In this document: in pieces, positions 1-64,000 of the stretch
Layout of the letters: each line of letters opens with the position of its first letter
Position numbering within the stretch: position 1 is the first letter of the stretch
IMG/VR virus record: IMGVR_UViG_3300045988_139474
Coordinates: 32,001-96,000 of that record
Strand: one strand, 5' to 3'
DNA from: a virus
DNA: 64,000 bases
Translations under genes and position numbers: made by a program
The notes under the pieces: model-generated
What the model saw: only the letters and a program-made list of their open reading frames with translations
Told to the model about the DNA's origin: nothing
Databases searched by the model: none

Positions 1-2224
1 AGGATTCTAGCTCTATACCTTTCTCAGCCTTACAGTCATGCGTTGTGATATTTAAATCCCTGCACAAGTTAACCAATTGACGCTCAAGATAGCCTGAGGC
101 TGGTACCATGAAGCTGTTCATAGCCAAGCCACGTCTTGCTGGGCCGCAAGTCCGAATGTAGCTCAACACCGGCAATCCCTCGCTCAGGGCTTCTGGAATC
201 GGCTCTTCCAAACCGCCTTGCATGGATGTTAACAAGCCTTTTGATACAATCATCTGACGGACTTGAACTGGCGTCACCCTAGCTCCTGAGTTAGCCATAG
301 CAATCATGGAACTGTTCCTGTCTGTTGACTCGAACCAGTCTTTTACGGCCTTATTGATGTTCGTGTCCCAAGCCTTAATCCGTTCATCAAAGCCCATATC
401 TTTCGGCAAGGCTTTGACTTCATCAATCAAGGCTTGTTGCTTGGCTGACTTCTTGACGTCATCATATGCTAAGGATAAACCAAACTTGGTTGACGTGCGG
501 AACCAGAGGCGTTGAAGCTTCGTCAGATACTTGTGAGCATCATTACCATACTTGCGACATAACTCCAAGATGTATTTCTTCACGCCTTTCTTGTCTAACA
601 CTTGAGTCGGTAGAATATCCGTCAATTCCCAATGGACTAATGCGCCCACGTTAGTCTTGAATCGCTGACCGTCAGTCGTCTTAACAATAATCCAGTCATC
701 AAAAGCCAACAAGCCCTCATCATATCGGGTCAAGGCTTCCTTAGCCAGGCCGATGAATTTGACTTCCTCAGGCTCTTCAGCCAAAGCTCGTGTTAACAAC
801 CATGAACCGACAATCTGCTCATGACCAGGTGAAGTTGATACCTTATCCCAAGCGGCAGCTGATAGCAAGTTGCGCTCGAATGATACGACCTCTTTCAATT
901 CTTGGCAAGCCTCATCCGAAATATGGCGGTGAGTACTCATGGTGTCGCCGTCACAGTCTGCATTGAATGGAGCCATAGCAGCTGGCGGCATATGAATCGC
1001 CTTACCTGAAACAGGAATGACTTGAAAGGCCATTACAGAGTACATATGCAAGCTCGGTGCACGGTTCAAGATGATATATTCATCCTTAACAACACCCTCA
1101 ATAGCCTCCATCGTGTCTGGCGCCAATCGTTTGACCTGCGCTTGAGCCTTGCGGAAAGCCTTGATACTGGGTGTACCTTCTTTTCGGTGCTTTTGAGTGA
1201 GCCAATGAATGATATCAGGCTTAAACAACTCAAGCAGCATAGCATAAGGAATCCCCACGCTGTTGATAGGCATATCAGGAGCGGACAGAATGACTGAACG
1301 GCCTGAAAAATCGACCGTCTTGCCTAACAACGCGCCACGCGGTAATGAGCCCTCCTTACCCTTCAACTTCTCAATACGTGGAATCAGTTTGGCGTTACCA
1401 AATTCACCACCTTCGATAAATTGGATGTTAATCATCTTCTGAACGACACAAGAGGTCATCGACTTAACAACCTGAATCTGCTCAGGGGTCAAGCTATCGG
1501 AGGACATCAAAGCAGCCAGTTTACTCGATTCGCGGATAAGCCTTGAGTAAATCAAGTTTGTCTCGTCATAAAAGATTTTCTCATCAGCACGGCGCAACGG
1601 TCTAGCATCTGGAGGTGTCACGACAACGGTTGAGTTGATAAAAGACAGCAGGTTGTAACCAGCCTTCTGATACTTCTCAGACACCCCTGCATAGCTGAAT
1701 CGCAACGTCTCTACGCAATCAATGTTACGCTCCAACAAGTCGTACAGGCCTGAGATACCGCCTTTCAATTCAGGTGAATCGTCAATAATTAAGCAATAGC
1801 GTTTACCGTCTAGGCCGTACAACGCCCCAGCCGTGTTCTCTTCTAGCTCTAAATTCACTTCACCCAAAGATACCGCTTGCAGGGTTTCTGGTGTAACATC
1901 AATCAATTCCGCAAATGTCTTCAAGAACAACGGATTGATATAGTGGCAATTCAGCTCAATATGGCCGTAACGCTTGCTGCGCTCTTCAGCCTTAACATAG
2001 TCCACACCGCATACTTCGCAAGTCAGGATAGTGTCCGACTTCTTCGCTCTCGGATTATGATGACCGCAAGAACATGTATAGTCATGCTCTGGGCCAAAGA
2101 TATTCTCAGCATACAAGCCGTCTGGAATCGGCTTTGGGTGCTTGTAGTTGAAGTTGTACTTACCCATGTTTATCACTTCGCCATGGGACAACTCCCTAAT
2201 TCTTTCATCGCTGAGCAAAAACAT
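1..2224 (-). CDS. Multisubunit RNA polymerase beta-prime-like subunit, first ~741 codons (ORF continues past window start)
   Basis: Not in ORF track because it is open at the window edge. My translation from ATG 2224 (GGAGG 5 nt upstream) gives MFLLSDERIRELSHGEV. It shows Zn motif CSCG-x14-CEVCGV, RYGHIEL, catalytic loop NADCDGD (nt 944-964), and SGARVTPVQVRQ and GYLERQLV near nt 1-200. Frame checked at both ends. Confidence 0.85.
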   Translation of the reverse strand, partial: MFLLSDERIRELSHGEVINMGKYNFNYKHPKPIPDGLYAENIFGPEHDYTCSCGHHNPRAKKSDTILTCEVCGVDYVKAEERSKRYGHIELNCHYINPLFLKTFAELIDVTPETLQAVSLGEVNLELEENTAGALYGLDGKRYCLIIDDSPELKGGISGLYDLLERNIDCVETLRFSYAGVSEKYQKAGYNLLSFINSTVVVTPPDARPLRRADEKIFYDETNLIYSRLIRESSKLAALMSSDSLTPEQIQVVKSMTSCVVQKMINIQFIEGGEFGNAKLIPRIEKLKGKEGSLPRGALLGKTVDFSGRSVILSAPDMPINSVGIPYAMLLELFKPDIIHWLTQKHRKEGTPSIKAFRKAQAQVKRLAPDTMEAIEGVVKDEYIILNRAPSLHMYSVMAFQVIPVSGKAIHMPPAAMAPFNADCDGDTMSTHRHISDEACQELKEVVSFERNLLSAAAWDKVSTSPGHEQIVGSWLLTRALAEEPEEVKFIGLAKEALTRYDEGLLAFDDWIIVKTTDGQRFKTNVGALVHWELTDILPTQVLDKKGVKKYILELCRKYGNDAHKYLTKLQRLWFRTSTKFGLSLAYDDVKKSAKQQALIDEVKALPKDMGFDERIKAWDTNINKAVKDWFESTDRNSSMIAMANSGARVTPVQVRQMIVSKGLLTSMQGGLEEPIPEALSEGLPVLSYIRTCGPARRGLAMNSFMVPASGYLERQLVNLCRDLNITTHDCKAEKGIELES

Positions 2225-2225
2225 T

Positions 2226-2891
2226 TTATCCTCCAATCAAGTATTCAGCACGTTGGGATAGCCGTGTTCTGTATTTGGTAATGTAATTTCGCAATGGTTG
2301 TTCCTCGTCAGGCCTGAACCTGCTCTTCAACACCTCAATGTCCGAAAACTCAGACACTGTCTTACCCTTCAAGTCCATGAGGCTTTCTAGGGCTTCGACA
2401 ATTTCAATTATTGTTTCAGGCAATTCTGCCTTGATATCGTCATAATAGCCTGAATTCAGGATTATGACTGAAATGCAGCCTGTAATAACGTAGGCTTTTG
2501 TCTCTTCACCAATCGCAACTTTGGCGTGCTTCTCTGGCGTGTTGATTAATTCAGTCGAATACTCGACCAGTTCATCAATCAACATCTTCATCTCAATCGA
2601 ACTCCTGATTGCTGAGCTGATTCTGTATGATTCAAGCTGCTCTGATAACAGGTCTTGGCCTGTAAGTAAGGCCTTGTCCTGTATCTTCACGTCCAGTTGG
2701 GTCTGTATTATCTTAGCCTTATTGCAAGCCGTCTGATAGTTATCAAACACCCGATTGAGCAATGTATCCATTTCCCAAAGGTTGTCCGATTTCAAAGCTC
2801 GCATGTAGAAAGCAGGGTTGAAGAACTCGCTCAACTCCTGCCCTCCAATATCAAGGCCGTGTTGCATATGCACAGGGACTTTTGAAGACAT
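2226..2891 (-). CDS. Hypothetical protein (221 aa)
   Basis: Long ORF. Its TAA stop lies inside the SD of the beta-prime gene. No motif recognised. Confidence 0.6.
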   Translation of the reverse strand: MSSKVPVHMQHGLDIGGQELSEFFNPAFYMRALKSDNLWEMDTLLNRVFDNYQTACNKAKIIQTQLDVKIQDKALLTGQDLLSEQLESYRISSAIRSSIEMKMLIDELVEYSTELINTPEKHAKVAIGEETKAYVITGCISVIILNSGYYDDIKAELPETIIEIVEALESLMDLKGKTVSEFSDIEVLKSRFRPDEEQPLRNYITKYRTRLSQRAEYLIGG

Positions 2892-2897
2892 ACTCTG

Positions 2898-3218
2898 TTA
2901 TCCTAACAGGCTATCCAGTACACTCAAGTCAATCTCAGTCTCTGGCTTCTCAGCCTGTTGATTCTGCAAGTCAGTCAGTCGTTTAGACGTGCCTGTTTCC
3001 AAGCACTCCTTGATTTCCTGTCGGGTTGACGCTCCGACCTTAGGAAGTTTGGGAATGTCGTCAACGGTCTTGAAGTCGTGACCCAACTCAAACCAAGTTT
3101 CCAAGCTTTCAGCTGCAGCCTTGAAGCTAGCAGCACGGTGCTCATCGCCTTGCTTGTAATACAACTCACTCAATTCAGCCAAGTGATTCATAACGGCATC
3201 TGCGGTTTTGATATCCAT
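2898..3218 (-). CDS. Stand-alone helix-hairpin-helix protein resembling the 8-kDa N-terminal domain of family X polymerases
   Basis: LAELSELYYKQGDEHRAASFKAAAESL...IPKLPKVGASTRQEIKECLETGTSKRL fits the PolX 8-kDa pattern L..LA...G..R..AY.KAA..L...LPGVG..I..KI.E.L.TG. No palm or thumb domain follows. Confidence 0.5.
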   Translation of the reverse strand: MDIKTADAVMNHLAELSELYYKQGDEHRAASFKAAAESLETWFELGHDFKTVDDIPKLPKVGASTRQEIKECLETGTSKRLTDLQNQQAEKPETEIDLSVLDSLLG

Positions 3219-3265
3219 AAAATAACCTCATTTTGCTACAATAGATGATATTTCAGTCACCAACG

Positions 3266-6200
3266 TTAATTTTTGCGATATTTCACTTTGAACGTAGCTT
3301 TGGACTGCTGAATCGTTTTGCCCCACTCATACTTCAAGGCTTTACCAACGCCCCAAAGCTCCGACCAACCATAGTCCTGAGGTTCAGAGGTCTCAACCTC
3401 AATACCCTCCAAGTCATAGGTCTTGGATAGCTTCAGACGGCTTAACAGCCCATCAATTGCTATACTAGTGCCTTTGATAGTAACAGTCCTTTCATCCTGT
3501 TCTCTTGGCGTGAAGTCAATGCTGCAAAGGTCTCGACCGTTAGCAGCCAGTTCATAGTCAATTGAAACTGGGATTCCGACCGACTGACGAACACGGTTCA
3601 CCATTACCTCTTCCATACCCTCCAAGTACTCAAAGATTGTATCGACTGATGTTGAATCGTCATAAGCGTCATGGGTGAACGCATACGGCGCGCAATCATA
3701 GCCCTGTTTCTCGCAATACTCAAGGAACTGATACATGCTAGTGCCTGCCACCAAACTACCAAGTGATTGAATAATCTGGTTTTGGGCTTGACGGTATTTA
3801 GCACCGCCTCCTGCATTTACATCAATCGGCACTTTGTTCCCCAGCATAGTCGTAACATAGGCATTCGTGCGGTCAATCTCGGCATGAGCCTTATGAATGA
3901 ACTCCTTAATGCCTGGGAATTGCTTGAAGAACGCGTCAAAGATTGCCTGAGCTTTCTGAACGTCACCGCCTGTATTGTCAAAAGCAAAGGATTCCACACC
4001 CTTTCCATATAGGATTGAAAAACTGCATGCCTTGCTGAATCGCCTTTCTTCGCTGGTGATTTCAGCCTCAGGCTTCTCAAAGATTTTTGAAGCAGCATAT
4101 CGGTGAATGTCCTTACCGTCCAAAAATACCTGAATCAGATTGCGGTCACCTGTTACCCTTGCCAGCACTGTAACCTCAAGCGCAGAGTAGTCAGCATGAA
4201 CCAATACGTGATTAGGCCGTCTAGGAATCATGATGGCTCGCATTGGTGAACCCGCACTAATGCTATGGAATGCAGCTGACCAACGTCCACTGTTTGCGGC
4301 CAAAGAGTTAAACTCAACATTCGTCAGCAAGCTTCCTGTCCGTTTTTCTTCAGCCGTCAAACTTTCATACGGCTTCTTGCGGAGCCAAATATTGTCGCCA
4401 TAGGTAGTGTCTGTTGTATCTACCAAATGTACGCTGCCTCGACCTTGTACACCGTTGATATTGGCTGAGATGACTTTCAAGATTTTCTTGAGTAGAAACA
4501 AGTCAAACAACAGTTTGAACTCTTTTGTCCAAGTCTCAGGCTTGTCGGAATCGACACCCAAGTAGCGTGAGTGAATCTGATACTGATACTTAATGGTATC
4601 AGAAGCATAACGCCCGATATAATTGGGTAATTCCTCAATGGCGGTCTTCAACATGCTACCAATAAAATTAGCCGTCTTGTTCTTGTTGCCTTTGACATAA
4701 GCCGACAAGAAAGACAAAATGTCCTTAATGCTGTTGGACTTCAAGAAGTCATCACTCGGAAACACACTCATGACCTCAGGCAATCTACCCATCAAGTCGC
4801 TAGTCTCCAAGAATAGGTTGAGGATTACACCCAAGCGCAATTCCTCTGTTAAGTAGGTTTTCCAGAAAAAGTCTCTACTTGCCGCAGTATTGCTACCAGG
4901 ATTCCAGAACCTTTTCAGCCACTCAATCTCTTTCTCTGGTGTATCTACCAGCATGACTTTTTCTTTTTGCGTCTTGCCCGTATAGTACACGAAATTGAAT
5001 GGAATCTTTTGCTGCCCATAGGTAGCCCAATCCATAGCCAATTCAGGGCTGAGGTTAGCTTTGCAGGCCTCGATAATGTTGCGCATCAGCGGTACAGCCT
5101 CAGCATACATCTCTTGTTCCAAAGCATTAGCAGCATTCTCATCCCACATGAAGCCATGTAATTCAAACTTAACAGCCATCCACGGTTGACGCAGACAGAA
5201 ATGGTAGCTAGGCATCACCTCAGGATACTCAAGCTGATAGTGGTGAGCCAATACAACAGTGTAAGCAGCGTCAAGCGCGCAATACACACCCAGAATCGTC
5301 TTGGGAGTAGCACCCCAAGCAGAAGGGAAATGACGCAAGGCTTCAACGATTTCAGACGGCTCGAAATTTGCCTCAGCATACTCCAAGAACGCAAGAATGC
5401 CTGCGTTTCCACTCGCTCGCAACGTCTCAATATCGCCAGCATAACAAGCTTCTCGCAAGGCTGCGTTTCGACCGACTTTGCTTACAAACTTCTTGTACTC
5501 AGCCTGAAATTCCTTAACGTCAGCCTCCCAGATTGCAGCACCAAATTTCTTGCGCAGCAGGTCTTTCAGGCTGGAACGCTCAGCATTCACAGAAGCCATG
5601 ACTATCACGTCTTGGAACTTGTAAAACTTCTTAACAATTCGGAAAGCAACAGCAATCTCAAACGTGCAGTTGTATGTGTAAATGCGCTGATAATTGGCGT
5701 CCAAGAACGCCTCAAACGCTTTCAATGCTCGCTCAGACAACCCTTCAAAAGGTACATCATAGTGGTAGCCATAAGCATGATTGATGTCGGCGGAAAAGCT
5801 CAGGCCGATTTCAGTCAGCTTGAATCCCTCACTCATCGGCTCGACCGCGTTTGTCTCAAAGTCCAGCCCCAACTTGCCCTCTTGAGCCGTTAACACTTCC
5901 AACAGCTTCAGGAATTGCTCTTCACCGTCAATCTTGGTTGTCTTGATTTTCACTTGAGACTTGAACTCATGGAGATAATCAATCCGCTGACGATACTCAA
6001 TAGCATCTTCACCCGATTTAACCGTGAAATATGATTTGACGGCAGCAGCTGAGATTTCAGGTATCTCAAGCGTTGGGATAGCCTGAGACACTACCAGCTG
6101 AGACATCATCTTACCCTTACTGATTGACGGGAACAGGCAGTCAACGGCTGTACGACCGACGCAAATGACCTTTGTAATCCCCTGCTCTTTCAAGAAAGCC

Positions 6201-6409
6201 AAGATTTCTTCGCGGTCTTTGTTTGAGATTTCCTCGTTGATAGTCGTGAACTCAATCAGATACGGCAGGAAGCTCAGGGAATTGACTGTTGTGCGCATAA
6301 CGGCAGAGGCCGTCTCGCTAGATGTAAAACAGTCAGTCACTGTAATCGCTTGGTTGTCTAAGTTTGAAATGATGGCTGTCTTTGCTGATCCTAATTCTTT
6401 AATCCACAT
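3266..6409 (-). CDS. Family A DNA polymerase with 3'-5' exonuclease domain (1047 aa)
   Basis: Exo I LGLDFETNA, Exo III YCALDAAYT, motif A DYSALEVTVLA, motif B RRFSKACSFSILYGKG, motif C FTHDAYDD. An extra ~160-aa N-terminal region has no recognised motif. Confidence 0.9.
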   Translation of the reverse strand: MWIKELGSAKTAIISNLDNQAITVTDCFTSSETASAVMRTTVNSLSFLPYLIEFTTINEEISNKDREEILAFLKEQGITKVICVGRTAVDCLFPSISKGKMMSQLVVSQAIPTLEIPEISAAAVKSYFTVKSGEDAIEYRQRIDYLHEFKSQVKIKTTKIDGEEQFLKLLEVLTAQEGKLGLDFETNAVEPMSEGFKLTEIGLSFSADINHAYGYHYDVPFEGLSERALKAFEAFLDANYQRIYTYNCTFEIAVAFRIVKKFYKFQDVIVMASVNAERSSLKDLLRKKFGAAIWEADVKEFQAEYKKFVSKVGRNAALREACYAGDIETLRASGNAGILAFLEYAEANFEPSEIVEALRHFPSAWGATPKTILGVYCALDAAYTVVLAHHYQLEYPEVMPSYHFCLRQPWMAVKFELHGFMWDENAANALEQEMYAEAVPLMRNIIEACKANLSPELAMDWATYGQQKIPFNFVYYTGKTQKEKVMLVDTPEKEIEWLKRFWNPGSNTAASRDFFWKTYLTEELRLGVILNLFLETSDLMGRLPEVMSVFPSDDFLKSNSIKDILSFLSAYVKGNKNKTANFIGSMLKTAIEELPNYIGRYASDTIKYQYQIHSRYLGVDSDKPETWTKEFKLLFDLFLLKKILKVISANINGVQGRGSVHLVDTTDTTYGDNIWLRKKPYESLTAEEKRTGSLLTNVEFNSLAANSGRWSAAFHSISAGSPMRAIMIPRRPNHVLVHADYSALEVTVLARVTGDRNLIQVFLDGKDIHRYAASKIFEKPEAEITSEERRFSKACSFSILYGKGVESFAFDNTGGDVQKAQAIFDAFFKQFPGIKEFIHKAHAEIDRTNAYVTTMLGNKVPIDVNAGGGAKYRQAQNQIIQSLGSLVAGTSMYQFLEYCEKQGYDCAPYAFTHDAYDDSTSVDTIFEYLEGMEEVMVNRVRQSVGIPVSIDYELAANGRDLCSIDFTPREQDERTVTIKGTSIAIDGLLSRLKLSKTYDLEGIEVETSEPQDYGWSELWGVGKALKYEWGKTIQQSKATFKVKYRKN

Positions 6410-6421
6410 TAGGGTGGCCTC

Positions 6422-8146
6422 CTATTTGACAGGTAATTCTTTCATGGTGTTGAAAAACCAATTGGGCACGTAACGTTTGACTTGACCTAACAACCAGCCA
6501 AAGGTAGGGTCAAGCATGAAAGTGTATGATTTATCGGTTGACGAACGGACACCACGGCCTGAGCCTTGAATAATCGCCAAGACAGTTGCATAAGCATACC
6601 AACCTGCGTCCATGTCTTTCTTCTTAACGACCCAAGGGTCACCAAGGAACGGATAAGGACATTTCATGAAGATGTTTACAGCAGCCAAGCCCTTACCCAA
6701 GTCAACACCCTCTGTAATGCTTGGAGACACGCAGATAGTGCCTGGCTTCAAGATTTCCTTGAGTTTGCGTATCTCTTCTGTTGTCGGGATGAAGATACGG
6801 TCTTTCAAGGCTGAAAGCTCCTTGTACTTGTTCGCATTGACGTAGGATACCGAATGAATAATCACATTAGTGTCGGCTGGGTACTTGCTAATGATTGAGT
6901 CAATAATCTTGACGTAATCGGGAAAAGCTGATTCAAATGTATCCTTGTTCAGTTTCGGCATGCCTGTAACCGCAAAGAATGGTCTGTTCTCCAGCGGAAA
7001 GATGTAGTCACCATTGTAAACAAAGGTATCCTCATCACTCAAGCCTAAGCTATCCTTCACGCGCTCAGCAGTAGCAGACATGAAGATGATAGCTTGAGGA
7101 CGGCCAAACAATTGGTTGTAGTACTCACGCGGAATGAATACAGGCTTGAGGCTGAACTGGTATTTCTCCTTATCCCACTCAATTACCCATTCATCAAAGT
7201 TGCTACCAACCAATACATCCAGCTTGAACGCTAATGATGAGTAAGCATTCACTCTTGGCGTCAGGGTCTTTTCAATATCCCGATTCAAGGCCTTAGCCCA
7301 GTCAGCAATTTGACGGCCTTCTAAACTCGCTTGAATCGCCTCTGCTTTGATTTCATTCGTCTTACTCTCAATCTCAATATTAATTTTGCGCAGGGCTGAA
7401 CGTAAGGCTAAAGACACTTGAGAAGCATAGTGCTTAGTCAAGGCTTTGATTGAGGTAACAGGAACGCCTAAGCGGTCATCCAAATCCTCTTCATACTCAA
7501 GCAATTCTCTAGCCAGCTTGATAAGATTCAAGTCAAAGGCAATGCTAGCAATACAGGCTTCCTCAAAGTTGTGCGCCTCATCAACTACCAATAAGCCGTC
7601 TGTGTTGAAGAACTGGAAGCCTGTAAAGAAGAAGGCATAGTTCAGATTCTTCAGTTTGGAATGAATATAGGCTTGCTGCGCAGGACGATAGGAACACATA
7701 TTGTCTTCCTTAGAATAGCGACAATTAGCGTGATGTTTCTCGCTTCTTGGAATCCCTGTGTCTTCCTCTGTATAGCAATCAAAGTTAGTGGCTGAAATCA
7801 GCTTCTTCATACCATGAATCTGGAAGTCATCCATGTATTGATTTTGCAGCAAGATTGTCTTAGTCAGAATCAGCGACTCGTCTGCATACTTTGGGTCATC
7901 CTCTAAGGCTTGTTCTTGATACCTCTGAATCAGCTCAGTATAGACAGCGGAAATTTGAACCGCAACCCAAGATTTACCAGTACCAGTCTCAAGGCTCAAC
8001 ACTACTCGTTTCTTGTCCTTATTGAAGATAGCATCCAGAGACAGCATGATAGCTTCCAACTGGTGTGGACGGTATTGAAAATTGGGGAATCTAGCTTTCA
8101 AGATTTCCATGATTTCATTAGGTGTGACTAGATGGTCTAACAGCAT
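6422..8146 (-). CDS. SF2 DEAH helicase, DinG/XPD(Rad3)-like
   Basis: Walker A ETGTGKSW, DEAH box VVDEAHNFE, and a Cys cluster (C..C..C) between them compatible with an Fe-S domain. AAGGA SD before ATG 8146. Confidence 0.75.
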   Translation of the reverse strand: MLLDHLVTPNEIMEILKARFPNFQYRPHQLEAIMLSLDAIFNKDKKRVVLSLETGTGKSWVAVQISAVYTELIQRYQEQALEDDPKYADESLILTKTILLQNQYMDDFQIHGMKKLISATNFDCYTEEDTGIPRSEKHHANCRYSKEDNMCSYRPAQQAYIHSKLKNLNYAFFFTGFQFFNTDGLLVVDEAHNFEEACIASIAFDLNLIKLARELLEYEEDLDDRLGVPVTSIKALTKHYASQVSLALRSALRKINIEIESKTNEIKAEAIQASLEGRQIADWAKALNRDIEKTLTPRVNAYSSLAFKLDVLVGSNFDEWVIEWDKEKYQFSLKPVFIPREYYNQLFGRPQAIIFMSATAERVKDSLGLSDEDTFVYNGDYIFPLENRPFFAVTGMPKLNKDTFESAFPDYVKIIDSIISKYPADTNVIIHSVSYVNANKYKELSALKDRIFIPTTEEIRKLKEILKPGTICVSPSITEGVDLGKGLAAVNIFMKCPYPFLGDPWVVKKKDMDAGWYAYATVLAIIQGSGRGVRSSTDKSYTFMLDPTFGWLLGQVKRYVPNWFFNTMKELPVK

Positions 8147-9143
8147 TGTTCTTTTCCTTTGCTAAAGTTTGCAACCGTGTCAGCAGGCTCTGCAATTTCT
8201 CAGGGTCATCAGCCCACTTGACTAACATTCGGCCTAAATATTCCTCAGGGTCTTCATAAGCAGGCATTACATTGACTTTTGAGCAAGTCGGAAATGTCCG
8301 TTTAATCTTATGATACAACTTCCAGCTCAAATGCGTCTCATCCAGCAGGATATTGATTTTGCTAGGAGATATGCGACGCAACATAGCTATCTGAAGACTG
8401 GTGATTGTCGAACCGAAAACACACAACGGATTCGGCAATCCTAAAATTGTCGCAGCAATAGCGTCAAACACGCCCTCAACTAAGGTCACCTCGCAATATT
8501 CATTGTCGGGTCTGAAGACGTTAGTTGGGCTGTATAGATACTTGACGCCAGCTGGAATGTAGTATTTCATCTTGCCCTTCGGTTTATAGAAGCGCAGATT
8601 ATAGCTGATAACTCTCCCAAAGTAAAGGCTGGGTACAGTCACACCGCTGTCGGGTAATTGTCTGAAGCCAAAGTAGTCCGCCAGTTGAACGTAGAACGGA
8701 ATGCGTGAAGCAAGATAAGCCTTTGCGGTATCGTCCAGCGGTTGGAATAAGGCCGTGTAATCTATCGGCGGAATGTTATCAAAATTGAATGGCGTGTCTG
8801 TTACCATCTTGGACTTGAAAGCCGTCAAGACTGCGTCATACCGCACTTCTTCTAAAGGCCGTCCATCGTCCACGATACCGACTGCGTCACACTTAAAACA
8901 GTGTCCTACTTGCTTCTCGCGGTCAAAATAGAATTTGCCGTCATCATCTTCCTTGCCTCGTAATTCAAGGCAATAAGGGCAATCATACCTGTCGTGAGTC
9001 TCTGTTTGGCCGACAATATCATGGTCGTCAGGATTGAATACCTTCACCCTATGAGACAGCGCAGATTTCCTACTGGCTGCATAGCTCGGTATCTTCCTGC
9101 TGGCTTCGTCAACAGTGCGCCAAAGCTCTGTTATATTCGACAT
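8118..9143 (-). CDS. DNA primase (DnaG/T4 gp61-like)
   Basis: N-terminal zinc ribbon CPYC-x22-CFKC, TOPRIM-like LVEGVFDAIA. 341 aa. Confidence 0.8.
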   Translation of the reverse strand: MSNITELWRTVDEASRKIPSYAASRKSALSHRVKVFNPDDHDIVGQTETHDRYDCPYCLELRGKEDDDGKFYFDREKQVGHCFKCDAVGIVDDGRPLEEVRYDAVLTAFKSKMVTDTPFNFDNIPPIDYTALFQPLDDTAKAYLASRIPFYVQLADYFGFRQLPDSGVTVPSLYFGRVISYNLRFYKPKGKMKYYIPAGVKYLYSPTNVFRPDNEYCEVTLVEGVFDAIAATILGLPNPLCVFGSTITSLQIAMLRRISPSKINILLDETHLSWKLYHKIKRTFPTCSKVNVMPAYEDPEEYLGRMLVKWADDPEKLQSLLTRLQTLAKEKNNAVRPSSHT

Positions 9144-9198
9144 TATTGATTTATCCCTCCAATTGTACTTAAAAACGGCATCTGGCTTGCGTTAAAAA

Positions 9199-9235
9199 AG
9201 CCCTGATGAGCTTTGATATTTCACTCACCAGGGCT
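9199..9235 (-). terminator. Intrinsic terminator after gene 9248-10444
   Basis: Minus sense AGCCCTGgTGAG-loop-CTCAtCAGGGCT followed by TTTTTTAA. Confidence 0.65.
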
Positions 9236-9243
9236 AATTTTTA
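9235..9243 (-). promoter_or_regulatory. Class-2 motif core (TAAAAATTA) fused to the terminator above
   Basis: Minus sense CTAAAAATTAGCCCTGG directly after the stop of 9248-10444. It lacks the ATTGG part. Confidence 0.3.
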
Positions 9244-9247
9244 GCAA

Positions 9248-10444
9248 TTACACTTTCTTGCGAACCATCTTATCAAACATTGGCGCCAACAACATAGCTT
9301 GAACGCGTGCAGCGTTGTATGGCTTATTAGTCTTAGCCAAGTCAAAGTAGTAGCGTGCAGCATCCTTAACAGAACCGCCGAAAACAGGGGATTTCTGAGC
9401 CAGATAGGTCTTAGCACGCATATTCAGCGCAACGCCGTTAACAATAACGCTCAACAGGTCTTTGGCTGATACTTTCTTGCCTTGCAAGTAGTCACCCAAA
9501 GCTTTCAGGCCGTCTCGATTCGTTGCAGCTTCTTTCAAGGCTTTGCCCTTAGATTGTTTCGATTCAGACAGAACCCATTTGATAGCATCTTCAACGGTGG
9601 AATAACCGCTGATTGCTTTCATGGCTGCTTGAACCTCTTTCTGAGCTGGGCCAATCTTGACGGTGCTTGAAATCAGGCCTTTAATCGGCTTGCCGTTGTT
9701 AGTGTCTTCAGCCTTAACGCCTGAATAGACGTGGGAAGCACTAACAGTATGGATACCTGCTTTCAAGATTTCCTCAACCTTGTCGGAAACCTCAAACCAT
9801 TCTTTCGGCGTTTCATTACCCAACAACTCTTCAACATCCAAGCCTGAGCCTGTTTGTTGCATAGCGCGTTTTGAGTTTGCGCCAATAGTATTGATGGTAG
9901 CGTCACTCGAAGCTCGAACACGCATGCCTGGGCCAGAACCAATCAGGAGATAGGTTGACAAGACGATAGCACCGTCATGGCCGACTTTAGCGTACAATTT
10001 CTTGAGTAAGTCAACCAGTTCATACTCTTTCTCCGTATCAACTTGAAGATTGCCGGTCACGAACATACCCTTGTCCAGATTCAAGTCAATCAGGCTATCC
10101 AGGTTGACGCTTGAGATGTCCTCATCGTCAATCTCTGAGCCTAAGTTCAGCTCAATGCCTGGATAGTCACCAGCACGTGAGTAGAAGTTGCGCGCCAAGT
10201 TCATAGCAGCCTCTTTACTCATGTACATGCGATACTCATAGTACAAGGCTTCAACAGGGTTTCGGGCTTCCTGAGCCAGTTTCTCATAACGCTTGCGCGC
10301 TTGGAGATAACGTTTCTTGCCTTCAGGTGTCGACATGTACTTATTCATCGTGTCAATCATCTCAGGCGAAAACATCTTATCAAAAGAGGCACTCTCACCA
10401 AACTTTGCAGCTTGAGCGATTGCACCCTTTAGTCTTTCAGTCAT
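9248..10444 (-). CDS. Hypothetical protein (398 aa)
   Basis: Long ORF followed by an intrinsic terminator. No motif recognised. Confidence 0.6.
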   Translation of the reverse strand: MTERLKGAIAQAAKFGESASFDKMFSPEMIDTMNKYMSTPEGKKRYLQARKRYEKLAQEARNPVEALYYEYRMYMSKEAAMNLARNFYSRAGDYPGIELNLGSEIDDEDISSVNLDSLIDLNLDKGMFVTGNLQVDTEKEYELVDLLKKLYAKVGHDGAIVLSTYLLIGSGPGMRVRASSDATINTIGANSKRAMQQTGSGLDVEELLGNETPKEWFEVSDKVEEILKAGIHTVSASHVYSGVKAEDTNNGKPIKGLISSTVKIGPAQKEVQAAMKAISGYSTVEDAIKWVLSESKQSKGKALKEAATNRDGLKALGDYLQGKKVSAKDLLSVIVNGVALNMRAKTYLAQKSPVFGGSVKDAARYYFDLAKTNKPYNAARVQAMLLAPMFDKMVRKKV

Positions 10445-11147
10445 TGTTGTCCTTTCGGGCTAAGACATCCAAGGCCGTCTCAATCAAAGCGATTCTGGCT
10501 TCTCGTGAGAATATGCCTGCGGCTGTATTAGCCTCATTCAGTACCAGCACTGAGAACAGGTTGCCTACTGTAATCAAATCAGCCGTGCAACCGTAAACAG
10601 CAATGGTCTGGTTGGTTATCGGATAGTTTTGGTTATACATCGCCAGAGCAGCCCGCACTTGAGATGAAAGCGTTGCAGCATAAGCAGCATAGTAGGCAGG
10701 TGAGCTTACTCGCATTCCATCATCTTCAGCCTTCTCAAGTCTTGGGGCAATCATAACCAACAGGTCAGACAGTCTCAAGCTATCGGAGGCCAATTGACTC
10801 AACTCATTGTCCTTTTCAATATCTGCATTGAACGGAGCGTTATGCATGCTGTAATAAGCAAGGCTATCAAACACGCTCCTGTCCGATACAAAACCTGAGC
10901 CGAAATTGCGGAACAGCTCATAGCGATTCTTGATTAGCAACTCTTGGAACGCTATGCCCTTTTCAGGTTCATTGGCTGCTAATCGTAAAATGTCCTGATG
11001 CGTCTTAGTGCCTTCAGGCATATGGTCTCGACTAGCGAAGCGCGCAACAGGCACGCCATGCTTCTCCGACCAATCAGTCATCAGTGTCGTCTTTCCTGCT
11101 CCGTGTGAGCCGCAGATAACGACCTTAAAATCCTTGTAATTTTTCAT
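10437..11147 (-). CDS. P-loop NTPase, candidate (deoxy)nucleotide kinase
   Basis: Walker A GSHGAGKTT near the N-terminus. 236 aa. Embedded in the nucleotide-metabolism operon. Confidence 0.45.
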   Translation of the reverse strand: MKNYKDFKVVICGSHGAGKTTLMTDWSEKHGVPVARFASRDHMPEGTKTHQDILRLAANEPEKGIAFQELLIKNRYELFRNFGSGFVSDRSVFDSLAYYSMHNAPFNADIEKDNELSQLASDSLRLSDLLVMIAPRLEKAEDDGMRVSSPAYYAAYAATLSSQVRAALAMYNQNYPITNQTIAVYGCTADLITVGNLFSVLVLNEANTAAGIFSREARIALIETALDVLARKDNND

Positions 11148-11706
11148 ATAAATAATTTTCCGTTAAGAAAGCCTCACCAATAGCCAGCAAGTCTTTATCC
11201 AGCATCTGGTATTTCTTGAATGTTGTCTCTTGAATCTTCGCTACATTAGCCCAATCAAATTCACCGTCTGGTGTCTTGTCCTTGTAGCCTCGCAAATTAA
11301 GCTCTTCTACAATCTCATGCTCAACCGCCAATAAATCGGCTAATTTGACGATGAACTTGGTAACATCAGATACTTCAGACACGCCTAAGTCAGCAAGCAC
11401 CTTGTCCTCAATAACGCCCAAGGCCTTAACCAAATCAGGGTTTTCTCGTTTGACTACATACTTAACATCGCCAGTAACGACTTCAGGCAAATCATGACTT
11501 GCAGCATACTGGACGATTTCAAACTTCAAGTCATCCGTGAACGTGATACCGTGTTGGGCATAGAAGTCGATGATATCAAGGCAGATAGCCACTACCTCAG
11601 CATGGTGCTGAGATAAAGAACGGCGGTGTGCTCGAACGTTAACACCAGACCAACGGTCAACGTGATGAGAGGCTTTTGTTAAATCGAAGAAATTGTTGTA
11701 AGTCAT
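11125..11706 (-). CDS. HD-domain phosphohydrolase, YfbR-like 5'-deoxynucleotidase
   Basis: QHHAEV...AASHDLPEVVTGDV matches the H...HD...E..TGD metal-binding pattern of YfbR-type HD nucleotidases. Confidence 0.65.
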   Translation of the reverse strand: MTYNNFFDLTKASHHVDRWSGVNVRAHRRSLSQHHAEVVAICLDIIDFYAQHGITFTDDLKFEIVQYAASHDLPEVVTGDVKYVVKRENPDLVKALGVIEDKVLADLGVSEVSDVTKFIVKLADLLAVEHEIVEELNLRGYKDKTPDGEFDWANVAKIQETTFKKYQMLDKDLLAIGEAFLTENYLYEKLQGF

Positions 11707-11734
11707 GATATTTGTCCTATATGTAAACGATATG

Positions 11735-12892
11735 TTATTTGATTGGGCAGAACATGTCTGAGTGTTTAAAGGCTGTCTTCAAGTCAGAATTGACGATATT
11801 GTCTAAGGCTTCAAGCATCAATCCCTCTAACTCGGCCTTATCGCTTTCGGTTGTTGTCTTGGTCCAGATTTTACGAATCATTTCATAAGCAAGAATCGCC
11901 AGATAGTCCTTAACCAAAGAAGAATTTTGGAAGACAGTGCGATTAGTCAAGCCTAAGGCGATTTCCAGCAGCTTGTGAGGGACATGACGGTTGACGTACA
12001 AGAATGAAATTGCATTAGTCATGAACACCCTTACAGCATTGACGAATTCATCAGCTGTTTCAAACGGTGCAAGATAGCCCGTCAGATTATCCAGTCCAGG
12101 ATAAGACAAAGCAACCTTGTTATCCAAGACGGCCTTGAATTGCTTCTCAGCCAAATTATTGCCCTTCTCAACTGCTACTGGGTCGTTAGCCAGATACACG
12201 TGCAGATTGTTTGAGAACAGCGTGTAATTACCAATTCCCTCAGCAAATTCCTCAGGGTGTTTTTGGTGTAAGTACAGAGCAGTCAGTTCCTGCAGGAAGC
12301 TGAACTCAAAGAAGTTGATAGTAAACACACCATAGCTGACGTCATTTGACCGATTGATTACAGTCACATCAAGCTGTTTCGTCTCTTGATTGACGTCAAA
12401 GTACAGCATGTTATTACATGACCTGTCCTTGATATGCGGTGTTCCATGATTGAATTTGATAGCGTCATACGATTCTTGGGCTGGGTCAAAGATACTCAAG
12501 ACGGCTTGACGGGTCTGAGGGTTGGCCTCAAGATACTTGATAACGCCAGCCCATTGATTATGCTGATACAACATTGGGCCATAGGCTCTAGTCCATGTAA
12601 CGCCATCGTCTGAATACAAAGGTGCGCGGTGTAGGAAGTATTCCAACCAGCCTGAAATTACCTTAGAACCCGATAACACCCAAAAGGTCTCTGCAATAGC
12701 AGCAGCGATTGAGTTATTGCGTCCGTCAAGTGTAACATAACGCTCTTTTGGGTTAGTAACGCAGATTGTAGCTCGCTTTACGGCCTTAGTTGTACCCTTC
12801 TCAGATTGAGTTACTGCGCCGTGAGAGTCAATCAATCTCGCAGCTTGGATATACGCGTCATTTACATTCAACGCATTGATTAAGTGTGGCAT
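11735..12892 (-). CDS. Thymidylate-synthase-family enzyme, probably a pyrimidine dNMP hydroxymethylase, with ~150-aa C-terminal extension
   Basis: RQAVLSIFDP, catalytic-Cys segment DRSCNNMLYF, INRSNDVSYGV (RSND as in T4 gp42 rather than the QRSCD of ThyA). Start trimmed from the track value 12928 to ATG 12892 (AAAGGA SD), because 12918-12955 is a promoter motif. Confidence 0.7.
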   Translation of the reverse strand: MPHLINALNVNDAYIQAARLIDSHGAVTQSEKGTTKAVKRATICVTNPKERYVTLDGRNNSIAAAIAETFWVLSGSKVISGWLEYFLHRAPLYSDDGVTWTRAYGPMLYQHNQWAGVIKYLEANPQTRQAVLSIFDPAQESYDAIKFNHGTPHIKDRSCNNMLYFDVNQETKQLDVTVINRSNDVSYGVFTINFFEFSFLQELTALYLHQKHPEEFAEGIGNYTLFSNNLHVYLANDPVAVEKGNNLAEKQFKAVLDNKVALSYPGLDNLTGYLAPFETADEFVNAVRVFMTNAISFLYVNRHVPHKLLEIALGLTNRTVFQNSSLVKDYLAILAYEMIRKIWTKTTTESDKAELEGLMLEALDNIVNSDLKTAFKHSDMFCPIK

Positions 12893-12917
12893 GGTTATCC
12901 TTTCTGTTTGCCTGTTC

Positions 12918-12955
12918 ATTATACACAAAGAACGATAAGGCCGAAAAACGCATTC
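12918..12955 (-). promoter_or_regulatory. Class-1 conserved promoter motif, copy a
   Basis: Minus sense GAATGCGTTTTTCGGCCTTATCGTTCTTTGTGTATAATG. TATAAT lies at 12918-12923, about 25 nt upstream of ATG 12892. Confidence 0.6.
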
Positions 12956-12983
12956 ACGAAGAAATTATTTTTCGGCCAGTTAG

Positions 12984-13544
12984 CTAGACAGTAGAATCTT
13001 CTGAGAGGACAGCTGCCGATACGGCGTTGTACCCTTGATAGTGTCCGTTGTATCCGTCTGCTTCTAGCAACGGAATATCCAGCTGGTTGAACTTGAGCTG
13101 ACCTATACGCTGGCCAGCCTTCAACACGATAGGATACGGCGCGGAATTATACAATTCAAGAGTGACTGAGCCGTTGAAGCCTGGGTCAATGAAGCCTGCT
13201 AGTTGATGTTCCAACCCGACACGGCCTAATCTTGACTTCAAGCAAAAGTCAGCACATATATCCAGAGGGATTGAAAAGATTTCCGCAGTATGAGCCAGAA
13301 TGAACTGTTGAGGCTGGAGGGTGAATGTTCCTCCCTCCTCAAGCTTAACCCAGTCAAAGTATTCCTCATTGCCTTCCAGCCAGCTTTTCAACGGCTCGGA
13401 TTTACCATTGGGAACCATTAGCTCACAACCAAGAGTTACATCCAAGCTTGCAGGATTGATTAGCTTGCGCAGGTCAAATACATCTCTGTTCTCAACCAGC
13501 CCTTTAGTAATCAACCGCTCGATATTGTAGCGCGACAGAATCAT
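12984..13544 (-). CDS. dCTP deaminase family enzyme (Dcd/dUTPase fold)
   Basis: SRLGRVGLEHQLAGFIDPGFNGSVTLELYN...AGQRIGQLKF is the Dcd family signature. Confidence 0.8.
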   Translation of the reverse strand: MILSRYNIERLITKGLVENRDVFDLRKLINPASLDVTLGCELMVPNGKSEPLKSWLEGNEEYFDWVKLEEGGTFTLQPQQFILAHTAEIFSIPLDICADFCLKSRLGRVGLEHQLAGFIDPGFNGSVTLELYNSAPYPIVLKAGQRIGQLKFNQLDIPLLEADGYNGHYQGYNAVSAAVLSEDSTV

Positions 13545-13545
13545 G

Positions 13546-14280
13546 TTATTCTCCAGTCAGGATACGGTGAACGGACAAGGCTTGGAATTGAGCGTCAGTC
13601 AAAGCGTTATGAGCAGCATCTACAGGAGGTCTAACTCGCGCAATCTTAGGAAACAACAGGGTGGCTGTACGCATATCAAACACGTGATAGTATTCCCAAG
13701 GCACTTCATGACCTAGAATCTGAAGCCAAGCAGAAATGATTGAGATGTCGTATCCACTGCCATTTCCCCAGACACCAATATCCTCTGAGATAACATTAGG
13801 CTCACCAGCTGCTGCTTTCTCGCCAATCAGACGGCGCAAGGCTTCTTTGCACTTGCGGAAATACTCAAGGAATACCAATGCAGCATCTTCGTGCGACATT
13901 GTACCTGATAAAGCTTCGTTTCTGACTTCAGTATTCTGACTGCGCCACCAATTCAAGGTATCTTCATCATGAGTAAAGCGTGAGTCCAGAGCAGGTCTGA
14001 TTTTGATATAGCCGTCTGGAATCAGTCCTTTCAAGACACCCATAGTAGCAATACCAATAGTCAGAATCTGTACGCCATCTCTACCTTTCGATGGACGGCC
14101 TACAGTCTCTAAGTCAATCATCAAATGCGCAGAAGGCATCTTATTGTCGGTGAACTGTTTAAGGACTGGGACGTGAGCCAGACCAGGGTATTTCACCATA
14201 CCTTCAGGCGTTTCCCTGTCCTTTTCCGTGATCAGAATTTCAAGGCAAGCAGGGTCTTGGCTAGTGAACGAATGCAGCAT
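13546..14280 (-). CDS. DEDDh (DnaQ-like) 3'-5' exonuclease
   Basis: MIDLETVG (Exo I), GNGSGYDISI (Exo II), HNALTDAQ (H-x4-D). Start trimmed to ATG 14280 preceded by GGAGGG. Confidence 0.65.
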   Translation of the reverse strand: MLHSFTSQDPACLEILITEKDRETPEGMVKYPGLAHVPVLKQFTDNKMPSAHLMIDLETVGRPSKGRDGVQILTIGIATMGVLKGLIPDGYIKIRPALDSRFTHDEDTLNWWRSQNTEVRNEALSGTMSHEDAALVFLEYFRKCKEALRRLIGEKAAAGEPNVISEDIGVWGNGSGYDISIISAWLQILGHEVPWEYYHVFDMRTATLLFPKIARVRPPVDAAHNALTDAQFQALSVHRILTGE

Positions 14281-14665
14281 AAATAGCCCTCCCTGCGAAG
14301 TACAGACCAACCAGCAATACAACCGCAATAATCGCAATATGCAATTTGTTGAACTCGCTAGTGTCTAACAATCCTTTAGGCTGTTCCGCTTCGGTCTTCG
14401 CCAAGTCCTTCAAAGCCAATGCTGAACGGTACAAGTCATAGCTACCAGACAAACTGTCTGCGGCCTTACTGGCTGTAAAGCAATCGTAAGCCAGTTGAGT
14501 CAGGTCGGTAGGAATATTCAGTGTACGACCACTTGCGGAAAGCTCGGTCAGGCTTTGAATAGCAGCTTCTTCCAAGATAGTCCGATTAGCCTGCTTGAGT
14601 ACACGGTGAGCAGCCAATAACAAGGCAGCTTGCTCAGCGGTCAAATTTGGATACACAACAATCAT
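14261..14665 (-). CDS. Hypothetical protein with C-terminal membrane anchor
   Basis: 134 aa. Hydrophobic tail IAIIAVVLLVGLYFAGRAIYAAF. Confidence 0.55.
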   Translation of the reverse strand: MIVVYPNLTAEQAALLLAAHRVLKQANRTILEEAAIQSLTELSASGRTLNIPTDLTQLAYDCFTASKAADSLSGSYDLYRSALALKDLAKTEAEQPKGLLDTSEFNKLHIAIIAVVLLVGLYFAGRAIYAAFVH

Positions 14666-14668
14666 ATA

Positions 14669-15100
14669 TCACTCCTTGTCGGTAATCCCATACGGCAATA
14701 CAAGTCGAATGATTGCGGGTATAGGGATTCTAAACATCTTGTTGACCTCAGTCAAGTCCTCAGTCTTCACTAGCAGGTCAGTCGTTTTCGGGTCAACATC
14801 TACACGCAAGTTGCTTACGGCAAATGGTGTCTGTATTCTAGCTCGGTGAATTGGTGTTCCCAGTTCAGTCATCGGCTCGAATCGGCCTAACGCTTCCAAT
14901 GGCGCCAGCCCTAATCGGTTACAAGCAACCTTAGACAACAGCAATATCTCTTCTGCGTCTGCCTCAGGATACTCAGCAAAGATTTTGGGCAGTTCAAGGT
15001 CTGTATATTGCTTATCATCAATCTTTACAAGAAAGCCTGTTACTGTCTTCTCAAGCGTCATAGTGAAGCCTGTTGAACCGCAATTATCAAACTTAATCAT
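14669..15100 (-). CDS. Hypothetical protein (143 aa)
   Basis: ORF in a tightly coupled series. No motif recognised. Confidence 0.55.
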   Translation of the reverse strand: MIKFDNCGSTGFTMTLEKTVTGFLVKIDDKQYTDLELPKIFAEYPEADAEEILLLSKVACNRLGLAPLEALGRFEPMTELGTPIHRARIQTPFAVSNLRVDVDPKTTDLLVKTEDLTEVNKMFRIPIPAIIRLVLPYGITDKE

Positions 15101-15474
15101 GCTACTTTCATCCCCTTCGCTCGGAGTGACTCAATCATCTCCTTGTCGATAGCGTCAATCTGGTCTTGGTACATGATTGGGATTGAGCTCAGCTTCAAAC
15201 GGAAACTCAATGCGCCCAAGTCCTGCTCCAGATAAACGAAGCGCAGGCCGTCTCGGTCGAAACGATAGCCGATGACTTCATTTGTACCAGCCGTTCCTGC
15301 GAAATGCAATTCACCAGAGTTATTGAGTACATCACGCGCTTCTGTAAACTGTTGCATAGTCAGGCGTGTTGAGCTCAAGTCAGTAAAAATCAGGTTTCGG
15401 GCTTCGTGTAAGCCTTTTGCTTTCACCAGCCAATCAAAGAATCGGGGGAAATTGTTATTGCTAGTGATTTTCAT
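15097..15474 (-). CDS. Hypothetical protein (125 aa)
   Basis: 4-nt overlap with the upstream gene. No motif recognised. Confidence 0.55.
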   Translation of the reverse strand: MKITSNNNFPRFFDWLVKAKGLHEARNLIFTDLSSTRLTMQQFTEARDVLNNSGELHFAGTAGTNEVIGYRFDRDGLRFVYLEQDLGALSFRLKLSSIPIMYQDQIDAIDKEMIESLRAKGMKVA

Positions 15475-15770
15475 GACTCAACCTTATCGAATCTATGGAA
15501 TTCTTCAAACCATACACCATAGTGTCGGGATATAAAGGCATGGTCAAACAACTCAACAAACTTCAAGTCTCTATTGACTTGCGGTTCATAAGGGCTGAAA
15601 TAACAGCTTCTCAAGCTCAGGTTGTCGTGATGGTTAAGGTATTTTCCAAATGGGATCATTTGAGCGGGCAGGCAATAAATAACCACATGCTTGCCTTCAG
15701 CTAAAAGGCGTTCAGCCTCTTGTAGCATGCGTTCTGTACGGCCTGTTTGTCTGTTAGGGTCTTGAAACAT
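15471..15770 (-). CDS. Hypothetical protein (99 aa)
   Basis: 4-nt overlap coupling. No motif recognised. Confidence 0.5.
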   Translation of the reverse strand: MFQDPNRQTGRTERMLQEAERLLAEGKHVVIYCLPAQMIPFGKYLNHHDNLSLRSCYFSPYEPQVNRDLKFVELFDHAFISRHYGVWFEEFHRFDKVES

Positions 15771-15772
15771 AG

Positions 15773-16516
15773 TCAGTTCCTTTCATAAGGTTTTGCTTGA
15801 AAAACATAAACGATTGATTCTAACCAATCAACAATCTCAGGATTCAACGGCATAGTTTTGAATCCGCATCTGTATAGCATTGCGGAATCGTAGATTTCAA
15901 TAGGCAATCGGACAGGCAAAGTCTCAAAGCCTGCTTGAGCGGTTTTCATCTTATCAACAATTGCTTTTGAATTATGATAAGCCTGTTTCGTGCTGAATGG
16001 GACGGTCGGTTGCTCATAGCCGATGTCGTGACCAAACAATTCCTTATAGACGGCGTACATGTCGACACCTAAGGAATACGCACGCGCAATATAGACAGCT
16101 ACTGTATCTTGATTAGGACTCAGCGCAATCATCCCTTGAACATTCTTCGTACTGGCTGCTGCAATACAAGTAGCACCTTTCAAATTCCAGAAGTCGTCAA
16201 GCTGCGACACCTCTTTCCATTTCACATAAATATATGGCTTCTCAGCTGTAATCAATTTCAAGTTAAGGCAGACAATAGCAATCAGAAAAGTAAACGCAAT
16301 GCTGAAAGCAGCCCAATCACCCTTTAGGAGCGCGTTACAGGCCGTGAACGCAGAAATGATTGAAAACGATATGGCTGCTGGTTGTTCCCAGATAGCCGAC
16401 CAATCAATCCGCGTTTTCACGATACGCATTGACTTGAGTGAGACAGCATGGTTGAAAGTCTCAGCTGTAAGCAGCTTTCCAGTCTGCACGTCAAAAATAA
16501 ATTTGTTGATAGACAT
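15773..16516 (-). CDS. Hypothetical membrane protein (247 aa)
   Basis: Two hydrophobic helices (AAISFSIISAFTACNALL, FSIAFTFLIAIVCLNL). Confidence 0.55.
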   Translation of the reverse strand: MSINKFIFDVQTGKLLTAETFNHAVSLKSMRIVKTRIDWSAIWEQPAAISFSIISAFTACNALLKGDWAAFSIAFTFLIAIVCLNLKLITAEKPYIYVKWKEVSQLDDFWNLKGATCIAAASTKNVQGMIALSPNQDTVAVYIARAYSLGVDMYAVYKELFGHDIGYEQPTVPFSTKQAYHNSKAIVDKMKTAQAGFETLPVRLPIEIYDSAMLYRCGFKTMPLNPEIVDWLESIVYVFQAKPYERN

Positions 16517-16563
16517 TTTGAGTTTCCTTTTTCACTGGGTCTAGTGCGAATTTTACTTAATGG

Positions 16564-17388
16564 TTATCTGAGAACATGATATCTTTTTATCTGCTTCAGA
16601 AATTCGATTTGTTCGGTTGTAGGCTTGAGTAATCCCATGAAAGCGGCACCGCTGTAGTAAAAATGCGAGTTGTGCCTACGGTCTCTTAAGGAATACTTGT
16701 CAAGAAGTACATAATAAAACACAGGATTAAAGTTTTTATCGAAAATACGCAATTTAGCTACATAGTCTCTTAACTCGATGGTGACTGGGAATAAAAGCCT
16801 ATCAGTAAAAGCACCCTTTTCAGCTACTTCAAATGTTCTTGAGTAATAAAACTTTTCGTCTGCAGTTAGCTTTAAAATGTCTTCGCCTGACCTGCTGAAA
16901 ACACAAATGCCATAATTGCCCAAGGCAGGCATTTGTGTTAAGTCTTTAGTGACTTCAAAAATCCTTATGTGAGTCTTGCCCTTAGTCGGCCAAGAAGTAT
17001 TCCTATGACTTTCATCCGCTTTAATAATGAGACCATTATAAAAGTTTTGAATAGAAAGGACTGAATAAGGGTCATCCGTCATATTTTGTATGAAGAATGC
17101 GCGTGGTTTCATTAGGCCTTGTATTAAATATTGATAATTGATATTAGCTGTAAGCTCAGGGTGTTTTTCTCTAATCTTATTAAAGAATTTAAGGTGCTTG
17201 CCGTGAACTGTTAAATCAAAAAATCCTCCTGAATAGTTTTCAGGCAAGTCTTTAGAATCAACTGTTGACCTGTCAAACTCAAAATTTTTTAATCTGGCGT
17301 AATCTACATCCAATTCGTATATTCTGGAAAGAACCCATGGAGTGTCTCTATCCGCAGCATCAACGCCGTCTATCTCAATACCATACAT
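16564..17388 (-). CDS. Hypothetical protein (274 aa), A+T-rich island
   Basis: Long ORF. Visibly more A+T-rich than its neighbours (not computed). No motif recognised. Confidence 0.55.
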   Translation of the reverse strand: MYGIEIDGVDAADRDTPWVLSRIYELDVDYARLKNFEFDRSTVDSKDLPENYSGGFFDLTVHGKHLKFFNKIREKHPELTANINYQYLIQGLMKPRAFFIQNMTDDPYSVLSIQNFYNGLIIKADESHRNTSWPTKGKTHIRIFEVTKDLTQMPALGNYGICVFSRSGEDILKLTADEKFYYSRTFEVAEKGAFTDRLLFPVTIELRDYVAKLRIFDKNFNPVFYYVLLDKYSLRDRRHNSHFYYSGAAFMGLLKPTTEQIEFLKQIKRYHVLR

Positions 17389-17900
17389 CCTATTACCCCT
17401 CTTGATACCATATATGTGTCTGCCTGAACTACTCTTGAGCCTGTAACAGGTATTTTCGGGTAATCCTCAAGGATTTCTCTTTTTTGACCTGTATCAAAAA
17501 TTATATTGTATTCTGGATTGTTCCAATTAGCTCTATTGTAATTTGTAGGCAATAACACTTGCTGAGGGTGAACGAATCCTCCAAAATCGGTTTTCCCTAT
17601 CTCGTTGCTGTTAACATTAGCAAGTTTTAGTATCTTGAGCCCTTGCCCCTCGACATTCAGCACAAGATAATCCTGTATGCTATCATATTTCTCATTTAGC
17701 TGAAACGGATTAGAATATACAATGAACTTCTCACCAAATTCTATTTCAGGAAGATTTGGGACGATACCGACATCAATGACCTTCGGATACCCCCCCCGCA
17801 ACATTACAGATGAGACCGTAACAATATGCTCAGTTATTGATTTGATATCAAATTGATTTCTGAATTCTAAGTCAGAAAGATACAAGCCGTAGCCTGGCAT
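17370..17900 (-). CDS. Hypothetical protein (176 aa), A+T-rich island
   Basis: Long ORF overlapping the next gene by 19 nt. No motif recognised. Confidence 0.55.
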   Translation of the reverse strand: MPGYGLYLSDLEFRNQFDIKSITEHIVTVSSVMLRGGYPKVIDVGIVPNLPEIEFGEKFIVYSNPFQLNEKYDSIQDYLVLNVEGQGLKILKLANVNSNEIGKTDFGGFVHPQQVLLPTNYNRANWNNPEYNIIFDTGQKREILEDYPKIPVTGSRVVQADTYMVSRGVIGCMVLR

Positions 17901-18356
17901 ATCTTTTCCTTTCTTAAAGTTTGAGATTGATTGAAAAAGATTTCCTCTTTAGGAATCGCCCTAACCCTGTTGCTAGCAGAAGCGTTGGAGAGTGAACGCT
18001 GACCTAGCATACTGCATGGAGGTAGGAGAGGTAATTGATACAAGGTCAAAGCGATTCCGAAAAAGAACTGGTTACCATTATCCAGCGTCACTGAGCTTTC
18101 GCCATGACGGATTTTCTATACATTAAGTCTGGAGTGATAGTAGGCTTTATTTTACTTTGCGCCTACCAGACAAAGTTCAGGAGTCAACTTGCTCAGCACA
18201 GCCAGCTAGAAAATAGGCTAAACTAACAGGCTGCACTCAACAGGTTTAACTGTTGAAAAACAAAAGGAACTTAATATGCTAAAACAAGGCCAATATTACC
18301 ATTTATGTCTCCCGCATATTGGCGGACGGGATATGCAACCCCTTGCAGAAAATCAA

Positions 18357-18980
18357 TCAGCTACAGATTTCAGTCATCATAGCTTTATACAGCTGGTTTC
18401 TTTTGCGAACAGATTCAATTGAGTCGTTCATAAATACAGGATGTTTGTCGACAATTATTTCCGCAATTTCGCTCGGAGTTTTCGAACAAAATTCATAGTC
18501 AATCATCCTAGTATGACCGTCAACTACCAGATAGCTCTTGCCTTCTCCCCATGCAGACCATTTAAAGAAGTCACAATCTAGTCCGTCTAACAAATAGGCA
18601 TTGTCCTTGTCTTCAATGTAAAAGTATGTTATGCCTCTTCTCCCTCTAATAGGCAGATGCATCACAAAATACGGATTTACGCATGAATCTAACAAGGCCT
18701 TTGGCTCTACTGGAACTTTCTTGTAAGAAGCTCCCTCCATAAATACTACACCGACGAAGACGATAAGCAAACTCAGGCCAATTATTAGCAGCAACATAGC
18801 TTCAGGCGCAAATTGGGTTTTGGTAAAATACCAGCCTATCAAAACACAAGCTGCCATAATAACCCCAGCCCCTATGACCCCAGTATTGAGTACATACGTG
18901 TGCCATCTCGTTGAGGATTTGCTGTAATACGCTCGAAACTCGCCTGTTTGACGGTTCATTTTCAGTAGCGTATCAGTCAT
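18357..18980 (-). CDS. Hypothetical membrane protein
   Basis: Two adjacent hydrophobic helices. Start trimmed to ATG 18980, which overlaps the stop of 18973-19563 (AATGACTGA). Confidence 0.55.
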   Translation of the reverse strand: MTDTLLKMNRQTGEFRAYYSKSSTRWHTYVLNTGVIGAGVIMAACVLIGWYFTKTQFAPEAMLLLIIGLSLLIVFVGVVFMEGASYKKVPVEPKALLDSCVNPYFVMHLPIRGRRGITYFYIEDKDNAYLLDGLDCDFFKWSAWGEGKSYLVVDGHTRMIDYEFCSKTPSEIAEIIVDKHPVFMNDSIESVRKRNQLYKAMMTEICS

Positions 18981-19563
18981 TGAGTGACTCCATGTATTTT
19001 GCAAACTCTTCTGAGTCGGAGCTTTGAGCAGGCTCAATCGCGTCATAGTATTTTGAAGTGCCCTCTACAGTCACGGACAATTCTTTGATAAACTCGTCAA
19101 CATCCATGTTAACATCACGGAAATTGTTGATTGAGATACCGGCAGAAATACGGCTTCGCTCAAATTTCAATTCGTCAATCTTCGCAAGGATTGAAGATTT
19201 TGATTCCTCCCAAGAGTCAATCTGGGATTGAATGCGTGCCAAGAAGTCTTGTTTCTTACCTAACAACACTTTAATGCGGAATGCTTCACGCGCTTTGCGA
19301 GGGTCTTTAGATTCAGCTGCGCGCAACTCTTGCTCCAGTCCTTTCAAGATACTTGTATGCTGCTTCACTTGTTCTTGAGTATCCGACTCAACGGACTTGA
19401 GTTGGGCTTGCTCGATACAAATGCTCTTGAGATGTTTATTCAGCTTGTCGATTTCACCCTGAATATACTGTTTCGCTGCGGAAGAATCAGAGCTAATCAT
19501 GTCCTTAACAGCACCGTTAGTTTTAGAAGTGAAAATGGCTTTTACAGCTTTAAATACGTTCAT
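18973..19563 (-). CDS. Coiled-coil protein, weakly PspA/IM30-like
   Basis: 196 aa. The N-terminus MNVFKAVKAIF and a long heptad-rich body resemble the PspA layout. Similarity judged by eye only. Confidence 0.3.
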   Translation of the reverse strand: MNVFKAVKAIFTSKTNGAVKDMISSDSSAAKQYIQGEIDKLNKHLKSICIEQAQLKSVESDTQEQVKQHTSILKGLEQELRAAESKDPRKAREAFRIKVLLGKKQDFLARIQSQIDSWEESKSSILAKIDELKFERSRISAGISINNFRDVNMDVDEFIKELSVTVEGTSKYYDAIEPAQSSDSEEFAKYMESLND

Positions 19564-19614
19564 TTGATATGTCTCCTGACTAGGTTGATAATAGGTAGCT
19601 TTAAATCTCGCTCA

Positions 19615-19630
19615 CCAATTTTAATTTTTA
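19615..19630 (-). promoter_or_regulatory. Class-2 intergenic motif
   Basis: Minus sense TAAAAATTAAAATTGGTG, 52 nt upstream of start 19563. Confidence 0.5.
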
Positions 19631-19663
19631 AGCTTTCCGCAAGAATCTTAGCGTTGAGACACT

Positions 19664-19834
19664 TTATGTCGCTTCGCGCAAGACTTTCAAGGCTGAAGCG
19701 TCAACATTGTAGCGTTTCAGCAACATCTTTTTAACAGATGACTTGCTAGGCAATTCATTCGGGTCAACTGTAATCTTGTCTTCAATCAGCTTTGCGCCTT
19801 GTTGAATCTTGAAATACCAAGTTTGAAACATCAT
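19664..19834 (-). CDS. Hypothetical small protein (56 aa)
   Basis: The track ORF 19664-19915 runs into the tRNA. Trimmed to ATG 19834 preceded by GAGGAAG. Confidence 0.45.
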   Translation of the reverse strand: MMFQTWYFKIQQGAKLIEDKITVDPNELPSKSSVKKMLLKRYNVDASALKVLREAT

Positions 19835-19857
19835 GACTTCCTCAATCGTTATTAATC

Positions 19858-19935
19858 TGGTGGGTGCCGCAGGACTCGAACCTGTCTGCCTACCGTTTAT
19901 GAGACGGCTGCTCATACCTCATGAGCTTGACACCC
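19858..19935 (-). tRNA. tRNA with CAT anticodon (Met, or Ile2 if lysidinylated), CCA encoded
   Basis: Hand-folded cloverleaf: acceptor GGGTGTC/GGCACCC, D arm GCTC-ATGAGGTAT-GAGC, anticodon arm GCCGT-CTCATAA-ACGGT, T arm ACAGG-TTCGAGT-CCTGC, discriminator A, CCA. 78 nt. The first T-stem pair is an A-C mismatch. Confidence 0.8.
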
Positions 19936-19996
19936 TCTGCTTAATCTGGTGCTTGGGATACTTTATCGCTCAAGCTATGACTGTATATTCTGTTCA

Positions 19997-20012
19997 CCAA
20001 TTCTAATTTTTA
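19997..20012 (-). promoter_or_regulatory. Class-2 intergenic motif
   Basis: Minus sense TAAAAATTAGAATTGGTG, 62 nt upstream of the tRNA 5' end. Confidence 0.5.
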
Positions 20013-20028
20013 TGAATCGGCGAAATTT

Positions 20029-20406
20029 TCATTTCAAGTCCAATTCTTCTTTCACGCGTTTGACTACATCTGGAACAAAACCGTCCAAGACTTCAGCCGC
20101 ATCAGAAAGAATGTAAGTGTCAAAACGCATTTGCAATTCTTTCAAGGCCGTGCTAGTTTTGCGTTTACCGCCTTCTGAATTGAAAATATCAACCATTGTC
20201 TCTGCTACTGCTTGAGACAGATAGTAATTTGTCTGATGAATAGCACCCTCAAGGATTTCCATGCGGGTCTCATAGGCTTTAGTCTCAGCAATAACCTCAT
20301 CTCGTATTGCGTCTGGGATTCGTTCCAAGATAGCCAAAGCCAATTTGTTATCGGCGCATTCGGCTTCTCTACGAAGCTCCTCTAAAGTCATATTGCTGAA
20401 ATACAC
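20029..20406 (-). CDS. Hypothetical protein (125 aa)
   Basis: GTG start preceded by AAGGAAA. No motif recognised. Confidence 0.55.
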   Translation of the reverse strand: MYFSNMTLEELRREAECADNKLALAILERIPDAIRDEVIAETKAYETRMEILEGAIHQTNYYLSQAVAETMVDIFNSEGGKRKTSTALKELQMRFDTYILSDAAEVLDGFVPDVVKRVKEELDLK

Positions 20407-20450
20407 GGTGTTTCCTTAAAAGTGCTATTCATAAGCTGATATTCCATCAG

Positions 20451-20466
20451 CCAATCTTAATTTTTA
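20451..20466 (-). promoter_or_regulatory. Class-2 intergenic motif
   Basis: Minus sense TAAAAATTAAGATTGGCTGATGGAATATCAGCTTATGAA, 45 nt upstream of start 20406. Overlaps the stop of the upstream gene. Confidence 0.5.
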
Positions 20467-20669
20467 ATTGACCACTTCTGCTCAAGAACTAAGGCGCACA
20501 GCCCAAGCATACGGTCGGTTGTCGTCTTGAGATAAACAAGTTTTCCGCTAGGATAAGCATACAAGTCACCTGTTTCTTGAATGCTTAACACTGTTGCTTG
20601 AATGCCGTATGAGTCAGACACTACTTGAGTGCCCTCTCGCAGTTCATCAATCCTTAGCATTGCCGTCAT
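20457..20669 (-). CDS. Hypothetical small protein
   Basis: Start uncertain. The track start 20711 lies inside the MazG-like gene, so it was trimmed to an internal ATG. No clear SD. Confidence 0.4.
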   Translation of the reverse strand: MTAMLRIDELREGTQVVSDSYGIQATVLSIQETGDLYAYPSGKLVYLKTTTDRMLGLCALVLEQKWSIKN

Positions 20670-21330
20670 TGTGCTTGTAGAAGGCTTCATAGGCCTTGTA
20701 AACAGAATCAACGGTCACTTCGGATAACCCCTCAGCCAGACGCAAGGCTTGGGCGTTATCTTCAAGGCCGTTCACGAATTTGCGATATGTACCGTCATTG
20801 TAGCCGTTATTCTGGCGGAATCTGTTCAACGCATTCTTGACGACATATCGGGTGTACAACTCATCAAAACCCATTCCGATTCGTTGGCAAAGACGCAAAA
20901 ATTGCTTCACGGTATCGGGGCTTCGATTAATCATGGAATTGATGAACGGTGTAACATTCTTGTCGTATTCAGTATTGAGTTTGAGTGGCTTCTCTTCTAC
21001 ACCGTCAACCACAAATGCGATATGATGTCCCAACGGTCTCACGCGGTCTTCAAAGTCAAATTGCGCGGTCGGTCGGAATAACAACTCAGGCTCAATCAGG
21101 TCAGACAACAAGAAGTGCCAGATATCAACCAGTTCAGTCTTAGCATTCTCAATATCAATCTCCTGTTGCTTCCACCATTTGTAGCCTACTGATTCAAGGT
21201 ATTCACCTGTTTCAGCAATGATTGCATTAGCCCAAGAATTGCCCTTAGCATACCATTCTGCGCCCTGCGTTACAACATTGTTCTCGTGCTGCAATCGTAG
21301 CATCGTCAGCACTTTATTGAGTGTGTTCAT
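20647..21330 (-). CDS. All-alpha NTP pyrophosphohydrolase (MazG / dimeric dUTPase-like)
   Basis: LRLQHENN...W..AIIAETGEYLESVGYKWWK...ELVDIWHFLLS fits the E..E...WKWW...E.VD..HF pattern of dimeric dUTPase/MazG-type enzymes. Confidence 0.6.
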   Translation of the reverse strand: MNTLNKVLTMLRLQHENNVVTQGAEWYAKGNSWANAIIAETGEYLESVGYKWWKQQEIDIENAKTELVDIWHFLLSDLIEPELLFRPTAQFDFEDRVRPLGHHIAFVVDGVEEKPLKLNTEYDKNVTPFINSMINRSPDTVKQFLRLCQRIGMGFDELYTRYVVKNALNRFRQNNGYNDGTYRKFVNGLEDNAQALRLAEGLSEVTVDSVYKAYEAFYKHNDGNAKD

Positions 21331-21345
21331 AGTTTTCCTTTCGGT

Positions 21346-22275
21346 CTATCGTTTATGCTTGATAAGTATTCGTTTGTAGATTTCTTTACCGCCAATCGTA
21401 ACAGCCATATCAATATCCTCCGCCCAACCTTTAGGACGGCCATGGTTGTTCGAACAGCCAATCACTTCAAATTGGTCGGGATTATGTTTGAGAAAGAATG
21501 TAATAGGTACACCCATCACGCCATCATAGTCATGCGGGATGTTAGCAACTTTAGATACCTCAATAGCATCATAGTTGTCGTACTTCGGATGAGTTTCAGG
21601 GCTGTAGGCTTGTTGAAGAACCAACTTCTCAGGCCGTTTAGCATGGTCTAGGTTAGTGAACCAACTAACATTGCCTAGACTTCGCCACTTTCGGCCTTCC
21701 TCATCTTGACGATAACGTGTTGCTTTCGGCTCGTAGTAATCAGGCACTAAGAACTCCATATCATTCTTATTCGCACCTGCCCACATCTTATTGTCTCGCA
21801 ACAATTGAAAGATTCCATTATATGCAAAGGCATTCTGGTTACCAATTATCAAGAACTTCTTGTTATATTCAACCAATTGCGCTACATATTCCCGAAACAG
21901 AGAAAATGGCGGATTGGTTACAACAATGTCCGCTTGTTTCAGCAACTCGACGCACTCATCGCTGCGAAAGTCTCCGTCACCTTTCAACGGCTCGATTACC
22001 GCATTGCCCTCACCCCAGTATTCCGCCCGAACACCGTGCTCAGAATTTTCAGTTTTGTAACCGCTCGCAATCAGCTTCTTCAAGCCCAGCTGTTTGAAGT
22101 TGTCGAAGAAGTAACGAAAGAAGTTGCTAGCATTCGGGTCATCGCAATTGCAGTAAACAACTTTGGCCTTGAAATGTTGTTTGTAATGCTGCAATTCCTT
22201 TTCAATATCCGACAGCTGAGTGTAAAATTCATCATTCTCGTTTACTTTGGCTGCGTTGAGGAATTTATTAGTCAT
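21346..22275 (-). CDS. N6-adenine DNA methyltransferase
   Basis: Motif IV VVTNPPFS. The N-terminal DEFYT and CNCDDP segments are typical of the EcoRI-like adenine methyltransferase family. Confidence 0.75.
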   Translation of the reverse strand: MTNKFLNAAKVNENDEFYTQLSDIEKELQHYKQHFKAKVVYCNCDDPNASNFFRYFFDNFKQLGLKKLIASGYKTENSEHGVRAEYWGEGNAVIEPLKGDGDFRSDECVELLKQADIVVTNPPFSLFREYVAQLVEYNKKFLIIGNQNAFAYNGIFQLLRDNKMWAGANKNDMEFLVPDYYEPKATRYRQDEEGRKWRSLGNVSWFTNLDHAKRPEKLVLQQAYSPETHPKYDNYDAIEVSKVANIPHDYDGVMGVPITFFLKHNPDQFEVIGCSNNHGRPKGWAEDIDMAVTIGGKEIYKRILIKHKR

Positions 22276-22335
22276 ACCAAATCCCTTGTGTGTTCATAGT
22301 GGCTTCCTTTCTTGTTTCCTGCGGTTGTTCCGCTT

Positions 22336-22376
22336 CTCACAATACACAAAGAACGAAAGGGCGCAAAAGCGCATTT
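22336..22376 (-). promoter_or_regulatory. Class-1 conserved promoter motif, copy b
   Basis: Minus sense AAATGCGCTTTTGCGCCCTTTCGTTCTTTGTGTATTGTGAG, upstream of the methyltransferase gene. Confidence 0.55.
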
Positions 22377-22468
22377 ATTTTAAAATATTTTCGATTTTTC
22401 TATAAGTCGTTGTTTTGCTTAAGAAGAAAGTTTATTCAGGCTTCAGTCTCTGCTCTTGACTGAACCCA

Positions 22469-22509
22469 CTCACAATACACAAAGCACCGTGAGATGAAAA
22501 AGCGCATTT
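22469..22509 (-). promoter_or_regulatory. Class-1 conserved promoter motif, copy c
   Basis: Minus sense AAATGCGCTTTTTCATCTCACGGTGCTTTGTGTATTGTGAG, in tandem 130 bp upstream of copy b. Its core is identical to copy d. Confidence 0.5.
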
Positions 22510-22601
22510 AGCGGAAAATATTTTTCGATTTTCTTGCAGCATTTTCGGAGCGGTCGGAGGGCTGGGTAGAGGGGACAGCATGCACTGCTAATTTGCAATA
22601 T

Positions 22602-22760
22602 GAATCTTGTAACGGTTGGGATTCCGTACATAAAGACAAGATTTTGACTAAAAATTTCCTTGCGAAAACAATCGACTATCCACGAAATATACGATTTCAA
22701 TGTCATAGATGTGATACACAATATACACACAAGTATTATATATCTAATAATTAATAAAAC
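22602..22760 (+). repeat. Promoter-bearing repeat module A
   Basis: GAATCTTGTAACGGTTGGGATTCCGTACATAAAGACAAGATTTTGACTAAAAATTTCC...CTATCCACGAAATATACGATTTCAATGTCATAGATGTGATACACAAT plus an A/T-rich tail. Reads on the plus strand. Confidence 0.8.
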
Positions 22761-23024
22761 AGACACTCACCCCAATATCCGTGAGACTGCTACAGCCATG
22801 AGAGTGAAATCAGTCATTCATCCTTCTGCTGAGTCTCTCTTCTTACAATCATGAGCCCAAGCAAGGATTCCTCCGACCGAAAACAAGCATACACTGAGAT
22901 TGAAACAAGGACTGTTCTGCTTGCGTTGTGATGATTGAGCAAGCTAGAACTGAAACCAGTCAAGCAGTCATGAATCTTGAGGCGTGAGCTACTGATTTGA
23001 AAACTGAAGCCTGTAGGGAACAGG

Positions 23025-23170
23025 AATCGGAACATAAATACAGGATTTTGGCTAAAAATTTCCCTGATTTATTAGAAACTTATCCACGAAATATACGATT
23101 TCAATGTCATAGATGTGATACAAATAGATAACACACAAGTATATATAGATTATAGAAAGAAAACAGACAC
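23025..23170 (+). repeat. Promoter-bearing repeat module B
   Basis: Same block as module A, with TTATCCACGAAATATACGATTTCAATGTCATAGATGTGATACAAAT. Extended -10 TGATACAAA at 23126-23134. Confidence 0.8.
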
Positions 23171-23310
23171 TGATATTCTTCTGCTGCACACTCACTCAAC
23201 TAAGGAATCAGACGGCCTAAAGACTGAAATCAATCATCATGAAAGATTCTTCTCAATCCTGCTGAAGCATGAAAACAGCCCTGCTGTGTTACCAGAGGGC
23301 TGATGTTTTC
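23141..23310 (+). ncRNA. Candidate ~170-nt non-coding transcript from module B
   Basis: Predicted start about 7 nt after the -10. It ends at the intrinsic terminator 23275-23310. The only ORF (23115-23303) starts inside the promoter and lacks an SD. Confidence 0.4.
23275..23310 (+). terminator. Plus-strand intrinsic terminator
   Basis: CAGCCCTgctgtgttaccagAGGGCTG followed by ATGTTTTCGG. It faces the 3' end of minus-strand gene 23445-23951. Confidence 0.6.
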
Positions 23311-23444
23311 GGCCTGATTAAAATTAAGCCAAAATTCCGCGAAAATTAGCTGGGTCGGGATTCTGCCCAAGTCGTTTACCATTCAAGGTCGCTAAAATCG
23401 AAACTAGACTGCTCTGCGCTTGAATACGGCTGTGAAGCTTAAAA

Positions 23445-23951
23445 TTAGCGACTTAAGAATTCTCTGCTGGAGGCCTGTTTGGCTTCGTCTAGCAACTTGT
23501 ACGCCAATTTTCGGCCTGCTGTACTAATGGCCAGCTTGACGGTCGGTGCGAGATTGGGTTCATATGCTCCGTCCATAGTCTTGATGTAGCAGATTCTGAA
23601 ATTCAACTGTTGATTAGCAGCTGTCTGTCTCAAGATACTTTCAAATGCTGGCGGGGTCATGATTTCATACACCGACAAGACGATTGACCGCAACAACTCT
23701 GCATTCGTCTCATCCAGCCGTACATTCAACAATTCCTGGGGCAACTGGATGTATCTGTCCAAGTCCAGCGGTCGGATACCGCAGGGGATGTTAATCAGAT
23801 TGCTTTCAGGCAACAGCTTGTTGTATTCCTCAATTGATGAAAACAGCTTGGCGGATAGCCTGTTCTGCCAATAGCGTGATGATTTCATGTAGTGCAGCTG
23901 CTCTTCTGAAAGCTCAGCCCATTGTTCCTTGACGGGTCTCAATAACGTCAT
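23445..23951 (-). CDS. Hypothetical protein (168 aa)
   Basis: 4-nt overlap coupling with the upstream gene. No motif recognised. Confidence 0.55.
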   Translation of the reverse strand: MTLLRPVKEQWAELSEEQLHYMKSSRYWQNRLSAKLFSSIEEYNKLLPESNLINIPCGIRPLDLDRYIQLPQELLNVRLDETNAELLRSIVLSVYEIMTPPAFESILRQTAANQQLNFRICYIKTMDGAYEPNLAPTVKLAISTAGRKLAYKLLDEAKQASSREFLSR

Positions 23952-24253
23952 GATTCCTCCCTCCCAAAATTGGGGTGACGCAATCTTCTTGGGACATTGT
24001 ATCTCGGAGCAAACTGAGGGTCACCAACAGCAACAGCCGTCCAGTATCCGTTGCGCTGAACTATCTGGTATTTGCAACCTAGCTCAACATCGCCAAATCG
24101 GCCAGCTAGAAACTCGAATAGCAACTGGTGAGCTTTAGTCATAGCTTGAGGTGTCGTAACGTTAGGAACAGCCGATATAGCCCGATAGCCGTCAAGTAGC
24201 TTGACTTCTGTATCGGGGTCTATCTCAACCGTCATAATCTCGTGAAACAGCAT
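23948..24253 (-). CDS. Hypothetical protein (101 aa)
   Basis: Start trimmed to ATG 24253 preceded by AAGGAG. The track start 24304 overlaps the small ORF below. Confidence 0.5.
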   Translation of the reverse strand: MLFHEIMTVEIDPDTEVKLLDGYRAISAVPNVTTPQAMTKAHQLLFEFLAGRFGDVELGCKYQIVQRNGYWTAVAVGDPQFAPRYNVPRRLRHPNFGREES

Positions 24254-24263
24254 GTACGACTCC

Positions 24264-24428
24264 TTACTGGCGGTTGTGTTGTTTCCATAGTGCAAACATA
24301 TCATCCCATGAACCTAATTCCATGAGCAATACGCTGAATTCAACTGGCTTACCGTCAATCAGGTACATGCCAGGACATGTTCTGTTCAGGTGTTCGTTGA
24401 ATTGGGTTGTTTGATTTGCGTTCATCAT
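24264..24428 (-). CDS. Small protein (54 aa), below the ORF-track size cutoff
   Basis: My translation gives MMNANQTTQFNEHLNRTCPGMYLIDGKPVEFSVLLMELGSWDDMFALWKQHNRQ. AGGAGG SD, and an ATGA overlap with the stop of 24425-24880. Confidence 0.5.
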   Translation of the reverse strand: MMNANQTTQFNEHLNRTCPGMYLIDGKPVEFSVLLMELGSWDDMFALWKQHNRQ

Positions 24429-24880
24429 TTGCCTCCTAAAGATTGAATGGCCTGGTTGAAGTCGATAGCTAGCTGTACGGCCTTAACAACTAGCTCCTTG
24501 TTAGTCATCCTGCTGTACTCACCTGAGGTAACCATGCTATTGAGCAAGACATTAGCCCTTGACTCAACAGACTTGTCAGACGGTAGGATAGCGGTATTGT
24601 AATCAATCTGACTAGCAGCCCAGATAGTCTCAATCTGAGCATGCTTGAAAGAGATAGGCTGGCCTGAATAGCTCTTGCCTGTCTTCTCACGAATCTTGAA
24701 GACACCATAGCAGTAGCAATCATCAATGCTAATCTGATTGACGGCCAGTATGCAGTCTGAACCTGCTAACTGGACGAAGAACCATGCACCGTGACTACAA
24801 GTCATATACTTCCAAGTGCTGAAATCTCTGGCTGCTGTTCCCTCGTCTGGGACAGTCGTGATTCTGTTAACAACTTGCAT
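24425..24880 (-). CDS. Hypothetical protein (151 aa)
   Basis: ORF in a coupled series. No motif recognised. Confidence 0.55.
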   Translation of the reverse strand: MQVVNRITTVPDEGTAARDFSTWKYMTCSHGAWFFVQLAGSDCILAVNQISIDDCYCYGVFKIREKTGKSYSGQPISFKHAQIETIWAASQIDYNTAILPSDKSVESRANVLLNSMVTSGEYSRMTNKELVVKAVQLAIDFNQAIQSLGGK

Positions 24881-24881
24881 T

Positions 24882-25148
24882 TCAGCCTCCTTTCGTCCAG
24901 TTATCCTGTTCTGGATGATATGGAATCTTTTTCCTGAGCGGGCCAGGGGCAGTAGGTTGAGTTGACTTACGCGGCAACTGCTTAACCACTAGGCCAAGAT
25001 GCTTCTGCATTTTATGCATCTGCTCATACAACTCGTCAATTTCCTGACGTTGCTCTCTTACTTGACGGCGCAAGCTTCTCAGCTCAATATCTATCGACTT
25101 CAGGTCAAATTCTAATTCTGACTGTTTCATCTTCAGCCTACCTTTCAA
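24882..25148 (-). CDS. Hypothetical coiled-coil/basic protein (88 aa)
   Basis: ATGA-type overlap with the upstream gene. No motif recognised. Confidence 0.5.
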   Translation of the reverse strand: MKGRLKMKQSELEFDLKSIDIELRSLRRQVREQRQEIDELYEQMHKMQKHLGLVVKQLPRKSTQPTAPGPLRKKIPYHPEQDNWTKGG

Positions 25149-26641
25149 TTAACGCGTTCGTGTATCGTCTTGAATTTTACAATCAGCCCATTATCGGCCT
25201 TGAAATGTCTCGGCTTAATCCATGTCATAGCAGCTGTAGCCAAATTATTGAACAGCAGAATCTCCATGACTACCTTGCCTAGCTCTAGTGTCGCTAAAGC
25301 AAACTGTTTGTCTTTCTCACGCTTCATCTCAATCAGATGAAAGGTCTTTTCGGCCTTTAGCTCTTCATAAATCTCATGCTGCAACTTAGTGCCTGGAACT
25401 TTCGGAGTGCGTTGCAAGGCTTCTTTCAAGTATGATTGAGTCGGTAATGTCGCATAGCCCTCAACCGTGATATTGACACTCGGCACTTCGATATATGGCT
25501 GAGGCTCTGCAAAAGGCTCAGAAACCGTTTTTGGCTTATAGAAGCCGTTAGCGTCAACGCCGTATCCCGACAACTCATAGTATGGCGAAGGCGTTTTGAG
25601 CTTATCCTCGTCTCGTTTTGACAGGATAAATCGGATTACTTCCAATTCTGCTTTTAGTCGGTAGGCGTTCATATAAACCGCTTTGATACCGTCAAAATCA
25701 TTCGGCTTCAAGTCTTCTTGACTGACGATATCAAGCCCGCACAGAGGGATATGTACTTCATCATCACGCACCTTGTACACATACCCATTCTCATCCAGAT
25801 AAGGCAGCAATTCCTTGCTTGTAACCAATGTCGGCATATTCAGTTTGCCGTCTCGGATAATCGACAGATTGCGATAAACACGGACAACATGTTTCTTGCC
25901 GTTAGGTTGAGTAAGGATAGCGTCAGCTGCATACATCAGATTGAGGTTAGCGCGTGAACGATTCGGCACGATTTCAACACGGTACAGTTTGTCTCGGACA
26001 ATATCAACTGTTTCACCCTGCCAGTCGGTCGTTTCGGCCTTAGCTCGCTGAGTTATCACTTTTGACTTGTAGGGGTTCACCAATGCCTTATGCTCAATAA
26101 TAGCAGCCATGAGGTTCATGAGTGTCTTCTTGTTTGAGTAAGCCAGCACTTTATCTTCGCAAGGCTTTTCGGCTTCCTCTTCGCTTTGAGTATCACCCAA
26201 GATAGCTTCAATCGCCTTATCGGGATTCTGCAATGCTTCTGAGCTCAACACGAAATTAGCTAAGTCTTTGCGACGCAGATTGTAGGCGCAAACATTAGCA
26301 GCTGAAACAGGTCTGCGTTTGAAGATAGCAACAGCAATCTTACGGATGACGCTATCAGGCACATCTTTACAATTCATGTAAACAGCTTCAGGCGCACCCA
26401 ACAGGCTTGAGAAAGACTTGCCCTTGTAATTGCGACTGCGGTATTGACGCGGAATCAGAAACAATTTGGCAGTATCTGACTGAGCCAAGTCTTTGAGGTC
26501 AGTAGCAAATTCCATTTCATCTAGGTCAATGCCTGAAATGCTACTGTCTGTTGTTTGCAGTTTGAATCGGGTATCAGCATCCATTAGGACAGCTTCAAAC
26601 CGTACACCTGAAAGCTGTATCAGGAAGAGTGTTGGGTTCAT
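25145..26641 (-). CDS. Hypothetical protein (498 aa)
   Basis: Long ORF. No motif recognised. Confidence 0.6.
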   Translation of the reverse strand: MNPTLFLIQLSGVRFEAVLMDADTRFKLQTTDSSISGIDLDEMEFATDLKDLAQSDTAKLFLIPRQYRSRNYKGKSFSSLLGAPEAVYMNCKDVPDSVIRKIAVAIFKRRPVSAANVCAYNLRRKDLANFVLSSEALQNPDKAIEAILGDTQSEEEAEKPCEDKVLAYSNKKTLMNLMAAIIEHKALVNPYKSKVITQRAKAETTDWQGETVDIVRDKLYRVEIVPNRSRANLNLMYAADAILTQPNGKKHVVRVYRNLSIIRDGKLNMPTLVTSKELLPYLDENGYVYKVRDDEVHIPLCGLDIVSQEDLKPNDFDGIKAVYMNAYRLKAELEVIRFILSKRDEDKLKTPSPYYELSGYGVDANGFYKPKTVSEPFAEPQPYIEVPSVNITVEGYATLPTQSYLKEALQRTPKVPGTKLQHEIYEELKAEKTFHLIEMKREKDKQFALATLELGKVVMEILLFNNLATAAMTWIKPRHFKADNGLIVKFKTIHERVN

Positions 26642-26687
26642 AATTCATCACCTATCTGTCGGGTTGTAGGTTGTTATCTTTCAACAG

Positions 26688-26703
26688 CCAGTGGTAATTT
26701 TTA
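26688..26703 (-). promoter_or_regulatory. Class-2 intergenic motif
   Basis: Minus sense TAAAAATTACCACTGGCTGTTGAAAGATAACAACCTACAAC, 47 nt upstream of start 26641. Confidence 0.45.
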
Positions 26704-26979
26704 AATCAGTCGTTGTTGTCCTGCTTTCAAGTACCAAGTCAGTACTCCTGCAGACACGCAGAGGAAAGACTCAACGGCTCGTTGTTTTGAGAGTGTAGCG
26801 AAGTTAGCAGGGTCGCAGAACATGATTTCAGGCTCATCTGCCTCAGGGTATTTCAGCTTCACAAGAAACAAGTTATCCTCAAGTTCATGTTCAGAAAAGA
26901 CTTCAGTCATTTCAGGTAATGTTTGCTCAACCATCAATTGATGTTTGAAGCGTGGTAGCAGTGTATTGTTCATTCGCAT
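26701..26979 (-). CDS. Hypothetical protein (92 aa)
   Basis: ORF between two class-2 motifs. No motif recognised. Confidence 0.5.
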   Translation of the reverse strand: MRMNNTLLPRFKHQLMVEQTLPEMTEVFSEHELEDNLFLVKLKYPEADEPEIMFCDPANFATLSKQRAVESFLCVSAGVLTWYLKAGQQRLI

Positions 26980-27026
26980 GTTTGTTATTTCCTTGTCTGG
27001 TTATTCATGATTTATAGTCTCAGCAA

Positions 27027-27042
27027 CCAATTATAATTTTTA
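27027..27042 (-). promoter_or_regulatory. Class-2 intergenic motif
   Basis: Minus sense TAAAAATTATAATTGGTTGCTGAG, 48 nt upstream of start 26979, immediately after hairpin 27047-27062. Confidence 0.45.
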
Positions 27043-27198
27043 TCAGCCCTGTCAGCACAGGGTTCAGTCGGTCGGATAGCTGAGGATTGAGATTTCAGTT
27101 TCATGGCTGTTAGTCGATTAAGTGGTGATTGAGGTCTGATTGTGAGGGCTGAGGAATGATTGTTTTCCGTCTAGTTAATATAATATAGAACGTTGTAT
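27043..27198 (-). ncRNA. Candidate ~155-nt non-coding transcript from module C
   Basis: Runs from about 7 nt after the module C -10 (TACCAA, 27205-27210) to the CCCTGtgctgaCAGGG hairpin at 27047-27062. No ORF present. Confidence 0.35.
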
Positions 27199-27325
27199 TT
27201 GGGTTTGGTATCACATCTATGAGTTTGGAATTGGATATTTCGTTGATAACTCGTTGAAATAAAGCAGGAATTTTTAGCCAAAATCTTGGTTTTATGTACG
27301 GAATCCCAACTATTACAAGATTCAG
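27170..27325 (-). repeat. Promoter-bearing repeat module C (most diverged copy)
   Basis: Minus sense GAATCTTGTAATAGTTGGGATTCCGTACATAAAACCAAGATTTTGGCTAAAAATTCC...TTATCAACGAAATATCCAATTCCAAACTCATAGATGTGATACCAAAC. Confidence 0.7.
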
Positions 27326-27350
27326 TTTCCAATTCCTGCTATTGCGTTGC

Positions 27351-28169
27351 TTAAAGCTCTGAATTAGTCATGCTTGAGTCGATGTAATTCAGCACAGGCC
27401 GTCTCAGCTTCTCACTCACTGTACCAGAAGTCATCTCAGCTTGCTGTCCTGGTACAGGCTTGTCGCTTGAGGGCTTCTTGTAGTTGCGTTTGTTCTTCTG
27501 AGCTCGTTTGAACTCTTCCTTATCAATCCCTAGCTTCTTCTGCAAGTCCTCTTGAACTTCACCCCATGTAAGGGACTTACCCTCAGCCAGATAGCCGTCA
27601 TAGATTTTAGCATAAGTCTTAGACAGGCCTAAAGCAGGGTCAGACACTTTGATTTCTCGCAACAGTTTATCCTTGTCAACCAGGCCTGCTTTCATGTAGG
27701 TTACGAAGTCTGTCTGTGATTGAAGCTTCTGAGGAGCAGCAACCAGCCACATGAGTGCAAGGTCTAATGGCTGAGCAACTGGGACTTTGACTCCAAACAT
27801 CATGCGCGGTTTAGCTCGGTGAACGGCTGAGGCGTAAGGGTCAAAGCCGATATTGAACAGCAGGTCATAAGTCTTAGTCTTACCACCGCCTTGAGCAGCT
27901 TTCATCTGATACTGCCCAGCACCTACTTCCTTGAAGTCAAATTCGTCTGCTAAGGCTTCCATGACTTCATCTTCGTCTGAGATGACTAGCAAGTCTAGGT
28001 CTTGAGTTGCTCTCGGTTTGGGTGCATATTCGTTGTAGGCTAATCCACCCACGATACAGTACTCAAAGTCATTCTCAGTCATGACTGCTATCAGTCGCTT
28101 GAACTGGGACTTGAAGTCTTTGTAGCCTAATGCTTCATATGCTTTGAGTAGCTCGGCACTTCTGGACAT
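27351..28169 (-). CDS. Pol-beta-superfamily nucleotidyltransferase-fold protein with Lys-rich C-terminus
   Basis: IVGGLAYNEYAPKPRATQDLDLLV fits the hG[GS]-x9-14-DhDh minimal NTase signature. 272 aa. Confidence 0.45.
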   Translation of the reverse strand: MSRSAELLKAYEALGYKDFKSQFKRLIAVMTENDFEYCIVGGLAYNEYAPKPRATQDLDLLVISDEDEVMEALADEFDFKEVGAGQYQMKAAQGGGKTKTYDLLFNIGFDPYASAVHRAKPRMMFGVKVPVAQPLDLALMWLVAAPQKLQSQTDFVTYMKAGLVDKDKLLREIKVSDPALGLSKTYAKIYDGYLAEGKSLTWGEVQEDLQKKLGIDKEEFKRAQKNKRNYKKPSSDKPVPGQQAEMTSGTVSEKLRRPVLNYIDSSMTNSEL

Positions 28170-28256
28170 ACATTTCCTTTCAATTTTGAAAACTGGCTAA
28201 AATCGCCAAAATTAACGCGGTTAGAACGCTGCTTGGGCGAATGCTTGCTCAACTCG

Positions 28257-28640
28257 TTAAAAGTTGCTCTCGGTCGCTGCTAGGCCGTCTATTACGCGTT
28301 TGCGGTAAATCCTCATCACTCGGTCTTGAACAACGTCTCCGTGACAGGGATGAGGGCTACACCAGCAGAAAAGTCGGATATCATAGCCTTTCAGCAATTC
28401 TTCAACTAATCTACTGATAATCTTGTATTCTCTTGATTGGGTATCAGCCAGCTGCTTATCAAGATATTCAGCATACAAAGGGATACACTTGCCTCTTCCA
28501 TGTTCTTCAACAGTGAAAGGATTTCCTAAGCCTAATGCTTCATAAGGCGGTGTTGAGCCCCTTCCTATGTAATACTGTTTAACTTGAGGATTCTGGTCGT
28601 AGCTCATCTTGCGGATATTTTCAACTGTAATCCTGCTCAT
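28257..28640 (-). CDS. DUF4326-family protein
   Basis: YYIGRGS...LGNPF...Y..YL...RLFCWCSPHPCHGDV matches the DUF4326 pattern (Y.GR...GNPF...L.C.C.P..CHG.V). Confidence 0.7.
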   Translation of the reverse strand: MSRITVENIRKMSYDQNPQVKQYYIGRGSTPPYEALGLGNPFTVEEHGRGKCIPLYAEYLDKQLADTQSREYKIISRLVEELLKGYDIRLFCWCSPHPCHGDVVQDRVMRIYRKRVIDGLAATESNF

Positions 28641-28673
28641 ATTGTCCCTCCTTGAGTCTTGATATCTGTTCAG

Positions 28674-28689
28674 CCAATTCTAATTTTTC
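28674..28689 (-). promoter_or_regulatory. Class-2 intergenic motif
   Basis: Minus sense GAAAAATTAGAATTGGCTGAACAGATATCAAG, 34 nt upstream of start 28640. Confidence 0.45.
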
Positions 28690-29044
28690 AGTCAGTTCAG
28701 TCTCAGGTTTCGTGTTAACATGACTGATTGAGAGCTCAGTCAGCAGAAGGATGTATGATTGTTTTCATCTCTAGGCTGACCAATCATCAGTCAGCCAGAC
28801 GGTCTAAGCTAGGGATTTTCGGCTCATGACTGTTAGTTTCCTTGTTCTTCTGATTCTAGCCTGCTACTCACACACGCAGGCAGAACAGTCTCATGTTTTT
28901 CATTCTCATGGTTTGAGATTCTGTTTTCAATTTCATGATTTCAGCCTCATGGCTTGAGATTCTGTTTTCAATTTCATGATTTCAGTCTCATGGCTGTTTG
29001 TTAGATTGAGGATTTCTATGCATGACTGTTCTCAAGTCTCAAAG

Positions 29045-29210
29045 ATTAATTTATTAGTTATATAATACCTGTGGTGTTGATATTGTATCACATCTATGAC
29101 ATTGAAATCGTATATTTCGTGGATAACTCGTTGTAACTCAATAGAAATTTTTAGACAAAATCTTGGACTTATGTACGGAATCTTGGCGGGTACAGAATCT
29201 AGATTGCAGT
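29045..29210 (-). repeat. Promoter-bearing repeat module D
   Basis: Minus sense ...TTATCCACGAAATATACGATTTCAATGTCATAGATGTGATACAATATCAACACCACAGGTATTATATAAC. TACAAT at 29082-29087. Confidence 0.8.
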
Positions 29211-29424
29211 TTCTGTATCCCAGCAGCAAGATTCATCAGTCAATCATTGATTTCCCTCTAATTGCTCAAGCAAGGATTTCAGTTTGTTCCCTTCCTGCTG
29301 ACTCAGGCTCCATACGGTCGGAGAAAGCCTCAGCAGTCTCAAATTTCTGTTTTTCATGCTCATGGCTGTAAAGTCTCAATTCAGGGCTTGGTTGAGTGTT
29401 GAAGAGGGTGTCAGGGTTGTTATT

Positions 29425-29582
29425 CTTCTATTAGATAATATATAATCTGTGGTTGTGTATTTGTATCACATCTATGACATTGAAATCGTATATTTCGTGG
29501 ATAAGTTTCTAATAAATCAGGGGAATTTTTAGACAAAATCCTGTCTTTATGTTCCGATTCCCAGCCGTTACAAGATTCATAT
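29425..29582 (-). repeat. Promoter-bearing repeat module E
   Basis: Minus sense GAATCTTGTAACGGCTGGGAATCGGAACATAAAGACAGGATTTTGTCTAAAAATTCC...TTATCCACGAAATATACGATTTCAATGTCATAGATGTGATACAAAT. Confidence 0.8.
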
Positions 29583-29595
29583 TGCAAATCAGCAA

Positions 29596-29630
29596 TAAAA
29601 AAGCCCTGCTAGCATGAAACTAACAGGGCT
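29596..29630 (-). terminator. Intrinsic terminator after gene 29653-29943
   Basis: Minus sense AGCCCTGttagtttcatgctagCAGGGCT followed by TTTTTTATTG. Confidence 0.7.
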
Positions 29631-29652
29631 GGGGTTGGGGTATGACTGTAGG

Positions 29653-29943
29653 CTAACGGAACAGCTCAGGGTGAGCTATCTCAAGGTCGATACAAGTGTT
29701 GCGGTAGTCAGGGTCAATGAAGGCATCTACTGACTCATTGCCCTCTTCGTCCACGATTGTCCGTTTCAAGCCTAAGACTGCTGAGTGTGTATTATTCATG
29801 TAATACTCTTCCATTACAATCAGCTTCTCACCATCACGGGATTCCACTTGGTCTTGAGAAAACTCGCAGTCAAGATTGCCGGCATATCGCTCTAACTCGG
29901 AAAGCTCGCATTCTACCATCACGTCATCTAATTGCTCATCCAT
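29653..29943 (-). CDS. Hypothetical acidic protein (96 aa)
   Basis: ORF followed by a terminator. No motif recognised. Confidence 0.5.
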   Translation of the reverse strand: MDEQLDDVMVECELSELERYAGNLDCEFSQDQVESRDGEKLIVMEEYYMNNTHSAVLGLKRTIVDEEGNESVDAFIDPDYRNTCIDLEIAHPELFR

Positions 29944-29959
29944 GCTTACGCTCCGTTGA

Positions 29960-31105
29960 TTATTCAGGTTTACCTTCTACAACTTTACCAGAGTGTACAC
30001 CCAATACGGTATAAGCGCAAGTGCGGGCTTTCTGGCCGTTGTAGTCGGTCGGTACAGACACGAAGTCCTCAGGAGCAACAGACACCTCAAGGATTACGCT
30101 GTCTCGGCCACTGCCATATTGCTCAGCGTATTCCAACGCGCCGACATGTAAGCCATGAGAACAGGTCTGATCTGGGTCATCGTTGACTTCTTCACGCGGC
30201 ATGGTAATAGTTGCGCCGATTTTGTTCTTAATCTTGTTTGAGTACAAGTCATACAAGTCTGGTCGTACAGCCTTGTAAGCCAAGACTGAGCCGTCTTCAC
30301 GCAATTTGATACAGTTATGCTCCAAGAACATGAACAGGGTCTCAAACACGCGTTTGCTAGGGTTCTTCGCCAGACGGTTGAAGAAGGCAATCACTCGGTC
30401 GGAATCCTCAGGCTGAGAAGCCAGTACAGGTTTGATAGTGCTGTAAACTTCTTCAGGGACTTTCTTGTCTTGAATATACAATACGCCGTCTTTTACAACC
30501 CAGCCATCAATTCCTAAGCTGTCCGCAATTTCAGCGACTGTAGCGGATTCAAAGTAAACAGCCAATTGCTCAGGTTTGAAGTTTTCACTAGCAACCAATT
30601 CTTCAATCTCTTTGAATGATGGTTCAGCAGTCGTAAAGACTTTAGTGGCGATGTCTGAGCCTAATTCACGGAACAGGTACACGGTTGAGGTGAACATGCT
30701 GTAGGAATATTTCGGCTTTGGTGCGGCCTTTTTAGCCTTAGATTTTGCCTTCGGTTTTGCTTTAGATTTGGGCGCGGATTTGTCCTTGGTATTCCCTACA
30801 GAAGCCGTATTTTTGGCCTCAGAAGCTGAACGTTTTGTTGGGGCTTTACCAGCCACTTTTTTCGATTTAGTTGATTTTCGGGCTTTTGTAGGGCGGTCTG
30901 CTTTCGGTTTGTCGGGTGCTGGGGTATCAGCTGTTTCAGGGTTTTGTCGGGCTAACTCGGCATAACGGCGCAGGGAGCGGTCTGAAACGCCAGACTGCTC
31001 AACAAATTCTTTCTTGGTACCAGCTTCGACAGCCGCAATGTAATCACGGCCAAGCTGGATGCGTTGTTCAGTTGTTAATTTCATGGTGTTTTGTCCTTTG
31101 ATCAA
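29960..31105 (-). CDS. rIIB: rIIB-like protein with inserted Lys/Ala/Pro-rich segment
   Basis: N-terminal HTH-like EFVEQSGVSDRSLRRY. C-terminal NDDPDQTCSHGLHVGALEYAEQYGSGRDSVILEVSVAPEDFVSVPTDYNGQKARTCAY parallels T4 rIIB DDDTQTCSRGLHV...VHPRDVVSIPIDYNDAKMRTCQY (from memory). Lies next to rIIA. Confidence 0.7.
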   Translation of the reverse strand: MIKGQNTMKLTTEQRIQLGRDYIAAVEAGTKKEFVEQSGVSDRSLRRYAELARQNPETADTPAPDKPKADRPTKARKSTKSKKVAGKAPTKRSASEAKNTASVGNTKDKSAPKSKAKPKAKSKAKKAAPKPKYSYSMFTSTVYLFRELGSDIATKVFTTAEPSFKEIEELVASENFKPEQLAVYFESATVAEIADSLGIDGWVVKDGVLYIQDKKVPEEVYSTIKPVLASQPEDSDRVIAFFNRLAKNPSKRVFETLFMFLEHNCIKLREDGSVLAYKAVRPDLYDLYSNKIKNKIGATITMPREEVNDDPDQTCSHGLHVGALEYAEQYGSGRDSVILEVSVAPEDFVSVPTDYNGQKARTCAYTVLGVHSGKVVEGKPE

Positions 31106-31156
31106 GAGGATTATTCAACAGCCTCAATCTACAACAGACTGAGGCTCAGAATTCAG

Positions 31157-31375
31157 TTATGCGGGCTTGCAGATAGGAAACCAACGGTCATGTTTGGTGT
31201 CGTAGAATTTACCGTTATTCTGGAAGAACATAGCATTCGTTACAGCCAGAGGCGCATTCAGTTCACGGCGGTCTTTCAATTTTGCTAACGCCCAAGCTTT
31301 GAATTCATCGGTCAGGTCAGACACTTTGAGATTGAAGCTTTCGGCGATTTGGCGGAGGGTTGTTTGCGGTTTCAT
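31157..31375 (-). CDS. Hypothetical small protein (72 aa)
   Basis: Start trimmed to ATG 31375 (AAGGAAA SD). The track start 31435 lies inside a class-2 motif. Confidence 0.5.
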   Translation of the reverse strand: MKPQTTLRQIAESFNLKVSDLTDEFKAWALAKLKDRRELNAPLAVTNAMFFQNNGKFYDTKHDRWFPICKPA

Positions 31376-31431
31376 ATTGATTTCCTTTAAGTAGGTTGAG
31401 ATACCATGTTTATAAGCTGATATCTCAACCG

Positions 31432-31446
31432 CCAATCTTAATTTTC
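31432..31446 (-). promoter_or_regulatory. Class-2 intergenic motif
   Basis: Minus sense GAAAATTAAGATTGGCGGTTGAGATATCAGCTTATAAACATGG, 57 nt upstream of start 31375. Confidence 0.5.
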
Positions 31447-33375
31447 TGCTTTCTTAGTGACTTCTAAGCCGTGTTTGTCCATGTAGGTGTTGAAGCTTTC
31501 GGGCAGGTGTAGTCGGAGGACATTTTCAGGCTTCTTCACGTATTCTTTCAGCCATTCGGTCGCTTCAGCTACTGTTTTCTCAAAGTCGAAGCCAATCAAT
31601 TCGTCACGCATCGCAGTATGGTTTAGGCCGTCTGAATAGCAAGTCAGCATGAATTTGCTTCGCAGCAGAATGCTAAGATTGCCACGGATATGCCAAACAT
31701 CAATAGGCAGCTCAGGGACTAACTTCAGTAGCAGGTCTCCTGCATAGAAGCCTTTTGATTTTACAAACTCACGGTACTCGTTTGCATAAGGCTTCAAGTC
31801 AATATCCCGCAGATGTTTACCACCAATCTTAATCAGGGCTTCATGCATAGTCTTAGGGAATTCAATTTGAGTGAATCCCAAGTCTTTCAGCACTCTAGCT
31901 TTATCCCAGTCATATCTCGACATCTGCTTAGTTTCAGACGGCGCAAAGAAGAAAAAGCGTTTTGTGTCTCGGATGTACTCTGACCTGTTATTGCCGCAGT
32001 AGATTCGATTATTACGAATTTCAGCCACATAATCGGGCTTCGTCTCAGGCTTTAGTAAGGAACGGAACGCGCGCAATTCTTTCACGGCCTCGTCTTGCAG
32101 GACAACTTTCATCTCTGCAAAATCCTTCAACTCATTCCAATCTTCAGAAGTGCCCATGAGCAAGGTATCGTTTGCCCATACCGCACGAAAGCGTTTGAGG
32201 TCAGTCGATTTGGTGATTTTCTCGTTCAAGATGAAGATAGTGTCGCAGCCGTTTGCAACCTTACGCACCCATCTTTTTACAGTCATCTGGTTCACCTTTT
32301 CTTGAGATGAGTCGGTACAGATTTTCACGTTAGGCACTTGCATGCCTCCGCCCACGATTTCGGGTACATTGTAGATGCTCAACTCAAGTACAGAAGCAGC
32401 AGCTTCAATCGGCTTCTTGCCTTGAGATAGTCTTTCAATTTCTTCTGCAATAGCCTTATCAACGCGCGTCAGATACTCTTTCAGACGGCTTTGAGTAGTA
32501 GCATCTTCAGAGATTTCCTCACGGCCTGCGGTCAGGTCTAATTGACCGATAGGTACAAGGATGTTTATGCGGGCATTGATTCGTTTCAGATACTTGAATT
32601 CATCAAAAGCAGCCCATTTCAAAGGATACTCAACACCGCCGATGATAATGTAAATGCTATTGTGACTACCGTGATGGGACAGCGCATAGCCTTTGTCTTT
32701 CATTTCAGCGATAAGCTCGGAATTATCCTTAGCAAGCTCAAATTCTTCTTTCATTGAAATGCCGTTGTTCTCGACAATATGACGGAATTTGATAGGGCAT
32801 TCTGCAAACGGAACAGCATTCTTGCGGTTATCAAATTTCAAGACATCGTCAGCCTTAACAGGCACGGATACTTTCACACCATTCGGTTTGTCGGTCTTGT
32901 TTTTAGCCACAATAGTCAGAGTAGGAACACCATTCTCACCGATTGCGCAGATACCGATTACCTCAACGCCGTCTTTACGGCTCGTGATTGTAAATGCGTC
33001 AGTATAGCTGAATGGGCTTTTTGAGCCTAAGCCATAACCGCCAATCAATTCGTTGCTCTGGGTCTTGTTGCTTGAGAAGTAGGAAGTGTAAACCTCAAAC
33101 AATTCTGTTTCGGAAAGGCCTGTACCAAAATCTTCCACTTCAAAGTTCAAATAGTGTCGGGTCGGAATCGTAACAATGATAGGCTCTTTAGTGCCTGCTA
33201 CTTTATGTGAATCGACAGCATTGCTAATCAATTCGCGGATGATTGATGCGATTTTGTCCTTGTATAAGTTTGAGGACAGGATTTTGAAAGCCTTTGCGCT
33301 AGTAGCAATTGTAAATTCACCTACTTTGCCTGCAACAGTGTTGCTCTTCATTTGGTTAGTTTGAACTGGAATCAT
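31438..33375 (-). CDS. rIIA: rIIA-like protein with N-terminal GHKL ATPase domain
   Basis: [39 protein letters not shown] and [34 protein letters not shown] parallel T4 rIIA ([64 protein letters not shown], from memory). Confidence 0.85.
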   Translation of the reverse strand: [645 protein letters not shown]

Positions 33376-33426
33376 TTGAAGCCTCCTAGACTTAAAAGTG
33401 TTTGCTATAAGTTGTTATTTCGTGAA

Positions 33427-33442
33427 CCAGATTTAATTTTTA
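33427..33442 (-). promoter_or_regulatory. Class-2 intergenic motif
   Basis: Minus sense TAAAAATTAAATCTGGTTCACGAAATAACAACTTATAGC, 52 nt upstream of start 33375 and directly after a hairpin (33447-33476). Confidence 0.5.
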
Positions 33443-33485
33443 GCTAGAAGAAAGGCCTGAGCGGTTACTCAAGCCTTTCATGAAC

Positions 33486-33842
33486 TTACACCCAAAGAAT
33501 AGAATCAATAATGTAATCTTGCGGGTCAGATTTGCATTTTACCTTGAAGCCATCTGCCTCTAAGCGTTCAGCCAAGATTTTCAAATTAGCAATCGGTATA
33601 GAATTGATACATACTCGCGGTTTCACGTTGATATAGTATTCAGGTTCATCCAGAATCACCGCTGGCTCTTCAGGGTCATCTTGATAGAATACGTCCAAAC
33701 CGACTGAGCCTTTGCTTGAAACGTCCTTGATAATTTTTACAAGGCCTTCGTAAATATCGTCAACAGAAGTCGATGATGAAACAAATTTTTCGTAGTTAGC
33801 TCGCGCTTGTTCAGCGAGGGTCATAGGTTTAGTTTCGGACAT
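33486..33842 (-). CDS. Hypothetical protein, paralog family 1 (118 aa)
   Basis: Shares VKIIKDVSSKGSVGLDV and ERLEADGF with 33920-34291. Confidence 0.6.
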   Translation of the reverse strand: MSETKPMTLAEQARANYEKFVSSSTSVDDIYEGLVKIIKDVSSKGSVGLDVFYQDDPEEPAVILDEPEYYINVKPRVCINSIPIANLKILAERLEADGFKVKCKSDPQDYIIDSILWV

Positions 33843-33897
33843 TTTGTTACTCCTTGAAAAGTTGATTAGTGTGGATTGTAGGCTAATATCTTGTTAG

Positions 33898-33913
33898 CCT
33901 ATTTTAATTTTTC
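33898..33913 (-). promoter_or_regulatory. Class-2 intergenic motif
   Basis: Minus sense GAAAAATTAAAATAGGCTAACAAGATATTAGCCTACAAT, 56 nt upstream of start 33842. Confidence 0.5.
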
Positions 33914-33919
33914 GGCGGA

Positions 33920-34291
33920 TTATTCGTCAGCCCAGACAACACGGTCAATAATTGTACCGTAATCAGCATTAGTTACATATGAAACTAAGAAGCCATCTGC
34001 CTCTAAGCGTCTAGCAATCTCCCTATGATGGACTACAGGAGCGATATTGATATCAACGTCTGCGCAGTCAATGTGCCAAATATCAGCAGAGTTTTCACGG
34101 ACGGTTACTGCTGAAGTAGCAGTGTAGTCAGAATGGTGACGGATGTCTAAGCCGATTGCACCGCGTGAGGACACGTCTTTGATAATTTTTACCAGCATGT
34201 CGTAAACTTTGTCTGTGTACTCGTCTTTAAAATTATTGAGGTTGGTGAGGGCTTGATAGGCTAGGGATGCCTGCGGTGTCGCTTTTTCCAT
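33920..34291 (-). CDS. Hypothetical protein, paralog family 1 (123 aa)
   Basis: Start trimmed to ATG 34291 (TAGGAG SD). Shares VKIIKDVSSRGAIGLDI and RRLEADGF with 33486-33842. Confidence 0.6.
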   Translation of the reverse strand: MEKATPQASLAYQALTNLNNFKDEYTDKVYDMLVKIIKDVSSRGAIGLDIRHHSDYTATSAVTVRENSADIWHIDCADVDINIAPVVHHREIARRLEADGFLVSYVTNADYGTIIDRVVWADE

Positions 34292-34356
34292 TTTGTTGCT
34301 CCTAAAAGAGGGTTGAAAAGAATGATTGGGTTGTTTGTAAGCTGATATCCCGTGAG

Positions 34357-34372
34357 CCAATCTTAATTTTTA
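34357..34372 (-). promoter_or_regulatory. Class-2 intergenic motif
   Basis: Minus sense TAAAAATTAAGATTGGCTCACGGGATATCAGCTTACAAAC, 66 nt upstream of start 34291 and immediately after terminator 34385-34417. Confidence 0.55.
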
Positions 34373-34373
34373 G

Positions 34374-34417
34374 GGCAAAAGAAAAGCCCTGACTAGCTTT
34401 TCGGGCTAATCAGGGCT
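34374..34417 (-). terminator. Intrinsic terminator after gene 34477-34845
   Basis: Minus sense AGCCCTGAttagcccgaaaagctagTCAGGGCT followed by TTTCTTTTGCCC. Confidence 0.65.
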
Positions 34418-34476
34418 TGTAAACTCGTTAAGGCCGTCAATACGTTGTCCGCCGTATAGGCCGTCTTGAGTCTAGT

Positions 34477-34845
34477 TTAGGAGTAATACTCTTCATCACT
34501 TTCTTGCCATGAATCACGCTCATAGGCAATTGTTTCGCCGTCAGTAGTTGTGAAGAGTGTTAAGCCTTTCTTGGCGAATTTGTTCATAACCAGCTTCTCA
34601 GCCAACAACTCAAACTTGCTCCAACGCTCAGGATTGAAATCAAACTGGAAAGTGCCGTCAAACGTATCCCGATTAAATCGAATGTTGAGGCCTTTCAATT
34701 CTTTCTCAACAAAGTCGGCAGCTTGCTTGCTACCAGCGATGATGCCTGAGATTTTGCTACTAATATCCTCAGCATATGCCTCTTTCAACTCCAGCTTGCT
34801 CTTCAAGCTTTCGGCCAATTGTGCTGCTTTACTCATTGTGTTCAC
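34477..34845 (-). CDS. Hypothetical protein, paralog family 2 (122 aa)
   Basis: AAQLAESLKSKLELKEA...LKGLNIRFNRD parallels VTQLTESLKAKLTVQEA...LEALHVKFTRN of 34854-35183. Confidence 0.6.
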   Translation of the reverse strand: MNTMSKAAQLAESLKSKLELKEAYAEDISSKISGIIAGSKQAADFVEKELKGLNIRFNRDTFDGTFQFDFNPERWSKFELLAEKLVMNKFAKKGLTLFTTTDGETIAYERDSWQESDEEYYS

Positions 34846-34853
34846 CTTTCAAA

Positions 34854-35183
34854 TTACACTTGACGCCAATCACCATTCTTGAAAATGATGACTTCATCGT
34901 TAGCGGTCGTAAAGCTCGAAAGCCCTACAATTGCGAAGTCATTGGCGACCAATTTGTCAGCCAATGGTTTGAGTTTGCTGAATGGTTCAGGCTTGAAGCG
35001 GTATACAATATCATCACCCACTTTGTTTCGGGTGAACTTGACATGCAGGGCTTCTAATTCCTCGTCAACCAGATTAGCAATGATTTCAGACGCAACGTTG
35101 ATACCGACAATCTTGTCTGCAACGGCCTCTTGTACGGTCAACTTAGCTTTCAAGCTTTCCGTCAGCTGCGTTACTTTGCTCAT
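34854..35183 (-). CDS. Hypothetical protein, paralog family 2 (109 aa)
   Basis: See 34477-34845. Confidence 0.6.
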   Translation of the reverse strand: MSKVTQLTESLKAKLTVQEAVADKIVGINVASEIIANLVDEELEALHVKFTRNKVGDDIVYRFKPEPFSKLKPLADKLVANDFAIVGLSSFTTANDEVIIFKNGDWRQV

Positions 35184-35359
35184 TTCTTAGCTCGCAAACC
35201 CAGTTTCAAAGATTGAACGTCAGTGCCGTCTTCAGGCTTCTTGACTTTCTTCTCAGGGACACCAGGTGTTTTGTTATCCTTAGCACCCTTGTCCAAGACA
35301 ACGGATGCCTTGTTCATAGATTCGTCTGCACGAACCACTGCTTCTTGCAATTTACTCAT
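35180..35359 (-). CDS. Small Lys-rich protein (59 aa), below the ORF-track cutoff
   Basis: My translation gives MSKLQEAVVRADESMNKASVVLDKGAKDNKTPGVPEKKVKKPEDGTDVQSLKLGLRAKK. GAGGA SD, and an ATGA overlap with start 35183. Confidence 0.5.
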   Translation of the reverse strand: MSKLQEAVVRADESMNKASVVLDKGAKDNKTPGVPEKKVKKPEDGTDVQSLKLGLRAKK

Positions 35360-35433
35360 AAATTGTCCTCAGTTTAGTTTACAAATCAGGCGGTATTCCG
35401 CCGTTGTTGTAGCGTGATTGATAAGTGGCTATG

Positions 35434-35592
35434 CTATCCCTTAGCCTGCGTTGTAGCAGCTTTCGGTCTAGTCGATAGCTTGGAGGGCGTGTTACAGCCT
35501 CCGTTCTTCTCAATCACGCATGATTTACTCTTGGGAATGCCGTGCGCTTCTTGCAGTATCCCCAAGAGTGTTCTCAACCGTTCGATTTTCAT
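35434..35592 (-). CDS. Small protein (52 aa), below the ORF-track cutoff
   Basis: MKIERLRTLLGILQEAHGIPKSKSCVIEKNGGCNTPSKLSTRPKAATTQAKG. TGATG overlap with the preceding small ORF. Confidence 0.4.
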   Translation of the reverse strand: MKIERLRTLLGILQEAHGIPKSKSCVIEKNGGCNTPSKLSTRPKAATTQAKG

Positions 35593-35741
35593 CAATTGTA
35601 AGATTCTCCCTCAGCTGGCTTTGGTTTGAAGCCGTCTGGGATTTGAACTCGTTTCTTGACTACTTGAATCTCTGTCTCACCTGTATCAGGATTAACAACT
35701 TCAAGCTCTTCCAATCGCTCGGTTGTATTCGTGTTGTCCAT
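35592..35741 (-). CDS. Small acidic protein (49 aa), below the ORF-track cutoff
   Basis: MDNTNTTERLEELEVVNPDTGETEIQVVKKRVQIPDGFKPKPAEGESYN. AGGAG lies 9 nt upstream of ATG 35741. Confidence 0.4.
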   Translation of the reverse strand: MDNTNTTERLEELEVVNPDTGETEIQVVKKRVQIPDGFKPKPAEGESYN

Positions 35742-35787
35742 TTTCAATTCTCCTGCAGACGGCCTATTGCTAAGCCGTCCATCTCAA

Positions 35788-37953
35788 TCAGCCCTCGCAA
35801 GCGATACACTCACCTCTAGGGTTTGAGCCTCGTGTAAGTCGGGTGCTGCGTTGGTAATACAAGCCTTTGATGTTTGGATTTTCAAGGGCTTCTCTGGTCA
35901 CCTCTGAGATGTATTCCTCATCCTCGACAAAGAACAAGTTCAATGATTGGCCTTGACAGATGAACTTCTGACGCTGAGCAGCCAATCGGACTAATGCTGA
36001 TTGGTTGATTTCAAAAGCGGTCTTGAATACGGCCTTTTCTTCGTCAGTCAAGAAGTCCAGATGTTGAACTGAACCTTGATAGTTGTCGTTGATGTCTCGG
36101 ACAATATCATCATTGTACTTGTCGTATTTCTTCAGGACTTTGATGAACTCAGGATTGATACGCACCATGTTACCAGCAGCCGTGTTTTGGGTGAAAGTAT
36201 TAGAAACAAACGGCTCGATACCTTGACTAACACCACCGCAAAGTACAGCTGAGCTCATATTAGGCGCAATGGCTGTACGTGTTGAATTGCGGATTCCGTA
36301 TCCTTTGGTGACTTCACACTCGCCCAGGATTTCGGCTAACCATTGACTAGCTCGTAAGGTTTCATCATGAATCTTGCGGAAGATAGCCATGTTTTCAAAG
36401 CTTGCTTGCAAGGAATCAATTGGAATCATCTTGGATTGAAGATAGGTGTGGAAGCCTAAAGCACCCAAGCCCAAAGCGCGGTATTTCTCGGTGAATCGTG
36501 CAATCTTCTCAAGGCCAGGTGTTGTTTGCATCTGGATTAGGGAATGACTGCACACGCAATCAAGGAACACCAGTGACCAGAAGATTGTATCTTCATCAAA
36601 CTCATCCCACTTGGCTAAGTTCAAAGAGGATAACACGCAGCTAAAGGTTAGCTCCTCGCTTGCGGGCAAGGCGATTTCGGTGCAGTTGTGTACCAAGATG
36701 CCGTTGCAGGCATATTGACCTGGCGCAATATAGAAGTTGTGAACCTCATCAACGGTCAAGTCGTACACATCAACTTCACCCTCAAGATATTCAACATTGA
36801 CTACTTTGAGCCCGTGAGGCAGGTTGAATGCTTGTAACTCATAACCCAAAGAATCTTTCGCTTCAATCCATGTACCACGGAATGAGGCTAGTTGATGCTC
36901 AGGCGTACACTTGAATTTGTCGCCATTCTCAAGGGTTACTTCAACAACCTGCTTAGTACCTGTCTTGAACGCAACGGCCTCTCGAATGATAGGCTTACTC
37001 CAAGTATCAAACCCAATCAATTTGGTAAGTTGTTTTGAGCAATACACTAGGAATTTGACTGTACCGTTAGATTCTTTGGCTAACTGCTCAATAGCAACAG
37101 CATTTCTGCCGTCTGCTACTGCTACCAAAGTATCGCCTGTAAAGCAAAGGTTTGAGGCATAGACTTTCTCACCAGTCTGACGGATACACTCAGGCGCAAG
37201 TCGGTTAGCAACATCCGACTTCCAGATGTAGCCTTTACCAAAACGGCTGCGGGTGTACATCATCTCGGTATAACGGCGGATAGCCTCCGCATCACCTTGT
37301 CCTAGACGGTCAATGAATTCATCCGTGAAGTTGTAGCCAATATTGGCCTCACCTGGATTCTTGAGGACATAGTCATTCATCTCGTCAAAGTCACCATGGT
37401 CCATGTCGATATAGCCAGCCCAAGAACCACGGCGATTGTTGCCTTGGGATACTAATTGGGCGGTGCAAGTGAACATGTCGAATACTGGAACAACGCCATC
37501 AGCTTCGCCACCGACTGAGATTGGAGTGCCTCTCGGTCGAATATCCCCCAAGTAGGCTGATGTACCGTAGCCGTTCTTGCTCAATAACGCCATCTCACGC
37601 AAGGCTGAGTAGAAGCCGTCAATTGAATCTTCAATGTAGCTACCAGAGCAGCTGACTGAATGACCTCGATTGGTACCAGTGTTGCAATATACAGGTGTTG
37701 ACGGTGCAAGATGACCTTTCCACATGATATCAAAAAACTTCTGTTCAGCCGTCTCTTGATGCTCAAATGGGAGATATTTCGCTAGGGTCTTTGCAATCGT
37801 CTGAAAGCGTGAGCGGACAGTTTCGCCGTTGTAGGCATACTTATTGCGAAACATGATATAGCCCTGAGTAGTCATCCATTCAGGGATTTCATTTTGAGAT
37901 ATCAGTTGTTTGCGCTCAGCTGATAGCTCTTCGTAGGATTTTTTGTTGCTCAT
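35788..37953 (-). CDS. Class I ribonucleotide reductase alpha subunit, intein-containing (721 aa precursor, ~567 aa spliced)
   Basis: Extein junction ASNL/CTEIALP restores the SNLC.EI thiyl-radical loop. C-terminal redox pair ECIACEG. No ATP-cone. A beta subunit is encoded nearby. Confidence 0.85.
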   Translation of the reverse strand: MSNKKSYEELSAERKQLISQNEIPEWMTTQGYIMFRNKYAYNGETVRSRFQTIAKTLAKYLPFEHQETAEQKFFDIMWKGHLAPSTPVYCNTGTNRGHSVSCSGSYIEDSIDGFYSALREMALLSKNGYGTSAYLGDIRPRGTPISVGGEADGVVPVFDMFTCTAQLVSQGNNRRGSWAGYIDMDHGDFDEMNDYVLKNPGEANIGYNFTDEFIDRLGQGDAEAIRRYTEMMYTRSRFGKGYIWKSDVANRLAPECIRQTGEKVYASNLCFTGDTLVAVADGRNAVAIEQLAKESNGTVKFLVYCSKQLTKLIGFDTWSKPIIREAVAFKTGTKQVVEVTLENGDKFKCTPEHQLASFRGTWIEAKDSLGYELQAFNLPHGLKVVNVEYLEGEVDVYDLTVDEVHNFYIAPGQYACNGILVHNCTEIALPASEELTFSCVLSSLNLAKWDEFDEDTIFWSLVFLDCVCSHSLIQMQTTPGLEKIARFTEKYRALGLGALGFHTYLQSKMIPIDSLQASFENMAIFRKIHDETLRASQWLAEILGECEVTKGYGIRNSTRTAIAPNMSSAVLCGGVSQGIEPFVSNTFTQNTAAGNMVRINPEFIKVLKKYDKYNDDIVRDINDNYQGSVQHLDFLTDEEKAVFKTAFEINQSALVRLAAQRQKFICQGQSLNLFFVEDEEYISEVTREALENPNIKGLYYQRSTRLTRGSNPRGECIACEG
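36685..37146 (-). mobile_element. Mini-intein (154 aa, no homing-endonuclease domain) inside the RNR alpha gene
   Basis: Block A CFTGDTLVAV starts at TGC 37144-37146. Block B KCTPEHQL, block F VYDLTVDEVHNFY, block G GILVHN ends at AAC 36685-36687, followed by +1 Cys. Confidence 0.85.
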
Positions 37954-37985
37954 TTATTGTCTCTATCAGATATTCATTGTTACAA

Positions 37986-38026
37986 ATGAAAAAGCAGCAT
38001 GTTATTCTTTTGAATAACATGCTGCT
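37986..38026 (-). terminator. Intrinsic terminator after gene 38040-38543
   Basis: Minus sense AGCAGCATGTTATTCaaaaGAATAACATGCTGCT followed by TTTTTCATTTG. Confidence 0.7.
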
Positions 38027-38039
38027 AACAGTCTGGTCG

Positions 38040-38543
38040 CTATCGTATCTCTGTGACACTCACTTTGACTTTTGGACCAACAATATCCAGATATTGGCCT
38101 CTTTCATTGTCAGGGTCATTCGGGTCTGCGATGAAATAGTCTTCATAATATACCGTTTCGGTGTTCTTTACAGGCTCAAAGGCAAATCCGCAGAAGTCTT
38201 CAAGATATTCCTGGCCGTATTCCTCGTCCATCTCTTTGACTAATGCTTCAAAGGCCTTGATGTCAAAAATCAAGCCGTTGTAAATCATGTCTTCAAGTCG
38301 GTCAGAATAGTCGCCAAGAAATTCCTGGTCGTTGTAGTCAGGCAATTTGTCCTTTGGACTAGCCTTGATATGTTTCCACAGGCCTTGGATAGTCAATCGG
38401 GCTTGCTCTTCAACTTCTCGATAAGACCAACCAAACAGGTGCAACGCCTTTCGATACAGTTGTAAGGCTCGCTGGCCGTTACCCTCGTTGATTGATTGTT
38501 TCAAGCTTTCTGTAATCTTTGCAGCTTTCGTTTTATCTTCCAT
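38040..38543 (-). CDS. Hypothetical protein, paralog family 3 (167 aa)
   Basis: ITESLKQSINEGNGQRALQLYRKAL...NGLIFDIKAFEALVK parallels IVESLKRSVTEANNRKALELYKEFL...NGLFFDIKDLEAAVK of 38909-39415. Confidence 0.6.
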   Translation of the reverse strand: MEDKTKAAKITESLKQSINEGNGQRALQLYRKALHLFGWSYREVEEQARLTIQGLWKHIKASPKDKLPDYNDQEFLGDYSDRLEDMIYNGLIFDIKAFEALVKEMDEEYGQEYLEDFCGFAFEPVKNTETVYYEDYFIADPNDPDNERGQYLDIVGPKVKVSVTEIR

Positions 38544-38561
38544 GTGATTTGCTCCTTAGTG

Positions 38562-38831
38562 TTAAAGCATGACCCAGTCTTCAGACAAAACGTCAGTTTG
38601 ACTAGCTAACCATGGGACTAACTTGCCGTCAGCCGTTTTCATGTAGATTGCGTCCAGCACGTCTTTCGTCTCGGCATCTGGGTGATTGTAGGCATCGTTG
38701 ATGACCTTAGTAATAGCCTCACCTCGAACCAAGAACAGGAACATGTTTTTGCCGTTCCAACCATTGCGGGCAACTAGGCCACCCATTTTCAAATGCTCAA
38801 GGGCATTACCAAAAGTAAGCAATTCAGGCAT
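38562..38831 (-). CDS. DUF2829-family protein (Tad2-like candidate)
   Basis: FGNALEHLKMGGLVARNGWNGKNMF...IYMKTADGKLVPWLASQTDVLSEDW matches the DUF2829 consensus as I remember it (FG.AL..LK.G..V.R.GWNGK.M...MKTADG..VPW.ASQ.D.LAEDW). Confidence 0.7.
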   Translation of the reverse strand: MPELLTFGNALEHLKMGGLVARNGWNGKNMFLFLVRGEAITKVINDAYNHPDAETKDVLDAIYMKTADGKLVPWLASQTDVLSEDWVML

Positions 38832-38851
38832 TGTGTATCTCCTTAATGTTT

Positions 38852-38898
38852 TTCAAATACAAAACAGCAGGCTAATCGGAGGAATAGATTGCTGCTGT
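38852..38898 (-). terminator. Possible intrinsic terminator after gene 38909-39415
   Basis: Minus sense ACAGCAGC-loop-GCCTGCTGT followed by TTTGTATTTG. The loop is about 20 nt, so the call is weaker. Confidence 0.4.
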
Positions 38899-38908
38899 TG
38901 TAGGGTTG

Positions 38909-39415
38909 TTAGGCTTCTAAAGTCGCACGGACTTGTTGACTGACGATTTTGAAATACTCCTCATCATAGCCTTGAGGGTCATGTGCGCCGTTACCGATTG
39001 CATATTCATCCTCAAGCACCACTTCTGTATTCTTGACTACTTCAAGCACCAGATAGTGGCCATCACGCTCATCTTCAGGCATAGTCTTCAGATACTTGAC
39101 TGCTGCTTCCAAGTCCTTGATATCAAAGAATAGGCCGTTCAGAATGATGTTCTCAAACCAGCGTGTGTAGGGATTACTGCCGCCAGGTTTGACTTCCTTA
39201 GGCTCAGGCATGTACTTGTCCGCAAGCTTCTTATCAAGCTCAGGGTCAAATTTGGCGTATTCCCAAAGATAGTCGATGTTCTCTTCAGCAACTTCCTCAA
39301 TATCACCAGACGACATCTTGGTCAGCTTCAAGAACTCCTTGTAAAGCTCAAGTGCCTTGCGGTTGTTAGCCTCAGTCACTGAGCGTTTCAAGCTTTCTAC
39401 AATTTTCATGTTCAT
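38909..39415 (-). CDS. Hypothetical protein, paralog family 3 (168 aa)
   Basis: See 38040-38543. Confidence 0.6.
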   Translation of the reverse strand: MNMKIVESLKRSVTEANNRKALELYKEFLKLTKMSSGDIEEVAEENIDYLWEYAKFDPELDKKLADKYMPEPKEVKPGGSNPYTRWFENIILNGLFFDIKDLEAAVKYLKTMPEDERDGHYLVLEVVKNTEVVLEDEYAIGNGAHDPQGYDEEYFKIVSQQVRATLEA

Positions 39416-39419
39416 TTCC

Positions 39420-39752
39420 TTAATTGGATGGAATAGGCTTCCTGTAGCTTCTCACAATAGCATCTCTGATGGTTGAATCGGACAAATGAAACTCTGCATA
39501 TTTCAGCGGTGTCCACTTATTACCGTCAACAACTATCAAGTCACCAATGTAGGTCTTGTTAGGCTCGTGATTGCCATGGGCAAAGTCTGGTCCAGTGAAG
39601 TAGATAGCACCTGCATCATGATTTGAACGGCCTACAAGATAGCCAGCCTTGCGTAAATCCTTGATTACTTCGTCAGTATTCTCAGCTGTTAACTCAACAA
39701 CTCGGACAGAAACAAGGCCGATATTCGTCACTACTTGTTTGAAGTCTAGCAT
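39420..39752 (-). CDS. Hypothetical protein (110 aa)
   Basis: ORF in a coupled series. No motif recognised. Confidence 0.55.
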   Translation of the reverse strand: MLDFKQVVTNIGLVSVRVVELTAENTDEVIKDLRKAGYLVGRSNHDAGAIYFTGPDFAHGNHEPNKTYIGDLIVVDGNKWTPLKYAEFHLSDSTIRDAIVRSYRKPIPSN

Positions 39753-39764
39753 AGGCTTATCTCG

Positions 39765-40142
39765 TTACTTCTTCTGCTCTTGCTTGTTAGCTTCAACGGC
39801 CTTTGTAAGCTCAGTTGTGATGTATTCGCGGATAGCTTTCACCTCAGGAGTGTCCTTGACTTCCTGAACCAGCTCATTCGCAGCCAGAGTGTATAAGGTG
39901 ATACGGCTCGGCAAGACAACGGAAAGCGCAATCAGGACAGCAAGGGTAACAGAGGCCGTCTTAAACAGGAAGCTCTTGATTATGTCTGAGGCTTCCATAT
40001 CTACAAGGTCAGCCCACATAGGTAAGAAAATCAAGAATACCGCAAACAGGATACCGAATGCGATTGTGACAGTGATGATACCTTGAAAGATATCATTTAA
40101 ATACAGATACAGCAACATCTTCGGCCTCCTTATTTCTTCCAA
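39765..40142 (-). CDS. Hypothetical membrane protein (125 aa)
   Basis: Two hydrophobic helices. Overlaps the RNR beta stop region by 13 nt. Confidence 0.55.
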   Translation of the reverse strand: MEEIRRPKMLLYLYLNDIFQGIITVTIAFGILFAVFLIFLPMWADLVDMEASDIIKSFLFKTASVTLAVLIALSVVLPSRITLYTLAANELVQEVKDTPEVKAIREYITTELTKAVEANKQEQKK

Positions 40143-41176
40143 GCATTAGCAAATTTGTCTTTGCTCCACTTCACGTGATACTCTGAACCGCCACCACTGA
40201 AGAAGTCATGGAAGTTGATTGAGTTGATATCACGGTAGAACCAATTTTCAATCGTCTTGTCTGACTCTTCCTCATCAAAGTAAGGATTCAGACCTATCAA
40301 GCCTCGACAGAAATTGATGCGGTGTTTGATAAAGTCTTTCATCTGGCCTGCGCTGATACCGTGAATCTCGCCATTGCTAAACAGCTTATCAATGATTTGG
40401 GACTCATGCTCAAACACTTTCAGGCTCAAGTCATCGATGATTTGCATCAGTACAGATTTCTGAGTATCAGTCAATTGACGCTCAGACAACAAGTGACGGA
40501 AAGTCGCTGCACCGCACATAGCATGCAGGTTTTCATCGGTAACTGATTGATTGATGCCTCGATTCAGGGTAGTCATGAGATTCTTCGCGCCTGCTTCCTG
40601 TGCTTGGAAGTGTTTCAGGAAAGCAAAGGAGGAATACAGAACAACACCCTCAATAAATACGAAGCCTGCGATTGAGACCAAGTCATCTTTAGCTGATGCT
40701 ACTTGACCGATGAAGTCCATGCGCTCAACCAATACAGGGTCTTGCTTCCATTCAGCATAGAACTCAGGCGTGTCGATATACAGCACCTTGTTAGCTTCGT
40801 TGTAGAAAGGCGCATGGCTATTCAATTCCACAGCGAAGAACATTGAGGCTGCACGCTGGAATTCAGGCCGTGGGAATATGCGGCTGTAACGCCTTGCCCA
40901 ATAGTCCTCACCGACAGCCAGCTCATAATGAGTAAACAGTCGGAGGATTTCGATGATTGCAAGTCGTTCAGCCTCCGTGCAATTCTGACGCAGGTCAGGA
41001 ACGTCATTCTGCATATCATATTCTGTAAACGGCCAGAATGTATGCATCTGCTGGTCGGCAAAGGCCTCAATGTCTTTGTATTCCAGCACCCAGCCGTCAA
41101 CAGGCTGGTAGATTTTCTGGGAGCGGTCTTGAGATTCCGCTAACAAAGCAATCTTTTCTGCTAATTTTGTATCCAT
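40130..41176 (-). CDS. Class I ribonucleotide reductase beta subunit
   Basis: Ferritin-like di-iron pattern: FFAVELNSHAPFY, FVFIEGVVLYSSFAF, VTDENLHAMCG. 348 aa. Confidence 0.8.
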   Translation of the reverse strand: MDTKLAEKIALLAESQDRSQKIYQPVDGWVLEYKDIEAFADQQMHTFWPFTEYDMQNDVPDLRQNCTEAERLAIIEILRLFTHYELAVGEDYWARRYSRIFPRPEFQRAASMFFAVELNSHAPFYNEANKVLYIDTPEFYAEWKQDPVLVERMDFIGQVASAKDDLVSIAGFVFIEGVVLYSSFAFLKHFQAQEAGAKNLMTTLNRGINQSVTDENLHAMCGAATFRHLLSERQLTDTQKSVLMQIIDDLSLKVFEHESQIIDKLFSNGEIHGISAGQMKDFIKHRINFCRGLIGLNPYFDEEESDKTIENWFYRDINSINFHDFFSGGGSEYHVKWSKDKFANAWKK

Positions 41177-41211
41177 ATAATATCCTAGTGTAACAAGGCA
41201 ATCGCCTTTCG

Positions 41212-41248
41212 TATATTACAAAGCACCGTGAGATGAAAAAGCGCATTT
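41212..41248 (-). promoter_or_regulatory. Class-1 conserved promoter motif, copy d
   Basis: Minus sense AAATGCGCTTTTTCATCTCACGGTGCTTTGTAATATACG, upstream of RNR beta. Confidence 0.55.
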
Positions 41249-41273
41249 AACGCTAAAAATTTTTAAGCTTGGG

Positions 41274-41621
41274 CTACTGGAAGTTTTCGGCTATTTCAGC
41301 GATAATCTCGTCAAGAAGCCGTTTGCGCTCTTCTAGCATGTAGTGAACAACCAAAAACTCAAAGCTCGTTAAGGATTGAATGTGAGGATTTTGAGCTTGT
41401 GTGTAGTTATCGGCTGCGGCTTCTGTCAGCCACTTCAAATGACCTACCAAATTGCCCTCTCTTAGCAACCGCGCTTTTTCTTCAGCTTCTGACTTGAAGC
41501 CGTCAAGTTCAGCCTTGAGTTTCAATCGGGCTTTAGCTTCGTGCATGGCTGCTTCTTCAAAAGCTTCACGTGCCTCAGGATTTTTACAGGCTTCGTGATA
41601 TGTCTTCAAGATTTTACACAT
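41274..41621 (-). CDS. Paralog family 4, member 5 (115 aa)
   Basis: Start trimmed to ATG 41621 (AAGGAG SD). NPEAREAFEEAAMHEAKARL aligns with the other four members. Confidence 0.6.
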   Translation of the reverse strand: MCKILKTYHEACKNPEAREAFEEAAMHEAKARLKLKAELDGFKSEAEEKARLLREGNLVGHLKWLTEAAADNYTQAQNPHIQSLTSFEFLVVHYMLEERKRLLDEIIAEIAENFQ

Positions 41622-41631
41622 TTGATTCTCC

Positions 41632-41985
41632 TTAACAAGCCAATGCAAGATGCTCAGATGTCGCGCCTACAACATCATGAATGATATCAGCCATCTGTTG
41701 ACAGAGGTAGCAATCAGCCAAGCACTTAAAGCTCTTGTCTGGCTCAATATTAGGGTCGATAGCTCGGTCATACTCTTCTGACGCATCAAATGCGTCCTCA
41801 TACAATTCTGCGACATCCAAACATTGTCGCAGCCACTCTTTCATATGTTCTTTTGAGCCAAAGCCGTTATCAACCAGATAGTCATTGAACTCTTCTTGAG
41901 CTTGCAATTTAGCAGCCTGTCTAAAGGCTTCACGCTCCTCAGGATTGAGACTTGCTTGACAATAGTTTTGCGTTGGTCGGTACAT
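41632..41985 (-). CDS. Paralog family 4, member 4 (117 aa)
   Basis: MYRPTQNY...EEREAFRQAAKLQAQEEF...DPNIEPDKSFKCL. Confidence 0.6.
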   Translation of the reverse strand: MYRPTQNYCQASLNPEEREAFRQAAKLQAQEEFNDYLVDNGFGSKEHMKEWLRQCLDVAELYEDAFDASEEYDRAIDPNIEPDKSFKCLADCYLCQQMADIIHDVVGATSEHLALAC

Positions 41986-42365
41986 CAGATTTCCTTTCCC
42001 TTGTTAATCTCTAAGCCTGCGGCCAATCGTTTCTCTTCAAGCACACTTTCAATCATGTACATATACGTCTCAAGAAGCAAGGCTTCAACCAAAGCTTCAA
42101 AACTGTCTTCAGGGCTGATATCAGGTTGTACGGCTCGTTGTCGATAGTCGTTAGCTTCTTCCTCAGCATAGTACAGACGTGTACGCAATTCACCTTCTGT
42201 CTCTTGACTTAAGGTATGGCGCATATGCTCTACTGATGAAAAGCCTTCACCGACCAAGCCGTCTTTGAAGCGCGTGTTAGCCTCAATTTCAGCTCGGTAC
42301 TCAAAGTCCAAGTAAGTCGCAAAGTCGCTATCTAAGTTGTGAAGATTTGCTTTAGGTCGATACAT
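41985..42365 (-). CDS. Paralog family 4, member 3 (126 aa)
   Basis: MYRPKANL...QPDISPEDSFEALV. ATG 42365 overlaps the upstream TGA by 1 nt. Confidence 0.6.
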   Translation of the reverse strand: MYRPKANLHNLDSDFATYLDFEYRAEIEANTRFKDGLVGEGFSSVEHMRHTLSQETEGELRTRLYYAEEEANDYRQRAVQPDISPEDSFEALVEALLLETYMYMIESVLEEKRLAAGLEINKGKEI

Positions 42366-42739
42366 CACATCTTCTCCTTGCTAAGCATTCGGATTGGCTT
42401 GCCACCAAGAATCTTATTGACGGCTGTAAGGGCTGTAATAGTGAAGTATGAGTGGACTGTTTCCTCAAAGCTTTCCTCTGGACTAGCATTCGGGTCGTAA
42501 GATTTGGTGCTTGATTCTTCAAGGTCGTCTTGAAGACTCAAGGAGTAAAAGGTCAAGTCTAACGCAGGCTCAGCACGCAGGCAACTTTCCCAGTCCTCTT
42601 CTGAGGCAAATCCGCGTTCTTTCAAGTCAGCATTGAAGCGTTCTTTAGCCTCTTTATGTGCTGCGTCTGTAAAAGCTTTGAAGTCAACATCATCGCCTTT
42701 GACGGCTTGATTAAGGTTCATTGTCGGTTGAAACATCAT
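42365..42739 (-). CDS. Paralog family 4, member 2 (124 aa)
   Basis: Start trimmed to ATG 42739 (GAGAGGA SD). MMFQPTMNL...DPNASPEESFEETV. Confidence 0.6.
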   Translation of the reverse strand: MMFQPTMNLNQAVKGDDVDFKAFTDAAHKEAKERFNADLKERGFASEEDWESCLRAEPALDLTFYSLSLQDDLEESSTKSYDPNASPEESFEETVHSYFTITALTAVNKILGGKPIRMLSKEKM

Positions 42740-42747
42740 TTGTCCTC

Positions 42748-43119
42748 TCAATCGCCGTATTGATTACGTTCACGGATAGCGTACAACTCAGCTAACACGA
42801 TATTGAAGACATTGATTGTCTCTTCAACTTCGATTGCCTGCACCAATAATTCAAAGCTCTTCTCAGGGCTAATAGTCGGATTAGTTGCTTGAAAGCGCAA
42901 TTCCTCAGCTTCCAATTCCATGTCTGCTGATTGGCTCTCTAAATCGGTCTCAGCCTCACCGCGCAAGGCATCCATCATAGCCTCGACTGAATTGTACCCT
43001 TCCTTTTTCAATCCTGCTTTGAACCGTGCTTGAGCTTCATGAGTAGTTGCTGTTTCAAACACTTCACGTTCAAGGTAGTCATCTTGAATCTGGCTGAGGT
43101 TTTTAGTCGGTCGGTACAT
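42748..43119 (-). CDS. Paralog family 4, member 1 (123 aa)
   Basis: MYRPTKNL...EREVFETATTHEAQARF...NPTISPEKSFELLV. Confidence 0.6.
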   Translation of the reverse strand: MYRPTKNLSQIQDDYLEREVFETATTHEAQARFKAGLKKEGYNSVEAMMDALRGEAETDLESQSADMELEAEELRFQATNPTISPEKSFELLVQAIEVEETINVFNIVLAELYAIRERNQYGD

Positions 43120-43167
43120 GTGGTCTCCTTTTGCGGTTTTGGTTGAGATAATTCAATATTTCATGAA

Positions 43168-43183
43168 CTAATACTAATTTTTA
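43168..43183 (-). promoter_or_regulatory. Class-2 intergenic motif
   Basis: Minus sense TAAAAATTAGTATTAGTTCATGAAATATTGAATTATCTC, 49 nt upstream of start 43119. Confidence 0.45.
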
Positions 43184-43495
43184 GCTATCGGACACGACAA
43201 ACTGCGCCTTAGCTTCCTCAAGAAACTTGGCGTACAAGTATTCCATTGTCTCAATCAAGTTTTGCTTGAAGTTAAACAGCTTGAGTCGGTTATCAGAGGC
43301 TACACTCACGCAAGTCTGGTTCATGGTGTAATATAGGCCTGAAGTGTCGTTTTCAAGACGGAAGGCTGCACCCTTCAGCGCAGCCTTTTCTAAGCCTAAC
43401 AACCAACCAGAGATAGTCACTTGAGTCAGCTCATCAGTTACCCGACAAACTGAGAAAGCCTCAAACAACTCTGTACGGTCAATTTGGGCTTGCAT
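43181..43495 (-). CDS. Hypothetical protein (104 aa)
   Basis: Start trimmed to ATG 43495 (GAGGG SD, just after the upstream stop). Confidence 0.5.
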   Translation of the reverse strand: MQAQIDRTELFEAFSVCRVTDELTQVTISGWLLGLEKAALKGAAFRLENDTSGLYYTMNQTCVSVASDNRLKLFNFKQNLIETMEYLYAKFLEEAKAQFVVSDS

Positions 43496-43499
43496 AGCT

Positions 43500-44501
43500 T
43501 CAGCCCTCGTATTTCCGAATGCGCATAGCAACACCGTTCATCAGCTTATTAAGCTTGTTGAACTCGCAGAAGCTGTTTTGACAAGTGCCTAACGACCAGA
43601 TACGGTCATGAGGCTCTTTCATGTAGTCCAAGATTTCTTCAGGCTTGAACTCAAGGCCGTTATCAGACATGATTGACTGAATATTGGTCGTGAAATTACG
43701 AATCCAGTCATTGTAATCTTGCTGAGACCAGCGATTGAGGTTGTATTTGACTCTCTTCTTACCAATCTCATCAACAAAGATTTCGCAGTTGCCGATGAGC
43801 CAGTCAATCCCTTGAATAGCACCTGGGCCACAGTTGACGTAGTCATTGTCTGTAAATTGGTACTCAGGGCAATACGTCCAATCCTCCCAGATTTGGTAAG
43901 CAATGAACTCACCAAAGCCTTTGATTGTCTTCAGGGTCTCAACGGCTTCTTCGGCGGATTCTGCTTTCAGGGCAGCCAAGATTTTATCCTTGTTGTCCAT
44001 GATAAGCTTGAAGCGCGCCAGCGTGTAACCTCGAAGCTCAGGAGCGTTCTTGTAAGCCTCAAGTACGACCATACTCAAGAAGTAGGCGTTTGACTGACGG
44101 GTTTCACCCTTGCCTTCGCCTTTCAAGCCAGCCTCAACCTTTTTGAAGAACTCCCAGTCAATATCGGCTGAAGTAGCATGAGCCATTCGGATAGGCCATT
44201 CAGGCAACCAACTACAGCCTGCCTCGTTATTGATACAGCGGAACAAGGCGCAGTTCATTGCTTTATCCTCAAGGCTCAAGTCTGGATTCTCGCAGACGGT
44301 CTCTAGGAGGAACTGGGACTCACGGTCATTCTTGCGATGGACGTTAGTGAACTTGTAGTGCTTCAAGTAGTAGTCGTCAGTCCAGGGCTTTGGCTGGCCT
44401 AACACGTTCTTGCGACGGTAAACATCTGAACGTCCGTATTGATAATCACGATACAACTTGAGTTTATCGGCCTGAATCGGCAAATTGAGATTTTTAGCCA
44501 T
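43500..44501 (-). CDS. aGPT-pyrophosphorylase-like DNA base hypermodification protein (candidate)
   Basis: N-terminal GQPKPWTDDYYLKHYKFTNVHRKNDRESQFL matches the motif I recall for alpha-glutamyl/putrescinyl thymine pyrophosphorylase family proteins (G.P.PWT.D.IL..Y.F.NV.R..DR.SQ). Not verified by HMM. Confidence 0.5.
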   Translation of the reverse strand: MAKNLNLPIQADKLKLYRDYQYGRSDVYRRKNVLGQPKPWTDDYYLKHYKFTNVHRKNDRESQFLLETVCENPDLSLEDKAMNCALFRCINNEAGCSWLPEWPIRMAHATSADIDWEFFKKVEAGLKGEGKGETRQSNAYFLSMVVLEAYKNAPELRGYTLARFKLIMDNKDKILAALKAESAEEAVETLKTIKGFGEFIAYQIWEDWTYCPEYQFTDNDYVNCGPGAIQGIDWLIGNCEIFVDEIGKKRVKYNLNRWSQQDYNDWIRNFTTNIQSIMSDNGLEFKPEEILDYMKEPHDRIWSLGTCQNSFCEFNKLNKLMNGVAMRIRKYEG

Positions 44502-45552
44502 TTTTCAATCCTGCTTGAATTTCTTGCTCTAAGAATTTGAACAGCAACCAATAATCTTGATAATTCTTGGCTGGGTCAGTGTAGCTGCGTTTAGCTTGGA
44601 AGCTTGAACGCTTTGTATGCTCAACAAAATCAGTCGGGTCAACGCCGATGGCCTTGAGATAGCGGATGACCGCAAAAATCGGCTCTTCAGTCGAATCAGC
44701 CATATTCAGATGAACAAATTTCATCTGGTCTTTGAGCTTCTCAGCCTGCTGACTGATACGCTTGAACGGAATAGTTGAATGGCGCTCGTTGTTGTTAAAG
44801 GCAGAATCGCCCTTAGCAACTTGGTAGCTTCTGTCCTTGAATCGCTCCAGCATTACGTCTTTGCTAGCGTGGCGGAAAGCTTCCAAGATATATCGGTCTT
44901 GGCCGTTGTCTTTCAGCTGATTCTCCAAGTCAAAGGTCGCAACCTCAAGGCCTGCATAGCCCTCAAACAACACGTTGTACTTCTTAGCATAACGATGTAG
45001 CATTTCAAACAAGGTACAGTGAGACAGGCCTGAGGTGATAGAATCCGCTCCAGTCAAGCTCAACAGACGTGATTTGTTTGACTTGACGATTTTCGCACCC
45101 AAAATCAGGAGATTCAAGGCAGGAATCAGGATACCAACATATTGGCGTGAGCGTGGGACATTCTGATTACCGACAAATTTGTCCTCAGGCTTTTCGGCCT
45201 TATGAAAATTGGGGATGTCGTCCTCAAACAACAGCTTCCATTGGTAGTTAGCAATCAAGTAGTCCAGCAGCATAGCCACTCGTGTACCCTTACCAGTCGC
45301 TGAGATACCCTTGAACTGGGCAAAGGAATAGGGACTGGCTGCGATTACAGTGTCTGTCGGCTCTTGGTCGGGCTTCAAGTAATTCGCAGGCGCAGGGATT
45401 TCGCCTTTCAATTTGACCTGATATTCCTCAGGGACTTTCACGGCGTGATCAGTCCATGGCTCATAAATCACTTCGCCAGCATAGCCAATACGGCGTAAGC
45501 TTTCTGGCCAATCCTCAGGATTGACCTTTTGGCCTTTCTTGTAATTCATCAT
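44494..45552 (-). CDS. Hypothetical protein with deviant P-loop, coupled to the hypermodification candidate
   Basis: GISATGKGT resembles Walker A but has G where S/T is expected. 8-nt overlap with the downstream gene and 4-nt overlap with the upstream gene. Confidence 0.3.
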   Translation of the reverse strand: MMNYKKGQKVNPEDWPESLRRIGYAGEVIYEPWTDHAVKVPEEYQVKLKGEIPAPANYLKPDQEPTDTVIAASPYSFAQFKGISATGKGTRVAMLLDYLIANYQWKLLFEDDIPNFHKAEKPEDKFVGNQNVPRSRQYVGILIPALNLLILGAKIVKSNKSRLLSLTGADSITSGLSHCTLFEMLHRYAKKYNVLFEGYAGLEVATFDLENQLKDNGQDRYILEAFRHASKDVMLERFKDRSYQVAKGDSAFNNNERHSTIPFKRISQQAEKLKDQMKFVHLNMADSTEEPIFAVIRYLKAIGVDPTDFVEHTKRSSFQAKRSYTDPAKNYQDYWLLFKFLEQEIQAGLKNG

Positions 45553-46691
45553 TTTGATTCCTCTTCAACATAAAAATCGAATACTGGTTGAATAGCTTTG
45601 CGTTGTTCCTTATCAGACAATCGCATGAAGTCGGTCGGTAGGTTGAACTCTTGGTACAGGTTACCAAATTCTGGATAATCGTCTTCAAGGTTCAAGACAC
45701 GGCCTGTCTTAACTCCCAATTTCTGCAGGATATGTGAAGACTTACACAGCCGAACTTTCGGGTGTTGATCAGTCTCCATGAATTCCAACGCAGCACTGTA
45801 GTCAACATCGGGGAACAACTCTTGCATCTTACACAACCACTCATAACAGTAAGTCGTATTATAGCCCATATATTCACCTCCTGAATAGCACAGGCGTTTA
45901 AACTCACACAACCAAGTTTCAAGGGTGTACTTGTTGTATTGCGGGTGAAAATCCGCTCCGAAAGCTTCCTCAATACGCTGGACTAATTCCTCTTCCAACG
46001 CCAAGACTTCCTCAGGGTCGTAGCTGCTGCGCTTCTGGCTTTCTTTGCCGCCGCCAGCAATTGGACGGTTGAATAAGAACAGTAAGCCATTACGCACTGA
46101 CCAGTTTTCAGGGCGGTCGGCCAATACGTTAGGAGGCATCATCTTGTACGGTGTCAAAGTATGGAGGGCTTGTTGGGTCACCCAGTTAGCCATACGGCCG
46201 AACTCAAGGAACTTGCTCAACTCGGCATAAGTGCGATGGTAGTTATCCTCAAGGCTGGCGTTGAAGTCGTAGAAACTGTTAATCCAGTCAGTCAAGGTTT
46301 CAAACGGCGCAATCGTCTCTTTGATTGAAGCAGCCATCAGGTGGGCTTTACCACGTTTCCACTTCATGTCTGAAGCCCAAGCCAGCTTGTACTTGTAAGC
46401 TGTCTGGAACTCTTCCAATTCTTTCAGGTCAATATCCTTGAAATTAGGGAATCGCCAATAGATAGCCCAAGCACCGATTTCTTCGTGGCAAAAGCCTTGC
46501 AATAGGCTGAACCATAGGGCTTGCTCAACCGTCATAGGCTCGCCAGTCGGCGATTTATCCGTGTCGCGGAAAGCTAGTGCAGTGCCTGGTTCATCAATAT
46601 CATTGTTATCAAGCTTCCATTTGTAAAGCTTGAGAAAGACATCCATCCGATTCTCAGGCTTGCGAATGTCTGTTATCAAAATTGTCGTCAT
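45549..46691 (-). CDS. Hypothetical protein (380 aa), first gene of the coupled three-gene cassette
   Basis: Start trimmed to ATG 46691 (GAGGA SD). No motif recognised. Driven by class-1 motif copy e. Confidence 0.55.
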   Translation of the reverse strand: MTTILITDIRKPENRMDVFLKLYKWKLDNNDIDEPGTALAFRDTDKSPTGEPMTVEQALWFSLLQGFCHEEIGAWAIYWRFPNFKDIDLKELEEFQTAYKYKLAWASDMKWKRGKAHLMAASIKETIAPFETLTDWINSFYDFNASLEDNYHRTYAELSKFLEFGRMANWVTQQALHTLTPYKMMPPNVLADRPENWSVRNGLLFLFNRPIAGGGKESQKRSSYDPEEVLALEEELVQRIEEAFGADFHPQYNKYTLETWLCEFKRLCYSGGEYMGYNTTYCYEWLCKMQELFPDVDYSAALEFMETDQHPKVRLCKSSHILQKLGVKTGRVLNLEDDYPEFGNLYQEFNLPTDFMRLSDKEQRKAIQPVFDFYVEEESK

Positions 46692-46707
46692 ATACAATCC
46701 TCAGGTG

Positions 46708-46749
46708 TTATATGGAATACAAAGAACGAAGAGGCCGAAAAGCGCATTT
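46708..46749 (-). promoter_or_regulatory. Class-1 conserved promoter motif, copy e
   Basis: Minus sense GAAATGCGCTTTTCGGCCTCTTCGTTCTTTGTATTCCATATAAC. Confidence 0.5.
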
Positions 46750-46798
46750 CAGACGAAAGAAATGCGGAGCGCAATATCAACTACACTCCGCACGGCCT

Positions 46799-48046
46799 TT
46801 ACATTGGCTTCATCATTTCTGCTCTAGGGTCTTCAGCTTGTATCTCTTGAATCCGCTTCTCAATAGCTGCAATTTCCGCACTTGAATCCTTACGACGCAA
46901 AGATGAAATGCTCTTGCGCTTGATAGCCTCAAGAATTTCAACGCTCAGGCCTTCGACAGACGCCAAGATGTCTTCGTCAGATTTGTCTTCCAACAACAGC
47001 TGACCGACTTGCGGGAGCAGCTTCAAGACTTCGATGTCCTTGTTGAGCTTCGTTACACGGTTGCCTTTGTCGTGGTCGAAAGTCTCAATGAAACGGTTGA
47101 TAGTGATGTCTAACCATTCCTTGATACCGATATTGCGAACAACATCATTCTCAACCACAATAATATTGTATCGGCGGTTGAATGTTCCTACTCGCTTACA
47201 GATGTCCAGAATCTCGTTGATATCAACTCTAGCTCTCGGCAACTTGCGGATACGCAATGCTACTTCGTCACCAGACACGTCCAGAATCTCAATCTTGCCC
47301 TCTTCTAACAGCTTATTGAAAGCTCGCAGATTCGGCGCAAAGGTTTCGCCTGAACCGTGTAACAGAATCTCATTATCATTGAGCTTCTCAACATTGTAAC
47401 GGACTTGAACACGGCCTGTACCCTTGTCCCAAAGCTCTTGCAGGTCAGATTTATCGCGGTCGAACTTGTAACCAAACTGCGGTACAAGCAACTGCGGGTC
47501 ATCTTTCAACCAAGCCTCAAGCAAGGATTCATAGGTGAAAGCAGGCGTGCGACCAGCTGCACCAAAACCTAGATTCTGCGCTCCGTAAACCAAGCAATAT
47601 GGTACAGGCGTGATTAGGTATTCTGGCTCTAAGCCGACATCTGACTCAATCAATGGCGAGTAGTCCAGCAGTCTGAACCAGAATTTGGATTGAGCCTTAG
47701 TCAAGCCCACTTTCCAGTAACGTGCAGCAGCTGCAGGGACTGGAGTCATGAGCTTGATACCCACGCTACCGTATGAGTCAATAGCCTTGAGGCGCGCCAT
47801 ATCAGACATAGCACCAAAGATACCGCCGTCACCGAATGGGTGTAAGACTTGAATAGCACCAATGCCATTGTTAGCAGCCGTCAGTTTACCGTTTGCTACC
47901 TCTTTCAAGCCCAACAGGATACGGCGGTGGACAGGTTTTAGGCCGTCTAAGCTCGGAACAGCCCTGTCTCGGTTCACGGTCTTGCCGTAACTGATATAGT
48001 TACCAGTCACAAACTCAGCAAAATCATATGTTTCTTGCTTGCTCAT
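46799..48046 (-). CDS. Type II topoisomerase, DNA-cleavage subunit (GyrA N-terminal / T4 gp52-like)
   Basis: DGLKPVHRRILLGL and the catalytic-Tyr segment AAARYWK. Confidence 0.8.
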   Translation of the reverse strand: MSKQETYDFAEFVTGNYISYGKTVNRDRAVPSLDGLKPVHRRILLGLKEVANGKLTAANNGIGAIQVLHPFGDGGIFGAMSDMARLKAIDSYGSVGIKLMTPVPAAAARYWKVGLTKAQSKFWFRLLDYSPLIESDVGLEPEYLITPVPYCLVYGAQNLGFGAAGRTPAFTYESLLEAWLKDDPQLLVPQFGYKFDRDKSDLQELWDKGTGRVQVRYNVEKLNDNEILLHGSGETFAPNLRAFNKLLEEGKIEILDVSGDEVALRIRKLPRARVDINEILDICKRVGTFNRRYNIIVVENDVVRNIGIKEWLDITINRFIETFDHDKGNRVTKLNKDIEVLKLLPQVGQLLLEDKSDEDILASVEGLSVEILEAIKRKSISSLRRKDSSAEIAAIEKRIQEIQAEDPRAEMMKPM

Positions 48047-50031
48047 ACACCATTCTCCACTACACCATTCTCAATCATCAATCGTTTTCGTTCAAAGCTT
48101 GAACCCAACAATTTTGCGGCTTCCTGAGCTTCAATCATTCGGCTATCCTCAAGGGTCACTTGTACCAGACGGCGTTGTTTACCCGTCATGAACTTGGCTG
48201 TCTCGTCAACGGATGATGAACCCAAGCCCTTGAGTTTGATGATTGTGCCTTTTGAAAAGTCAATCTTGTCTTTCTCGTCAGCGAAGAAATACTCAGTCTT
48301 GCCGTCATGTTCCCACTTGTAGAATGGGGTTTCAAGCTTAAACACTCGGCCATCTTTAATCAAGCCTTGAGCCTGATTATAGAACAAGCCTAACAGTAAA
48401 TTGGCGATATGTGAGCCATCACTATCAGAGTCAACAGCGATGATGATTTTACCGTATCGTGACTGCTCAATATCAAACAATGGACCAGCACCGCAACCGA
48501 TAGTGTTGAAGACAGCCAAGATTTCGCGGTTTTCGGCTAACTCTTCAATCTCCATACCGTTTGAGTTTTTCACCTTACCTCGAATTGCAAGCAGGGATTG
48601 AAACTCCTTGTTTCGGGCTTGAAGGATTTGACCGCCTGCTGACTTACCCTCAACGATATACAACTCACGCGCCATCCAGTTAGTCGAACTACACTCATAC
48701 ACGTCAGCAGAGTGCATTTTGGCTGAGCGTGACTTGACGTCCTTACCCATGACTAATGCAGATTTGAGCATCTCGATGTTAGACAGCTTGTCTGTCGCTT
48801 TCTTGTACTCAATAATCCGATTGATCAAAAGGTCAAAGAACGCTTTATTGGCTGTAATCACCTTGTAGAAGGCGTCAGCAATCGCTTGAGTTGTTGCGCG
48901 CTCGTTATAGCCCTTGTCCTCCCACTTAGACAATTTGGTCTTGTCTTGGCTGTTAAACAACGGCTCGATAGCAAAGTTGAGCGCAAACAGACGCATACCT
49001 AGACGGCTATCAGCTGCCTTGATACGGCTGTCATATTTAGCAAAGGCTTGCGCAATACCAGTCTGCACGATATTCAAATGCTTACCCGCAGGTGTCTTCA
49101 AAAGATTGACTGAGCCATCAACGTCTGTATTCCATTTATCAGCAGACCAGCCCACCTGAAAGATGAATTTCAAAGGCAATGGTTCTTCAGTCTTTACGTT
49201 TACAGCACAACTGAATACCTTGTCTTCAACCAGTTTCTCGTTGAAGCTATCCTTGAACTGGTAGGCATCCAATTCCTTGCCGTTCAGCTTGAAATCAACC
49301 TTAATGTCCTTGAGCTCTTTATCAAGGTTGAATAAGCCTTTCATCAATTTCAAGGGATAGCCATGATATGAGATAGTCATGCTATCGTGCATTTCAGGAA
49401 TCGGCGTGAAAGCAATGAGCGTGCCGAATGTATCATCCAGTTCGTCGAGGAATGCTTTGATGTCCTTGTTAGCAGGGAAGTCAGTATAATTCTTGACTTC
49501 GTCTAAGGTCATCATTTTAGACGAATCAAAAATGCCTTTATGGAACTTGAACGCCGCAATCGGCTTTCCATCCTTTAGGCCTTCCTGAATATATTTCGGC
49601 AGGTTTGCCTTCTTCTGCTTAGCAGCATTGACGAACATGATATATGTTGAGGAGCAAGCAACGGTGATTTTACCGCCCAAGCCGTGCATACCTAAGCTGT
49701 AACTCGTTTTACTGAAGTTTGAGCCTACATTCAGCTTTGATAACAAGTCCATAGTGATGGGACGGTCATCCTCAGCTGGATAGTCTTGGTCGAGGTACAA
49801 CGGCATACCGCCTGCGTCATCGACAATCATGTGCCAGTCTTTCTTGTTAATAATCGCGTTCACTTTTACAGCAATGCGATTCTTGATAGACAAGTCAACA
49901 GTATTATCGGCGATTTCGCGGAATAACAAGTTTGGGGTCAAACAATCATGACCGTACAGGCCTGGTCGTGCAAGAACAACGTATGGAAAATCAAGCTTCT
50001 CAATATTCTCTGTCGGAGAATTTGTAGCCAT
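48043..50031 (-). CDS. Type II topoisomerase, ATPase/TOPRIM subunit (GyrB / T4 gp39-like)
   Basis: GHKL N-box REIADNTVD, DDAGGMP, TOPRIM ELYIVEGKSAGG and IAVDSDSDGSHI. Confidence 0.85.
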   Translation of the reverse strand: MATNSPTENIEKLDFPYVVLARPGLYGHDCLTPNLLFREIADNTVDLSIKNRIAVKVNAIINKKDWHMIVDDAGGMPLYLDQDYPAEDDRPITMDLLSKLNVGSNFSKTSYSLGMHGLGGKITVACSSTYIMFVNAAKQKKANLPKYIQEGLKDGKPIAAFKFHKGIFDSSKMMTLDEVKNYTDFPANKDIKAFLDELDDTFGTLIAFTPIPEMHDSMTISYHGYPLKLMKGLFNLDKELKDIKVDFKLNGKELDAYQFKDSFNEKLVEDKVFSCAVNVKTEEPLPLKFIFQVGWSADKWNTDVDGSVNLLKTPAGKHLNIVQTGIAQAFAKYDSRIKAADSRLGMRLFALNFAIEPLFNSQDKTKLSKWEDKGYNERATTQAIADAFYKVITANKAFFDLLINRIIEYKKATDKLSNIEMLKSALVMGKDVKSRSAKMHSADVYECSSTNWMARELYIVEGKSAGGQILQARNKEFQSLLAIRGKVKNSNGMEIEELAENREILAVFNTIGCGAGPLFDIEQSRYGKIIIAVDSDSDGSHIANLLLGLFYNQAQGLIKDGRVFKLETPFYKWEHDGKTEYFFADEKDKIDFSKGTIIKLKGLGSSSVDETAKFMTGKQRRLVQVTLEDSRMIEAQEAAKLLGSSFERKRLMIENGVVENGV

Positions 50032-50046
50032 TTACATTCCTTTCTA

Positions 50047-50262
50047 TTAGAACTCAAGGGACAAAATGATATCATACAACTCTGGGCTAATTTCAAGCGA
50101 TGACCGTTGAACGGTCATGATTTCGCCGTCAACCAGATAGACAATCTCATGCTGATTATCGCCCAGCAATTCAACTTCTTTACCAGACTTGCGGACTTCA
50201 GAGTCAGCTGCTTTGATAGTATCGAAGGATTTGCCGTTTACAGTAAAAATGGTGATATTCAT
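50047..50262 (-). CDS. Hypothetical small protein (71 aa)
   Basis: ORF downstream of a class-2 motif. No motif recognised. Confidence 0.5.
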   Translation of the reverse strand: MNITIFTVNGKSFDTIKAADSEVRKSGKEVELLGDNQHEIVYLVDGEIMTVQRSSLEISPELYDIILSLEF

Positions 50263-50314
50263 AATTGTTCCTTTGAGTTAGGATAAGGTTGGTCATAATC
50301 TGTTATCGCTCAGA

Positions 50315-50330
50315 CCAACCTTAATTTTTA
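50315..50330 (-). promoter_or_regulatory. Class-2 intergenic motif
   Basis: Minus sense TAAAAATTAAGGTTGGTCTGAGCGATAACAGATTATGACCAACC, 53 nt upstream of start 50262. Confidence 0.5.
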
Positions 50331-53132
50331 ATTGACGCCCTCTACCGTGTAGGCACTAACATTCTTCGTCATAACAGCCTGCAATCGGCGGTCGTAGAAG
50401 TTGAAGCCAGACACGTGAGTTGATAACAGCAAGCTACCAATACGTGAGCCTTTCAGCATCTTCGCAGCTTCCTCCAAACGGTTCTCGGATAGCTCCTTCA
50501 GGCTTTCGTCAAGAATGATTAGGCCTGTTTTGGAACCAAGCTCAAACAGTTTCGTTAGGAAGAACAGGTCAGCCAATACCTTTTGACCACCTGATAGGTC
50601 GGAGTAAGGAATCAGCAAACCGTCAACCTGCATATCAACGTCAAAGTCAATCTTCAGGTCACCTTTGGCTAATTGCTTGACTGTACGGACTACAAAATTG
50701 CCTGAGGTCATGATTTCAGCAATCTTCGTAAAGACTGATTGCACGACAGCACCGTTAGAAGCAAACAAGTTCATGTACTGCTCTAGTCTTGGTAAGCCTT
50801 GAGTTGCGGTGTCCAGTTGAGCGTTCATCTCAACCAGCTTATCCCGCAGGCTTTGTAACTGTTCATACTGACGCTGGGCAAATTCGCACTCCGCAATTTG
50901 TCGGGCTAACGATTGTTGCTCAATATCCATAGCGTTCAGTCTGTCTTGAAGCTCGCCCAAGCTAGGGAATTTCACAGGGTCAGGAAGGCCGTTCAGCTGT
51001 TCTTTCAAGCTAAGGATACGCACTTCAGCACTCGTGATATCATTCCGCAGTTTGATTTGAGTCGAATATGTAGCCAATTCTTCACGCAATCGCTGATTTC
51101 GGGCTTCCTCTTCGGCAATCAATGCTTCGTATTTGGTAACTTCTTCATCAGCTTTCTTTTGAGCGTCAGCCAAAGCATTTTGCTTCTCGACAACCGCTTC
51201 TTCGGCCTGTTTAGTCTTGGTCTTGAGTTCATTCAATGTCTCTTCATGACTGTCTAAAGGTTTGCCGCAGGTCGGGCAGCTATCTTTCAAGTTAGCCTCC
51301 GATTCCTTCGCAGCTGCTACCGCCAATTGGGCGAATCTTACATCATTCGCAGCTTGGCTTATAACATTGCCTGCTTTGGTAATGTAGGACTTGTACGACG
51401 CAATCAGATTGGTCGAAGTCTCAATCATAGACTTCAGGTCATCAGCTGTATTAGCAGGCATGAAGTTAGGGTCAACATCAGCCCGCATCTTTTCCAAGAA
51501 TCCCTCATGCGACTCAATCTGAGCCTCAATCTGACTTCTGGACGATAATGCCTGAATCAGCTTAGTCAAAGTGCTTCGGTCGGCGGTAAGTTTATCAGCC
51601 TGCTGTTGCTTTTCAGCCAACTCCAAACGCTTATCAAGGTCAACCATCTGTAGGTTTTCTACCGTCTGACTTGCGATATGAATCTCACTCTCAAGCCCTT
51701 TGACGGCGGATTTCTTAGCAGACAGCTCAGCTTTCAAGGCCGTATGGAAATTGTTAATCAGGCCTAAGCCTAACATTTCGGACACAATCGCAATCCGCTC
51801 GTTGTAGCCGTAACCACTTAACAGATAAGGCGCACCCTGCTCACGGTATAGCAAGTCCATCAATCGGATGAACGGCAATTTGGCTTGAATACGCTGATTC
51901 AACTCGGTTGAGTTGTTAGCCTGTTCCTGTACGTCATTGATGAAGTACTCAACGAAGCCTGAGCCGTTGTGACCTCGTGTGATGGTGTGCTTCTCACCCT
52001 TGTAATACAGGGTCATAGACACTTCCATATCCTTACAGCCTTTGCGAATCAGATTGTTGACTGAGCGCGGTGGGCGGAATACGAAGTCAATGGCTCGCAG
52101 TAGGCTCGATTTGCCGTTACCATTCTCACCTGTAACAACCGTCAGGCCTTCTGTAAACTGATACTCAAACGATTCAATTGACCTGAAATTCTTGATACGA
52201 ATGCTAACAGGCACGAAGTCCAAGTCAGCAGGTTCAGTATTGCTTCGGTCGATATTGGGCGCATAGACGGAATGTAAATCAGACAATTCTGCTGCCTTTA
52301 CATTCTCTTCAATCACCTTGTCGATATCAAGCCCAGCAATAACTTTAGCCGTATCAGCTGAAGTCACAACTTTGGGCTTTTCAACCAAGACTGTATAAGG
52401 GTGAGTTGGGTCATAACGCTTATCGCCCTTATACATGATTTTCAGGAACTTGGTATCAGCACTTTCAGTCTTCACCCTCTTCCAAGACATGTCGTCTGTA
52501 TCCAACACGATAACTGAGCCGTCAACCGACTCACCCATGTAGTGTTGAAACGGAACATTGATTGAGTGAGCATTACCCATATCAACTTTGTTATGGATGT
52601 CACCTGCAAGAATCAAGTCAGCCACGCTAGAATCGAACTCTTGGCCGAACTTATCGTGAAGCGTGATATGCCCAACCAGAAGGTCAAGATGTTCCTTGAA
52701 GTCATAATGCGTCTGGTCAGGTCGCCAGTTACTGAAACCGATTTTACGGCCTCCGATAGTCAGCACTTGATTATCCATGTAAGTCGCTTTGTCGTACATG
52801 ATAGCATGAATGCCTGCGTCATCATAGCCCTGTTCTTGGGCTTTTGAGCCTGAATCGTGGTTGCCTGAGATGTATAGGAACTTGTCTTTGGGGAAAGCCT
52901 CAGATAACGTCTCAACCATGTAGCGGAGCGTATTGGCAACACCTGGAGTCAATACATGACGGTGAACGATGTCGCCAGCTGCTATGAAGTATTCGCAGTT
53001 GTATTCCTTCGCAATCTCAACATAACGGTGCGCTAATCGGCGGAATTGTTCCAACCGCCAGCCTTTTCCGCCTAAGTTATGGTCAGGGAAGTCATGAATA
53101 TGAATATCCCCTGTTAGAAGCAATTTAGCCAT
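50328..53132 (-). CDS. Fused Mre11/SbcD nuclease - Rad50/SbcC ATPase (934 aa)
   Basis: N-terminal phosphoesterase motifs GDIHIHD, AAGDIVH, SGNHD, VGHITL, LAGDIHN (aa 1-~300). These are followed by Walker A GENGNGKSS (aa ~335), long coiled coils with zinc hook CPTC (nt 51267-51278), signature LSGGQK and Walker B LIILDES. Confidence 0.85.
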   Translation of the reverse strand: MAKLLLTGDIHIHDFPDHNLGGKGWRLEQFRRLAHRYVEIAKEYNCEYFIAAGDIVHRHVLTPGVANTLRYMVETLSEAFPKDKFLYISGNHDSGSKAQEQGYDDAGIHAIMYDKATYMDNQVLTIGGRKIGFSNWRPDQTHYDFKEHLDLLVGHITLHDKFGQEFDSSVADLILAGDIHNKVDMGNAHSINVPFQHYMGESVDGSVIVLDTDDMSWKRVKTESADTKFLKIMYKGDKRYDPTHPYTVLVEKPKVVTSADTAKVIAGLDIDKVIEENVKAAELSDLHSVYAPNIDRSNTEPADLDFVPVSIRIKNFRSIESFEYQFTEGLTVVTGENGNGKSSLLRAIDFVFRPPRSVNNLIRKGCKDMEVSMTLYYKGEKHTITRGHNGSGFVEYFINDVQEQANNSTELNQRIQAKLPFIRLMDLLYREQGAPYLLSGYGYNERIAIVSEMLGLGLINNFHTALKAELSAKKSAVKGLESEIHIASQTVENLQMVDLDKRLELAEKQQQADKLTADRSTLTKLIQALSSRSQIEAQIESHEGFLEKMRADVDPNFMPANTADDLKSMIETSTNLIASYKSYITKAGNVISQAANDVRFAQLAVAAAKESEANLKDSCPTCGKPLDSHEETLNELKTKTKQAEEAVVEKQNALADAQKKADEEVTKYEALIAEEEARNQRLREELATYSTQIKLRNDITSAEVRILSLKEQLNGLPDPVKFPSLGELQDRLNAMDIEQQSLARQIAECEFAQRQYEQLQSLRDKLVEMNAQLDTATQGLPRLEQYMNLFASNGAVVQSVFTKIAEIMTSGNFVVRTVKQLAKGDLKIDFDVDMQVDGLLIPYSDLSGGQKVLADLFFLTKLFELGSKTGLIILDESLKELSENRLEEAAKMLKGSRIGSLLLSTHVSGFNFYDRRLQAVMTKNVSAYTVEGVN

Positions 53133-54132
53133 GATTCCATCCTTCGGTGTGGATACCTTGATTCAACCAGCTTTCAAGCCCTCTTACGATATACGGCTGA
53201 GGGGTTATCAGGGATTGAATAGCAGATTTGTCCGTATGAGTCAAAGCCCATTGATTAGCAATCTCAGGATAGATAGCGTCATCAGTCAAGATATAGTCCA
53301 AGCGAGTCAATTGCAGGTTGTACTCAATCTTGTTAAGCTCGTCCTGCGTATAGACAGTTGTATCCTTCGCTTTGAACGCATCAATAGCTTCCTGAGGTGT
53401 CTTGCGTTTCAAGCCGATTGTCTCAATATCGTCATGACCGCCTGAACTAATCGCTTTCAAGATAGCCAAGTCTAACGGATTCTGAACGCCTGTATTCTGG
53501 ATGACCTTATTCAAGTCCAAAATCTCTTCCTTGCGAAGCATTTTGGTAGAAGCAGTCATTGATTGCTGCCAGTCACTATCAACCGTTGCAAGCCAACAGT
53601 TATCATGATTGTGGCTGAAGTACATACCCAAGTCATCGGCTTCTAAGCCTCCGATATTGATAACATGGAAGCCCAGACGGCGTAACAACTGAATAGCAAT
53701 ATCAGTTGCTTCCCAACAGACTTTGAAGCTGTCATCATACTGGCGGGATTCCTTATAGGTCGTGAACTTGGTCTTGTCGCGGTATCTGTATGAGCCTCTA
53801 TCAAACAAGATTACTGCTTCTGCATGGAACTTGAACTGTTCTCGCAGAATCTTCAACAAACTACCAAGAAAGCTGTTAACAGTAATGCTAGGGTCAAGCA
53901 TTGTATGCTTCTGTTTAGCCTCGTCAAAGTTGATGAAGTATTTGTCGAACTGGTCATAACCATTAGACAACATGAAGTCAAACATCTCTGACTCCGTATT
54001 GAAATGGCGTTTACCTTTCGACATAGCATGAAATGCACGTCTGATATAATATGTACCGTCCATAGCCAACAACGGAGTGTTGCTATCTTTCGGTTTAGCT
54101 ATCGGCAATCCGACAATATCCGATAATTGCAT
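53125..54132 (-). CDS. 5'-3' exonuclease / flap endonuclease (T4 RNase H-like)
   Basis: LAMDGTYYIRRAFHA, VILFDRGSYRYRD, GLEADDLGMYF are FEN/5'-nuclease acidic-cluster motifs. Confidence 0.75.
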   Translation of the reverse strand: MQLSDIVGLPIAKPKDSNTPLLAMDGTYYIRRAFHAMSKGKRHFNTESEMFDFMLSNGYDQFDKYFINFDEAKQKHTMLDPSITVNSFLGSLLKILREQFKFHAEAVILFDRGSYRYRDKTKFTTYKESRQYDDSFKVCWEATDIAIQLLRRLGFHVINIGGLEADDLGMYFSHNHDNCWLATVDSDWQQSMTASTKMLRKEEILDLNKVIQNTGVQNPLDLAILKAISSGGHDDIETIGLKRKTPQEAIDAFKAKDTTVYTQDELNKIEYNLQLTRLDYILTDDAIYPEIANQWALTHTDKSAIQSLITPQPYIVRGLESWLNQGIHTEGWNHG

Positions 54133-54144
54133 TGCTGTCTCCTT

Positions 54145-54187
54145 AAAACGACAAAAAGCTAGACAGATTCTTAGGCCTGTCTAGCTT
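54145..54187 (-). terminator. Intrinsic terminator after the SSB-like gene
   Basis: Minus sense AAGCTAGACAGgcctaagaatCTGTCTAGCTT followed by TTTGTCGTTTT. Confidence 0.7.
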
Positions 54188-54205
54188 TGATTATGATTGA
54201 CCTAG

Positions 54206-55279
54206 TTATTGCACGGTGAATTGCGCGAATGGGTCAGCGTCAACGCTCGGAGCTTCGCCAACAGGCGCGGTTACAGCAGGAGTTTCCGCTGGAGCAGCAG
54301 CTGCGGCGGTCGGAGGCGTTTCAACTTTCGGCTCGGCAGCTGGAGTGGCAGCAGGCGCAGGAGTTGGGGTTGAGGCAGGAGTTGTAGCTGCGTCTTTCAA
54401 CTCGGATACGCCGTCCTTGCTTTCGTCATACAGCACTTTGTCGCCAACCTTGATTACCAAGTGTGTAGGTTTCTCAGGGTATTCGACAGGCTTGTTCTCA
54501 CGCTTCGCCACTTTCTCAGCATACTCGCAGTCAGACTTGTACTTAGCTTCACGGATGAAGTCCTTGTTCTCCTTGATCAGCTTAACAGCTTTCTCAACCA
54601 ATTTGTCGTAACGCTCTTGGCTGAACATTTTGGGGATATACAAGTCCTCCAGAACACCGTAATCAAATGCTGAAGTATCCACTGGGCCAGTATTCTTGAG
54701 TGGGAAGAACGGTGCAACGGTACATTTGCCGTCTTTACCACCTTTGTACTGCAAGTCAAGCAGAGGTGTCTCAGCCGACGGGTCAAGCATGCTGACGATT
54801 TGGTCGGGCGCATTAGCAGTCATGTTCTCGATGAAAGACATAACGGCCTCTTCGTGAATGCGCTTACCAATCACGGCGTACAGGTTGCCTGCTTTCCAGT
54901 TATCTGCTGGGGAATCGGTTTCCACCAAGTAGAAGTAGAACAGGAACACGGTTTGCTTGCCCATTGACCATTTTTGAGCATGACGCAAGTAGTTGTAGTA
55001 CAATTCTTGTAACGGATGGCGATGTGTTTTCAATTCCTCAGGAACGCCCTCAACCTCTGACTCACGTTGACTAGGGTCACGTACACCAGCACGGAAATAG
55101 CCGTATGCGTCAAATTTTGCGTAGAAGTGTTTACCTGAGGCGTCAATGATGAAACGGCCACGGTGTTTACCTTCGGGCATGAATACAACATTCTGGGCAC
55201 CGTTGCCACCGCTTTCGTCAGCTTTGATTGCTTTGTAACTATCCAAGGATTGTTTCAAAAAGTCTAAGGTCAATTCCAT
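54206..55279 (-). CDS. gp32-like single-stranded DNA-binding protein (candidate)
   Basis: NVVFMPEGK and IGKRIHEEAV resemble T4 gp32 VIRFLPSK and FGKKIWDKI. A Pro/Ala-rich linker ends in the acidic-aromatic tip VDADPF. Sits in the replication module. Confidence 0.5.
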   Translation of the reverse strand: MELTLDFLKQSLDSYKAIKADESGGNGAQNVVFMPEGKHRGRFIIDASGKHFYAKFDAYGYFRAGVRDPSQRESEVEGVPEELKTHRHPLQELYYNYLRHAQKWSMGKQTVFLFYFYLVETDSPADNWKAGNLYAVIGKRIHEEAVMSFIENMTANAPDQIVSMLDPSAETPLLDLQYKGGKDGKCTVAPFFPLKNTGPVDTSAFDYGVLEDLYIPKMFSQERYDKLVEKAVKLIKENKDFIREAKYKSDCEYAEKVAKRENKPVEYPEKPTHLVIKVGDKVLYDESKDGVSELKDAATTPASTPTPAPAATPAAEPKVETPPTAAAAAPAETPAVTAPVGEAPSVDADPFAQFTVQ

Positions 55280-55356
55280 TTTTATATCACTTTCTCTGGC
55301 CGTAATTTCAGGCCAACTAGGTCAATCAATATATCGGGTTAAGATTTCGGGTCGGA

Positions 55357-55707
55357 TTATTCGTCAGCTTCAACAGGAGTTTCGCCTGCTTCAGTAGCAG
55401 GTTTATGAGCAGCTGGAACAGCAACAGTAATTTTGCCGTTTACTGCGTCTTTGAAAGCTTGGCCGAATTTGAAAGATGGGCGTGTAGCAGCGGCAATGGT
55501 AATACGCTCACCAGTCACAGGGTTGAAGCCTGGACGCTCTTCTTGATGGGCTGAGCCAAAAGTGCCAAAGCCACGCAATTCAACTTTTTCGCCTTTAGCA
55601 ACGGTGCCCACGATAGTGTCCAGCAGGTTGTTAACCACTTTCTCAGCGACAACTTTAGTGAAACCATTTTGTTCAGCGGTCAGGTTAATCAGGTCAGTAC
55701 GATTCAT
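55357..55707 (-). CDS. HU/IHF-family DNA-binding protein with ~25-aa acidic C-terminal tail
   Basis: MNRTDLINLTAEQ...VAKGEKVELRGFGTFGS...RPGFNPVTGERITIAA...PSFKFGQAFKDAV is the HU fold signature. Confidence 0.85.
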   Translation of the reverse strand: MNRTDLINLTAEQNGFTKVVAEKVVNNLLDTIVGTVAKGEKVELRGFGTFGSAHQEERPGFNPVTGERITIAAATRPSFKFGQAFKDAVNGKITVAVPAAHKPATEAGETPVEADE

Positions 55708-55780
55708 TTTGTATTTCCTTGTGAAATATCAGGCTTTTATACGCAGCCTGTTAGCGTTTTGGGCGGTATTGCCCTGGGAT

Positions 55781-55820
55781 TCATAATACACAAAGAACGA
55801 AGAAACCGAAAAGCGCATAT
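55781..55820 (-). promoter_or_regulatory. Class-1 conserved promoter motif, copy f
   Basis: Minus sense ATATGCGCTTTTCGGTTTCTTCGTTCTTTGTGTATTATGA, about 70 nt upstream of the HU start. Confidence 0.55.
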
Positions 55821-55870
55821 TTCGGAAAATATTTTTAATTTTCGGCTAATTCTTTGTTTTATATCAAAAC

Positions 55871-56881
55871 TTAGTTTGAAATGAAGCTTTTGAGCAAAGC
55901 CATAGCATGCTGATTTTCAGTATTAGCAAGCTGGGAGGCTTTCGTGAGATTACCGTCAGCTGCGGCCTTCTCAAGTGTCTCATTCAGCAATGTATTGAAG
56001 CTTTCATGAGTTGTATCCAAAGCATTACTCATCAATCTGATAACGTCTGTTGCATTAGCATCAAACATGATTGTTTCGGCTATGGTTGAATAAACTCGGT
56101 ATTCTTCACCTAACTGGTTGCCTTGGTCCAGATACATCATAGCTCGGCAGGCCGATTCGTCTAATGCAGGAACAATCCTGTTATACACATTCCGCAGGGA
56201 GCGGTATTGCGTCAGCAGTAGCAAAGCATTGATGTCCTTGATAGACGTCAGAAGAATGAAGATGTCAGGATAGTCTTGGCGCAAGTAGTACAAGAACAGC
56301 ACCCTTTGCGCGGTTGAGGTCATCTTATCAAAATGTCTGAATTTGACTTCTTGTTCCATGTTGATTCCGTTGTATTGTAGCAGCCAGTAGATGTAGTGCC
56401 TATCTCCATCAGAGTACAGGCCGTCTAAAAGCTTGTATGTGCGTATGAAGCTATACATCAATAGCCTGAGGTGAGCTGGTGTGTCTTTCATCAAGTCCTC
56501 AAACATGAAGTCAATAGCAATCTTGTTAATGCTGGATGGCTCGGAATATTCAGGAATGTCGGCCAAGACGGAATAAGAGATAGTGGCTGTTTGGAAATGT
56601 ATGCCCTCCTGCTCAATCAAGTCGTACAGGAATTCCAGTGTAAGCTCGAAGTTTTCCTCAGCCATCTTGGTCTGAACAACAGTCAAAGAGATAGTTGAAG
56701 CTGAATCCAAATCCCCGCCAGTCATCTCATAAGAGTTTTTCAGCGCACGGCTTACAAGATAAGTTGAGATGACCAACAGTCTAGGCAAATCAAGCGGTTC
56801 TTTTCCCGATAGGTTGAACTCAGCCACTAGGTCAGGCGAAGACATTGATTGATAATGGTTGACATAAAATTCCAGATTCAT
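55871..56881 (-). CDS. Hypothetical protein (336 aa)
   Basis: Long ORF. No motif recognised. Confidence 0.6.
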   Translation of the reverse strand: MNLEFYVNHYQSMSSPDLVAEFNLSGKEPLDLPRLLVISTYLVSRALKNSYEMTGGDLDSASTISLTVVQTKMAEENFELTLEFLYDLIEQEGIHFQTATISYSVLADIPEYSEPSSINKIAIDFMFEDLMKDTPAHLRLLMYSFIRTYKLLDGLYSDGDRHYIYWLLQYNGINMEQEVKFRHFDKMTSTAQRVLFLYYLRQDYPDIFILLTSIKDINALLLLTQYRSLRNVYNRIVPALDESACRAMMYLDQGNQLGEEYRVYSTIAETIMFDANATDVIRLMSNALDTTHESFNTLLNETLEKAAADGNLTKASQLANTENQHAMALLKSFISN

Positions 56882-57099
56882 AATTTCAAAGCCCGATAAT
56901 CTCTCAAATCGTCAATCAAGGTTCTGCGTTCAGGGACACGCTCATCATTGATGGTGATATCAAAGTTGGTCTCAGAGTTGCGAGTTATCGTCAAGCCTTT
57001 ACCAATGCCTGTTTCGCCGATAGGAATTTGAGCGATAACAGTCAATACCGATTCCAAGTCCAATTCATCAATCTCAATCTTAGCCGTCATGTCCGTCAC
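56878..57099 (-). CDS. Hypothetical small protein (73 aa)
   Basis: 4-nt overlap coupling on both sides. Confidence 0.5.
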   Translation of the reverse strand: MTDMTAKIEIDELDLESVLTVIAQIPIGETGIGKGLTITRNSETNFDITINDERVPERRTLIDDLRDYRALKL

Positions 57100-57496
57100 C
57101 TTTCAGCCATTCGGCCTTATCCATGACCTCAATATCAATGATGATAGTTTCCTCCGATTCTTTCGTCTGCACTTTTCGGCTTTCGATTGCTACCGTCTGA
57201 CTATCATCAATCCCTGTTGCTTTCATAATACCGTCCTCAACATACTTAAACATGTTGCTGGTGTCTCTGCGCCAGTAGTTTGTATTGAGCTTGAAAGTCA
57301 GGGAAAGCTTGTAGCACTTCTCAGGGTCATCTTTCAAGACATCATTTATCCCCTGACGTTGCAATAGCTCCTTGATTTTGGTTTGCATCTTTACAACGTC
57401 AGGGTTCAGATAAATCCATGCCTTCATTCCCTTCTGGCCTAGCTTATGGGCGTTGTTTGTAGATTCGATTTTCGGTAATGTTACGACAAATTTCAT
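57080..57496 (-). CDS. RusA-family Holliday junction resolvase
   Basis: RRDTSNMFKYVEDGIMKATGIDDSQTVAIESRK fits the RusA D.DN..K...D.L....I.DD.QI pattern. 138 aa. Confidence 0.6.
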   Translation of the reverse strand: MKFVVTLPKIESTNNAHKLGQKGMKAWIYLNPDVVKMQTKIKELLQRQGINDVLKDDPEKCYKLSLTFKLNTNYWRRDTSNMFKYVEDGIMKATGIDDSQTVAIESRKVQTKESEETIIIDIEVMDKAEWLKGDGHDG

Positions 57497-58764
57497 GAAT
57501 TTCCTTTGGCGATTGAGCCCTTATACATAGCCAACTCTGCTTGAGTAATGCTAAGCATTCGGCCTGTTGGGGTCATACGGATAGCTTGAGTGATATCAGA
57601 CTGGCCACGACGCATTTTGGCGATATTCATCATACCAATCTTATGATTGCCTGGGTTTCTAACCTTACCAATGGTAATCATGATATCAACGGTATGCTGT
57701 TTGCGTGAGGATTCGCCAGCGGAATCTAAGCCCAGAAGCTCCTCACCCCACAAGTGGGATTTCGGCTGAGAAGCAATCATAACCACACGCGCCTTAGCAC
57801 CTGTTGGTCGGGCAATTTCGGTTGCGCGCTCATAAATCTCACCGCCTGTATGATACATATTGTCAGGGTCAGAGTTGTCAGCCAAGTTTGAGTCATAGTC
57901 AATTACAACCATATCATACTTGTCTGGTTCTTCCTCCACCAAGTTTTGAATTTCGGCTGAAGTCAGCTTCTTACTAGGCACCAACACCAAATCAATATTC
58001 TCAACGGCCTTTTTAACAGCATCAGTATAGTAGGCAGCTGGGTTCAGAATCACCTCGCTGTACGGCTTATCCAAGACTGACGATGAGATACGCGTGATGA
58101 AGTCAAAGCGTAACAAGTCACCCAAAGCAATATACAACACCCGATAGCCAGCCATTGAAGCATGGACTGACTCTTGAATCATAGCAGCCGTCTTACCTAA
58201 GCCAGGGACACCCACGACCATAACAACGCTGCCCGGCAGGTATCCACCGAAAGCAGAAGCATTCTTAACAGCGTCAAAGGAAGTCGGCAAGATACGGTCA
58301 AGTGTACCCAATTCCTCCTCAACCACTTTTGAGGCATCCAAAGATTTCAGCTGAATCACGTCAGTGGCTGGCGACAATTCTTTCGGAATCTCGCTAATCA
58401 AATCAACCATTCGGTCGATATTCTGACCTTCTGAAGTTACAATGTCGGCGATTCGTTCACGCTTGTAATAGTGAAACATGCCTGACGCCATAGCCCTGAC
58501 TTGAGGCTCGGAGTTACAGGCACGGATGTTACTCGCAATCTTAATGAAAGTTTCCAGTTCAGCTGGTACCAATTTATTTGCTAGGACGGCTCGTGTCGAT
58601 TCTGGCTCCCACTTACTGAGGTCAAAATTCGATTCCTTCATGAGCGTTTTTGCAACGTCCGTTTTCCATGGGAACGTCTTTACAATGCCTCGCGTCATCC
58701 GACTCATCATCGGGTTGAACAGCGAAGCCAGAAAGTTCATTTCTGAGTTCAATTCCATACTCAA
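57493..58764 (-). CDS. RecA-fold ATPase, DnaB/T4 gp41-like replicative helicase (candidate)
   Basis: Walker A GVPGLGKTA, Walker B MVVIDYDS. 423 aa. Adjacent to other replisome genes. Confidence 0.5.
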   Translation of the reverse strand: MSMELNSEMNFLASLFNPMMSRMTRGIVKTFPWKTDVAKTLMKESNFDLSKWEPESTRAVLANKLVPAELETFIKIASNIRACNSEPQVRAMASGMFHYYKRERIADIVTSEGQNIDRMVDLISEIPKELSPATDVIQLKSLDASKVVEEELGTLDRILPTSFDAVKNASAFGGYLPGSVVMVVGVPGLGKTAAMIQESVHASMAGYRVLYIALGDLLRFDFITRISSSVLDKPYSEVILNPAAYYTDAVKKAVENIDLVLVPSKKLTSAEIQNLVEEEPDKYDMVVIDYDSNLADNSDPDNMYHTGGEIYERATEIARPTGAKARVVMIASQPKSHLWGEELLGLDSAGESSRKQHTVDIMITIGKVRNPGNHKIGMMNIAKMRRGQSDITQAIRMTPTGRMLSITQAELAMYKGSIAKGNS

Positions 58765-60239
58765 ATGTCCTTAGTTTGTTGTGTTTTCAAGATGAAGTGG
58801 TCTTTCAACATCTGCATTTTATGCCTCATCTGACGGTTCATTACGCCGTTATGCTTATCATACAGCAAGGCGCATGTTAACTCGGTCGTCCTAGCTGCAC
58901 GGCCTACAGGCTGTACTAAGCCTTTGAACGATACGCTAGTGATGGGGATAACGCTGTTGATGTTAGGAATATCCAAGCCCTCAGTACCCACTTGGTTTGC
59001 TATCAACACTCTAAACGCTTTTTGTGCAGCCAAAGCTTTCAGCTGCTCCAATGTCATAGATACCTCGCCAACAGGCGATAACTGAACTTGGGCGGACAAA
59101 AAGACTGTCCGAATGCCCATAAGGTTCAAAGCATTACAGATAGCAGTACCAGTCTCAATTGAAGTCGTCTCAGGTATAAACACGATACCGTCTGGCATAT
59201 CCCCAATAATCCTAGCTAACGTCAATGGGAAGTTAGGGTGCTTCAGGGTACAAGCTCCGATGAACTGAGGTGTTGGAACATCTTTATCAAGGTTTTCGGC
59301 CACTACTTGCTCATACTCAGCCTTGCTGATAATTTCCGCATTGTAGCTTACCAAATTGATAGGCACTTGTAGCTTCACATGGATAAGAGATTCCCCGAAA
59401 TATTCCAGCATTGCGAAGTTTTGCTGAGTCAGCTGTTTTCTCAATACTAGGTCAGGTGTCACCTCATGTCCAGACTTAGCGTCAGCTGAGCCAGTGAAGC
59501 CATACAGGAAGTCTGGATTACACGCCTTGATAACCTGTTTCCAAGTATCAGCTGAGGCGTGGTGAGCCTCGTCAGCGATTAGAAGGCCGACATTCGACAA
59601 TTCATCCCAGCGTTCAGGCTTGGTAGCAGCTGACTTGACGAAGCCTGTTGGGTGAATCAATTTCACTCGGCTGGTATCAACGTCATACTGCTTCAATCGC
59701 AGTTCCAATTCCTTCAGCAGGTTCTTGGTAAATGAAATCAGCACAACGTCTTTGTCGTGCTGTTCCAAGTATGATTCTACCAGCGCGGAAATGATAGTTG
59801 CTTTACCATAACCAACAGCCAGAGACACAATGCCTGAACTCTTCTCTTTCAATAGCGCAGCCGTCTGTAACTGAACTTGGTCGTATCCCATGTCCTTCTT
59901 AGGATGAGACGCAAAGATGCCCAGCCAGCGTTGTGTTATCTCAATTCCTTTGTCGTCAGTCTTTTCACCAACAACCTTATAGGGCATGCCGTTAGCAGAC
60001 AACACATATTTCAGGGTGCTCAATAGGCCTTTGAAGACATACAGGCATTTATCCTTCAATCTGCTGTCGCGCTTGAGGTAAGCTACATCTTCATCTGCGA
60101 CAGTCCATTTCTTGAGGTGATACAGATACCGTCTGTTTTGTTCCCTCTGGGTGAATATACGCTCGAAGCTATTATATTCCCTGTCTGTCTCAAACTCGAT
60201 TCTAAGCTGGCCGTTTTTCAGACACTCAACTGTTATCAT
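58761..60239 (-). CDS. SF2 DEAH-box helicase (UvsW/RecG-like class)
   Basis: AVGYGKAT (deviant Walker A), LIADEAHHAS, and C-terminal helicase motifs GTEGLDIP and QPVGRAAR. Confidence 0.65.
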   Translation of the reverse strand: MITVECLKNGQLRIEFETDREYNSFERIFTQREQNRRYLYHLKKWTVADEDVAYLKRDSRLKDKCLYVFKGLLSTLKYVLSANGMPYKVVGEKTDDKGIEITQRWLGIFASHPKKDMGYDQVQLQTAALLKEKSSGIVSLAVGYGKATIISALVESYLEQHDKDVVLISFTKNLLKELELRLKQYDVDTSRVKLIHPTGFVKSAATKPERWDELSNVGLLIADEAHHASADTWKQVIKACNPDFLYGFTGSADAKSGHEVTPDLVLRKQLTQQNFAMLEYFGESLIHVKLQVPINLVSYNAEIISKAEYEQVVAENLDKDVPTPQFIGACTLKHPNFPLTLARIIGDMPDGIVFIPETTSIETGTAICNALNLMGIRTVFLSAQVQLSPVGEVSMTLEQLKALAAQKAFRVLIANQVGTEGLDIPNINSVIPITSVSFKGLVQPVGRAARTTELTCALLYDKHNGVMNRQMRHKMQMLKDHFILKTQQTKDI

Positions 60240-62080
60240 AGCATGTCTCCATATGTGATATCATACTTGTGTTCTCGGTTCTTCGTCAGGCTGCGAATCA
60301 GGCCTTTCTGTACCTTACCTTCAACGCGGAAACCATCATACTCATATGATGCGATTTTCAAGCCTTCGGCTCGTAAGCCCTCGATTGTATGATGGATGAA
60401 ATCCAATTCTTTGCCTTGGCAGTACCATACCAACAGTTTGCTATGAGAATTGAAGATTTCAGAATCCTCTGTAATCACACTTACACCGTTGAAATACATC
60501 TTCTTGCCTGTAAAGCCTGTTACAACTTGACCGTTTTCAAAGATAGCCTCTTGGATGAACTTAGCTCGTTGAGTCGGAGCATCTTGACCCCAAACACGTG
60601 TTCTGCGTTTGATGTAGTCAATTGCGTGAGTATGGATTGCTTCGGATACTCTGCCCCAGTAGTTCACGATACTGTCCCAAACTCTGTCGGCTTGTTCTGC
60701 GGAGTCAGTTGCTTCCCAGATGCGGGTGTAAACTGATGACGTGGCTTTATCTTCCAAGCTTGCGCCCATGAAGATTGCATTGGTACAGTCTTTAAACAAC
60801 TGATACTCCACACCGCACAAAGCTGCGATAACACGTTTGTCTTCCAAGTAGTCATCAATCAGCTCAGTTACTGTTCTGCCTCGTTGGTTGTCTTTAACAC
60901 TAACGAATTGGCCATTTTCATCAAACTTGCGTTTCACTTGATAGGCTCGGAAAGCGGTTTTTCTCAACAGCATTGGGTAGGCTGATTTCATGTCCACTTT
61001 GGTTGCTTTAGCAAACAGGTGAGATTTCAGACGGCCTTTGAGTAAGGTCACACTTGAATTGTAAACTCGTCCATAAGCAGTAACAGTCACATCGTCTGCG
61101 TTGAAGACTTGCAATTTGGTAACATCCGCCTTGACTTTAACAGTCAACGGATTCACTTTCAGACGTTTGATAGCATCAATATCGCCCAAGTTGATATCAG
61201 GAATGCTGTTATCAATCTCAATCTCAGTAAATTGGCCTAAGGCTTCTACCAATTCTTGTTGTTTTCTGAAGCCCTCAGCAGTCAGTACAACACCGTCTTT
61301 GATTTGGCTCAGATGGAACTCGGGTTTGCGGTTTGCATACTCAGTTTCCATATAAACAACTTCAAGATTGTTTGCTTTCCAGATAGCTTTTCGGCTTCTT
61401 GGAGATTCATACACGCGTAAGACTTCTTGAATTGCTTTCCACATGAACTCTACAGGCAGAGCAAGCGCAGCAGGCTTAGCCTCGAATTTCTTGTTGTAGC
61501 GTTCAGTCAAGATGTCTGCATAATATGGGCTGATATGGTCTTCAGCATAAGTGCCCAGGAACAGCGCCAATGAACCCGCAGCCCATTTACAATTGCGGGA
61601 TACCTCATCAGTCGGAGACTGACCGCGACCAGTCAGTACAACACCATCTTCGTCAATCAGGGTTGCACCGTTCAGGCCACCAGCTTGAGCTTGTTGGTTA
61701 GCTCGGTGACCGAAAGATACCAGCCAGTGTTCTTTGTCGAACTGGGCTTGAGTGATTACTCGTTTCAGGCCGTCTATCGTCAAATTGGCCAGGAGTACAG
61801 ACAGAGGTGTTTTTGAGTTCAATTTCAGGGTTTTCACACCTTGTTTGATTGCGGATTCAGGCGTGTCCGCATAAACAACTTGAAAATCTGTTCTTGTATC
61901 AATGTAGCCTTGGATTGTCTCACCCAGAGTCACTTTCACTCTACGCATTATCGATTGAGGTAGCATGTTAACCAAGTCAACAATGCTAAACGCAGTATTT
62001 TGAGCCGTTGCGTCGTCAGGTCGGGCGGTGACCTTTGCGGCTTTGAATTCAACATAATTGTTGTGTTTAGCGGTTGACAT
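60236..62080 (-). CDS. Hypothetical protein (614 aa)
   Basis: Long ORF. Only loose polymerase-like words were seen (see rejected list). Confidence 0.6.
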   Translation of the reverse strand: MSTAKHNNYVEFKAAKVTARPDDATAQNTAFSIVDLVNMLPQSIMRRVKVTLGETIQGYIDTRTDFQVVYADTPESAIKQGVKTLKLNSKTPLSVLLANLTIDGLKRVITQAQFDKEHWLVSFGHRANQQAQAGGLNGATLIDEDGVVLTGRGQSPTDEVSRNCKWAAGSLALFLGTYAEDHISPYYADILTERYNKKFEAKPAALALPVEFMWKAIQEVLRVYESPRSRKAIWKANNLEVVYMETEYANRKPEFHLSQIKDGVVLTAEGFRKQQELVEALGQFTEIEIDNSIPDINLGDIDAIKRLKVNPLTVKVKADVTKLQVFNADDVTVTAYGRVYNSSVTLLKGRLKSHLFAKATKVDMKSAYPMLLRKTAFRAYQVKRKFDENGQFVSVKDNQRGRTVTELIDDYLEDKRVIAALCGVEYQLFKDCTNAIFMGASLEDKATSSVYTRIWEATDSAEQADRVWDSIVNYWGRVSEAIHTHAIDYIKRRTRVWGQDAPTQRAKFIQEAIFENGQVVTGFTGKKMYFNGVSVITEDSEIFNSHSKLLVWYCQGKELDFIHHTIEGLRAEGLKIASYEYDGFRVEGKVQKGLIRSLTKNREHKYDITYGDML

Positions 62081-62250
62081 GATTGTCCTTTCACGATTGA
62101 GAGGTTATTATATCGAAATTTGCTAGCAAAATCGAATGTGCCTCGCCACTGGAATATTGTCTAAGCCAAGCTCCTAGACAAAATTGTAAGTCATTGATTC
62201 TGTTCAGAAGAAAGTTTCAGGCCTTTCGTCTTTCTTCTCGCTTGGGGTGT

Positions 62251-62290
62251 TCACAATACACAAAGAACGGTAGGATGTAAAAGCGCATTT
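62251..62290 (-). promoter_or_regulatory. Class-1 conserved promoter motif, copy g
   Basis: Minus sense AAATGCGCTTTTACATCCTACCGTTCTTTGTGTATTGTGA, about 165 nt upstream of start 62080. Confidence 0.55.
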
Positions 62291-62368
62291 TCTTTAAAAT
62301 AATTTCGACTTTTTCGATAACTCGTTGTTTTTACTAAGAAGAAAGTTTAAAATATTTTCGATTTTCTT

Positions 62369-62394
62369 TCCCTGCTGGGGATTAAGGTCAGGGA
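62369..62394 (-). other. CCCTG/CAGGG hairpin closing the module-F spacer
   Basis: Minus sense TCCCTGaccttaatccccagCAGGGA, immediately before the A/T-rich block of class-1 copy g. No U-tract. Confidence 0.35.
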
Positions 62395-62799
62395 TTGAGG
62401 GAAATTTCAAGCTTCAATCTTCAGGCCTCAAGCTTTCGGCTCGATTCCTCTTGTGATTGAGGGTTATACAGGCTCAAGCCTCGCTCAGGCAGAAGTTTCA
62501 TGTTTCAACAGGTTTGAGGAGGATTCATGACTGATTCCTTCTTATATTTCCACTCTTGCTTGACCACATAGCAGAGCCTTTCATGTTTCAAGTCTCATGT
62601 TTGATTGAGGTAGCAGGGTAATGAATGATTGTTTCATCTCTAGCCTGCTACACCACACAAGCAGGCAGACGGTTTAAGCTAGGATTTCACTCAACATCAG
62701 GGTTGAGAATTGAAGATTTCAGCCTCATGGCTTGAGATTTAGGATTCATGATTGTTGAGGGATTGAGAGGGTTTATGATTCATGTTTCAACACTCAATA

Positions 62800-62955
62800 G
62801 TAGATTATAAGATATATAATACCTGAGGTTGATATTGTATCACATCTATGACATTGAAATCGTATATTTCGTGACTAACTTCTTATTTTCGCAAGGGAAT
62901 TTTTAGCCAAAATCCTGTATTTATGTACGGAATCCCAATAGTTACAAGATTCAGC
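62800..62955 (-). repeat. Promoter-bearing repeat module F
   Basis: Minus sense GAATCTTGTAACTATTGGGATTCCGTACATAAATACAGGATTTTGGCTAAAAATTCC...GTCACGAAATATACGATTTCAATGTCATAGATGTGATACAATATCAACCTCAGGTATTATATATC. Confidence 0.8.
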
Positions 62956-63344
62956 ATTCAGCTTCTGTATCCCTGTCAACAGATTTCACCAGTGTTGATT
63001 GATTTCGCCTTTTAGCTTTCTATCCTCTGCTTGACACTCACCCAGACGGTCGGATTTCAGTCAGTCATTACTCATGCTTCAGCAGGGTTGAGTAGGATTC
63101 ATGATTGTTACCCCTTCTTCTGCTGACTCAGGCTACAGGCCGTCTAGTTTCATTGCTTCAGCAGTGTTGATAAAGACTGATTCTGTTCCATCTCTAGCTT
63201 GCTACGCTCACACGCAAGCAGAGGGTTTCTTATCTCATGTTTCAGCATCATGATTCTCAAATTTCACGATTTCATTCTCATGGCTGATTGAGGATTGAGA
63301 GTGAATGACTGATTCCTGTTCAACAGCAGATATTAAGTCGGTAT

Positions 63345-63510
63345 CGTTTTCTAATTTAATATATATATATATATAACCTGTAGTTTGTTATTGTATCACA
63401 TCTATGACATTGAAATCGTTTATTTCGTGGATAACTTCCTAATCCGCCAAAAGAATTTTTAGCCAAAATCCTGTATTTATGTTCCGATTCCTGTACCCGC
63501 CAAGACCAGC
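63345..63510 (-). repeat. Promoter-bearing repeat module G
   Basis: Minus sense ...GGAATCGGAACATAAATACAGGATTTTGGCTAAAAATTC...TTATCCACGAAATAAACGATTTCAATGTCATAGATGTGATACAATAACAAACTACAGGTTATATATATATATAT. Confidence 0.8.
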
Positions 63511-63733
63511 ATAAAAATATCGAAAAATCTTTCCCAATGTTGACTGCCTAAAGACGGTATCCCCTCTGTAAGCGCGGCAAGGCCAATTAACGTAATTTTT
63601 TGGTAACACCCTAATATCTATTGATGTATCGCCCTACACGATTTCGCAGAGCGTCGCTGCTAAGTCGTTGATTCTTCACGGGAATGATACAAATGGCCGT
63701 CAGTATCGGCACTATTTACAGGAAGAACTGAAA

Positions 63734-64000
63734 ATGACCAATCAGGTAATAAGTCTAAATTCCAGTTCATTGCCAGCTACCTTGTCTGATATCGACAAGC
63801 ATTTTGATATCGACCAGCTTCAGGTACACCGTATTGCAGCACAGCTGTTGTTGACTAAATTAGCCAACAGGGAAGCTGTACGGCTCGAAAAGCTCGTCAA
63901 TTTCAGAGATGCTATTGAAGAGCAGCTATTTGATGAAGACCGCATCGACAAGTTGACTCAGGAAGAGTTGATTGCTTTGCACCAGTTGATATCAAGTAGT
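63734..64000 (+). CDS. Hypothetical protein, 5' part (first plus-strand gene, runs off window end)
   Basis: ATG 63734 preceded by AGGAAG. My translation gives MTNQVISLNSSSLPATLSDIDKHFDIDQLQVHRIAAQLLLTKLANREAVRLEKLVNFRDAIEEQLFDEDRIDKLTQEELIALHQLISSS, with no stop before the window end. Confidence 0.5.
   Translation, partial: MTNQVISLNSSSLPATLSDIDKHFDIDQLQVHRIAAQLLLTKLANREAVRLEKLVNFRDAIEEQLFDEDRIDKLTQEELIALHQLISSS

Follow-up and report, generated by a model that had tools for sequence, protein, structure and literature searches.

A repeated promoter-like cassette with conserved ORF-free tails points to new phage non-coding RNA genes

Background

Promoter-early stem-loop (PeSL) cassettes have been described in the T4-type phages RB49 and phi1 (Arbiol et al. 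2010, PMC2839356; PMC4122927). The module reported here resembles them in being a repeat of ~100 bp or more with a sigma-70-like promoter, in occupying whole stop-to-ATG intergenic spaces, and in having many copies with marks of inter-copy recombination, here swapped sub-blocks and copy-number changes. However, its sequence is unrelated and longer (~165 bp), it has neither a −35 element nor a proven stem-loop terminator, most of its copies bear conserved non-coding tails instead of orphan ORFs, and some copies are antisense to neighbouring genes.

The T7 A1-A2-A3 and T4 early promoters, the latter with long conserved upstream regions, are tandem strong host-polymerase promoters with conservation extending well beyond the −10. 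ORF-free DNA between tandem promoters and extended conservation are found in our case as well. In contrast to those promoters, the modules have conserved RNA motifs downstream, are spaced by 380-560 nt when in tandem, and occur dispersed across the genome in both orientations, with two copies (A and B) serving no gene. Correia repeat-enclosed elements of Neisseria are intergenic, ~100-155 bp long, can supply promoters, and contain a central IHF site. The module shares with them the inferred host genus and a CAAnnnnTTA IHF-like core, present in many copies, but no terminal inverted repeats are seen in it, a search of 185,579 bacterial and archaeal genomes did not find its core, and there is no sequence similarity beyond TTATCCAC.

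As for the tails, they share with CsrB/RsmZ-type sponges a repeated hairpin with a conserved loop, unstructured linkers, a strong promoter, and several paralogous genes per genome. RNA anti-CRISPRs and solitary repeat units (Camara-Wilpert et al. 2023, PMC10651486) are likewise small promoter-driven phage non-coding units with a repeat-like hairpin, although no CRISPR repeat matching the tails was found, their loop is too long, and their flank is variable. Taken together, module and tails form a family that points to new phage non-coding RNA genes.

Copies of the module and their distribution

The window analysed is a 64,000-nt stretch of a virus record (IMGVR_UViG_3300045988_139474, positions 32,001 to 96,000). 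It contains exactly 7 copies of the ~165-nt module, the number claimed in a sequence-only reading of the same DNA. A 36-nt degenerate core (ACGAAATAnnCnATTnCAAnnTCATAGATGTGATAC) has 7 window matches with at most 3 mismatches (0 in 100 shuffles), a profile HMM built from the 7 copies recovers the same 7 with nhmmer (E from 1e-40 to 1e-46), and a repeat search of the window agrees. The module sequence quoted in that reading is correct, and its coordinates hold within ~10 nt, except that module B begins 30 nt earlier. The modules, their tails, and the motifs discussed below (M1, a linear motif; M2, a hairpin; M3, a further element) are as follows.

Module A: 22591-22754, plus strand; ends in TGATACACAAT, an imperfect −10; nhmmer E = 8.7e-44, core match, alignment
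Tail A: 22755-22994, plus strand; non-coding, no conserved frame; M1 (CCATGAGAGTGAAA) at 22796-22809, M2 hairpin at 22909-22962
Module B: 22995-23158, plus strand; TACAAA at −10; nhmmer, core match, alignment
Tail B: 23159-23311, plus strand; M3-like element similar to M3 of tails F and G, terminal hairpin
Module C: 27169-27334, minus strand; most diverged copy, TACCAA at −10; nhmmer, core match, alignment
Tail C: 26980-27168, minus strand; M1 at 27093-27106, terminal hairpin CCCTGTGCTGACAGGG
Promoter-like motif AAAAATTATAATTGG: after tail C, ahead of the gene at 26701-26979
Module D: 29046-29211, minus strand; intact TGATACAAT; nhmmer, core match, alignment
Tail D: 28641-29045, minus strand; three M1 copies (starts 28898, 28939, 28980) within 28898-28993
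Tandem repeat of 41 nt in tail D: 28898-28979, minus strand; contains two of the three M1 copies
M2 hairpins of tail D: 28842-28891 and 28756-28806, minus strand
Promoter-like motif CTGAAAAATTAGAATTGG: after tail D, ahead of the gene at 28257-28640
Module E: 29426-29589, minus strand; starts just past the upstream gene's intrinsic terminator (29602-29630); nhmmer, core match
Tail E: 29212-29425, minus strand; M1 at 29352-29365
Module F: 62801-62963, minus strand; intact TGATACAAT; nhmmer, core match, alignment
Tail F: 62330-62800, minus strand; M1 at 62717-62730, M2 at 62626-62676, more M2-like hairpins, M3
Promoter-like motif AAATGCGCTTTT..TGTGTATTGTGA: 62250-62315, after tail F, ahead of the gene at 60236-62080
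Module G: 63355-63513, minus strand; intact TGATACAAT; nhmmer, core match, alignment
Tail G: 62964-63354, minus strand; M1 at 63270-63283, M2 at 63178-63229, M3

The family is real and spread across the clade. Related phage contigs give 80 module hits and 66 distinct copies; the 59 beyond the window's 7 all lie in related metagenomic phage contigs. One related contig of 142 kb has at least 14 copies, and a single locus can have anything from 1 copy to 4 or more. Neither bacterial genomes nor cultured phages yielded a copy of the module. The phage itself is large and uncultured, and its host is probably Neisseria.

Module architecture

The promoter-like sequence at the module's 3' end has the form TRTGnTACAAT, without a −35. 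Of the window copies, only D, F, and G have the complete extended −10 claimed earlier, TGnTACAAT; the −10 position reads TACACAAT in A, TACAAA in B and E, and TACCAA in C, the final T being absent from 4 of the 7 window copies (A, B, C, and E). Its relaxed form TGnTAnnnT, however, is kept in 46 of the 66 distinct copies and some TAnnnT hexamer in 54, and the alignment of copies shows a −10-like hexamer retained despite 1-2-nt indels that shift its place. This retention in most copies lends comparative support to a promoter reading. A second promoter suggested upstream, TTGTAAC-N16-CATAAAT, is not conserved, its TTGTAAC block being replaced wholesale in many copies, and the alternative GTGATA-N16-18-TATAAT occurs in 22 of 66 copies vs 15 in shuffles, which is near chance.

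Upstream of the −10 lie ~110 bp of strongly conserved DNA with the invariant blocks ACATAA..CArGATTTTGnCTAAAAAT and ACGAAATA..TCATAGATGTGATA, and every copy has an AT-rich run of 20-25 bp after the −10. An inverted repeat GAAAT-N5-ATTTC is also present. Since the invariant 14-mer TCATAGATGTGATA occupies what is normally a variable sigma-70 spacer, another recognition factor or a role at the DNA level is possible. The module itself is neither a structured RNA nor coding: its consensus fold reaches −1.7 kcal/mol with no compensatory pairs, and module-spanning ORFs, which show no codon periodicity, stay open on the sense strand in 32 of 66 copies and on the antisense strand in 5 of 66 at most. 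Its 5' inverted repeat has 86% of cells paired but no covariation, and is no proven stem-loop terminator.

We picture the module as a self-contained regulatory cassette of ~165 bp that ends in a sigma-70-type extended −10 promoter and whose upstream invariant blocks probably bind accessory factors. Sub-blocks are exchanged among aligned copies, which, together with the varying tandem copy number, we read as recombination between copies; a recombining promoter cassette comparable to PeSLs appears to fit the module best. The same exchange and the range of 1 to 4 or more copies per locus would also suit a selfish or structural DNA cassette working in either orientation (a recombination hotspot, a MITE-like element, or a protein-binding platform), with incidental promoter activity and tails merely carried along. 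Solitary copies that exactly fill gaps of late operons in both orientations agree with this, the antisense copies in relatives L003 and L025 are as compatible with a mobile or orientation-independent element as with a promoter, and the invariant 14-mer and the inverted repeat resemble protein-binding sites. We nevertheless regard it as decidedly unlikely: neither terminal inverted repeats nor target duplications are seen at module ends, the −10-like hexamer persists through indels, and the tails are constrained, since their motifs keep a strand-specific order and their hairpin covaries.

Non-coding status

The four loci that hold the modules were claimed to be ORF-free, and they are indeed the main parts of the window where no ORF reaches 60 aa; in at least half of the copies, the ORFs spanning the modules are interrupted. 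Together the units cover roughly 5% of the window. One further large gap, at 35184-35787, has two small ORFs preceded by a putative ribosome-binding site.

The tails are non-coding as well. The reading frame that follows M1 is not the same from copy to copy, nucleotides stay conserved downstream of 1-nt indels, tail indels are not multiples of three, and a 39-codon ORF in tail E is broken in relative L019 by TGG -> TGA. The possibility that tails encode very short peptides, such as MRLKS from the M1 ATG or MNPxQxC in M3, draws on the conservative-looking changes after the M1 ATG (R/K, L/V/M, K, TCA/TCT/TCG), on two M3 copies with AAGGA/GAAGGGG resembling a ribosome-binding site 8-9 nt before ATG, on the same ..CAGCCATG / CAGACATG context at the ATG of the gp25-like gene in L031 and L006, and on the 41-nt tandem unit of tail D, which chains ATGA start-stop overlaps. 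It is hardly credible, however, given the frame-shifting indels and the L019 stop, the lack of a ribosome-binding site before M1, and the unrelated ORFs after M1, which range from 5 to more than 14 codons. Micro-ORFs in the tails are thus without support.

Conserved motifs in the tails

The ORF-free tails are paralogues of each other with the same motif order, and they have in common the linear motif GCCATGAGnnTGAAATC. M1 is present in 51 of 64 units and, within the window, confined to tails on the module strand. The M2 covariance model gives 63 hits at E < 0.01 in 330 kb, and every hit within the window lies in a tail and on the strand of its module; 93% of its cells are paired, 49 cells have changes on both sides, and its covariation score is reached by 0 of 500 shuffles. 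Each tail has one to three M2 hairpins with a GU-rich loop. TCATGA shows an 8-fold excess in tails. Whole-tail folds are not more stable overall than shuffles (z = 0.35, −0.94, and −2.2). Tail sequence is under constraint: relative L018 matches ~220 nt of tail E at 100% identity, compared with 93-99% for the flanking genes. Searches with the tails led to no binding partner or target and to no known RNA family.

Regarding known hairpin RNAs, a CsrA-type sponge finds no support, and the tails differ from CsrB/RsmZ-type RNAs in being phage-encoded, in their GU-rich loops (UGUGAKG), and in GGA content (22 vs 26 expected, and 0 of 64 M2 loops). Many class 1 CRISPR repeats end in ATTGAAAC, and most CRISPR repeat hairpins have loops smaller than 10-13 nt. 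In many copies M2 is followed by GAGWTGAAAAC, which resembles such ends, so that tails might act as RNA decoys of CRISPR repeats (RNA anti-CRISPRs or crRNA-like RNAs) with M2 as the repeat-like part and ..UGAAAAC as the handle. One to three M2 copies per tail accord with this idea, and phages are known to use solitary repeat units that have promoters of their own (PMC10651486). The M2 loop of 10-13 nt is, however, larger than usual, and roughly half of the copies lack a conserved 3' flank. Among the at least 120 matches listed for the M2 pattern in bacterial genomes, which are scattered and almost all single per locus, there is no array and no Neisseria, and Rfam CRISPR-DR models score the tails at chance level only. 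CRISPR-repeat mimicry is therefore unsupported by a matching repeat or a stable flank, and we consider it extremely improbable.

Base composition of the tails (A 31-38% vs T 21-26%, G 15-23% vs C 20-26%) bears on a role as R-loop origins, also suggested earlier. In such a reading each unit would combine a promoter with an unwinding element, as in T4 oriF/oriG, the T7 primary origin, or ColE1, and the transcript would form an R-loop or primer in the AT-rich DNA immediately downstream. The AT-rich run after each −10 is consistent with this, as is the position of F and G at 62081-63733, between a minus-strand gene block and a plus-strand gene starting at 63734. Unusual replication is also known among relatives of this phage group, the YerA41 polymerase having needed no added primers to copy its genomic DNA (PMC9023294). 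However, the G-poor predicted RNA does not favour stable R-loops, one 142-kb contig has at least 14 copies, copies occur in both orientations and also within late operons, and M1, M2, and M3 far downstream would be left without a role. The origin role is disfavoured and, in our view, very unlikely.

Proposed transcripts

We infer that transcription starts at the module's 3' end, that host polymerase is responsible, and that the products act in trans. Each window cassette would produce a paralogous non-coding transcript of about 200-470 nt. From its AU-rich 5' end this would run through M1 (GCCAUGAGnnUGAAAUC) to between one and three M2 hairpins (UCUGCYUGC, GU-rich loop UGUGAKG, GCARGCWAGA) and A-rich linkers in which the palindrome UCAUGA is frequent. 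The RNAs would be produced abundantly by host RNA polymerase, and in trans they could serve as multi-site decoys or regulators for a host or phage RNA-binding factor. To the reading of the window units as stand-alone, cassette-driven RNA genes with such a function we give an even chance, the sponge or regulatory role being a guess. Of three roles proposed from the letters, a family of non-coding RNAs fits best, with the correction that the conserved 150-bp part is upstream DNA with no conserved fold and that the RNA candidates are the tails. Early-promoter cassettes are compatible with the evidence, but early timing is no more than a possibility, because solitary copies also lie inside late structural operons of relatives in both orientations.

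Gene context

Modules A and B point away from every gene and toward a convergent gene, as stated earlier, and end at a hairpin (23271-23311; −21.5 kcal/mol, z = −3.78, 0 of 200 shuffles equal) that closes the pair. Preceded by an A-run and followed by a U-run, this hairpin has the look of an intrinsic terminator that works in both directions. Another terminator (29602-29630; −20.6 kcal/mol, z = −7) lies upstream of module E. A strict scan finds no intrinsic terminator between tandem units, nor any between tail C, D, or F and the gene that follows, so read-through into genes is possible. The claim that no gene follows any copy holds for the immediate 190-470 nt, but co-directional genes stand after C, D, and F, and in relatives the module directly precedes a gene.

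These facts bear on another explanation, in which the modules are tandem promoters of downstream genes, like T7 A1-A2-A3, the tails long leaders, and M1 and M2 leader elements in cis (put-like or nut-like antitermination, processing, or stability signals). Modules C to G are co-directional with all genes, strict terminators are missing between E and D, between G and F, and after tails C, D, and F, the module of L031 directly precedes a gene, read-through control could matter with the strong terminator upstream of E, and M2 is a conserved hairpin downstream of a promoter, as boxB and put are. On the other hand, no gene lies in the direction of A and B, which run into a terminator, the genes that follow tails C, D, and F have separate promoter-like motifs beside their ribosome-binding sites, and the solitary L003 and L025 copies, between late tail genes, are antisense to the flanking genes. 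All tails also lack a boxA-like sequence (8 window matches vs 8.3 expected), which leaves lambda-type antitermination without support. This explanation is unlikely, and the view that the modules are not ordinary gene promoters holds in the window in light of the conserved non-coding tails, the A/B terminator, and the separate motifs after C, D, and F.

The promoter reading of the module also draws support from relatives L031 and L006, where a solitary copy exactly fills the stop codon-to-ATG gap of the gp25-like gene, with a ribosome-binding site and ATG ~50 nt after the invariant block. This gp25-like gene is a baseplate gene.

Repeat copies and their distribution

The best supported reading is that the module, a promoter-like repeat of about 165 nt, acts as a portable promoter cassette, which here would drive a family of paralogous non-coding RNAs. 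The ORF-free stretch downstream of each module is referred to as its tail, and the two together as a unit. The 36-nt degenerate core pattern ACGAAATAnnCnATTnCAAnnTCATAGATGTGATAC, allowing at most 3 mismatches, has 7 matches in the window versus 0 in 100 shuffles. A profile HMM trained on these copies recovers the same 7 in the window and none besides (E-values 1e-40 to 1e-46), and a repeat search of the window retrieves the family directly. The core pattern and the profile thus confirm the seven copies in both orientations described by the sequence-only reading.

Modules in the window
22591-22754, + strand, module A
22995-23158, + strand, module B
27169-27334, - strand, module C
29046-29211, - strand, module D
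29426-29589, - strand, module E
62801-62963, - strand, module F
63355-63513, - strand, module G

All long ORFs of the window lie on the - strand, except for a + strand gene that begins at 63734 and has no stop before the window ends (63734-64000, 89 codons). Modules C-G are therefore co-directional with the genes and A and B antisense, both of the latter pointing, as had been claimed, to the 3' end of a convergent gene. Since the + strand gene begins at 63734, gene orientation switches at the F/G locus, which sits between blocks transcribed divergently. The main stretches of the window without an ORF of at least 60 aa are the same four loci that had been listed as ORF-free. The 604-nt gap at 35184-35787 was considered as a further unit and rejected, as it holds two small ORFs instead.

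Elsewhere, the module core is present in several contigs of assembled metagenomes and in IMG/VR contigs, the latter from two metagenomes, with no matches in 185,579 bacterial and archaeal genomes. Gene identity between the window and the core-bearing contigs is 80-98%, and none of these contigs is the window itself. Counting and aligning copies in related genomes had been proposed as a check; the module profile yields 80 matches in total over related phage contigs and the window, corresponding to 66 distinct copies, all aligned. The 141.8-kb contig ODNI01000015.1 carries at least 14 copies. The number per locus varies from one to four or more: the A/B locus has two copies in the window and four in the related contig L018, and the D/E locus has two in the window and one in L028 and L033.

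According to searches against 50,697 phage records in near and distant mode, the repeat loci have no nucleotide match among cultured phages. Distant phages reached via rIIB (32-40% identity, 29-39% G+C) are without such units or comparable ORF-free repeats, the repeats that they do have being inside ORFs. Such repeats are also not described in the literature on YerA41, RP13, and Carin-5.

Module anatomy

In the alignment of 66 copies, the module begins with a weakly conserved 5' end (TTGAAAnnTGAATC), followed by an imperfect inverted repeat; its middle is swapped wholesale among copies. Downstream of it are the invariant blocks ACATAA and CArGATTTTGnCTAAAAAT; TCATAGATG is likewise invariant. 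The next 24 or so nucleotides are variable, occur in a few discrete versions, often with an IHF-like CAAnnnnTTA, and are followed by TTAnnnACGAAATAnnCnATTnCAAnnTCATAGATGTGATA, the final 14 nt of which are identical in 66/66 copies. At its 3' end the module has a hexamer resembling TACAAT, then a CACA box, then an AT-rich run of 20-25 nucleotides.

A structured RNA had been among the roles suggested for the repeat. As applied to the module itself, this is rejected by the RNAalifold consensus energy of −1.7 kcal/mol and 0 compensatory pairs. As a hairpin, the 5' inverted repeat is at the level of shuffled columns: alignment columns 13-20/28-35 pair in 86% of cells with G-U allowed, versus 87% in shuffles, and their covariation is below the shuffle mean. 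As for a module-spanning ORF encoding a CxxC-like peptide, it is open in 32 and broken in 34 of the 66 copies and has no codon periodicity (the middle codon position is the most variable). Antisense module frames are closed.

Candidate promoter signals

The extended -10 element (TGnTACAAT) noted earlier is retained in part. In the form TGnTAnnnT it is found in 46/66 distinct copies, and the TAnnnT hexamer in 54/66 (TACAAT in 44 copies and TATAAT in 6). Within the window, however, only modules D, F, and G keep it intact, the hexamer lacking its final T in the other four. Together with the preceding TGTG, the hexamer fits the TRTGn extended -10. Some copies have 1-2-nt indels that shift the hexamer, yet TATAAT or TACAAT is recreated. 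A -35 hexamer, which is optional in the extended -10 class, is absent 16-18 bp upstream, the sequence 17 bp upstream being CGATTT or CAATTC. The second promoter suggested previously (TTGTAAC-N16-CATAAAT) is not conserved across the copy alignment. A downstream promoter, GTGATA-N16-18-TATAAT with the AT-rich run as its -10, was rejected, since 22/66 copies versus 15 in shuffles is near chance.

Several related contigs carry a module without a tail.

Solitary modules
L031, about 2339-2516 (orthologue in L006), sense, between Phage_base_V and gp25-like genes
L003, 7747-7918, antisense, fills a gap in a late structural operon
L025, 3501-3672, antisense, fills a gap in a late structural operon

The 170-bp gap from the baseplate-spike gene to the gp25-like gene in L031 and L006 coincides exactly with the module, with AAAGGAA or AAAGGAG and an ATG about 50 nt past the invariant block. 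The statement that no gene follows any copy was made for the window; in these two relatives the gp25-like gene adjoins. The solitary copies of L003 and L025 are flanked by late tail genes; the neighbours of one of them are an unknown ORF and a gp19-like tail-tube gene. With gap-filling copies both in sense and antisense, the module is an autonomous cassette of about 165 bp placed in either orientation. Three features argue against a simple promoter: the last T missing in four of seven window copies, the invariant 14-mer in the would-be spacer, and the antisense copies in L003 and L025. A strong intrinsic terminator located immediately upstream of module E is, like the position ahead of the gp25-like gene, in favour of a promoter.

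The closest parallel is provided by PeSL, the promoter-early stem-loop cassettes of the T4-type phages RB49 and phi1 (PMC2839356), which the modules resemble in size class, copy number, gap-filling position, and recombination marks. In the module family the marks expected of recombination are block swaps and varying copy numbers per locus. PeSL cassettes take up an entire intergenic space as far as the ribosome-binding site and ATG, and the module fits this trait in L031 and L006. For the PeSL stem-loop, which serves as a terminator or attenuator, the candidate in the module is the 5' inverted repeat with its shuffle-level pairing. PeSL cassettes, however, flank and shuffle orphan ORFs, whereas most modules flank non-coding tails.

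Motifs and constraint in the tails

The seven tails match one another, with the matches in one order. The linear motif M1 (ACAGCCATGAGnnTGAAATC) is found in 51/64 distinct units, 45-145 nt past the invariant block; its ten occurrences in the window are confined to tails and to the module strand. The hairpin M2 consists of TCTGCYTGC, a GU-rich loop of 10-13 nt (TGTGAKG..), and GCARGCWAGA, often followed by GWTGAAAAC. M2-like hairpins number one to three per tail, with a spacing of about 95-108 nt. A further element, M3 (TCATGAATCCTnCTCAAnCCTGyTGAAnCATGA), is common to tails B, F, and G. CATGA occurs 28 times in tails versus 3.8 expected, a seven-fold excess, and the palindrome TCATGA is in about eight-fold excess. 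Tail D contains an additional repeat:

28898-28979, - strand, 41-nt tandem repeat carrying M1

It has two full copies and a third M1 in the window, and fewer in L018 and L019. As 41 = 3n-1, successive ATGA start-stop overlaps chain small ORFs there.

Covariation was evaluated for M2. Fifteen hand-collected copies have four pairs with changes on both sides. A covariance model detects 63 copies at E < 0.01 in 330 kb, including five in the window, all of them in tails and on the module strand. Among 54 distinct copies 93% of cells are paired and 49 cells are doubly changed; the covariation score is reached by 0/500 shuffles, and slid controls collapse. The M2 variants are all Watson-Crick pairs, so the hairpin alone is equally compatible with RNA and DNA. 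An RNA rather than a DNA role is indicated by flanks that are specific to one strand and by the skewed base composition of the tails (A 31-38%, T 21-26%, G 15-23%). The earlier suggestion of a non-coding RNA family thus survives for the tails, with their shared motifs and covarying hairpin, and is lost for the module, which has no conserved fold. Whole-tail folding is overall no stabler than that of shuffles (z = 0.35, −0.94, −2.2).

Micro-ORFs or other protein-coding sequence would be an alternative content of the tails. This was rejected because the reading frame varies from copy to copy, the nucleotides stay conserved across frameshifting indels, and a TGG has become TGA. Past the M1 ATG the frames diverge, with stops anywhere from codon 6 onward, and downstream of 1-nt indels the frame is shifted and the nucleotides are still conserved. 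Indels in the orthologous D/E locus are 36, 42-43, 12, 4, and 42 nt long. The sole sizeable ORF, that of tail E, gains a TGA in L019 (TGG to TGA). Recoding of TGA was dropped, given that the neighbouring genes are all long ORFs in the standard code. Tail E shares a stretch of about 220 identical nt with L018, where neighbouring genes are 1-7% different and module E has swapped sub-blocks. From these comparisons the tails are non-coding but constrained.

Unit boundaries and further promoter-like families

Tail B closes with a hairpin (−21.5 kcal/mol, z = −3.8) that has an A-run on one side and a U-run on the other and can be read as a terminator for both directions. A strict terminator scan gives none between tandem units, nor from the last tail to the next gene at C, D, and F, so some read-through is likely. 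A second motif family, (C/T)TAAAAATTAnnnTTGG..ATATCA, stands ahead of the genes downstream of tails C and D and of at least 8 other genes, and a third one, AAATGCGCTTTT..TGTGTATTGTGA, ahead of the gene downstream of tail F.

Promoter-like families in the window
9244, 19631, 20467, 26704, 33443, 34373, 43184, 50331, also 27040 and 28690, - strand, second family, (C/T)TAAAAATTAnnnTTGG-N8-10-ATATCAnCTTAT
12915-12980, 22336-22401, 22469-22534, 41217-41264, 46718-46758, 55780-55845, 62250-62315, - strand, third family, AAATGCGCTTTT-N14-20-TTTGTGTATTGTGA

The second family is positioned 30-60 nt upstream of many ribosome-binding sites and has CTAAAAATT and CACGAAATA-like words in common with the module. 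Its spacing does not fit sigma-70, and it may therefore depend on a phage factor. The third family is upstream of genes as well, with tandem copies before the methyltransferase gene; its TGCGCTTTT box is suggestive of the MotA-box middle promoters of T4.

Possible functions of the putative tail RNAs

According to Rfam 15, the only hit in the window at gathering score is one tRNA, and relaxed scans of the two largest loci return chance-level matches (E ≥ 0.6). A CsrB/RsmZ-type sponge for CsrA was rejected: GGA occurs 22 times in tails versus 26 expected and in 0/64 M2 loops. Antitermination of the lambda N or rrn type involves nut sites, which combine boxA with a boxB hairpin. The tails do have a conserved hairpin, M2, but lack boxA (GCTCTTTAACAA-like, at most 2 mismatches), which occurs 8 times in the window versus 8.3 expected and 0 times in tails. 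Mimicry of CRISPR repeats by M2, as in an RNA anti-CRISPR, is not supported by the pattern scan or Rfam: the M2 pattern has scattered matches in bacterial genomes, nearly always one to a locus, the matches listed include neither an array nor one in the host, and the best CRISPR-DR score is 20.3 bits versus a gathering threshold of 37. Tails acting as antisense regulators of window mRNAs were rejected, the best E-value (0.14) being no better than for shuffled tails. The same applies to pairing of the M2 loop with the CA-rich 5' box of its own unit (mean longest run 5.9 nt versus 6.15 with units permuted).

An R-loop replication origin had also been proposed. Such origins combine a promoter with an AT-rich unwinding element, and a 20-25-bp AT-rich run does follow the -10 in all copies. 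The tails, however, are G-poor on the RNA strand, and at least 14 copies are present on ODNI01000015.1, both of which speak against this role.

As for the favoured reading of a promoter cassette with non-coding cargo, the predicted tail RNAs look like multi-site decoys or regulators. This is judged by architecture, namely a repeated conserved-loop hairpin, unstructured linkers with a recurring short palindrome, the many copies of the gene, and a promoter that looks strong. It is possible, though on balance we doubt it, that the units represent a type of phage non-coding RNA gene not described before, numbering at least 14 in a genome and taking up about 5% of the window, each with its own promoter cassette. 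In that case the RNAs, through arrays of one GU-loop hairpin and UCAUGA-rich linkers, would together titrate a host factor while a thymidine-hypermodifying phage infects Neisseria; candidates for the factor are a protein of defence, RNA decay, or RNA chaperoning, or one encoded by the phage.

Provided that the tails are transcribed, the phage devotes to them about 5% of a replication-gene region and, on a single contig of 142 kb, no fewer than 14 loci. Such a large share of a compact lytic genome would imply a role that needs RNA in quantity. Promoter cassettes repeated within a phage genome have precedents, and so do non-coding RNAs of phages. The searched papers on related phages describe neither their combination nor the motifs and the scale, and no curated family matched. 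To our knowledge, few phage non-coding RNA families this large have been described, and none in the RP13/YerA41-like group with hypermodified thymidine. The cassette would widen the PeSL idea of portable recombining promoters to phages outside the T4 type and to cargo that is non-coding. A binding partner could be sought with the M2 hairpin and the M1 motif as defined baits, and Neisseria genetics would gain a candidate strong promoter in the module.

The phage and its probable host

Genes of the window include a family A DNA polymerase, helicases, an SbcCD-like nuclease, topoisomerase II, and rIIB, in addition to the following features.

Further features of the window
35788-37953, - strand, ribonucleotide reductase large subunit with an intein (Intein_splicing and PT-HINT matches, residues 281-423)
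43500-46697 and 11735-12928, thymidine-hypermodification set (5-hmdU DNA kinase helical domain, HMUD2 kinase, amino acid:DNA transferase, thymidylate-synthase homologue)
19858-19935, - strand, single tRNA-Met (CAT)
21346-22275, - strand, EcoRI-type adenine methyltransferase (Pfam E = 1.7e-124)
3441, 5360, 31627, 31942, 32489, 61035, Neisseria DNA uptake sequence GCCGTCTGAA

The DNA polymerase is closest to that of Ralstonia phage RP13, with only 34% identity. Together with the hypermodification gene set, this indicates an RP13/YerA41-like phage. RP13, YerA41, and Carin-5 form a group sharing heavily modified thymidine (PMC12686479).

The six DNA uptake sequences in 64 kb compare with about 0.12 expected, and across all related loci AG precedes 17/28 of them (AG-DUS dialect), which suggests a commensal Neisseria as the host. 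The phage seems to be large, lytic, and uncharacterised, with such bacteria as its hosts.

GATC has 9 sites (observed/expected 0.03) and CCGG 5 sites (0.04) in the window, and many 6-bp palindromes are missing from it. The pattern suggests that restriction sites are strongly avoided even though the DNA is hypermodified. GAATTC, with 15 sites in the window, is not avoided.

Follow-up and report, generated by a model that had tools for sequence, protein, structure and literature searches.

A covarying hairpin recurs in gene-free repeat units behind a promoter-like module in a probable large phage

Gene-free repeat units and their modules

The window, meaning the whole 64-kb (64,000-nt) stretch of viral DNA analysed in this work, is probably part of a large, uncultured lytic phage with a Neisseria-like host. 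It contains seven copies of a conserved promoter-like module of ~140 bp, each heading a repeat unit. The modules, the units and one terminator-like hairpin are located as follows:

22606..22751, + strand: module M1 (nhmmer, 128.6 bits), ending in ...CATAGATGTGATACA and TATTATATA; promoter-like GTGATA-17-TATTAT
22752..23009, + strand: unit U1, an ORF-free A-rich spacer with hairpin H1; its orientation opposes the surrounding genes
23010..23154, + strand: module M2 (nhmmer and alignment)
23155..23271, + strand: unit U2, a short spacer without an intact hairpin; it has TTCTGCTGC and ACACTCAC, that is, a 5' arm and then an inverted loop
23272..23310, no strand assigned: bidirectional terminator-like hairpin (CAGCCCT...AGGGCTG, T runs on both strands) closing the M1-M2 array and a convergent gene block
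26982-27181, - strand: unit U7, following M7, no hairpin
27182..27319, - strand: module M7, divergent (nhmmer, 85 bits)
28641..29050, - strand: unit U4, spacer and leader with hairpins H2 and H3, ending at the start codon (28640) of a DUF4326 gene
29051..29195, - strand: module M4; promoter-like GTGATA-18-TATTAT
29196..29430, - strand: unit U3, spacer without a hairpin
29431..29574, - strand: module M3 (nhmmer and alignment)
62385..62803, - strand: unit U6, spacer with hairpin H4 and one decayed copy; next come a promoter-like repeat of a second type and, after it, a 614-aa gene
62804..62948, - strand: module M6; promoter-like GTGATA-16-TATTAT
62949..63361, - strand: unit U5, spacer with hairpin H5
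63362..63504, - strand: module M5 (nhmmer and alignment)

Modules end in sigma-70-like hexamers (GTGATA-16/18-TATTAT, 9/12 matches, no better than some shuffled matches), with ~90 bp of conserved module sequence upstream of them and an AT-rich TATA stretch after each module. In two relatives, a gp25-like gene follows the module, its Shine-Dalgarno sequence and start codon lying 51-56 nt further downstream; a promoter would be placed in this way. From these sequence features we infer that the module may be an active promoter. One module variant resembles the Correia terminal repeat, only within the non-conserved part of the module. The terminator-like hairpin at 23272..23310 was not listed by a consensus terminator scan of 22250-23460; a fold cut at 23300 pairs the stem at this site and omits part of the hairpin and the + strand T run.

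The sequence after a module (200-700 nt) is A-rich, poor in T runs and assembled from short recurring words with a clear polarity (CATGAG 13 vs. 0 for the reverse complement; TGAAA 34 vs. 0). TTT occurred 52 times in the sense strand of the units vs. 119 expected, TGA was ~3.7-fold enriched, and CCC was more abundant than GGG (134 vs. 49). Several unit words were present in both orientations. The most frequent spacer word and the module core show ~80% complementarity. A word of ~14 nt, AAAUCAUGAGACUG, is repeated beside the hairpins (7.7 copies, 66% matches). No ORF longer than 63 codons was found in the units, which are dense in stop codons and have no conserved reading frame. The number of units varies among close relatives: region 3 has two in the window vs. 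one in relative L025, and region 1 has two in the window, four in L013 and five in L006. Arrays of 4-5 units without any gene were observed in relatives.

Five copies of a bulged stem-loop

Five strong copies and two decayed copies of a bulged stem-loop were found in the window, the five strong ones all in ORF-free repeat units of about 200-450 nt (scores from a covariance model, CM):

22916..22948, + strand: H1, TCT GCTTGC / 14-nt loop / GCAAGC T AGA, in U1; CM 49.4 bits; RNA fold -15.2 kcal/mol, z -3.9
28770..28799, - strand: H3, TCT GGCTGAC ... GTCAGCC T AGA, in U4; CM 44 bits; fold -17.8 kcal/mol, z -4.8
28855..28884, - strand: H2, TCT GCCTGC ... GCAGGC T AGA, in U4; CM 49.5 bits; fold -15.1 kcal/mol
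62550..62579, - strand: decayed copy, 5' arm partly deleted; CM 16.2 bits, the next-best score after the five
62639..62669, - strand: H4, GCCTGCT:AGCAGGC, in U6; CM 50.9 bits
63024..63046, - strand: probable second decayed copy, TCTG-GGTGAGTGT-CAAGC-AGAGG, loop and 3' arm retained and 5' arm gone; identified by eye, below CM detection
63193..63222, - strand: H5, GCTTGC:GCAAGC, in U5; CM 52.1 bits

The hairpin is 30-33 nt long and consists of a 3-bp TCT:AGA base, a 1-nt bulge, a variable upper stem of 6-7 bp and a GT-rich loop of about 8-13 nt (14 nt in H1) containing TGTGA. The initial annotation had proposed five copies of a TCT-stem-loop-stem-T-AGA hairpin. All five were read directly, and the CM, run with filters off over the entire window, recovered exactly these at 44-52 bits; the third copy starts at 28770 and not at 28768 as first given. 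A loose pattern fixing the invariant bases only matched the five copies plus one chance match in the window, vs. 0.07 expected from shuffles. The outer TCT/AGA described as conserved was indeed invariant across all stem versions. The bulged T was present in 5/5 window copies, but the bulge is an A in ~44% of the copies in relatives, and, of the window copies, only those at 28770 and 62639 are followed by the supposedly conserved flank GATGAAA(A)CAATCAT (the 63193 copy has GATGGAACAGAATCAG, and the flanks of the 22916 and 28855 copies are unrelated).

RNA folds of the copies as drawn reached -14 to -18 kcal/mol (z -2.2 to -4.8), and DNA folds -8 to -9 kcal/mol (z -3.4 to -4.4). The hairpins were retained in minimum free energy and centroid folds of whole units, including both H2 and H3 in the folds of U4, and the units were otherwise not unusually structured (z -2.3 and -0.3). 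H2 directly adjoins a preceding 41-nt tandem repeat in U4, and H3 lies ~130 nt upstream of the DUF4326 gene start.

Related metagenomic phages yielded 62 further copies in ~240 kb of DNA, with up to three copies per unit. All of the copies sharing a locus with a module (54/54) lie 70-250 nt downstream of it and in its orientation, including those in arrays that oppose the neighbouring genes. The coupling of hairpin orientation to the module could reflect whole-unit duplication. Relatives L004 and L025 carry an intact GCTTGAC:GTCAAGC hairpin where the window has the decayed copy at 62550..62579. The two decaying copies, together with the absence of a hairpin from U2, U3 and U7, indicate that the hairpin is dispensable in any single unit.

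True hairpin copies were found, among viral contigs, only in contigs of this phage group. The hairpin pattern was absent from 185,579 cellular genomes, and a host element was rejected. A Neisseria DNA uptake sequence (the GCCGTCTGAA 10-mer) was also rejected: ~40% of the copies have CCGTCTG at the 5' base, but running into the stem and without GAA. True copies of this uptake sequence are present elsewhere in the window, outside the hairpins. The source is apparently a large virulent phage infecting a Neisseria-like oral bacterium. To our knowledge, descriptions of virulent phages for this host group are few or absent. A 2022 screen reported that virulent phages acting on N. gonorrhoeae had never been discovered (PMC8868155).

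Covariation of the stem

The window and its relatives provided an alignment of 48 distinct hairpin sequences, in which 98.6% of the stem cells are paired. Three stem pairs switch between Watson-Crick alternatives (C:G/G:C/A:U, C:G/U:A and C:G/A:U/G:C). Doubly changed cells numbered 33, vs. 9.9 ± 3.2 in shuffles, and 0/500 shuffles reached the observed value; by contrast, the count of pairs with double changes was within the shuffle range (3 vs. 2.1 ± 0.7; 137/500). RNAalifold independently predicted the same structure. In a tree-aware null (a custom R-scape-like test, not R-scape itself), pair 10:32 had E=0.03 across all 861 column pairs, and all three varying pairs had E<=0.016 when the test was limited to the nine proposed pairs. 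The inner stem showed roughly 6 double changes vs. 3 single changes and at least 6 different Watson-Crick versions, the commonest being GCCTGC (27 copies) and GCTTGC (20 copies), and both of these major alleles were found in both flank contexts. The arms stay paired while loops and flanks diverge freely, and the base, the bulge position and the loop UGUGA are common to all stem versions.

In the leader of the DUF4326-type gene of four relatives, the H3 position holds a GGCTGAC-class stem in two (AGCTGAC in L013) and GCCTGCT in the two others, the differing stems being flanked by conserved sequence. Adjacent hairpins never shared a stem (0/12 vs. 3.5 expected), as would be expected if neighbours must fold independently. 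No G·U pair was found in 288 inner-stem cells, and the two single-sided transitions observed give C·A and A·C, which become G·U when read from the complementary strand; the data are thus about as compatible with a DNA hairpin or with the complementary strand as with RNA.

These results bear out the original proposal of base-pair-preserving stem changes, which remain compensatory in the 48 distinct copies. They also favour selection on structure, whether of RNA or of a cruciform, over selection on a peptide, as had been argued: loop length varies (about 8-13 nt), there is an indel of 1 nt in the 3' flank, and upstream start codons are not conserved. The concern that the copies might be recent duplicates was answered in part. 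The tree-aware null supports covariation, but the copies are paralogues and orthologues that recombine, so that independent evolutionary events are few. Gene conversion can transfer both hairpin arms together. The five hairpins are true copies of one short stem-loop, kept foldable by matching changes in both arms.

Interpretation of the hairpin

The gene-free repeat units form a phage-specific family, and the hairpin is one of their conserved components. The hairpin combines covariation with a fixed position and orientation relative to the module, no coding potential and a strand-asymmetric composition. An invariant base, bulge and loop around a freely covarying stem is typical of sites that proteins recognise, and the presence of these features here points to such recognition. 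We tentatively favour a cis-acting RNA hairpin at which non-coding transcripts driven by the module would be recognised by a protein or processed. The module would drive transcription of its unit, and the hairpin would act in the RNA as a discrete stem-loop amid weakly structured sequence, with a UCU:AGA base, a one-base bulge, an upper stem of 6-7 bp of free sequence and a conserved UGUGA loop. A protein would bind it, possibly an endoribonuclease, a stabilising factor or, on the long leaders, an antitermination factor similar to that of lambda nut/boxB. Among the window genes, no candidate hairpin-binding protein or RNase was recognised (many small ORFs have no family match), and there was no recognisable N-like antiterminator among the window proteins.

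If the hairpin is an RNA signal, it would be a new phage RNA motif absent from Rfam. The architecture itself is unusual, with arrays of up to five promoter-headed (as predicted) gene-free units of strongly polar composition, and finding the reader of the hairpin would reveal how this phage group controls, processes or weaponises non-coding transcripts. Were it a mere by-product of cassette shuffling, its interest would be local only.

A role in single-stranded DNA, on the displaced or non-template strand in the course of transcription, R-loop formation, replication or recombination, would account for the strictly Watson-Crick pairing, the significant stability of the DNA fold and the different unit numbers of close relatives (regions 1 and 3). 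The words in both orientations and the module core complementary to the spacer word are DNA-like, an AT-rich TATA stretch follows each module, and RNA without U runs would make stable hybrids. The hairpin may then be a signal for recombination or replication, for instance in a promoter-plus-unwinding-element origin like T4 oriF/oriG or at a site driving unit gain and loss. We regard this as unlikely. With loops of about 8-13 nt, cruciforms would not readily extrude from duplex DNA, GC skew has no inflection at the arrays, and no transposase, integrase or HUH nuclease was seen among the ~60 window proteins. Hairpin orientation follows the module and not the genome strand, and hence does not track replication direction, while the conserved loop motif and strongly polar words are more typical of transcripts. 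It seems improbable that the hairpin lacks a function of its own, as a palindrome inherited in duplicating, recombining promoter cassettes (shuffling like that of PeSL cassettes), in which case the apparent covariation would reflect a few ancestral alleles spread as entire hairpins through duplication and gene conversion. In favour of this view are the clear gain and loss of units, the decayed copies, the units without a hairpin, the dominance of two alleles and a count of doubly changed pairs that does not exceed shuffles; however, at least six Watson-Crick stem versions stand against only three single-sided inner-stem changes, and the tree-aware null rejected independence of the varying pairs. 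Neither the persistence of pairing in diverging copies, nor the occurrence of both major alleles in both flank contexts, nor the consistent difference between neighbouring hairpins, nor the base, bulge position and UGUGA kept across all stem versions is readily explained in this way.

The hairpin might also be bait (a CRISPR-repeat mimic, a pseudo-antitoxin or a sponge for an RNA-binding protein) in units acting as self-promoted decoy RNAs against a host system, a proposal that we consider distinctly improbable in this form. The region 1 arrays are stand-alone, ORF-free, terminator-ended and opposed to genes, with up to five units in relatives; close relatives differ in copy number, as loci in an arms race would; many repeats of the AAAUCAUGAGACUG word lie next to hairpins; and the succession of hairpin and (A/U)UGAAAAC is loosely reminiscent of CRISPR repeats ending in AUUGAAAC. 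It is quite unlikely, if slightly less so, that the units are self-promoted non-coding RNAs from tandem fast-evolving arrays that would serve as decoys or sponges for a defence nuclease or RNA-binding protein, with the UGUGA hairpin as bait and the AAAUCAUGAGACUG word as auxiliary sites. Against a decoy, no significant similarity to Neisseria I-F or II-C repeats or to a I-C repeat was detected (local alignments were matched by 87/200, 188/200 and 10/200 shuffles, respectively; the tested repeats may not be those of the host; I-F and II-C queries from PMC3374615) and a mimic of these CRISPR repeats was rejected. No Rfam CRISPR-DR match was found at the hairpins even at E<=10, the pattern is absent from cellular genomes, and the stems vary, whereas known mimics copy the host repeat closely. 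An intrinsic terminator is a G+C-rich hairpin directly followed by a U tract. A terminator or attenuator insulating successive promoters would suit hairpins placed between successive modules, and PeSL cassettes do pair a repeated promoter with a terminating stem-loop (PMC2839356), but this role is very improbable here. No copy is followed by a U tract (RNA flanks AGAGAUGAAAAC or AGAAUC; DNA 3' flanks AGAGATGAAAAC, AGAATC or AGAACTG), the terminator scan skipped the hairpins but called a real terminator at the array edge (29602-29630), and the hairpin lies 70-250 nt from the promoter-like sequence, not within it. T runs are avoided throughout the sense strand, an indication of read-through and not of stops. 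An intrinsic terminator was therefore rejected.

Comparison with known systems

Rfam 15 at the gathering threshold returned only a tRNA-Met (19861-19935) from the window, and at E<=10 the two main arrays gave chance-level matches only, none of them centred on a hairpin. The lambda nut site comprises boxA (CGCTCTTA-like) and boxB, a 5-bp hairpin with a 5-nt GNRA-like loop, within the Rho-loading region of tR1. As in nut and other antitermination hairpins of leader RNAs, a small conserved hairpin lies 100-250 nt past a (putative) phage promoter in unstructured, C-over-G-biased RNA (CCC 134 vs. GGG 49) and before long one-directional gene blocks. Unlike nut, the loop has about 8-13 nt, units hold up to three copies and some arrays lead to no gene; a lambda-type nut site was rejected on loop size and because no unit has a boxA-like sequence. 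In the early region of T7, the strong promoters A1-A3 stand in tandem ahead of an RNase III processing hairpin; this region shares with our arrays the tandem paralogous promoters (predicted here), the long non-coding leader and a conserved hairpin ahead of the first gene, although here whole units including the hairpin are repeated. RNase III sites need ~20 bp of (near) continuous duplex; with a stem of only 9-10 bp including the bulge, such a site was rejected.

Hairpins of REP/RAYT or IS200/IS605 systems are imperfect palindromes with a conserved flanking tetranucleotide and a Y1/HUH transposase. The hairpin described here has a conserved base and bulge, and no transposase family was found among the ~60 proteins of the window (a part of the genome). 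Integron attC sites have R''/R' core sites (RYYYAAC ... GTTRRRY), extrahelical bases, a cassette ORF and an IntI integrase; this identity was rejected, as the base is TCT...AGA and neither a cassette ORF nor an integrase was found in the window. Mosaic intergenic repeats, such as REP/BIME of enterobacteria and the NIME and Correia elements of Neisseria (PMC5039591), also form arrays of short words in either orientation, with imperfect palindromes, conserved flanking bases and, in some elements, promoters. The units differ from them in having no established sequence similarity, a hairpin absent from cellular genomes and no RAYT-type transposase seen. RNA anti-CRISPRs and solitary repeat units copy the host CRISPR repeat closely (Camara-Wilpert et al. 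2023, PMC10651486), and the units resemble them as putative small, promoter-driven non-coding hairpin RNAs in phage intergenic regions.

PeSL (promoter-early stem-loop) cassettes of T4-like phages consist of ~100 bp with a repeated sigma-70-type early promoter and a terminating stem-loop (Arbiol et al. 2010, PMC2839356; Comeau et al. 2014, PMC4122927). The units share with them a repeated intergenic cassette with promoter-like features and associated stem-loops in a large lytic myovirus-like genome, and the cassettes appear to recombine, since relatives differ by gain or loss of whole units (regions 1 and 3). PeSL stem-loops lie in or beside the promoter, have G/C tracts and terminate, whereas those described here lie 70-250 nt downstream, without a U tract and with a loop that is conserved. 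PeSLs are found on either side of small ORFs (ORFans) of hyperplastic regions, while our units are ORF-free, with a weak promoter match (9/12) and ~90 bp of extra conserved upstream sequence. Set beside these systems, the hairpin represents a conserved nucleic-acid signal of a new, though not very unusual, kind.

Hairpin copies in the window and in related phages

The hairpin family is real. Each copy is a 30-33 nt stem-loop with a TCT:AGA base, a 1-nt bulge, a variable upper stem and a TGTGA-containing loop. The five copies claimed in the initial annotation are all present, with small corrections only. A loose pattern search of the window returned the five hairpins and one chance match against 0.07 expected, and a covariance model run over the whole window with filters off returned exactly five at 44-52 bits, plus a decayed copy at 16 bits. 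The five hairpins adopt the drawn fold both as RNA and as DNA, and they persist when whole units (the ORF-free spacers that follow each promoter-like module) are folded.

Viral and metagenome collections were scanned with the module core, which yielded 28 related-phage loci (72-98% identical to the window, none identical). With a profile built on sequence alone, 56 hairpin copies were recovered; the covariance model recovered 67 strong ones. Every copy with a module on the same locus (54/54) lies 70-250 nt downstream of the module, in the same orientation. In two pattern scans of IMG/VR, true copies were confined to contigs of this phage group. A host-derived element was rejected, as a pattern scan of 185,579 bacterial and archaeal genomes gave no true hairpin copy and just 14 unrelated single matches, mostly coding.

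Covariation of the stem

We aligned 48 distinct hairpin sequences without reference to pairing. The TCT:AGA base hardly varies, and either T or A fills the bulge. Three pairs of the inner stem are constant and three switch Watson-Crick type; an optional seventh pair is U:A, C:G or G·A.

Switching pairs of the inner stem (48 sequences)
First pair: C:G 43, G:C 4, A:U 1
Second pair: C:G 27, U:A 20, C·A 1
Third pair: C:G 38, A:U 6, G:C 2, A·G 2

Stem cells were paired in 98.6% of cases (90.9% in shuffles), and 33 cells were doubly changed, compared to 9.9 ± 3.2 in shuffles (0/500). Pairing was lost when partner columns were slid out of register, and RNAalifold independently recovered the same structure. 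Other stem versions (GACTGGC, GCTTGAC, GCCTGG and GCTTGGC) pair without exception. Because the sequences are related and recombining, we used a self-written, R-scape-like tree-aware null, in which 300 replicates re-placed the parsimony substitutions randomly over a neighbour-joining tree. Pair 10:32 scored highest of 861 column pairs (E=0.03) and, when restricted to the nine proposed pairs, the three varying pairs reached E=0.0003, 0.006 and 0.016, values to be read in light of the short alignment, of a tree derived from those very columns and of gene conversion, which may shift both arms jointly.

The earlier argument from base-pair-preserving changes to structure rather than a peptide is therefore sound, and it extends to the larger alignment, where inner-stem changes are mostly compensated (roughly six double changes vs. 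three single-sided). The concern that the copies are recent duplicates is eased in part: the tree-aware null supports covariation, while relatedness, recombination and gene conversion still limit independence. Peptide coding was rejected on its own account, since loops of 8-13 nt and a 1-nt flank indel break the frame and the start codon is not conserved.

Stem replacement can be followed in the leader of the DUF4326 gene (start 28640), which holds the window hairpin at 28770-28799 (-). The flanks CGTCTG...CTAGAG(A/T)TGAAAACAATCA are kept in four relatives. The stem is of the GGCTGAC class in the window and two relatives (AGCTGAC in locus L013) and is GCCTGCT in the other two. Hairpins up to 130 nt apart never share a stem (0/12 vs. 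3.5 expected), which fits a need for independent folding and an avoidance of direct-repeat deletion equally.

Modules and gene-free units

Seven module copies of about 140 bp each are housed in four non-coding stretches.

Module-bearing non-coding stretches of the window
22276-23444: non-coding stretch with modules
26980-27350: non-coding stretch with one module
28641-29652: non-coding stretch with modules
62081-about 63620: non-coding stretch with modules

The module ends 3' in ...CACGAAATATACGATTTCAATGTCATAGATGTGATACA, about 16 nt and TATTATATA, a weak sigma-70-like promoter match (GTGATA-16/18-TATTAT). An antisense promoter within the module (ATCACA-18-TATATT) was rejected, its -10 hexamer not being conserved among modules. 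Kinship with Correia elements was also rejected; the likeness is limited to a non-conserved part of the module. Each window module is followed by 110-420 nt free of ORFs; the longest ORF in the units is at most 63 codons and TGA is very abundant. In the relatives, up to five units follow one another in tandem, spaced at about 320-520 nt (about 810 nt in one case), and such arrays extend for more than 1.5 kb without a gene. At two related loci (L005, 1656-1800; L026, about 2430-2520) the module lies 51-56 nt upstream of the Shine-Dalgarno sequence and ATG of a gene whose 118-aa product resembles the baseplate protein gp25. This placement is the best evidence for the module as a putative promoter, so the module may also drive a late structural gene.

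The third to sixth modules form two arrays, M3-M4 and M5-M6, which are oriented with the genes and run to gene starts. The M1-M2 array runs counter to the genes and closes at a terminator-like hairpin (23272-23310, T runs on both strands), which was read by eye and is absent from the list of the terminator scan; at least this array therefore leads into no gene. The number of units in the M1-M2 region (22600-23300) is two in the window, four in L013 and five in L006; in the M5-M6 region (62400-63500) it is two in the window, L004 and L007 and one in L025. Such variation among close relatives is as expected from recombination between modules.

Several further repeats were observed. The best-conserved module segment (GATTTCAATGTCATAGATGT) has 71-80% complementarity to the spacer word that recurs most often (ACAGCCATGAGACTGAAATC), 80-110 nt further downstream. 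The resulting inverted repeat flanks the presumed start of transcription in three units. The word CCTTCTGCTGACTCAG and its reverse complement CCTGAGTCAGCAGRAAGG are found in separate units. The same holds for CAGACGGCC and GGCCGTCTG, so that the units are mosaics whose words run in both orientations. Another promoter-like repeat, different from the module (AAAATCGAAAATATTTT ... GCGCTTTT ... TTCTTTGTGTATTGTGA, TTTACA-17-TATTGT), lies immediately upstream of genes.

Repeated elements of the non-coding stretches
22693-22712/22792-22811: module part and complementary spacer word
29090-29109/28978-28997: module part and complementary spacer word
63399-63432/63253-63286: module part and complementary spacer word
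28735-28746 vs. 29295-29306: words in both orientations
63110-63135: word in both orientations
22815-22840: word in both orientations
22337-22440 (-): second promoter-like element
22470-22545 (-): second promoter-like element
55781-55882 (-): second promoter-like element
62187-62380 (-): second promoter-like element

Within the units, intact hairpins always point the same way. A partial inverted copy in the second unit (23170-23200, +) was the sole exception seen: after TTCTGCTGC comes ACACTCAC, which is the usual loop GTGAGTGT in reverse complement, and the 3' arm is missing, as if the loop had been inverted or the copy had decayed. The hairpin is intact in the equivalent unit of the relatives. 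Directly upstream of the hairpin at 28855-28884 (-), a 41-nt tandem repeat (28886-28995, -; 2.4 copies, 92% matches) is composed of the word AAATCATGAGACTG of about 14 nt (7.7 copies, 66% matches); the relatives have one copy fewer.

The phage and its likely host

All substantial ORFs of the window are on the minus strand. They encode a DNA polymerase, helicases, a primase, ribonucleotide reductase, topoisomerase II subunits, an SbcCD-like nuclease, an RIIA-like protein and a nucleotide-metabolism cluster. The top cultured-phage match is a helicase of Ralstonia phage RP13 (just 42% amino-acid identity), and blastn of the window non-coding DNA gave no match among cultured phages. This gene content and these remote matches place the window in a large lytic phage that is uncultured.

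The nucleotide-metabolism genes (10437-14337 and 20647-21330, -) comprise thymidylate-kinase-like, dATP-triphosphohydrolase-like and 397-aa thymidylate-synthase-like proteins, a dCTP deaminase and a MazG-like pyrophosphohydrolase, a combination that hints at a modified DNA base. One tRNA-Met (CAT) gene (19858-19935, -) stands amid small ORFs without assigned function. A plus-strand ORF starts at 63734 and is open at the window end (63734-64000); the M5-M6 region is therefore a divergent intergenic region between oppositely oriented gene blocks.

The Neisseria DNA uptake sequence GCCGTCTGAA occurs six times in the window (0.11 expected) and 22 times in 240 kb of relatives. Pasteurellaceae uptake sequences were not enriched (one match in the window, none in 240 kb of relatives). 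The enrichment suggests a Neisseria-like host, and we infer an oral bacterium of this kind. The sample identifier on two related viral contigs has a form that we take to be that of the Human Microbiome Project. The 9-mer AGGCCGTCT, which matches bases 1-9 of the Neisseria AG-type uptake sequence and is mostly without the final GAA, occurs 18 times (0.24 expected) along the whole window. It is on the plus strand in 14/18 cases, i.e. AGACGGCCT in gene sense, with all three codon frames represented, and is a polar signal at the nucleotide level. Virulent phages are hardly known for this host group. A 2022 screen reported that none active on N. gonorrhoeae had been found up to then (PMC8868155).

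Uptake-related sequences in the window
3432, 5351, 31627, 31933, 32480, 61026: uptake sequence GCCGTCTGAA
4214, 6307, 9507, 10472, 15245, 27396, 28282, 31625, 34458, 39953, 47940, 56418, 61767, 63137 (+): 9-mer AGGCCGTCT

Known elements considered

An intrinsic terminator was rejected: the hairpin has no U tract after the stem and was not called by the terminator scan. The stem is too short for an RNase III site, and no boxA was found beside the hairpin in the units. No Rfam family reached the gathering score for the hairpin, and scans of the two main arrays at E<=10 gave chance-level matches only, none centred on a hairpin. Similarity to Neisseria I-F and II-C CRISPR repeats (as quoted in PMC3374615) and to a I-C repeat was not above chance. 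An H-type pseudoknot between the loop AUGAUUG and the 3' flank CAAUCAU is present in the DUF4326 leader hairpin and, by eye, is not kept across copies. A larger conserved structure was also rejected; conservation of the flanks ends at about 15 nt, and the folds of whole units are of ordinary stability. No replication-origin signal was seen in the GC skew. PHROG and Pfam searches of about 60 window proteins gave no RNA-binding protein, RNase, transposase, reverse transcriptase or Cas protein. Immediately upstream of the M3-M4 array lies the gene for a 381-aa protein (29960-31105, -) whose helix-turn-helix-like N-terminus precedes a long lysine/alanine/proline-rich tract. Pfam gave no match for this protein, which is a possible nucleic-acid-binding candidate.

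Discussion

We tentatively read the hairpin as a cis-acting RNA: the module would drive a non-coding transcript of the unit, in which the hairpin would serve as a protein-recognition or processing site. This reading is plausible, if short of probable. For RNA speak the position and orientation of the hairpin relative to the promoter-like module, the striking strand polarity of the units (sense-strand counts: CATGAG 13 vs. 0 for the complement, TGAAA 34 vs. 0, TTT under half of expected, A 33-35%), the conserved loop UGUGA and bulge position, typical of protein-recognised RNA hairpins, and an otherwise weakly structured surrounding sequence. A hairpin acting in single-stranded DNA, in recombination or origin function, is unlikely. 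In its favour, or at least weighing against plain RNA, the inner stem has no G·U pair. The two single-sided transitions leave C·A and A·C, mismatches that become wobble pairs when the opposite strand is read. Several of the words also appear in either orientation, the module core shows about 80% complementarity to the most frequent spacer word, and relatives differ in unit number. The numbers are too small to decide between RNA and DNA hairpins.

That the hairpin is functionless and merely inherited within shuffling cassettes is rather improbable, units acting as decoy or sponge RNA are less probable again, and an attenuator is very improbable.

The element is new in detail and familiar in kind; what is more unusual is where it sits, in gene-free arrays of a probable Neisseria phage whose units are headed by putative promoters. 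As working analogies for a cis-acting RNA hairpin, the boxB hairpin in nut sites of lambda comes nearest, together with the processing hairpins that T7-like phages carry after their tandem early promoters. Among described genomic architectures, the PeSL cassette of T4-like phages is the nearest; in the present arrays the stem-loop is of another nature and differently placed, and the units carry no ORFs.

Follow-up and report, generated by a model that had tools for sequence, protein, structure and literature searches.

Can a stretch of phage DNA that combines a promoter-like sequence with a stable hairpin, and holds no gene, be taken for a small RNA locus? The question is raised by positions 22982-23310 of a 64,000-nt piece of viral DNA (positions 32,001 to 96,000 of the IMG/VR record IMGVR_UViG_3300045988_139474), hereafter the window. 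A preliminary description had read this locus as a self-contained plus-strand small RNA of ~170 nt with its own promoter and terminator. The reading that we favour, with a probability of roughly 0.55, is that a repeated cassette of early promoter plus leader has its last and shortened copy at 22982-23310, within a small, reversed, gene-less array (22578-23310) directed against every gene around it.

The phage is remote from cultured phages: the best match of its DNA polymerase, at 34.5% identity, was found in Ralstonia phage RP13, and a blastn search of cultured phages with 22300-23450 returned no match. All ORFs of at least 100 aa that lie wholly inside the window and are not nested in a longer opposite-strand ORF are on the minus strand. 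Those matched to families include rIIA/rIIB, DNA polymerase, the topoisomerase II subunits, ribonucleotide reductase, and an SbcCD-like nuclease; a plus-strand ORF from 63734 runs past the window end. The modules at 22.6-23.1 kb are thus the only plus-oriented signals inside a long leftward block. Comparison of the neighbouring genes with PHROG and Pfam gave no function linkable to RNA. One tRNA was the only Rfam match at gathering score in the window.

The general layout of the locus, which we call unit B, is as first described. A repeated promoter-like module (module B, 22982-23149, plus strand, delimited by repeats, the core sequence, and alignment A1) and a stable hairpin enclose no conserved ORF, and the unit points at the minus-strand ORF 23445-23951. 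The sole plus-strand ORF (23115-23303, 62 aa, GTG start) begins in the core and is interrupted by stops in the ortholog from the related locus L015. Upstream, module B contains an A-tract, an inverted repeat, and an invariant 42-nt block (23081-23122); the invariant block TTATCCACGAAATATACGATTTCAATGTCATAGATGTGATACAA ends at 23123. The extended -10 named in the preliminary description, TGATACAAA, is present and fits the family consensus, but it lies at 23116-23124, 10 nt to the left of the reported 23126-23134, and forms part of the extended -10-like TGTGATACAAA (23114-23124). Its hexamer reads TACAAA and lacks the critical final T of TACAAT. An alternative -10, TATATA, falls in the AT-rich block TATATATA (23140-23147), 19 nt from the -35-like GTGATA, which is a long spacer. 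Transcription is predicted to start near 23131 or near 23152, giving an RNA of ~150-180 nt, compatible with the proposed size. A generic promoter and terminator scan stayed at chance level in the region and called the hairpin on neither strand, so the case rests on repetition and conservation and not on consensus matching.

The 24-nt core of module B occurs seven times in the window, compared with 0.00 expected in shuffled sequences. Two copies are on the plus strand (22694-22717 and from 23098) and five on the minus strand (at 27231, 29108, 29486, 62860, and 63416). Each core copy sits inside a module of about 180 nt, referred to as class I, and the 42-nt block is identical in four module copies. 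Relatives were collected by pattern scans, which yielded two related IMG/VR contigs and 22 metagenome loci; the module count refers to the window plus 30 related loci, which together hold 69 class-I modules. Among viral contigs, a motif scan found multiple matches only in the phage's own clade, all other matches being single and at chance level, and a related-locus search found no further orthologs of the neighbouring gene. In genome contigs, a pattern with only 17 specified bases matched 62 times, singly and in unrelated taxa, which is about the estimated chance number. Modules are typically arranged in arrays of two to five, spaced by 323-560 nt and with no gene led by a Shine-Dalgarno sequence (SD) between them, and 240-800 nt separate the last module of an array from the first gene. 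L006 and L028 are the only loci in which a module lies ~65-70 nt before an SD-led gene; elsewhere it is followed by a non-coding leader of 240-800 nt or by another module. The assemblies of the relatives break at modules.

An alignment of 61 distinct modules (A1) resolved the anatomy of the cassette, which comprises ~130 bp of near-invariant upstream DNA, the extended -10 TRTGnTACAAT, and a non-coding leader. Some 110 columns are near-invariant and contain, in this order, ACATAA, GATTTTG, AAAAAT, TTA, CGAAAT, and TCATAGATGTGATA; a variable A/C-rich stretch of 15-19 nt and a TATTATATA-type block follow. In 40 of the 61 modules the invariant part ends as TGTGATACAAT, that is, TRTGnTACAAT, and eight modules, unit B among them, carry TACAAA in place of TACAAT. 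The modules with TRTGnTACAAT have no -35 match at 16-18 bp spacing. The other promoter option, GTGATA at -35 with TATTAT at -10, fits only 29/61 modules. In the 60 kb outside the arrays TATATA is absent, against 8.7-28 occurrences expected depending on the null model, and for TACAAT no avoidance was found there; we counted the avoidance of TATA-rich -10-like hexamers outside the arrays toward the promoter-cassette reading. Modules are always co-oriented with their own leaders. The class-I module appears to behave as a promoter, since it directly precedes an SD-led gene in L006 and L028 and since a conserved gene follows one copy, module C.

The upstream half of the module contains a conserved inverted repeat, AATCTTGT/ACAAGATT, and the module region has phased A-tracts. 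As an RNA stem or terminator the inverted repeat was rejected, because it displays no covariation and its folds (-6 to -15 kcal/mol) give inconsistent structures. It is therefore no terminator of the type found in the PeSL cassettes discussed below, and the tandem units are probably read through.

The sequences downstream of the modules form a family of their own. In 46 distinct leaders (14.3 kb), the canonical order is a G-poor start (12% G in the first 40 nt), the motif ACAGCCATGAGNNTGRAATC, and a covarying hairpin, termed H. The motif (as RNA, ACAGCCAUGAGNNUGRAAUC) is present in 39 of the 46 leaders at a median position of 48 nt, and H in ~32-33 of them, ~60 nt beyond the motif; wherever both occur (31/31 leaders), the motif comes first, at a distance of 24-132 nt. 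H consists of TCTGCYTGC, a loop with TGTGA or TGATG, and GCRRGC[T/A]AGA. A search that ignored the three variable pairs still gave full pairing in 35 of its 38 instances; one of these pairs alternates C-G with U-A, and the two others swap G-C, A-U, and C-G. An alignment of H (A3) has 98.8% of its cells paired and 29 cells changed on both sides, compared with 8.9 in shuffles, none of 500 shuffles reaching 29. As A3 was chosen for pairing, the search that left the variable pairs free is the fair test. On this pattern of compensatory change we regard H as a selected structure. What looks like purifying selection on the module and on H could be produced by gene conversion between copies.

A covariance model of H (R1) located the hairpin at six sites in the window, all co-oriented with modules. 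One belongs to the leader of module A (module 22578-22760, plus strand, the first cassette of the array; repeats D3, D7, and I2-I9, core 22694-22717, a row of A1), where the motif ACAGCCATGAGAGTGAAATC at 22792-22811 (inverted-repeat partners I16 and I22) is followed by H at 22908-22958 (58.7 bits, E = 8e-15; TCTGCTTGC-loop-GCAAGCTAGA). The remaining five are on the minus strand, at 28760-28807, 28845-28892, 62544-62583 (a weak match), 62629-62677, and 63183-63230. Searches of all arrays with the Rfam 15 covariance models, at gathering and E-value thresholds, gave nothing relevant, only weak chance-level matches in 22250-23500 and one chance-level match in the other arrays. The leader words have a strong strand bias: in the window's four non-coding arrays CATGAG is found 13 times in promoter sense and never antisense, and in the 46 leaders TGAAATC occurs 55 times sense and three times antisense, and AGCCATGAG 38 times sense and never antisense.

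Two further ideas about the leaders were tried and rejected. (i) Pairing of the H loop with its own leader gave an average longest complementary run of 4.76 nt, compared with 4.51 nt for other leaders and 3.86 nt for a reversed-loop control. (ii) A coding reading found little to build on: the ORFs that begin at the ATG of the motif are 5-60 codons long (median 13) and encode no conserved peptide, and a mini-ORF of 7-8 codons, MNPxQxC, recurs in only ~6 of the 46 leaders.

Unit B departs from this family pattern. Its leader (23150-23275, the body of the proposed RNA) is truncated: R1 detected no H in it, and its motif is degenerate, with GGCCTAAAGACTGAAATC at 23214-23231 (I18) having TAA in place of ATG. 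The folding that had been suggested as a check did not single out the unit either; 23150-23312 folds no better than shuffled sequences (z = -0.32), and its centroid contains only the terminal hairpin with a closing helix of A- and U-tract plus a 4-bp stem.

A second unit, in the minus-strand leader of module C (module 27183-27338, repeats; leader 26980-27182), had been presented as the counterpart of unit B. Its leader contains the motif and no H. Its hairpin (27047-27062, -10 kcal/mol) is followed by CUGAUAAAAAU and not by a U-tract, and 68 nt past it lies the ATG of a 92-aa gene (26701-26979) with the SD AAGGAAA. The 92-aa ORF is 91-97% identical at the amino acid level in L015, L016, L018, and L025, where it begins ~220 nt after a module in each case. 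Judged from this arrangement, unit C is the 5′UTR of a conserved gene and not a stand-alone unit. As to the words said to be shared by the two units, CTCAATCCT and AACAGCC are indeed common to both, but GACTGAAATC is absent from unit C, which has AACTGAAATC; these are, moreover, family words of all leaders and not special to two units.

The same locus was found in five relatives (L010, L015, L018, L019, and L024), in all of which the array is plus-oriented, reversed with respect to its neighbours, and ends at one common sequence, CATGAAAACAGCCCTGCTGTGTTACCAGAGGGCTG. From ~23250 rightward the identity among them is 89-96%, matching the conservation of the adjacent gene. Left of ~23250 the content varies: there are two modules in the window, two in L010, and four in L015, and the leaders differ. 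The terminal unit, measured from core to hairpin, spans 311-339 nt in the five relatives and carries the motif and one or two copies of H, as opposed to 174 nt in the window with neither element intact. The body 23150-23275 has a single ortholog in the 30 related loci, at 3206-3306 of L015 (96%), with no other match for a conserved body or seed, and there it runs on into a further module and not into the hairpin. The 28-nt repeat CTTCTCAATCCTGCTGAAGCATGAAAAC (23247-23274, plus strand) has two matches in L015, 421 nt apart, at 3279-3306 and 3728-3755. Two BLAST segments overlap in it, one aligning 22593-23274 of the window with 2626-3306 of L015 and the other 23247-24400 with 3728-4894. Unit B thus looks like the likely product of a deletion between two copies of CTTCTCAAYCCTGCTGAAGCATGAA, with 23247-23274 as the crossover. 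The reversed gene-less array is kept, at a copy number of two to four, across relatives that are 80-97% identical. This retention suggests that the array is useful, and to call it a remnant may undersell it.

The conservation of the leaders allows a second reading, which we hold tentatively: class-I cassettes might give rise to a previously undescribed family of non-coding leader RNAs in phages, acting at the RNA level, with the reversed array as a dedicated ncRNA locus. Such RNAs would consist of the G-poor 5′ segment, the motif, and covarying H with a UGUGA-type loop. They could serve as a signal resembling nut or put sites that modifies RNA polymerase, or as a decoy, present in multiple copies, for an RNA-binding factor or nuclease of the host. 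The complete terminal unit would then be a stand-alone RNA of ~300 nt in the five relatives, and the 170-nt unit of the window a truncated allele.

The preferred reading, a shortened cassette at the end of the array, also has to accommodate the hairpin. The preliminary description had placed an intrinsic terminator at 23275-23310. A stable hairpin with a short U-run does exist there, but it spans 23276-23302, and on the plus strand AUG separates the stem from the U-tract, whose UUUU starts 3 nt after the stem. The bidirectional terminator-type element as a whole (23270-23310) has a stem CAGCCCT/AGGGCTG (23276-23282 with 23296-23302), three further base pairs beyond a one-base bulge, and a 6-nt loop. 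Its flanks are GAAAA to the left and TTTTC to the right, ATGTTTTCGG directly following the inverted repeat. The fold is -17.7 kcal/mol (z = -3.3) on the plus strand and -19.2 kcal/mol (z = -4.5) on the minus strand. In six orthologs the stem is invariant and substitutions are confined to the loop. On the minus strand UUUU abuts the stem, in the layout of an intrinsic terminator, and UUUUCAUG is kept in all six orthologs; the plus-strand tract is AUGUUUUC in three orthologs and AUAUUUC in the other three. With the minus-strand tract adjoining the stem and kept in 6/6, and the plus-strand tract displaced and eroded in 3/6, the terminator function seems better conserved on the minus strand. The hairpin is probably a two-way intrinsic terminator common to the array and to the convergent operon. 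In leaders of L005 and L021 its inner sequence CCCTGCTGTGTTACCAG recurs in sense orientation but lacks the complete stem; the hairpin may therefore derive from a cassette and could belong to the array as its own terminator.

On the convergent side, the 168-aa gene 23445-23951 (minus strand), for which PHROG and Pfam gave no match, is the final large gene in the operon beginning at module C. The conserved minus-strand block between it and the hairpin (23303-23444, fold z = -2.3) may be a 3′UTR or part of a small ORF; no covariation was found in these ~140 nt. In the candidate small minus-strand ORF (23230-23382), the first 25 codons are kept in 6/6 orthologs with a number of synonymous substitutions; no SD precedes the ORF, and the orthologs differ in its length (29-50 aa). 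At its other end, the reversed array is bounded by two promoter-like copies of a class-II repeat on the minus strand (22336-22401 and 22469-22534; direct repeat D5), which adjoin the upstream side of the minus-strand gene 21346-22275. Homologous class-II copies lie at 62251-62349 and 55781-55860.

The array exactly fills the interval from the terminator of the operon 26979-23445 to the class-II elements of the following one. This position, together with the retention of the array in five relatives and the two-way geometry of the terminator, is what a control element working by convergent or antisense transcription would lead one to expect. The reversed array would fire into the end of the early minus-strand operon, and collisions at the terminator or antisense read-through over 23303-23951 would insulate the next operon (class-II, 22336-22534) against read-through from the early one, or damp the tail of the early operon. 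At 62-63.6 kb the same cassettes point the same way as a class-II element and a gene, so orientation is locus-specific and not random. We nevertheless consider this unlikely. The argument is one of position, the intact motif and H in the leaders of the reversed array are left unexplained, and the hairpin by itself may suffice as an insulator.

A genuine trans-acting sRNA of ~170 nt, with its own promoter and terminator, that pairs with mRNAs or binds an RNA chaperone seems to us improbable for unit B. The promoter-like module, the stable 3′ hairpin with UUUU, and the missing ORF do fit the anatomy of an sRNA, gene-less intergenic candidates with a common start site have a precedent in LUZ7 (PMC9163698), and a complete gene-less terminal unit of ~330 nt stands at the same position in five relatives. 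That unit differs from the one in the window, however, and the body of the window's unit is the poorly conserved part of the locus, its one ortholog being non-terminal. Conservation of the hairpin, and of all that lies to its right, goes with that of the convergent operon. Both conserved leader elements are missing from unit B, no structure stands out apart from the terminator, the plus-strand U-tract is eroded in half of the orthologs, and no Rfam family matches. The description of a clean, self-contained sRNA is therefore not supported, although unit B is probably transcribed, given that the same module elsewhere lies at promoter distance from genes; what it yields is probably not a conserved, sequence-specific sRNA.

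Very unlikely, finally, is a module that serves at the DNA level as a protein-binding or structural element (a replication origin or priming site, a recombination hot spot, or a packaging repeat) with a transcript that is incidental or nonexistent: ~110 near-invariant bp far exceed the needs of a sigma-70 promoter, and the phased A-tracts, the inverted repeat conserved without covariation, the assembly breaks, and the differing copy number would suit it, but modules are co-oriented with their leaders and stand at promoter distance from SD-led genes in L006, L028, and unit C, the leader words are strand-specific (CATGAG 13 vs. 0, AGCCATGAG 38 vs. 0), and GC skew has no inflection at 22-23 kb.

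For unit B as a shortened cassette copy, we infer the following course of events from the sequence, including the use of the promoter, its polymerase and timing, the ends of the transcript, and its function. Host RNA polymerase of the sigma-70 type would start at the module, early in infection, from the extended -10 or from the TATATA block, helped by the A-tract-rich, near-invariant upstream DNA. The product would be a non-coding RNA of 150-180 nt. Polymerase coming from module A, 404 nt upstream, would read through the same stretch, and both transcripts would end, at least in part, at the bidirectional terminator, which would also end the convergent minus-strand operon. The body of the RNA would be the deletion remnant of a normal family leader without motif and H. 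Because unit B lacks both conserved leader elements, any role it has should lie in the act of transcription and not in a specific RNA sequence; such a role might be promoter firing or convergent transcription at the operon boundary. The array as a whole, being kept reversed in all five relatives, may have a role, and the options would rank as follows: (i) transcription-level effects at the operon boundary, (ii) leader-type RNAs acting in trans, and (iii) a tolerated by-product of recombination.

Among known systems, the closest described one appears to be the PeSL (promoter-early stem-loop) cassette of T4-type phages (Arbiol et al. 2010, PMC2839356; Comeau et al. 2014, PMC4122927). By analogy the resemblance would be functional, both being repeated early-promoter cassettes that drive shuffling. 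In a PeSL, a sigma-70-like early promoter is joined to a stable, G/C-rich stem-loop terminator, and the cassette finishes with the SD and start codon of the flanked ORFan (PMC2839356, PMC4122927). Like PeSLs, the class-I cassettes are repeated and intergenic, have a (here putative) sigma-70-like early promoter, an AT-rich upstream region, and a conserved length of ~100 bp or more, and they cluster in plastic regions, where they act as recombination points for insertions, deletions, and swaps between close relatives. Shuffling is documented here by the two, two, and four modules in the window, L010, and L015 and by the deletion junction in the 28-nt repeat. Unlike in PeSLs, no stem-loop terminator is built into the module, the upstream inverted repeat being weak, inconsistent, and without covariation; a gene follows within 70 nt only in L006 and L028; each promoter precedes a 150-700-nt non-coding leader with its own motif and hairpin; and whole arrays contain no ORF.

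For the terminal hairpin and the gene-less transcripts, LUZ7 offers the nearest comparison. Its bidirectional terminators were validated in both orientations and work better toward the more expressed gene (PMC9163698). The hairpin studied here is similar in that a G+C-rich stem with A-tract and U-tract flanks lies between facing units; it differs in that one of these units is gene-less, that the U-tract on the plus strand lies 3 nt away from the stem and is unconserved, and that its terminator activity is a prediction. LUZ7 also has gene-less intergenic sRNA candidates, sRNA1-3, with common start sites and alternative terminators, seen experimentally late in infection (PMC9163698). The nested transcripts of modules A and B would likewise be related, ending at one hairpin. 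Unlike the LUZ7 candidates, they have an unconserved RNA body and are, again, a prediction from the DNA.

At the level of the leader family there is a likeness to sites of processive antitermination. The boxA and boxB elements of the lambda nut sites and the put sites of HK022 are promoter-proximal leader elements of this kind. The cassettes have, in a fixed order and at short distance, an early-type promoter, a linear motif, and a hairpin with conserved loop and covarying stem. They differ from nut in that neither boxA nor boxB is recognizable in their sequence and no N-like protein was identified, in a variable motif-hairpin spacing of 24-132 nt, and in their several tandem copies; unit B itself, with no H and only a degenerate motif, does not resemble a nut site.

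These comparisons carry a caution, that a promoter and a hairpin without an ORF resemble an sRNA, where relatives reveal a shuffled and truncated copy of a regulatory cassette. As a specific 170-nt sRNA, unit B is ordinary to doubtful; the novelty lies in the tandem gene-less promoter-leader cassettes with a covarying hairpin. With its compensatory changes and its fixed position after the promoter, H is a candidate for an RNA that controls early transcription or acts as a decoy. The cassette family extends the mobile promoter cassettes known as PeSLs to a distant clade of uncultured phages, and adds to them the tandem gene-less promoter-leader array.

Two variants of the module core, ...ATAYACGATTTCAATGTCATAG... 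and ...ATAGCCAATTCCAAACTCATAG..., were distinguished in an alignment of 61 distinct class-I modules (promoter-like cassettes with a non-coding leader), and they also differ in the downstream AT-rich block and in the start of the leader. Compared with the other six copies in the window, module C (27183-27338, minus strand) represents the second variant, ...ATAGCCAATTCCAAACTCATAG... The two variants may constitute two promoter subclasses. Contigs of several relatives start or end exactly inside a class-I module (L001 and L007 on IMGVR_UViG_3300045988_131213, L024 on ODNI01000015.1, and L011). Class-I repeats break metagenome assemblies, and array sizes in public contigs are therefore possibly underestimated. 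Near the right end of the window, a plus-strand ORF opens at 63734 and continues past the window end (63734-64000); thus, the class-I array at 62.8-63.5 kb is situated within a divergent control region, which heads a long leftward gene block.

A further element, hairpin H, is recurrent in leaders. It was detected at 22908-22958 on the plus strand, and at 28760-28807, 28845-28892, 62544-62583, 62629-62677 and 63183-63230 on the minus strand. Its layout comprises TCTGCYTGC, a 10-14-nt loop with TGTGA or TGATG, and then GCRRGC[T/A]AGA. Among approximately 38 distinct instances, three stem pairs displayed compensatory changes; a match to hairpin H in Rfam was not found. Leader words (CATGAGRCTGAAATCATGAAATTGAAAACAGAATCTCAAG) are also the building blocks of a 41-nt tandem repeat (2.4 copies, 92% identity) at 28898-28995 in the minus-sense array D.

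Other repeated elements precede minus-strand genes. A promoter-like class II repeat, reading CTCACAATACACAAAG...AAAAGCGCATTT...AAAATATTTTCGATTTT on the plus strand, lies just upstream of such genes at 22336-22401, 22469-22534, 62251-62349, 55781-55860 and 41218-41263; this repeat possibly represents a further temporal class of promoter. A third motif, TGAnAAAAATTAnnATTGGCTG, occurs on the minus strand at 20448-20469, 27024-27045 and 28671-28692 (three matches in the window vs. 0.04 expected), and also at 26681-26703. Several minus-strand start codons are preceded by it at a distance of 40-60 nt.

Words resembling this third motif were also noted on the plus strand directly past the terminator hairpin at 23276-23302 (i.e. 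at 23314-23356). Just right of this hairpin, an 11-nt tandem repeat (AAAATTAAGCC, 2.6 copies, 23320-23348) is located within the conserved block beside it. The same region contains a candidate small ORF on the minus strand (23230-23382, MVN[D/G]LG[R/K]IPTQLIFAEFWL...). Its first 25 codons are retained in six out of six orthologs, with several synonymous changes, and it lacks an SD. A 1-nt indel close to the terminator hairpin makes its length vary between 29 and 50 aa.

Outside the four arrays (approximately 60 kb), TATATA is absent (8.7-28 expected), whereas ATATAT occurs at the expected frequency; inside the arrays, TATATA was counted 12 times. Short palindromes are strongly avoided over the whole window, e.g. 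GATC (9 vs. 243 expected) and CCGG (5 vs. 157 expected), and hexamers with GGNCC are likewise missing outside the arrays, as is AGCGCT. Such a pattern resembles the avoidance of restriction sites and could offer a clue to the phage host.
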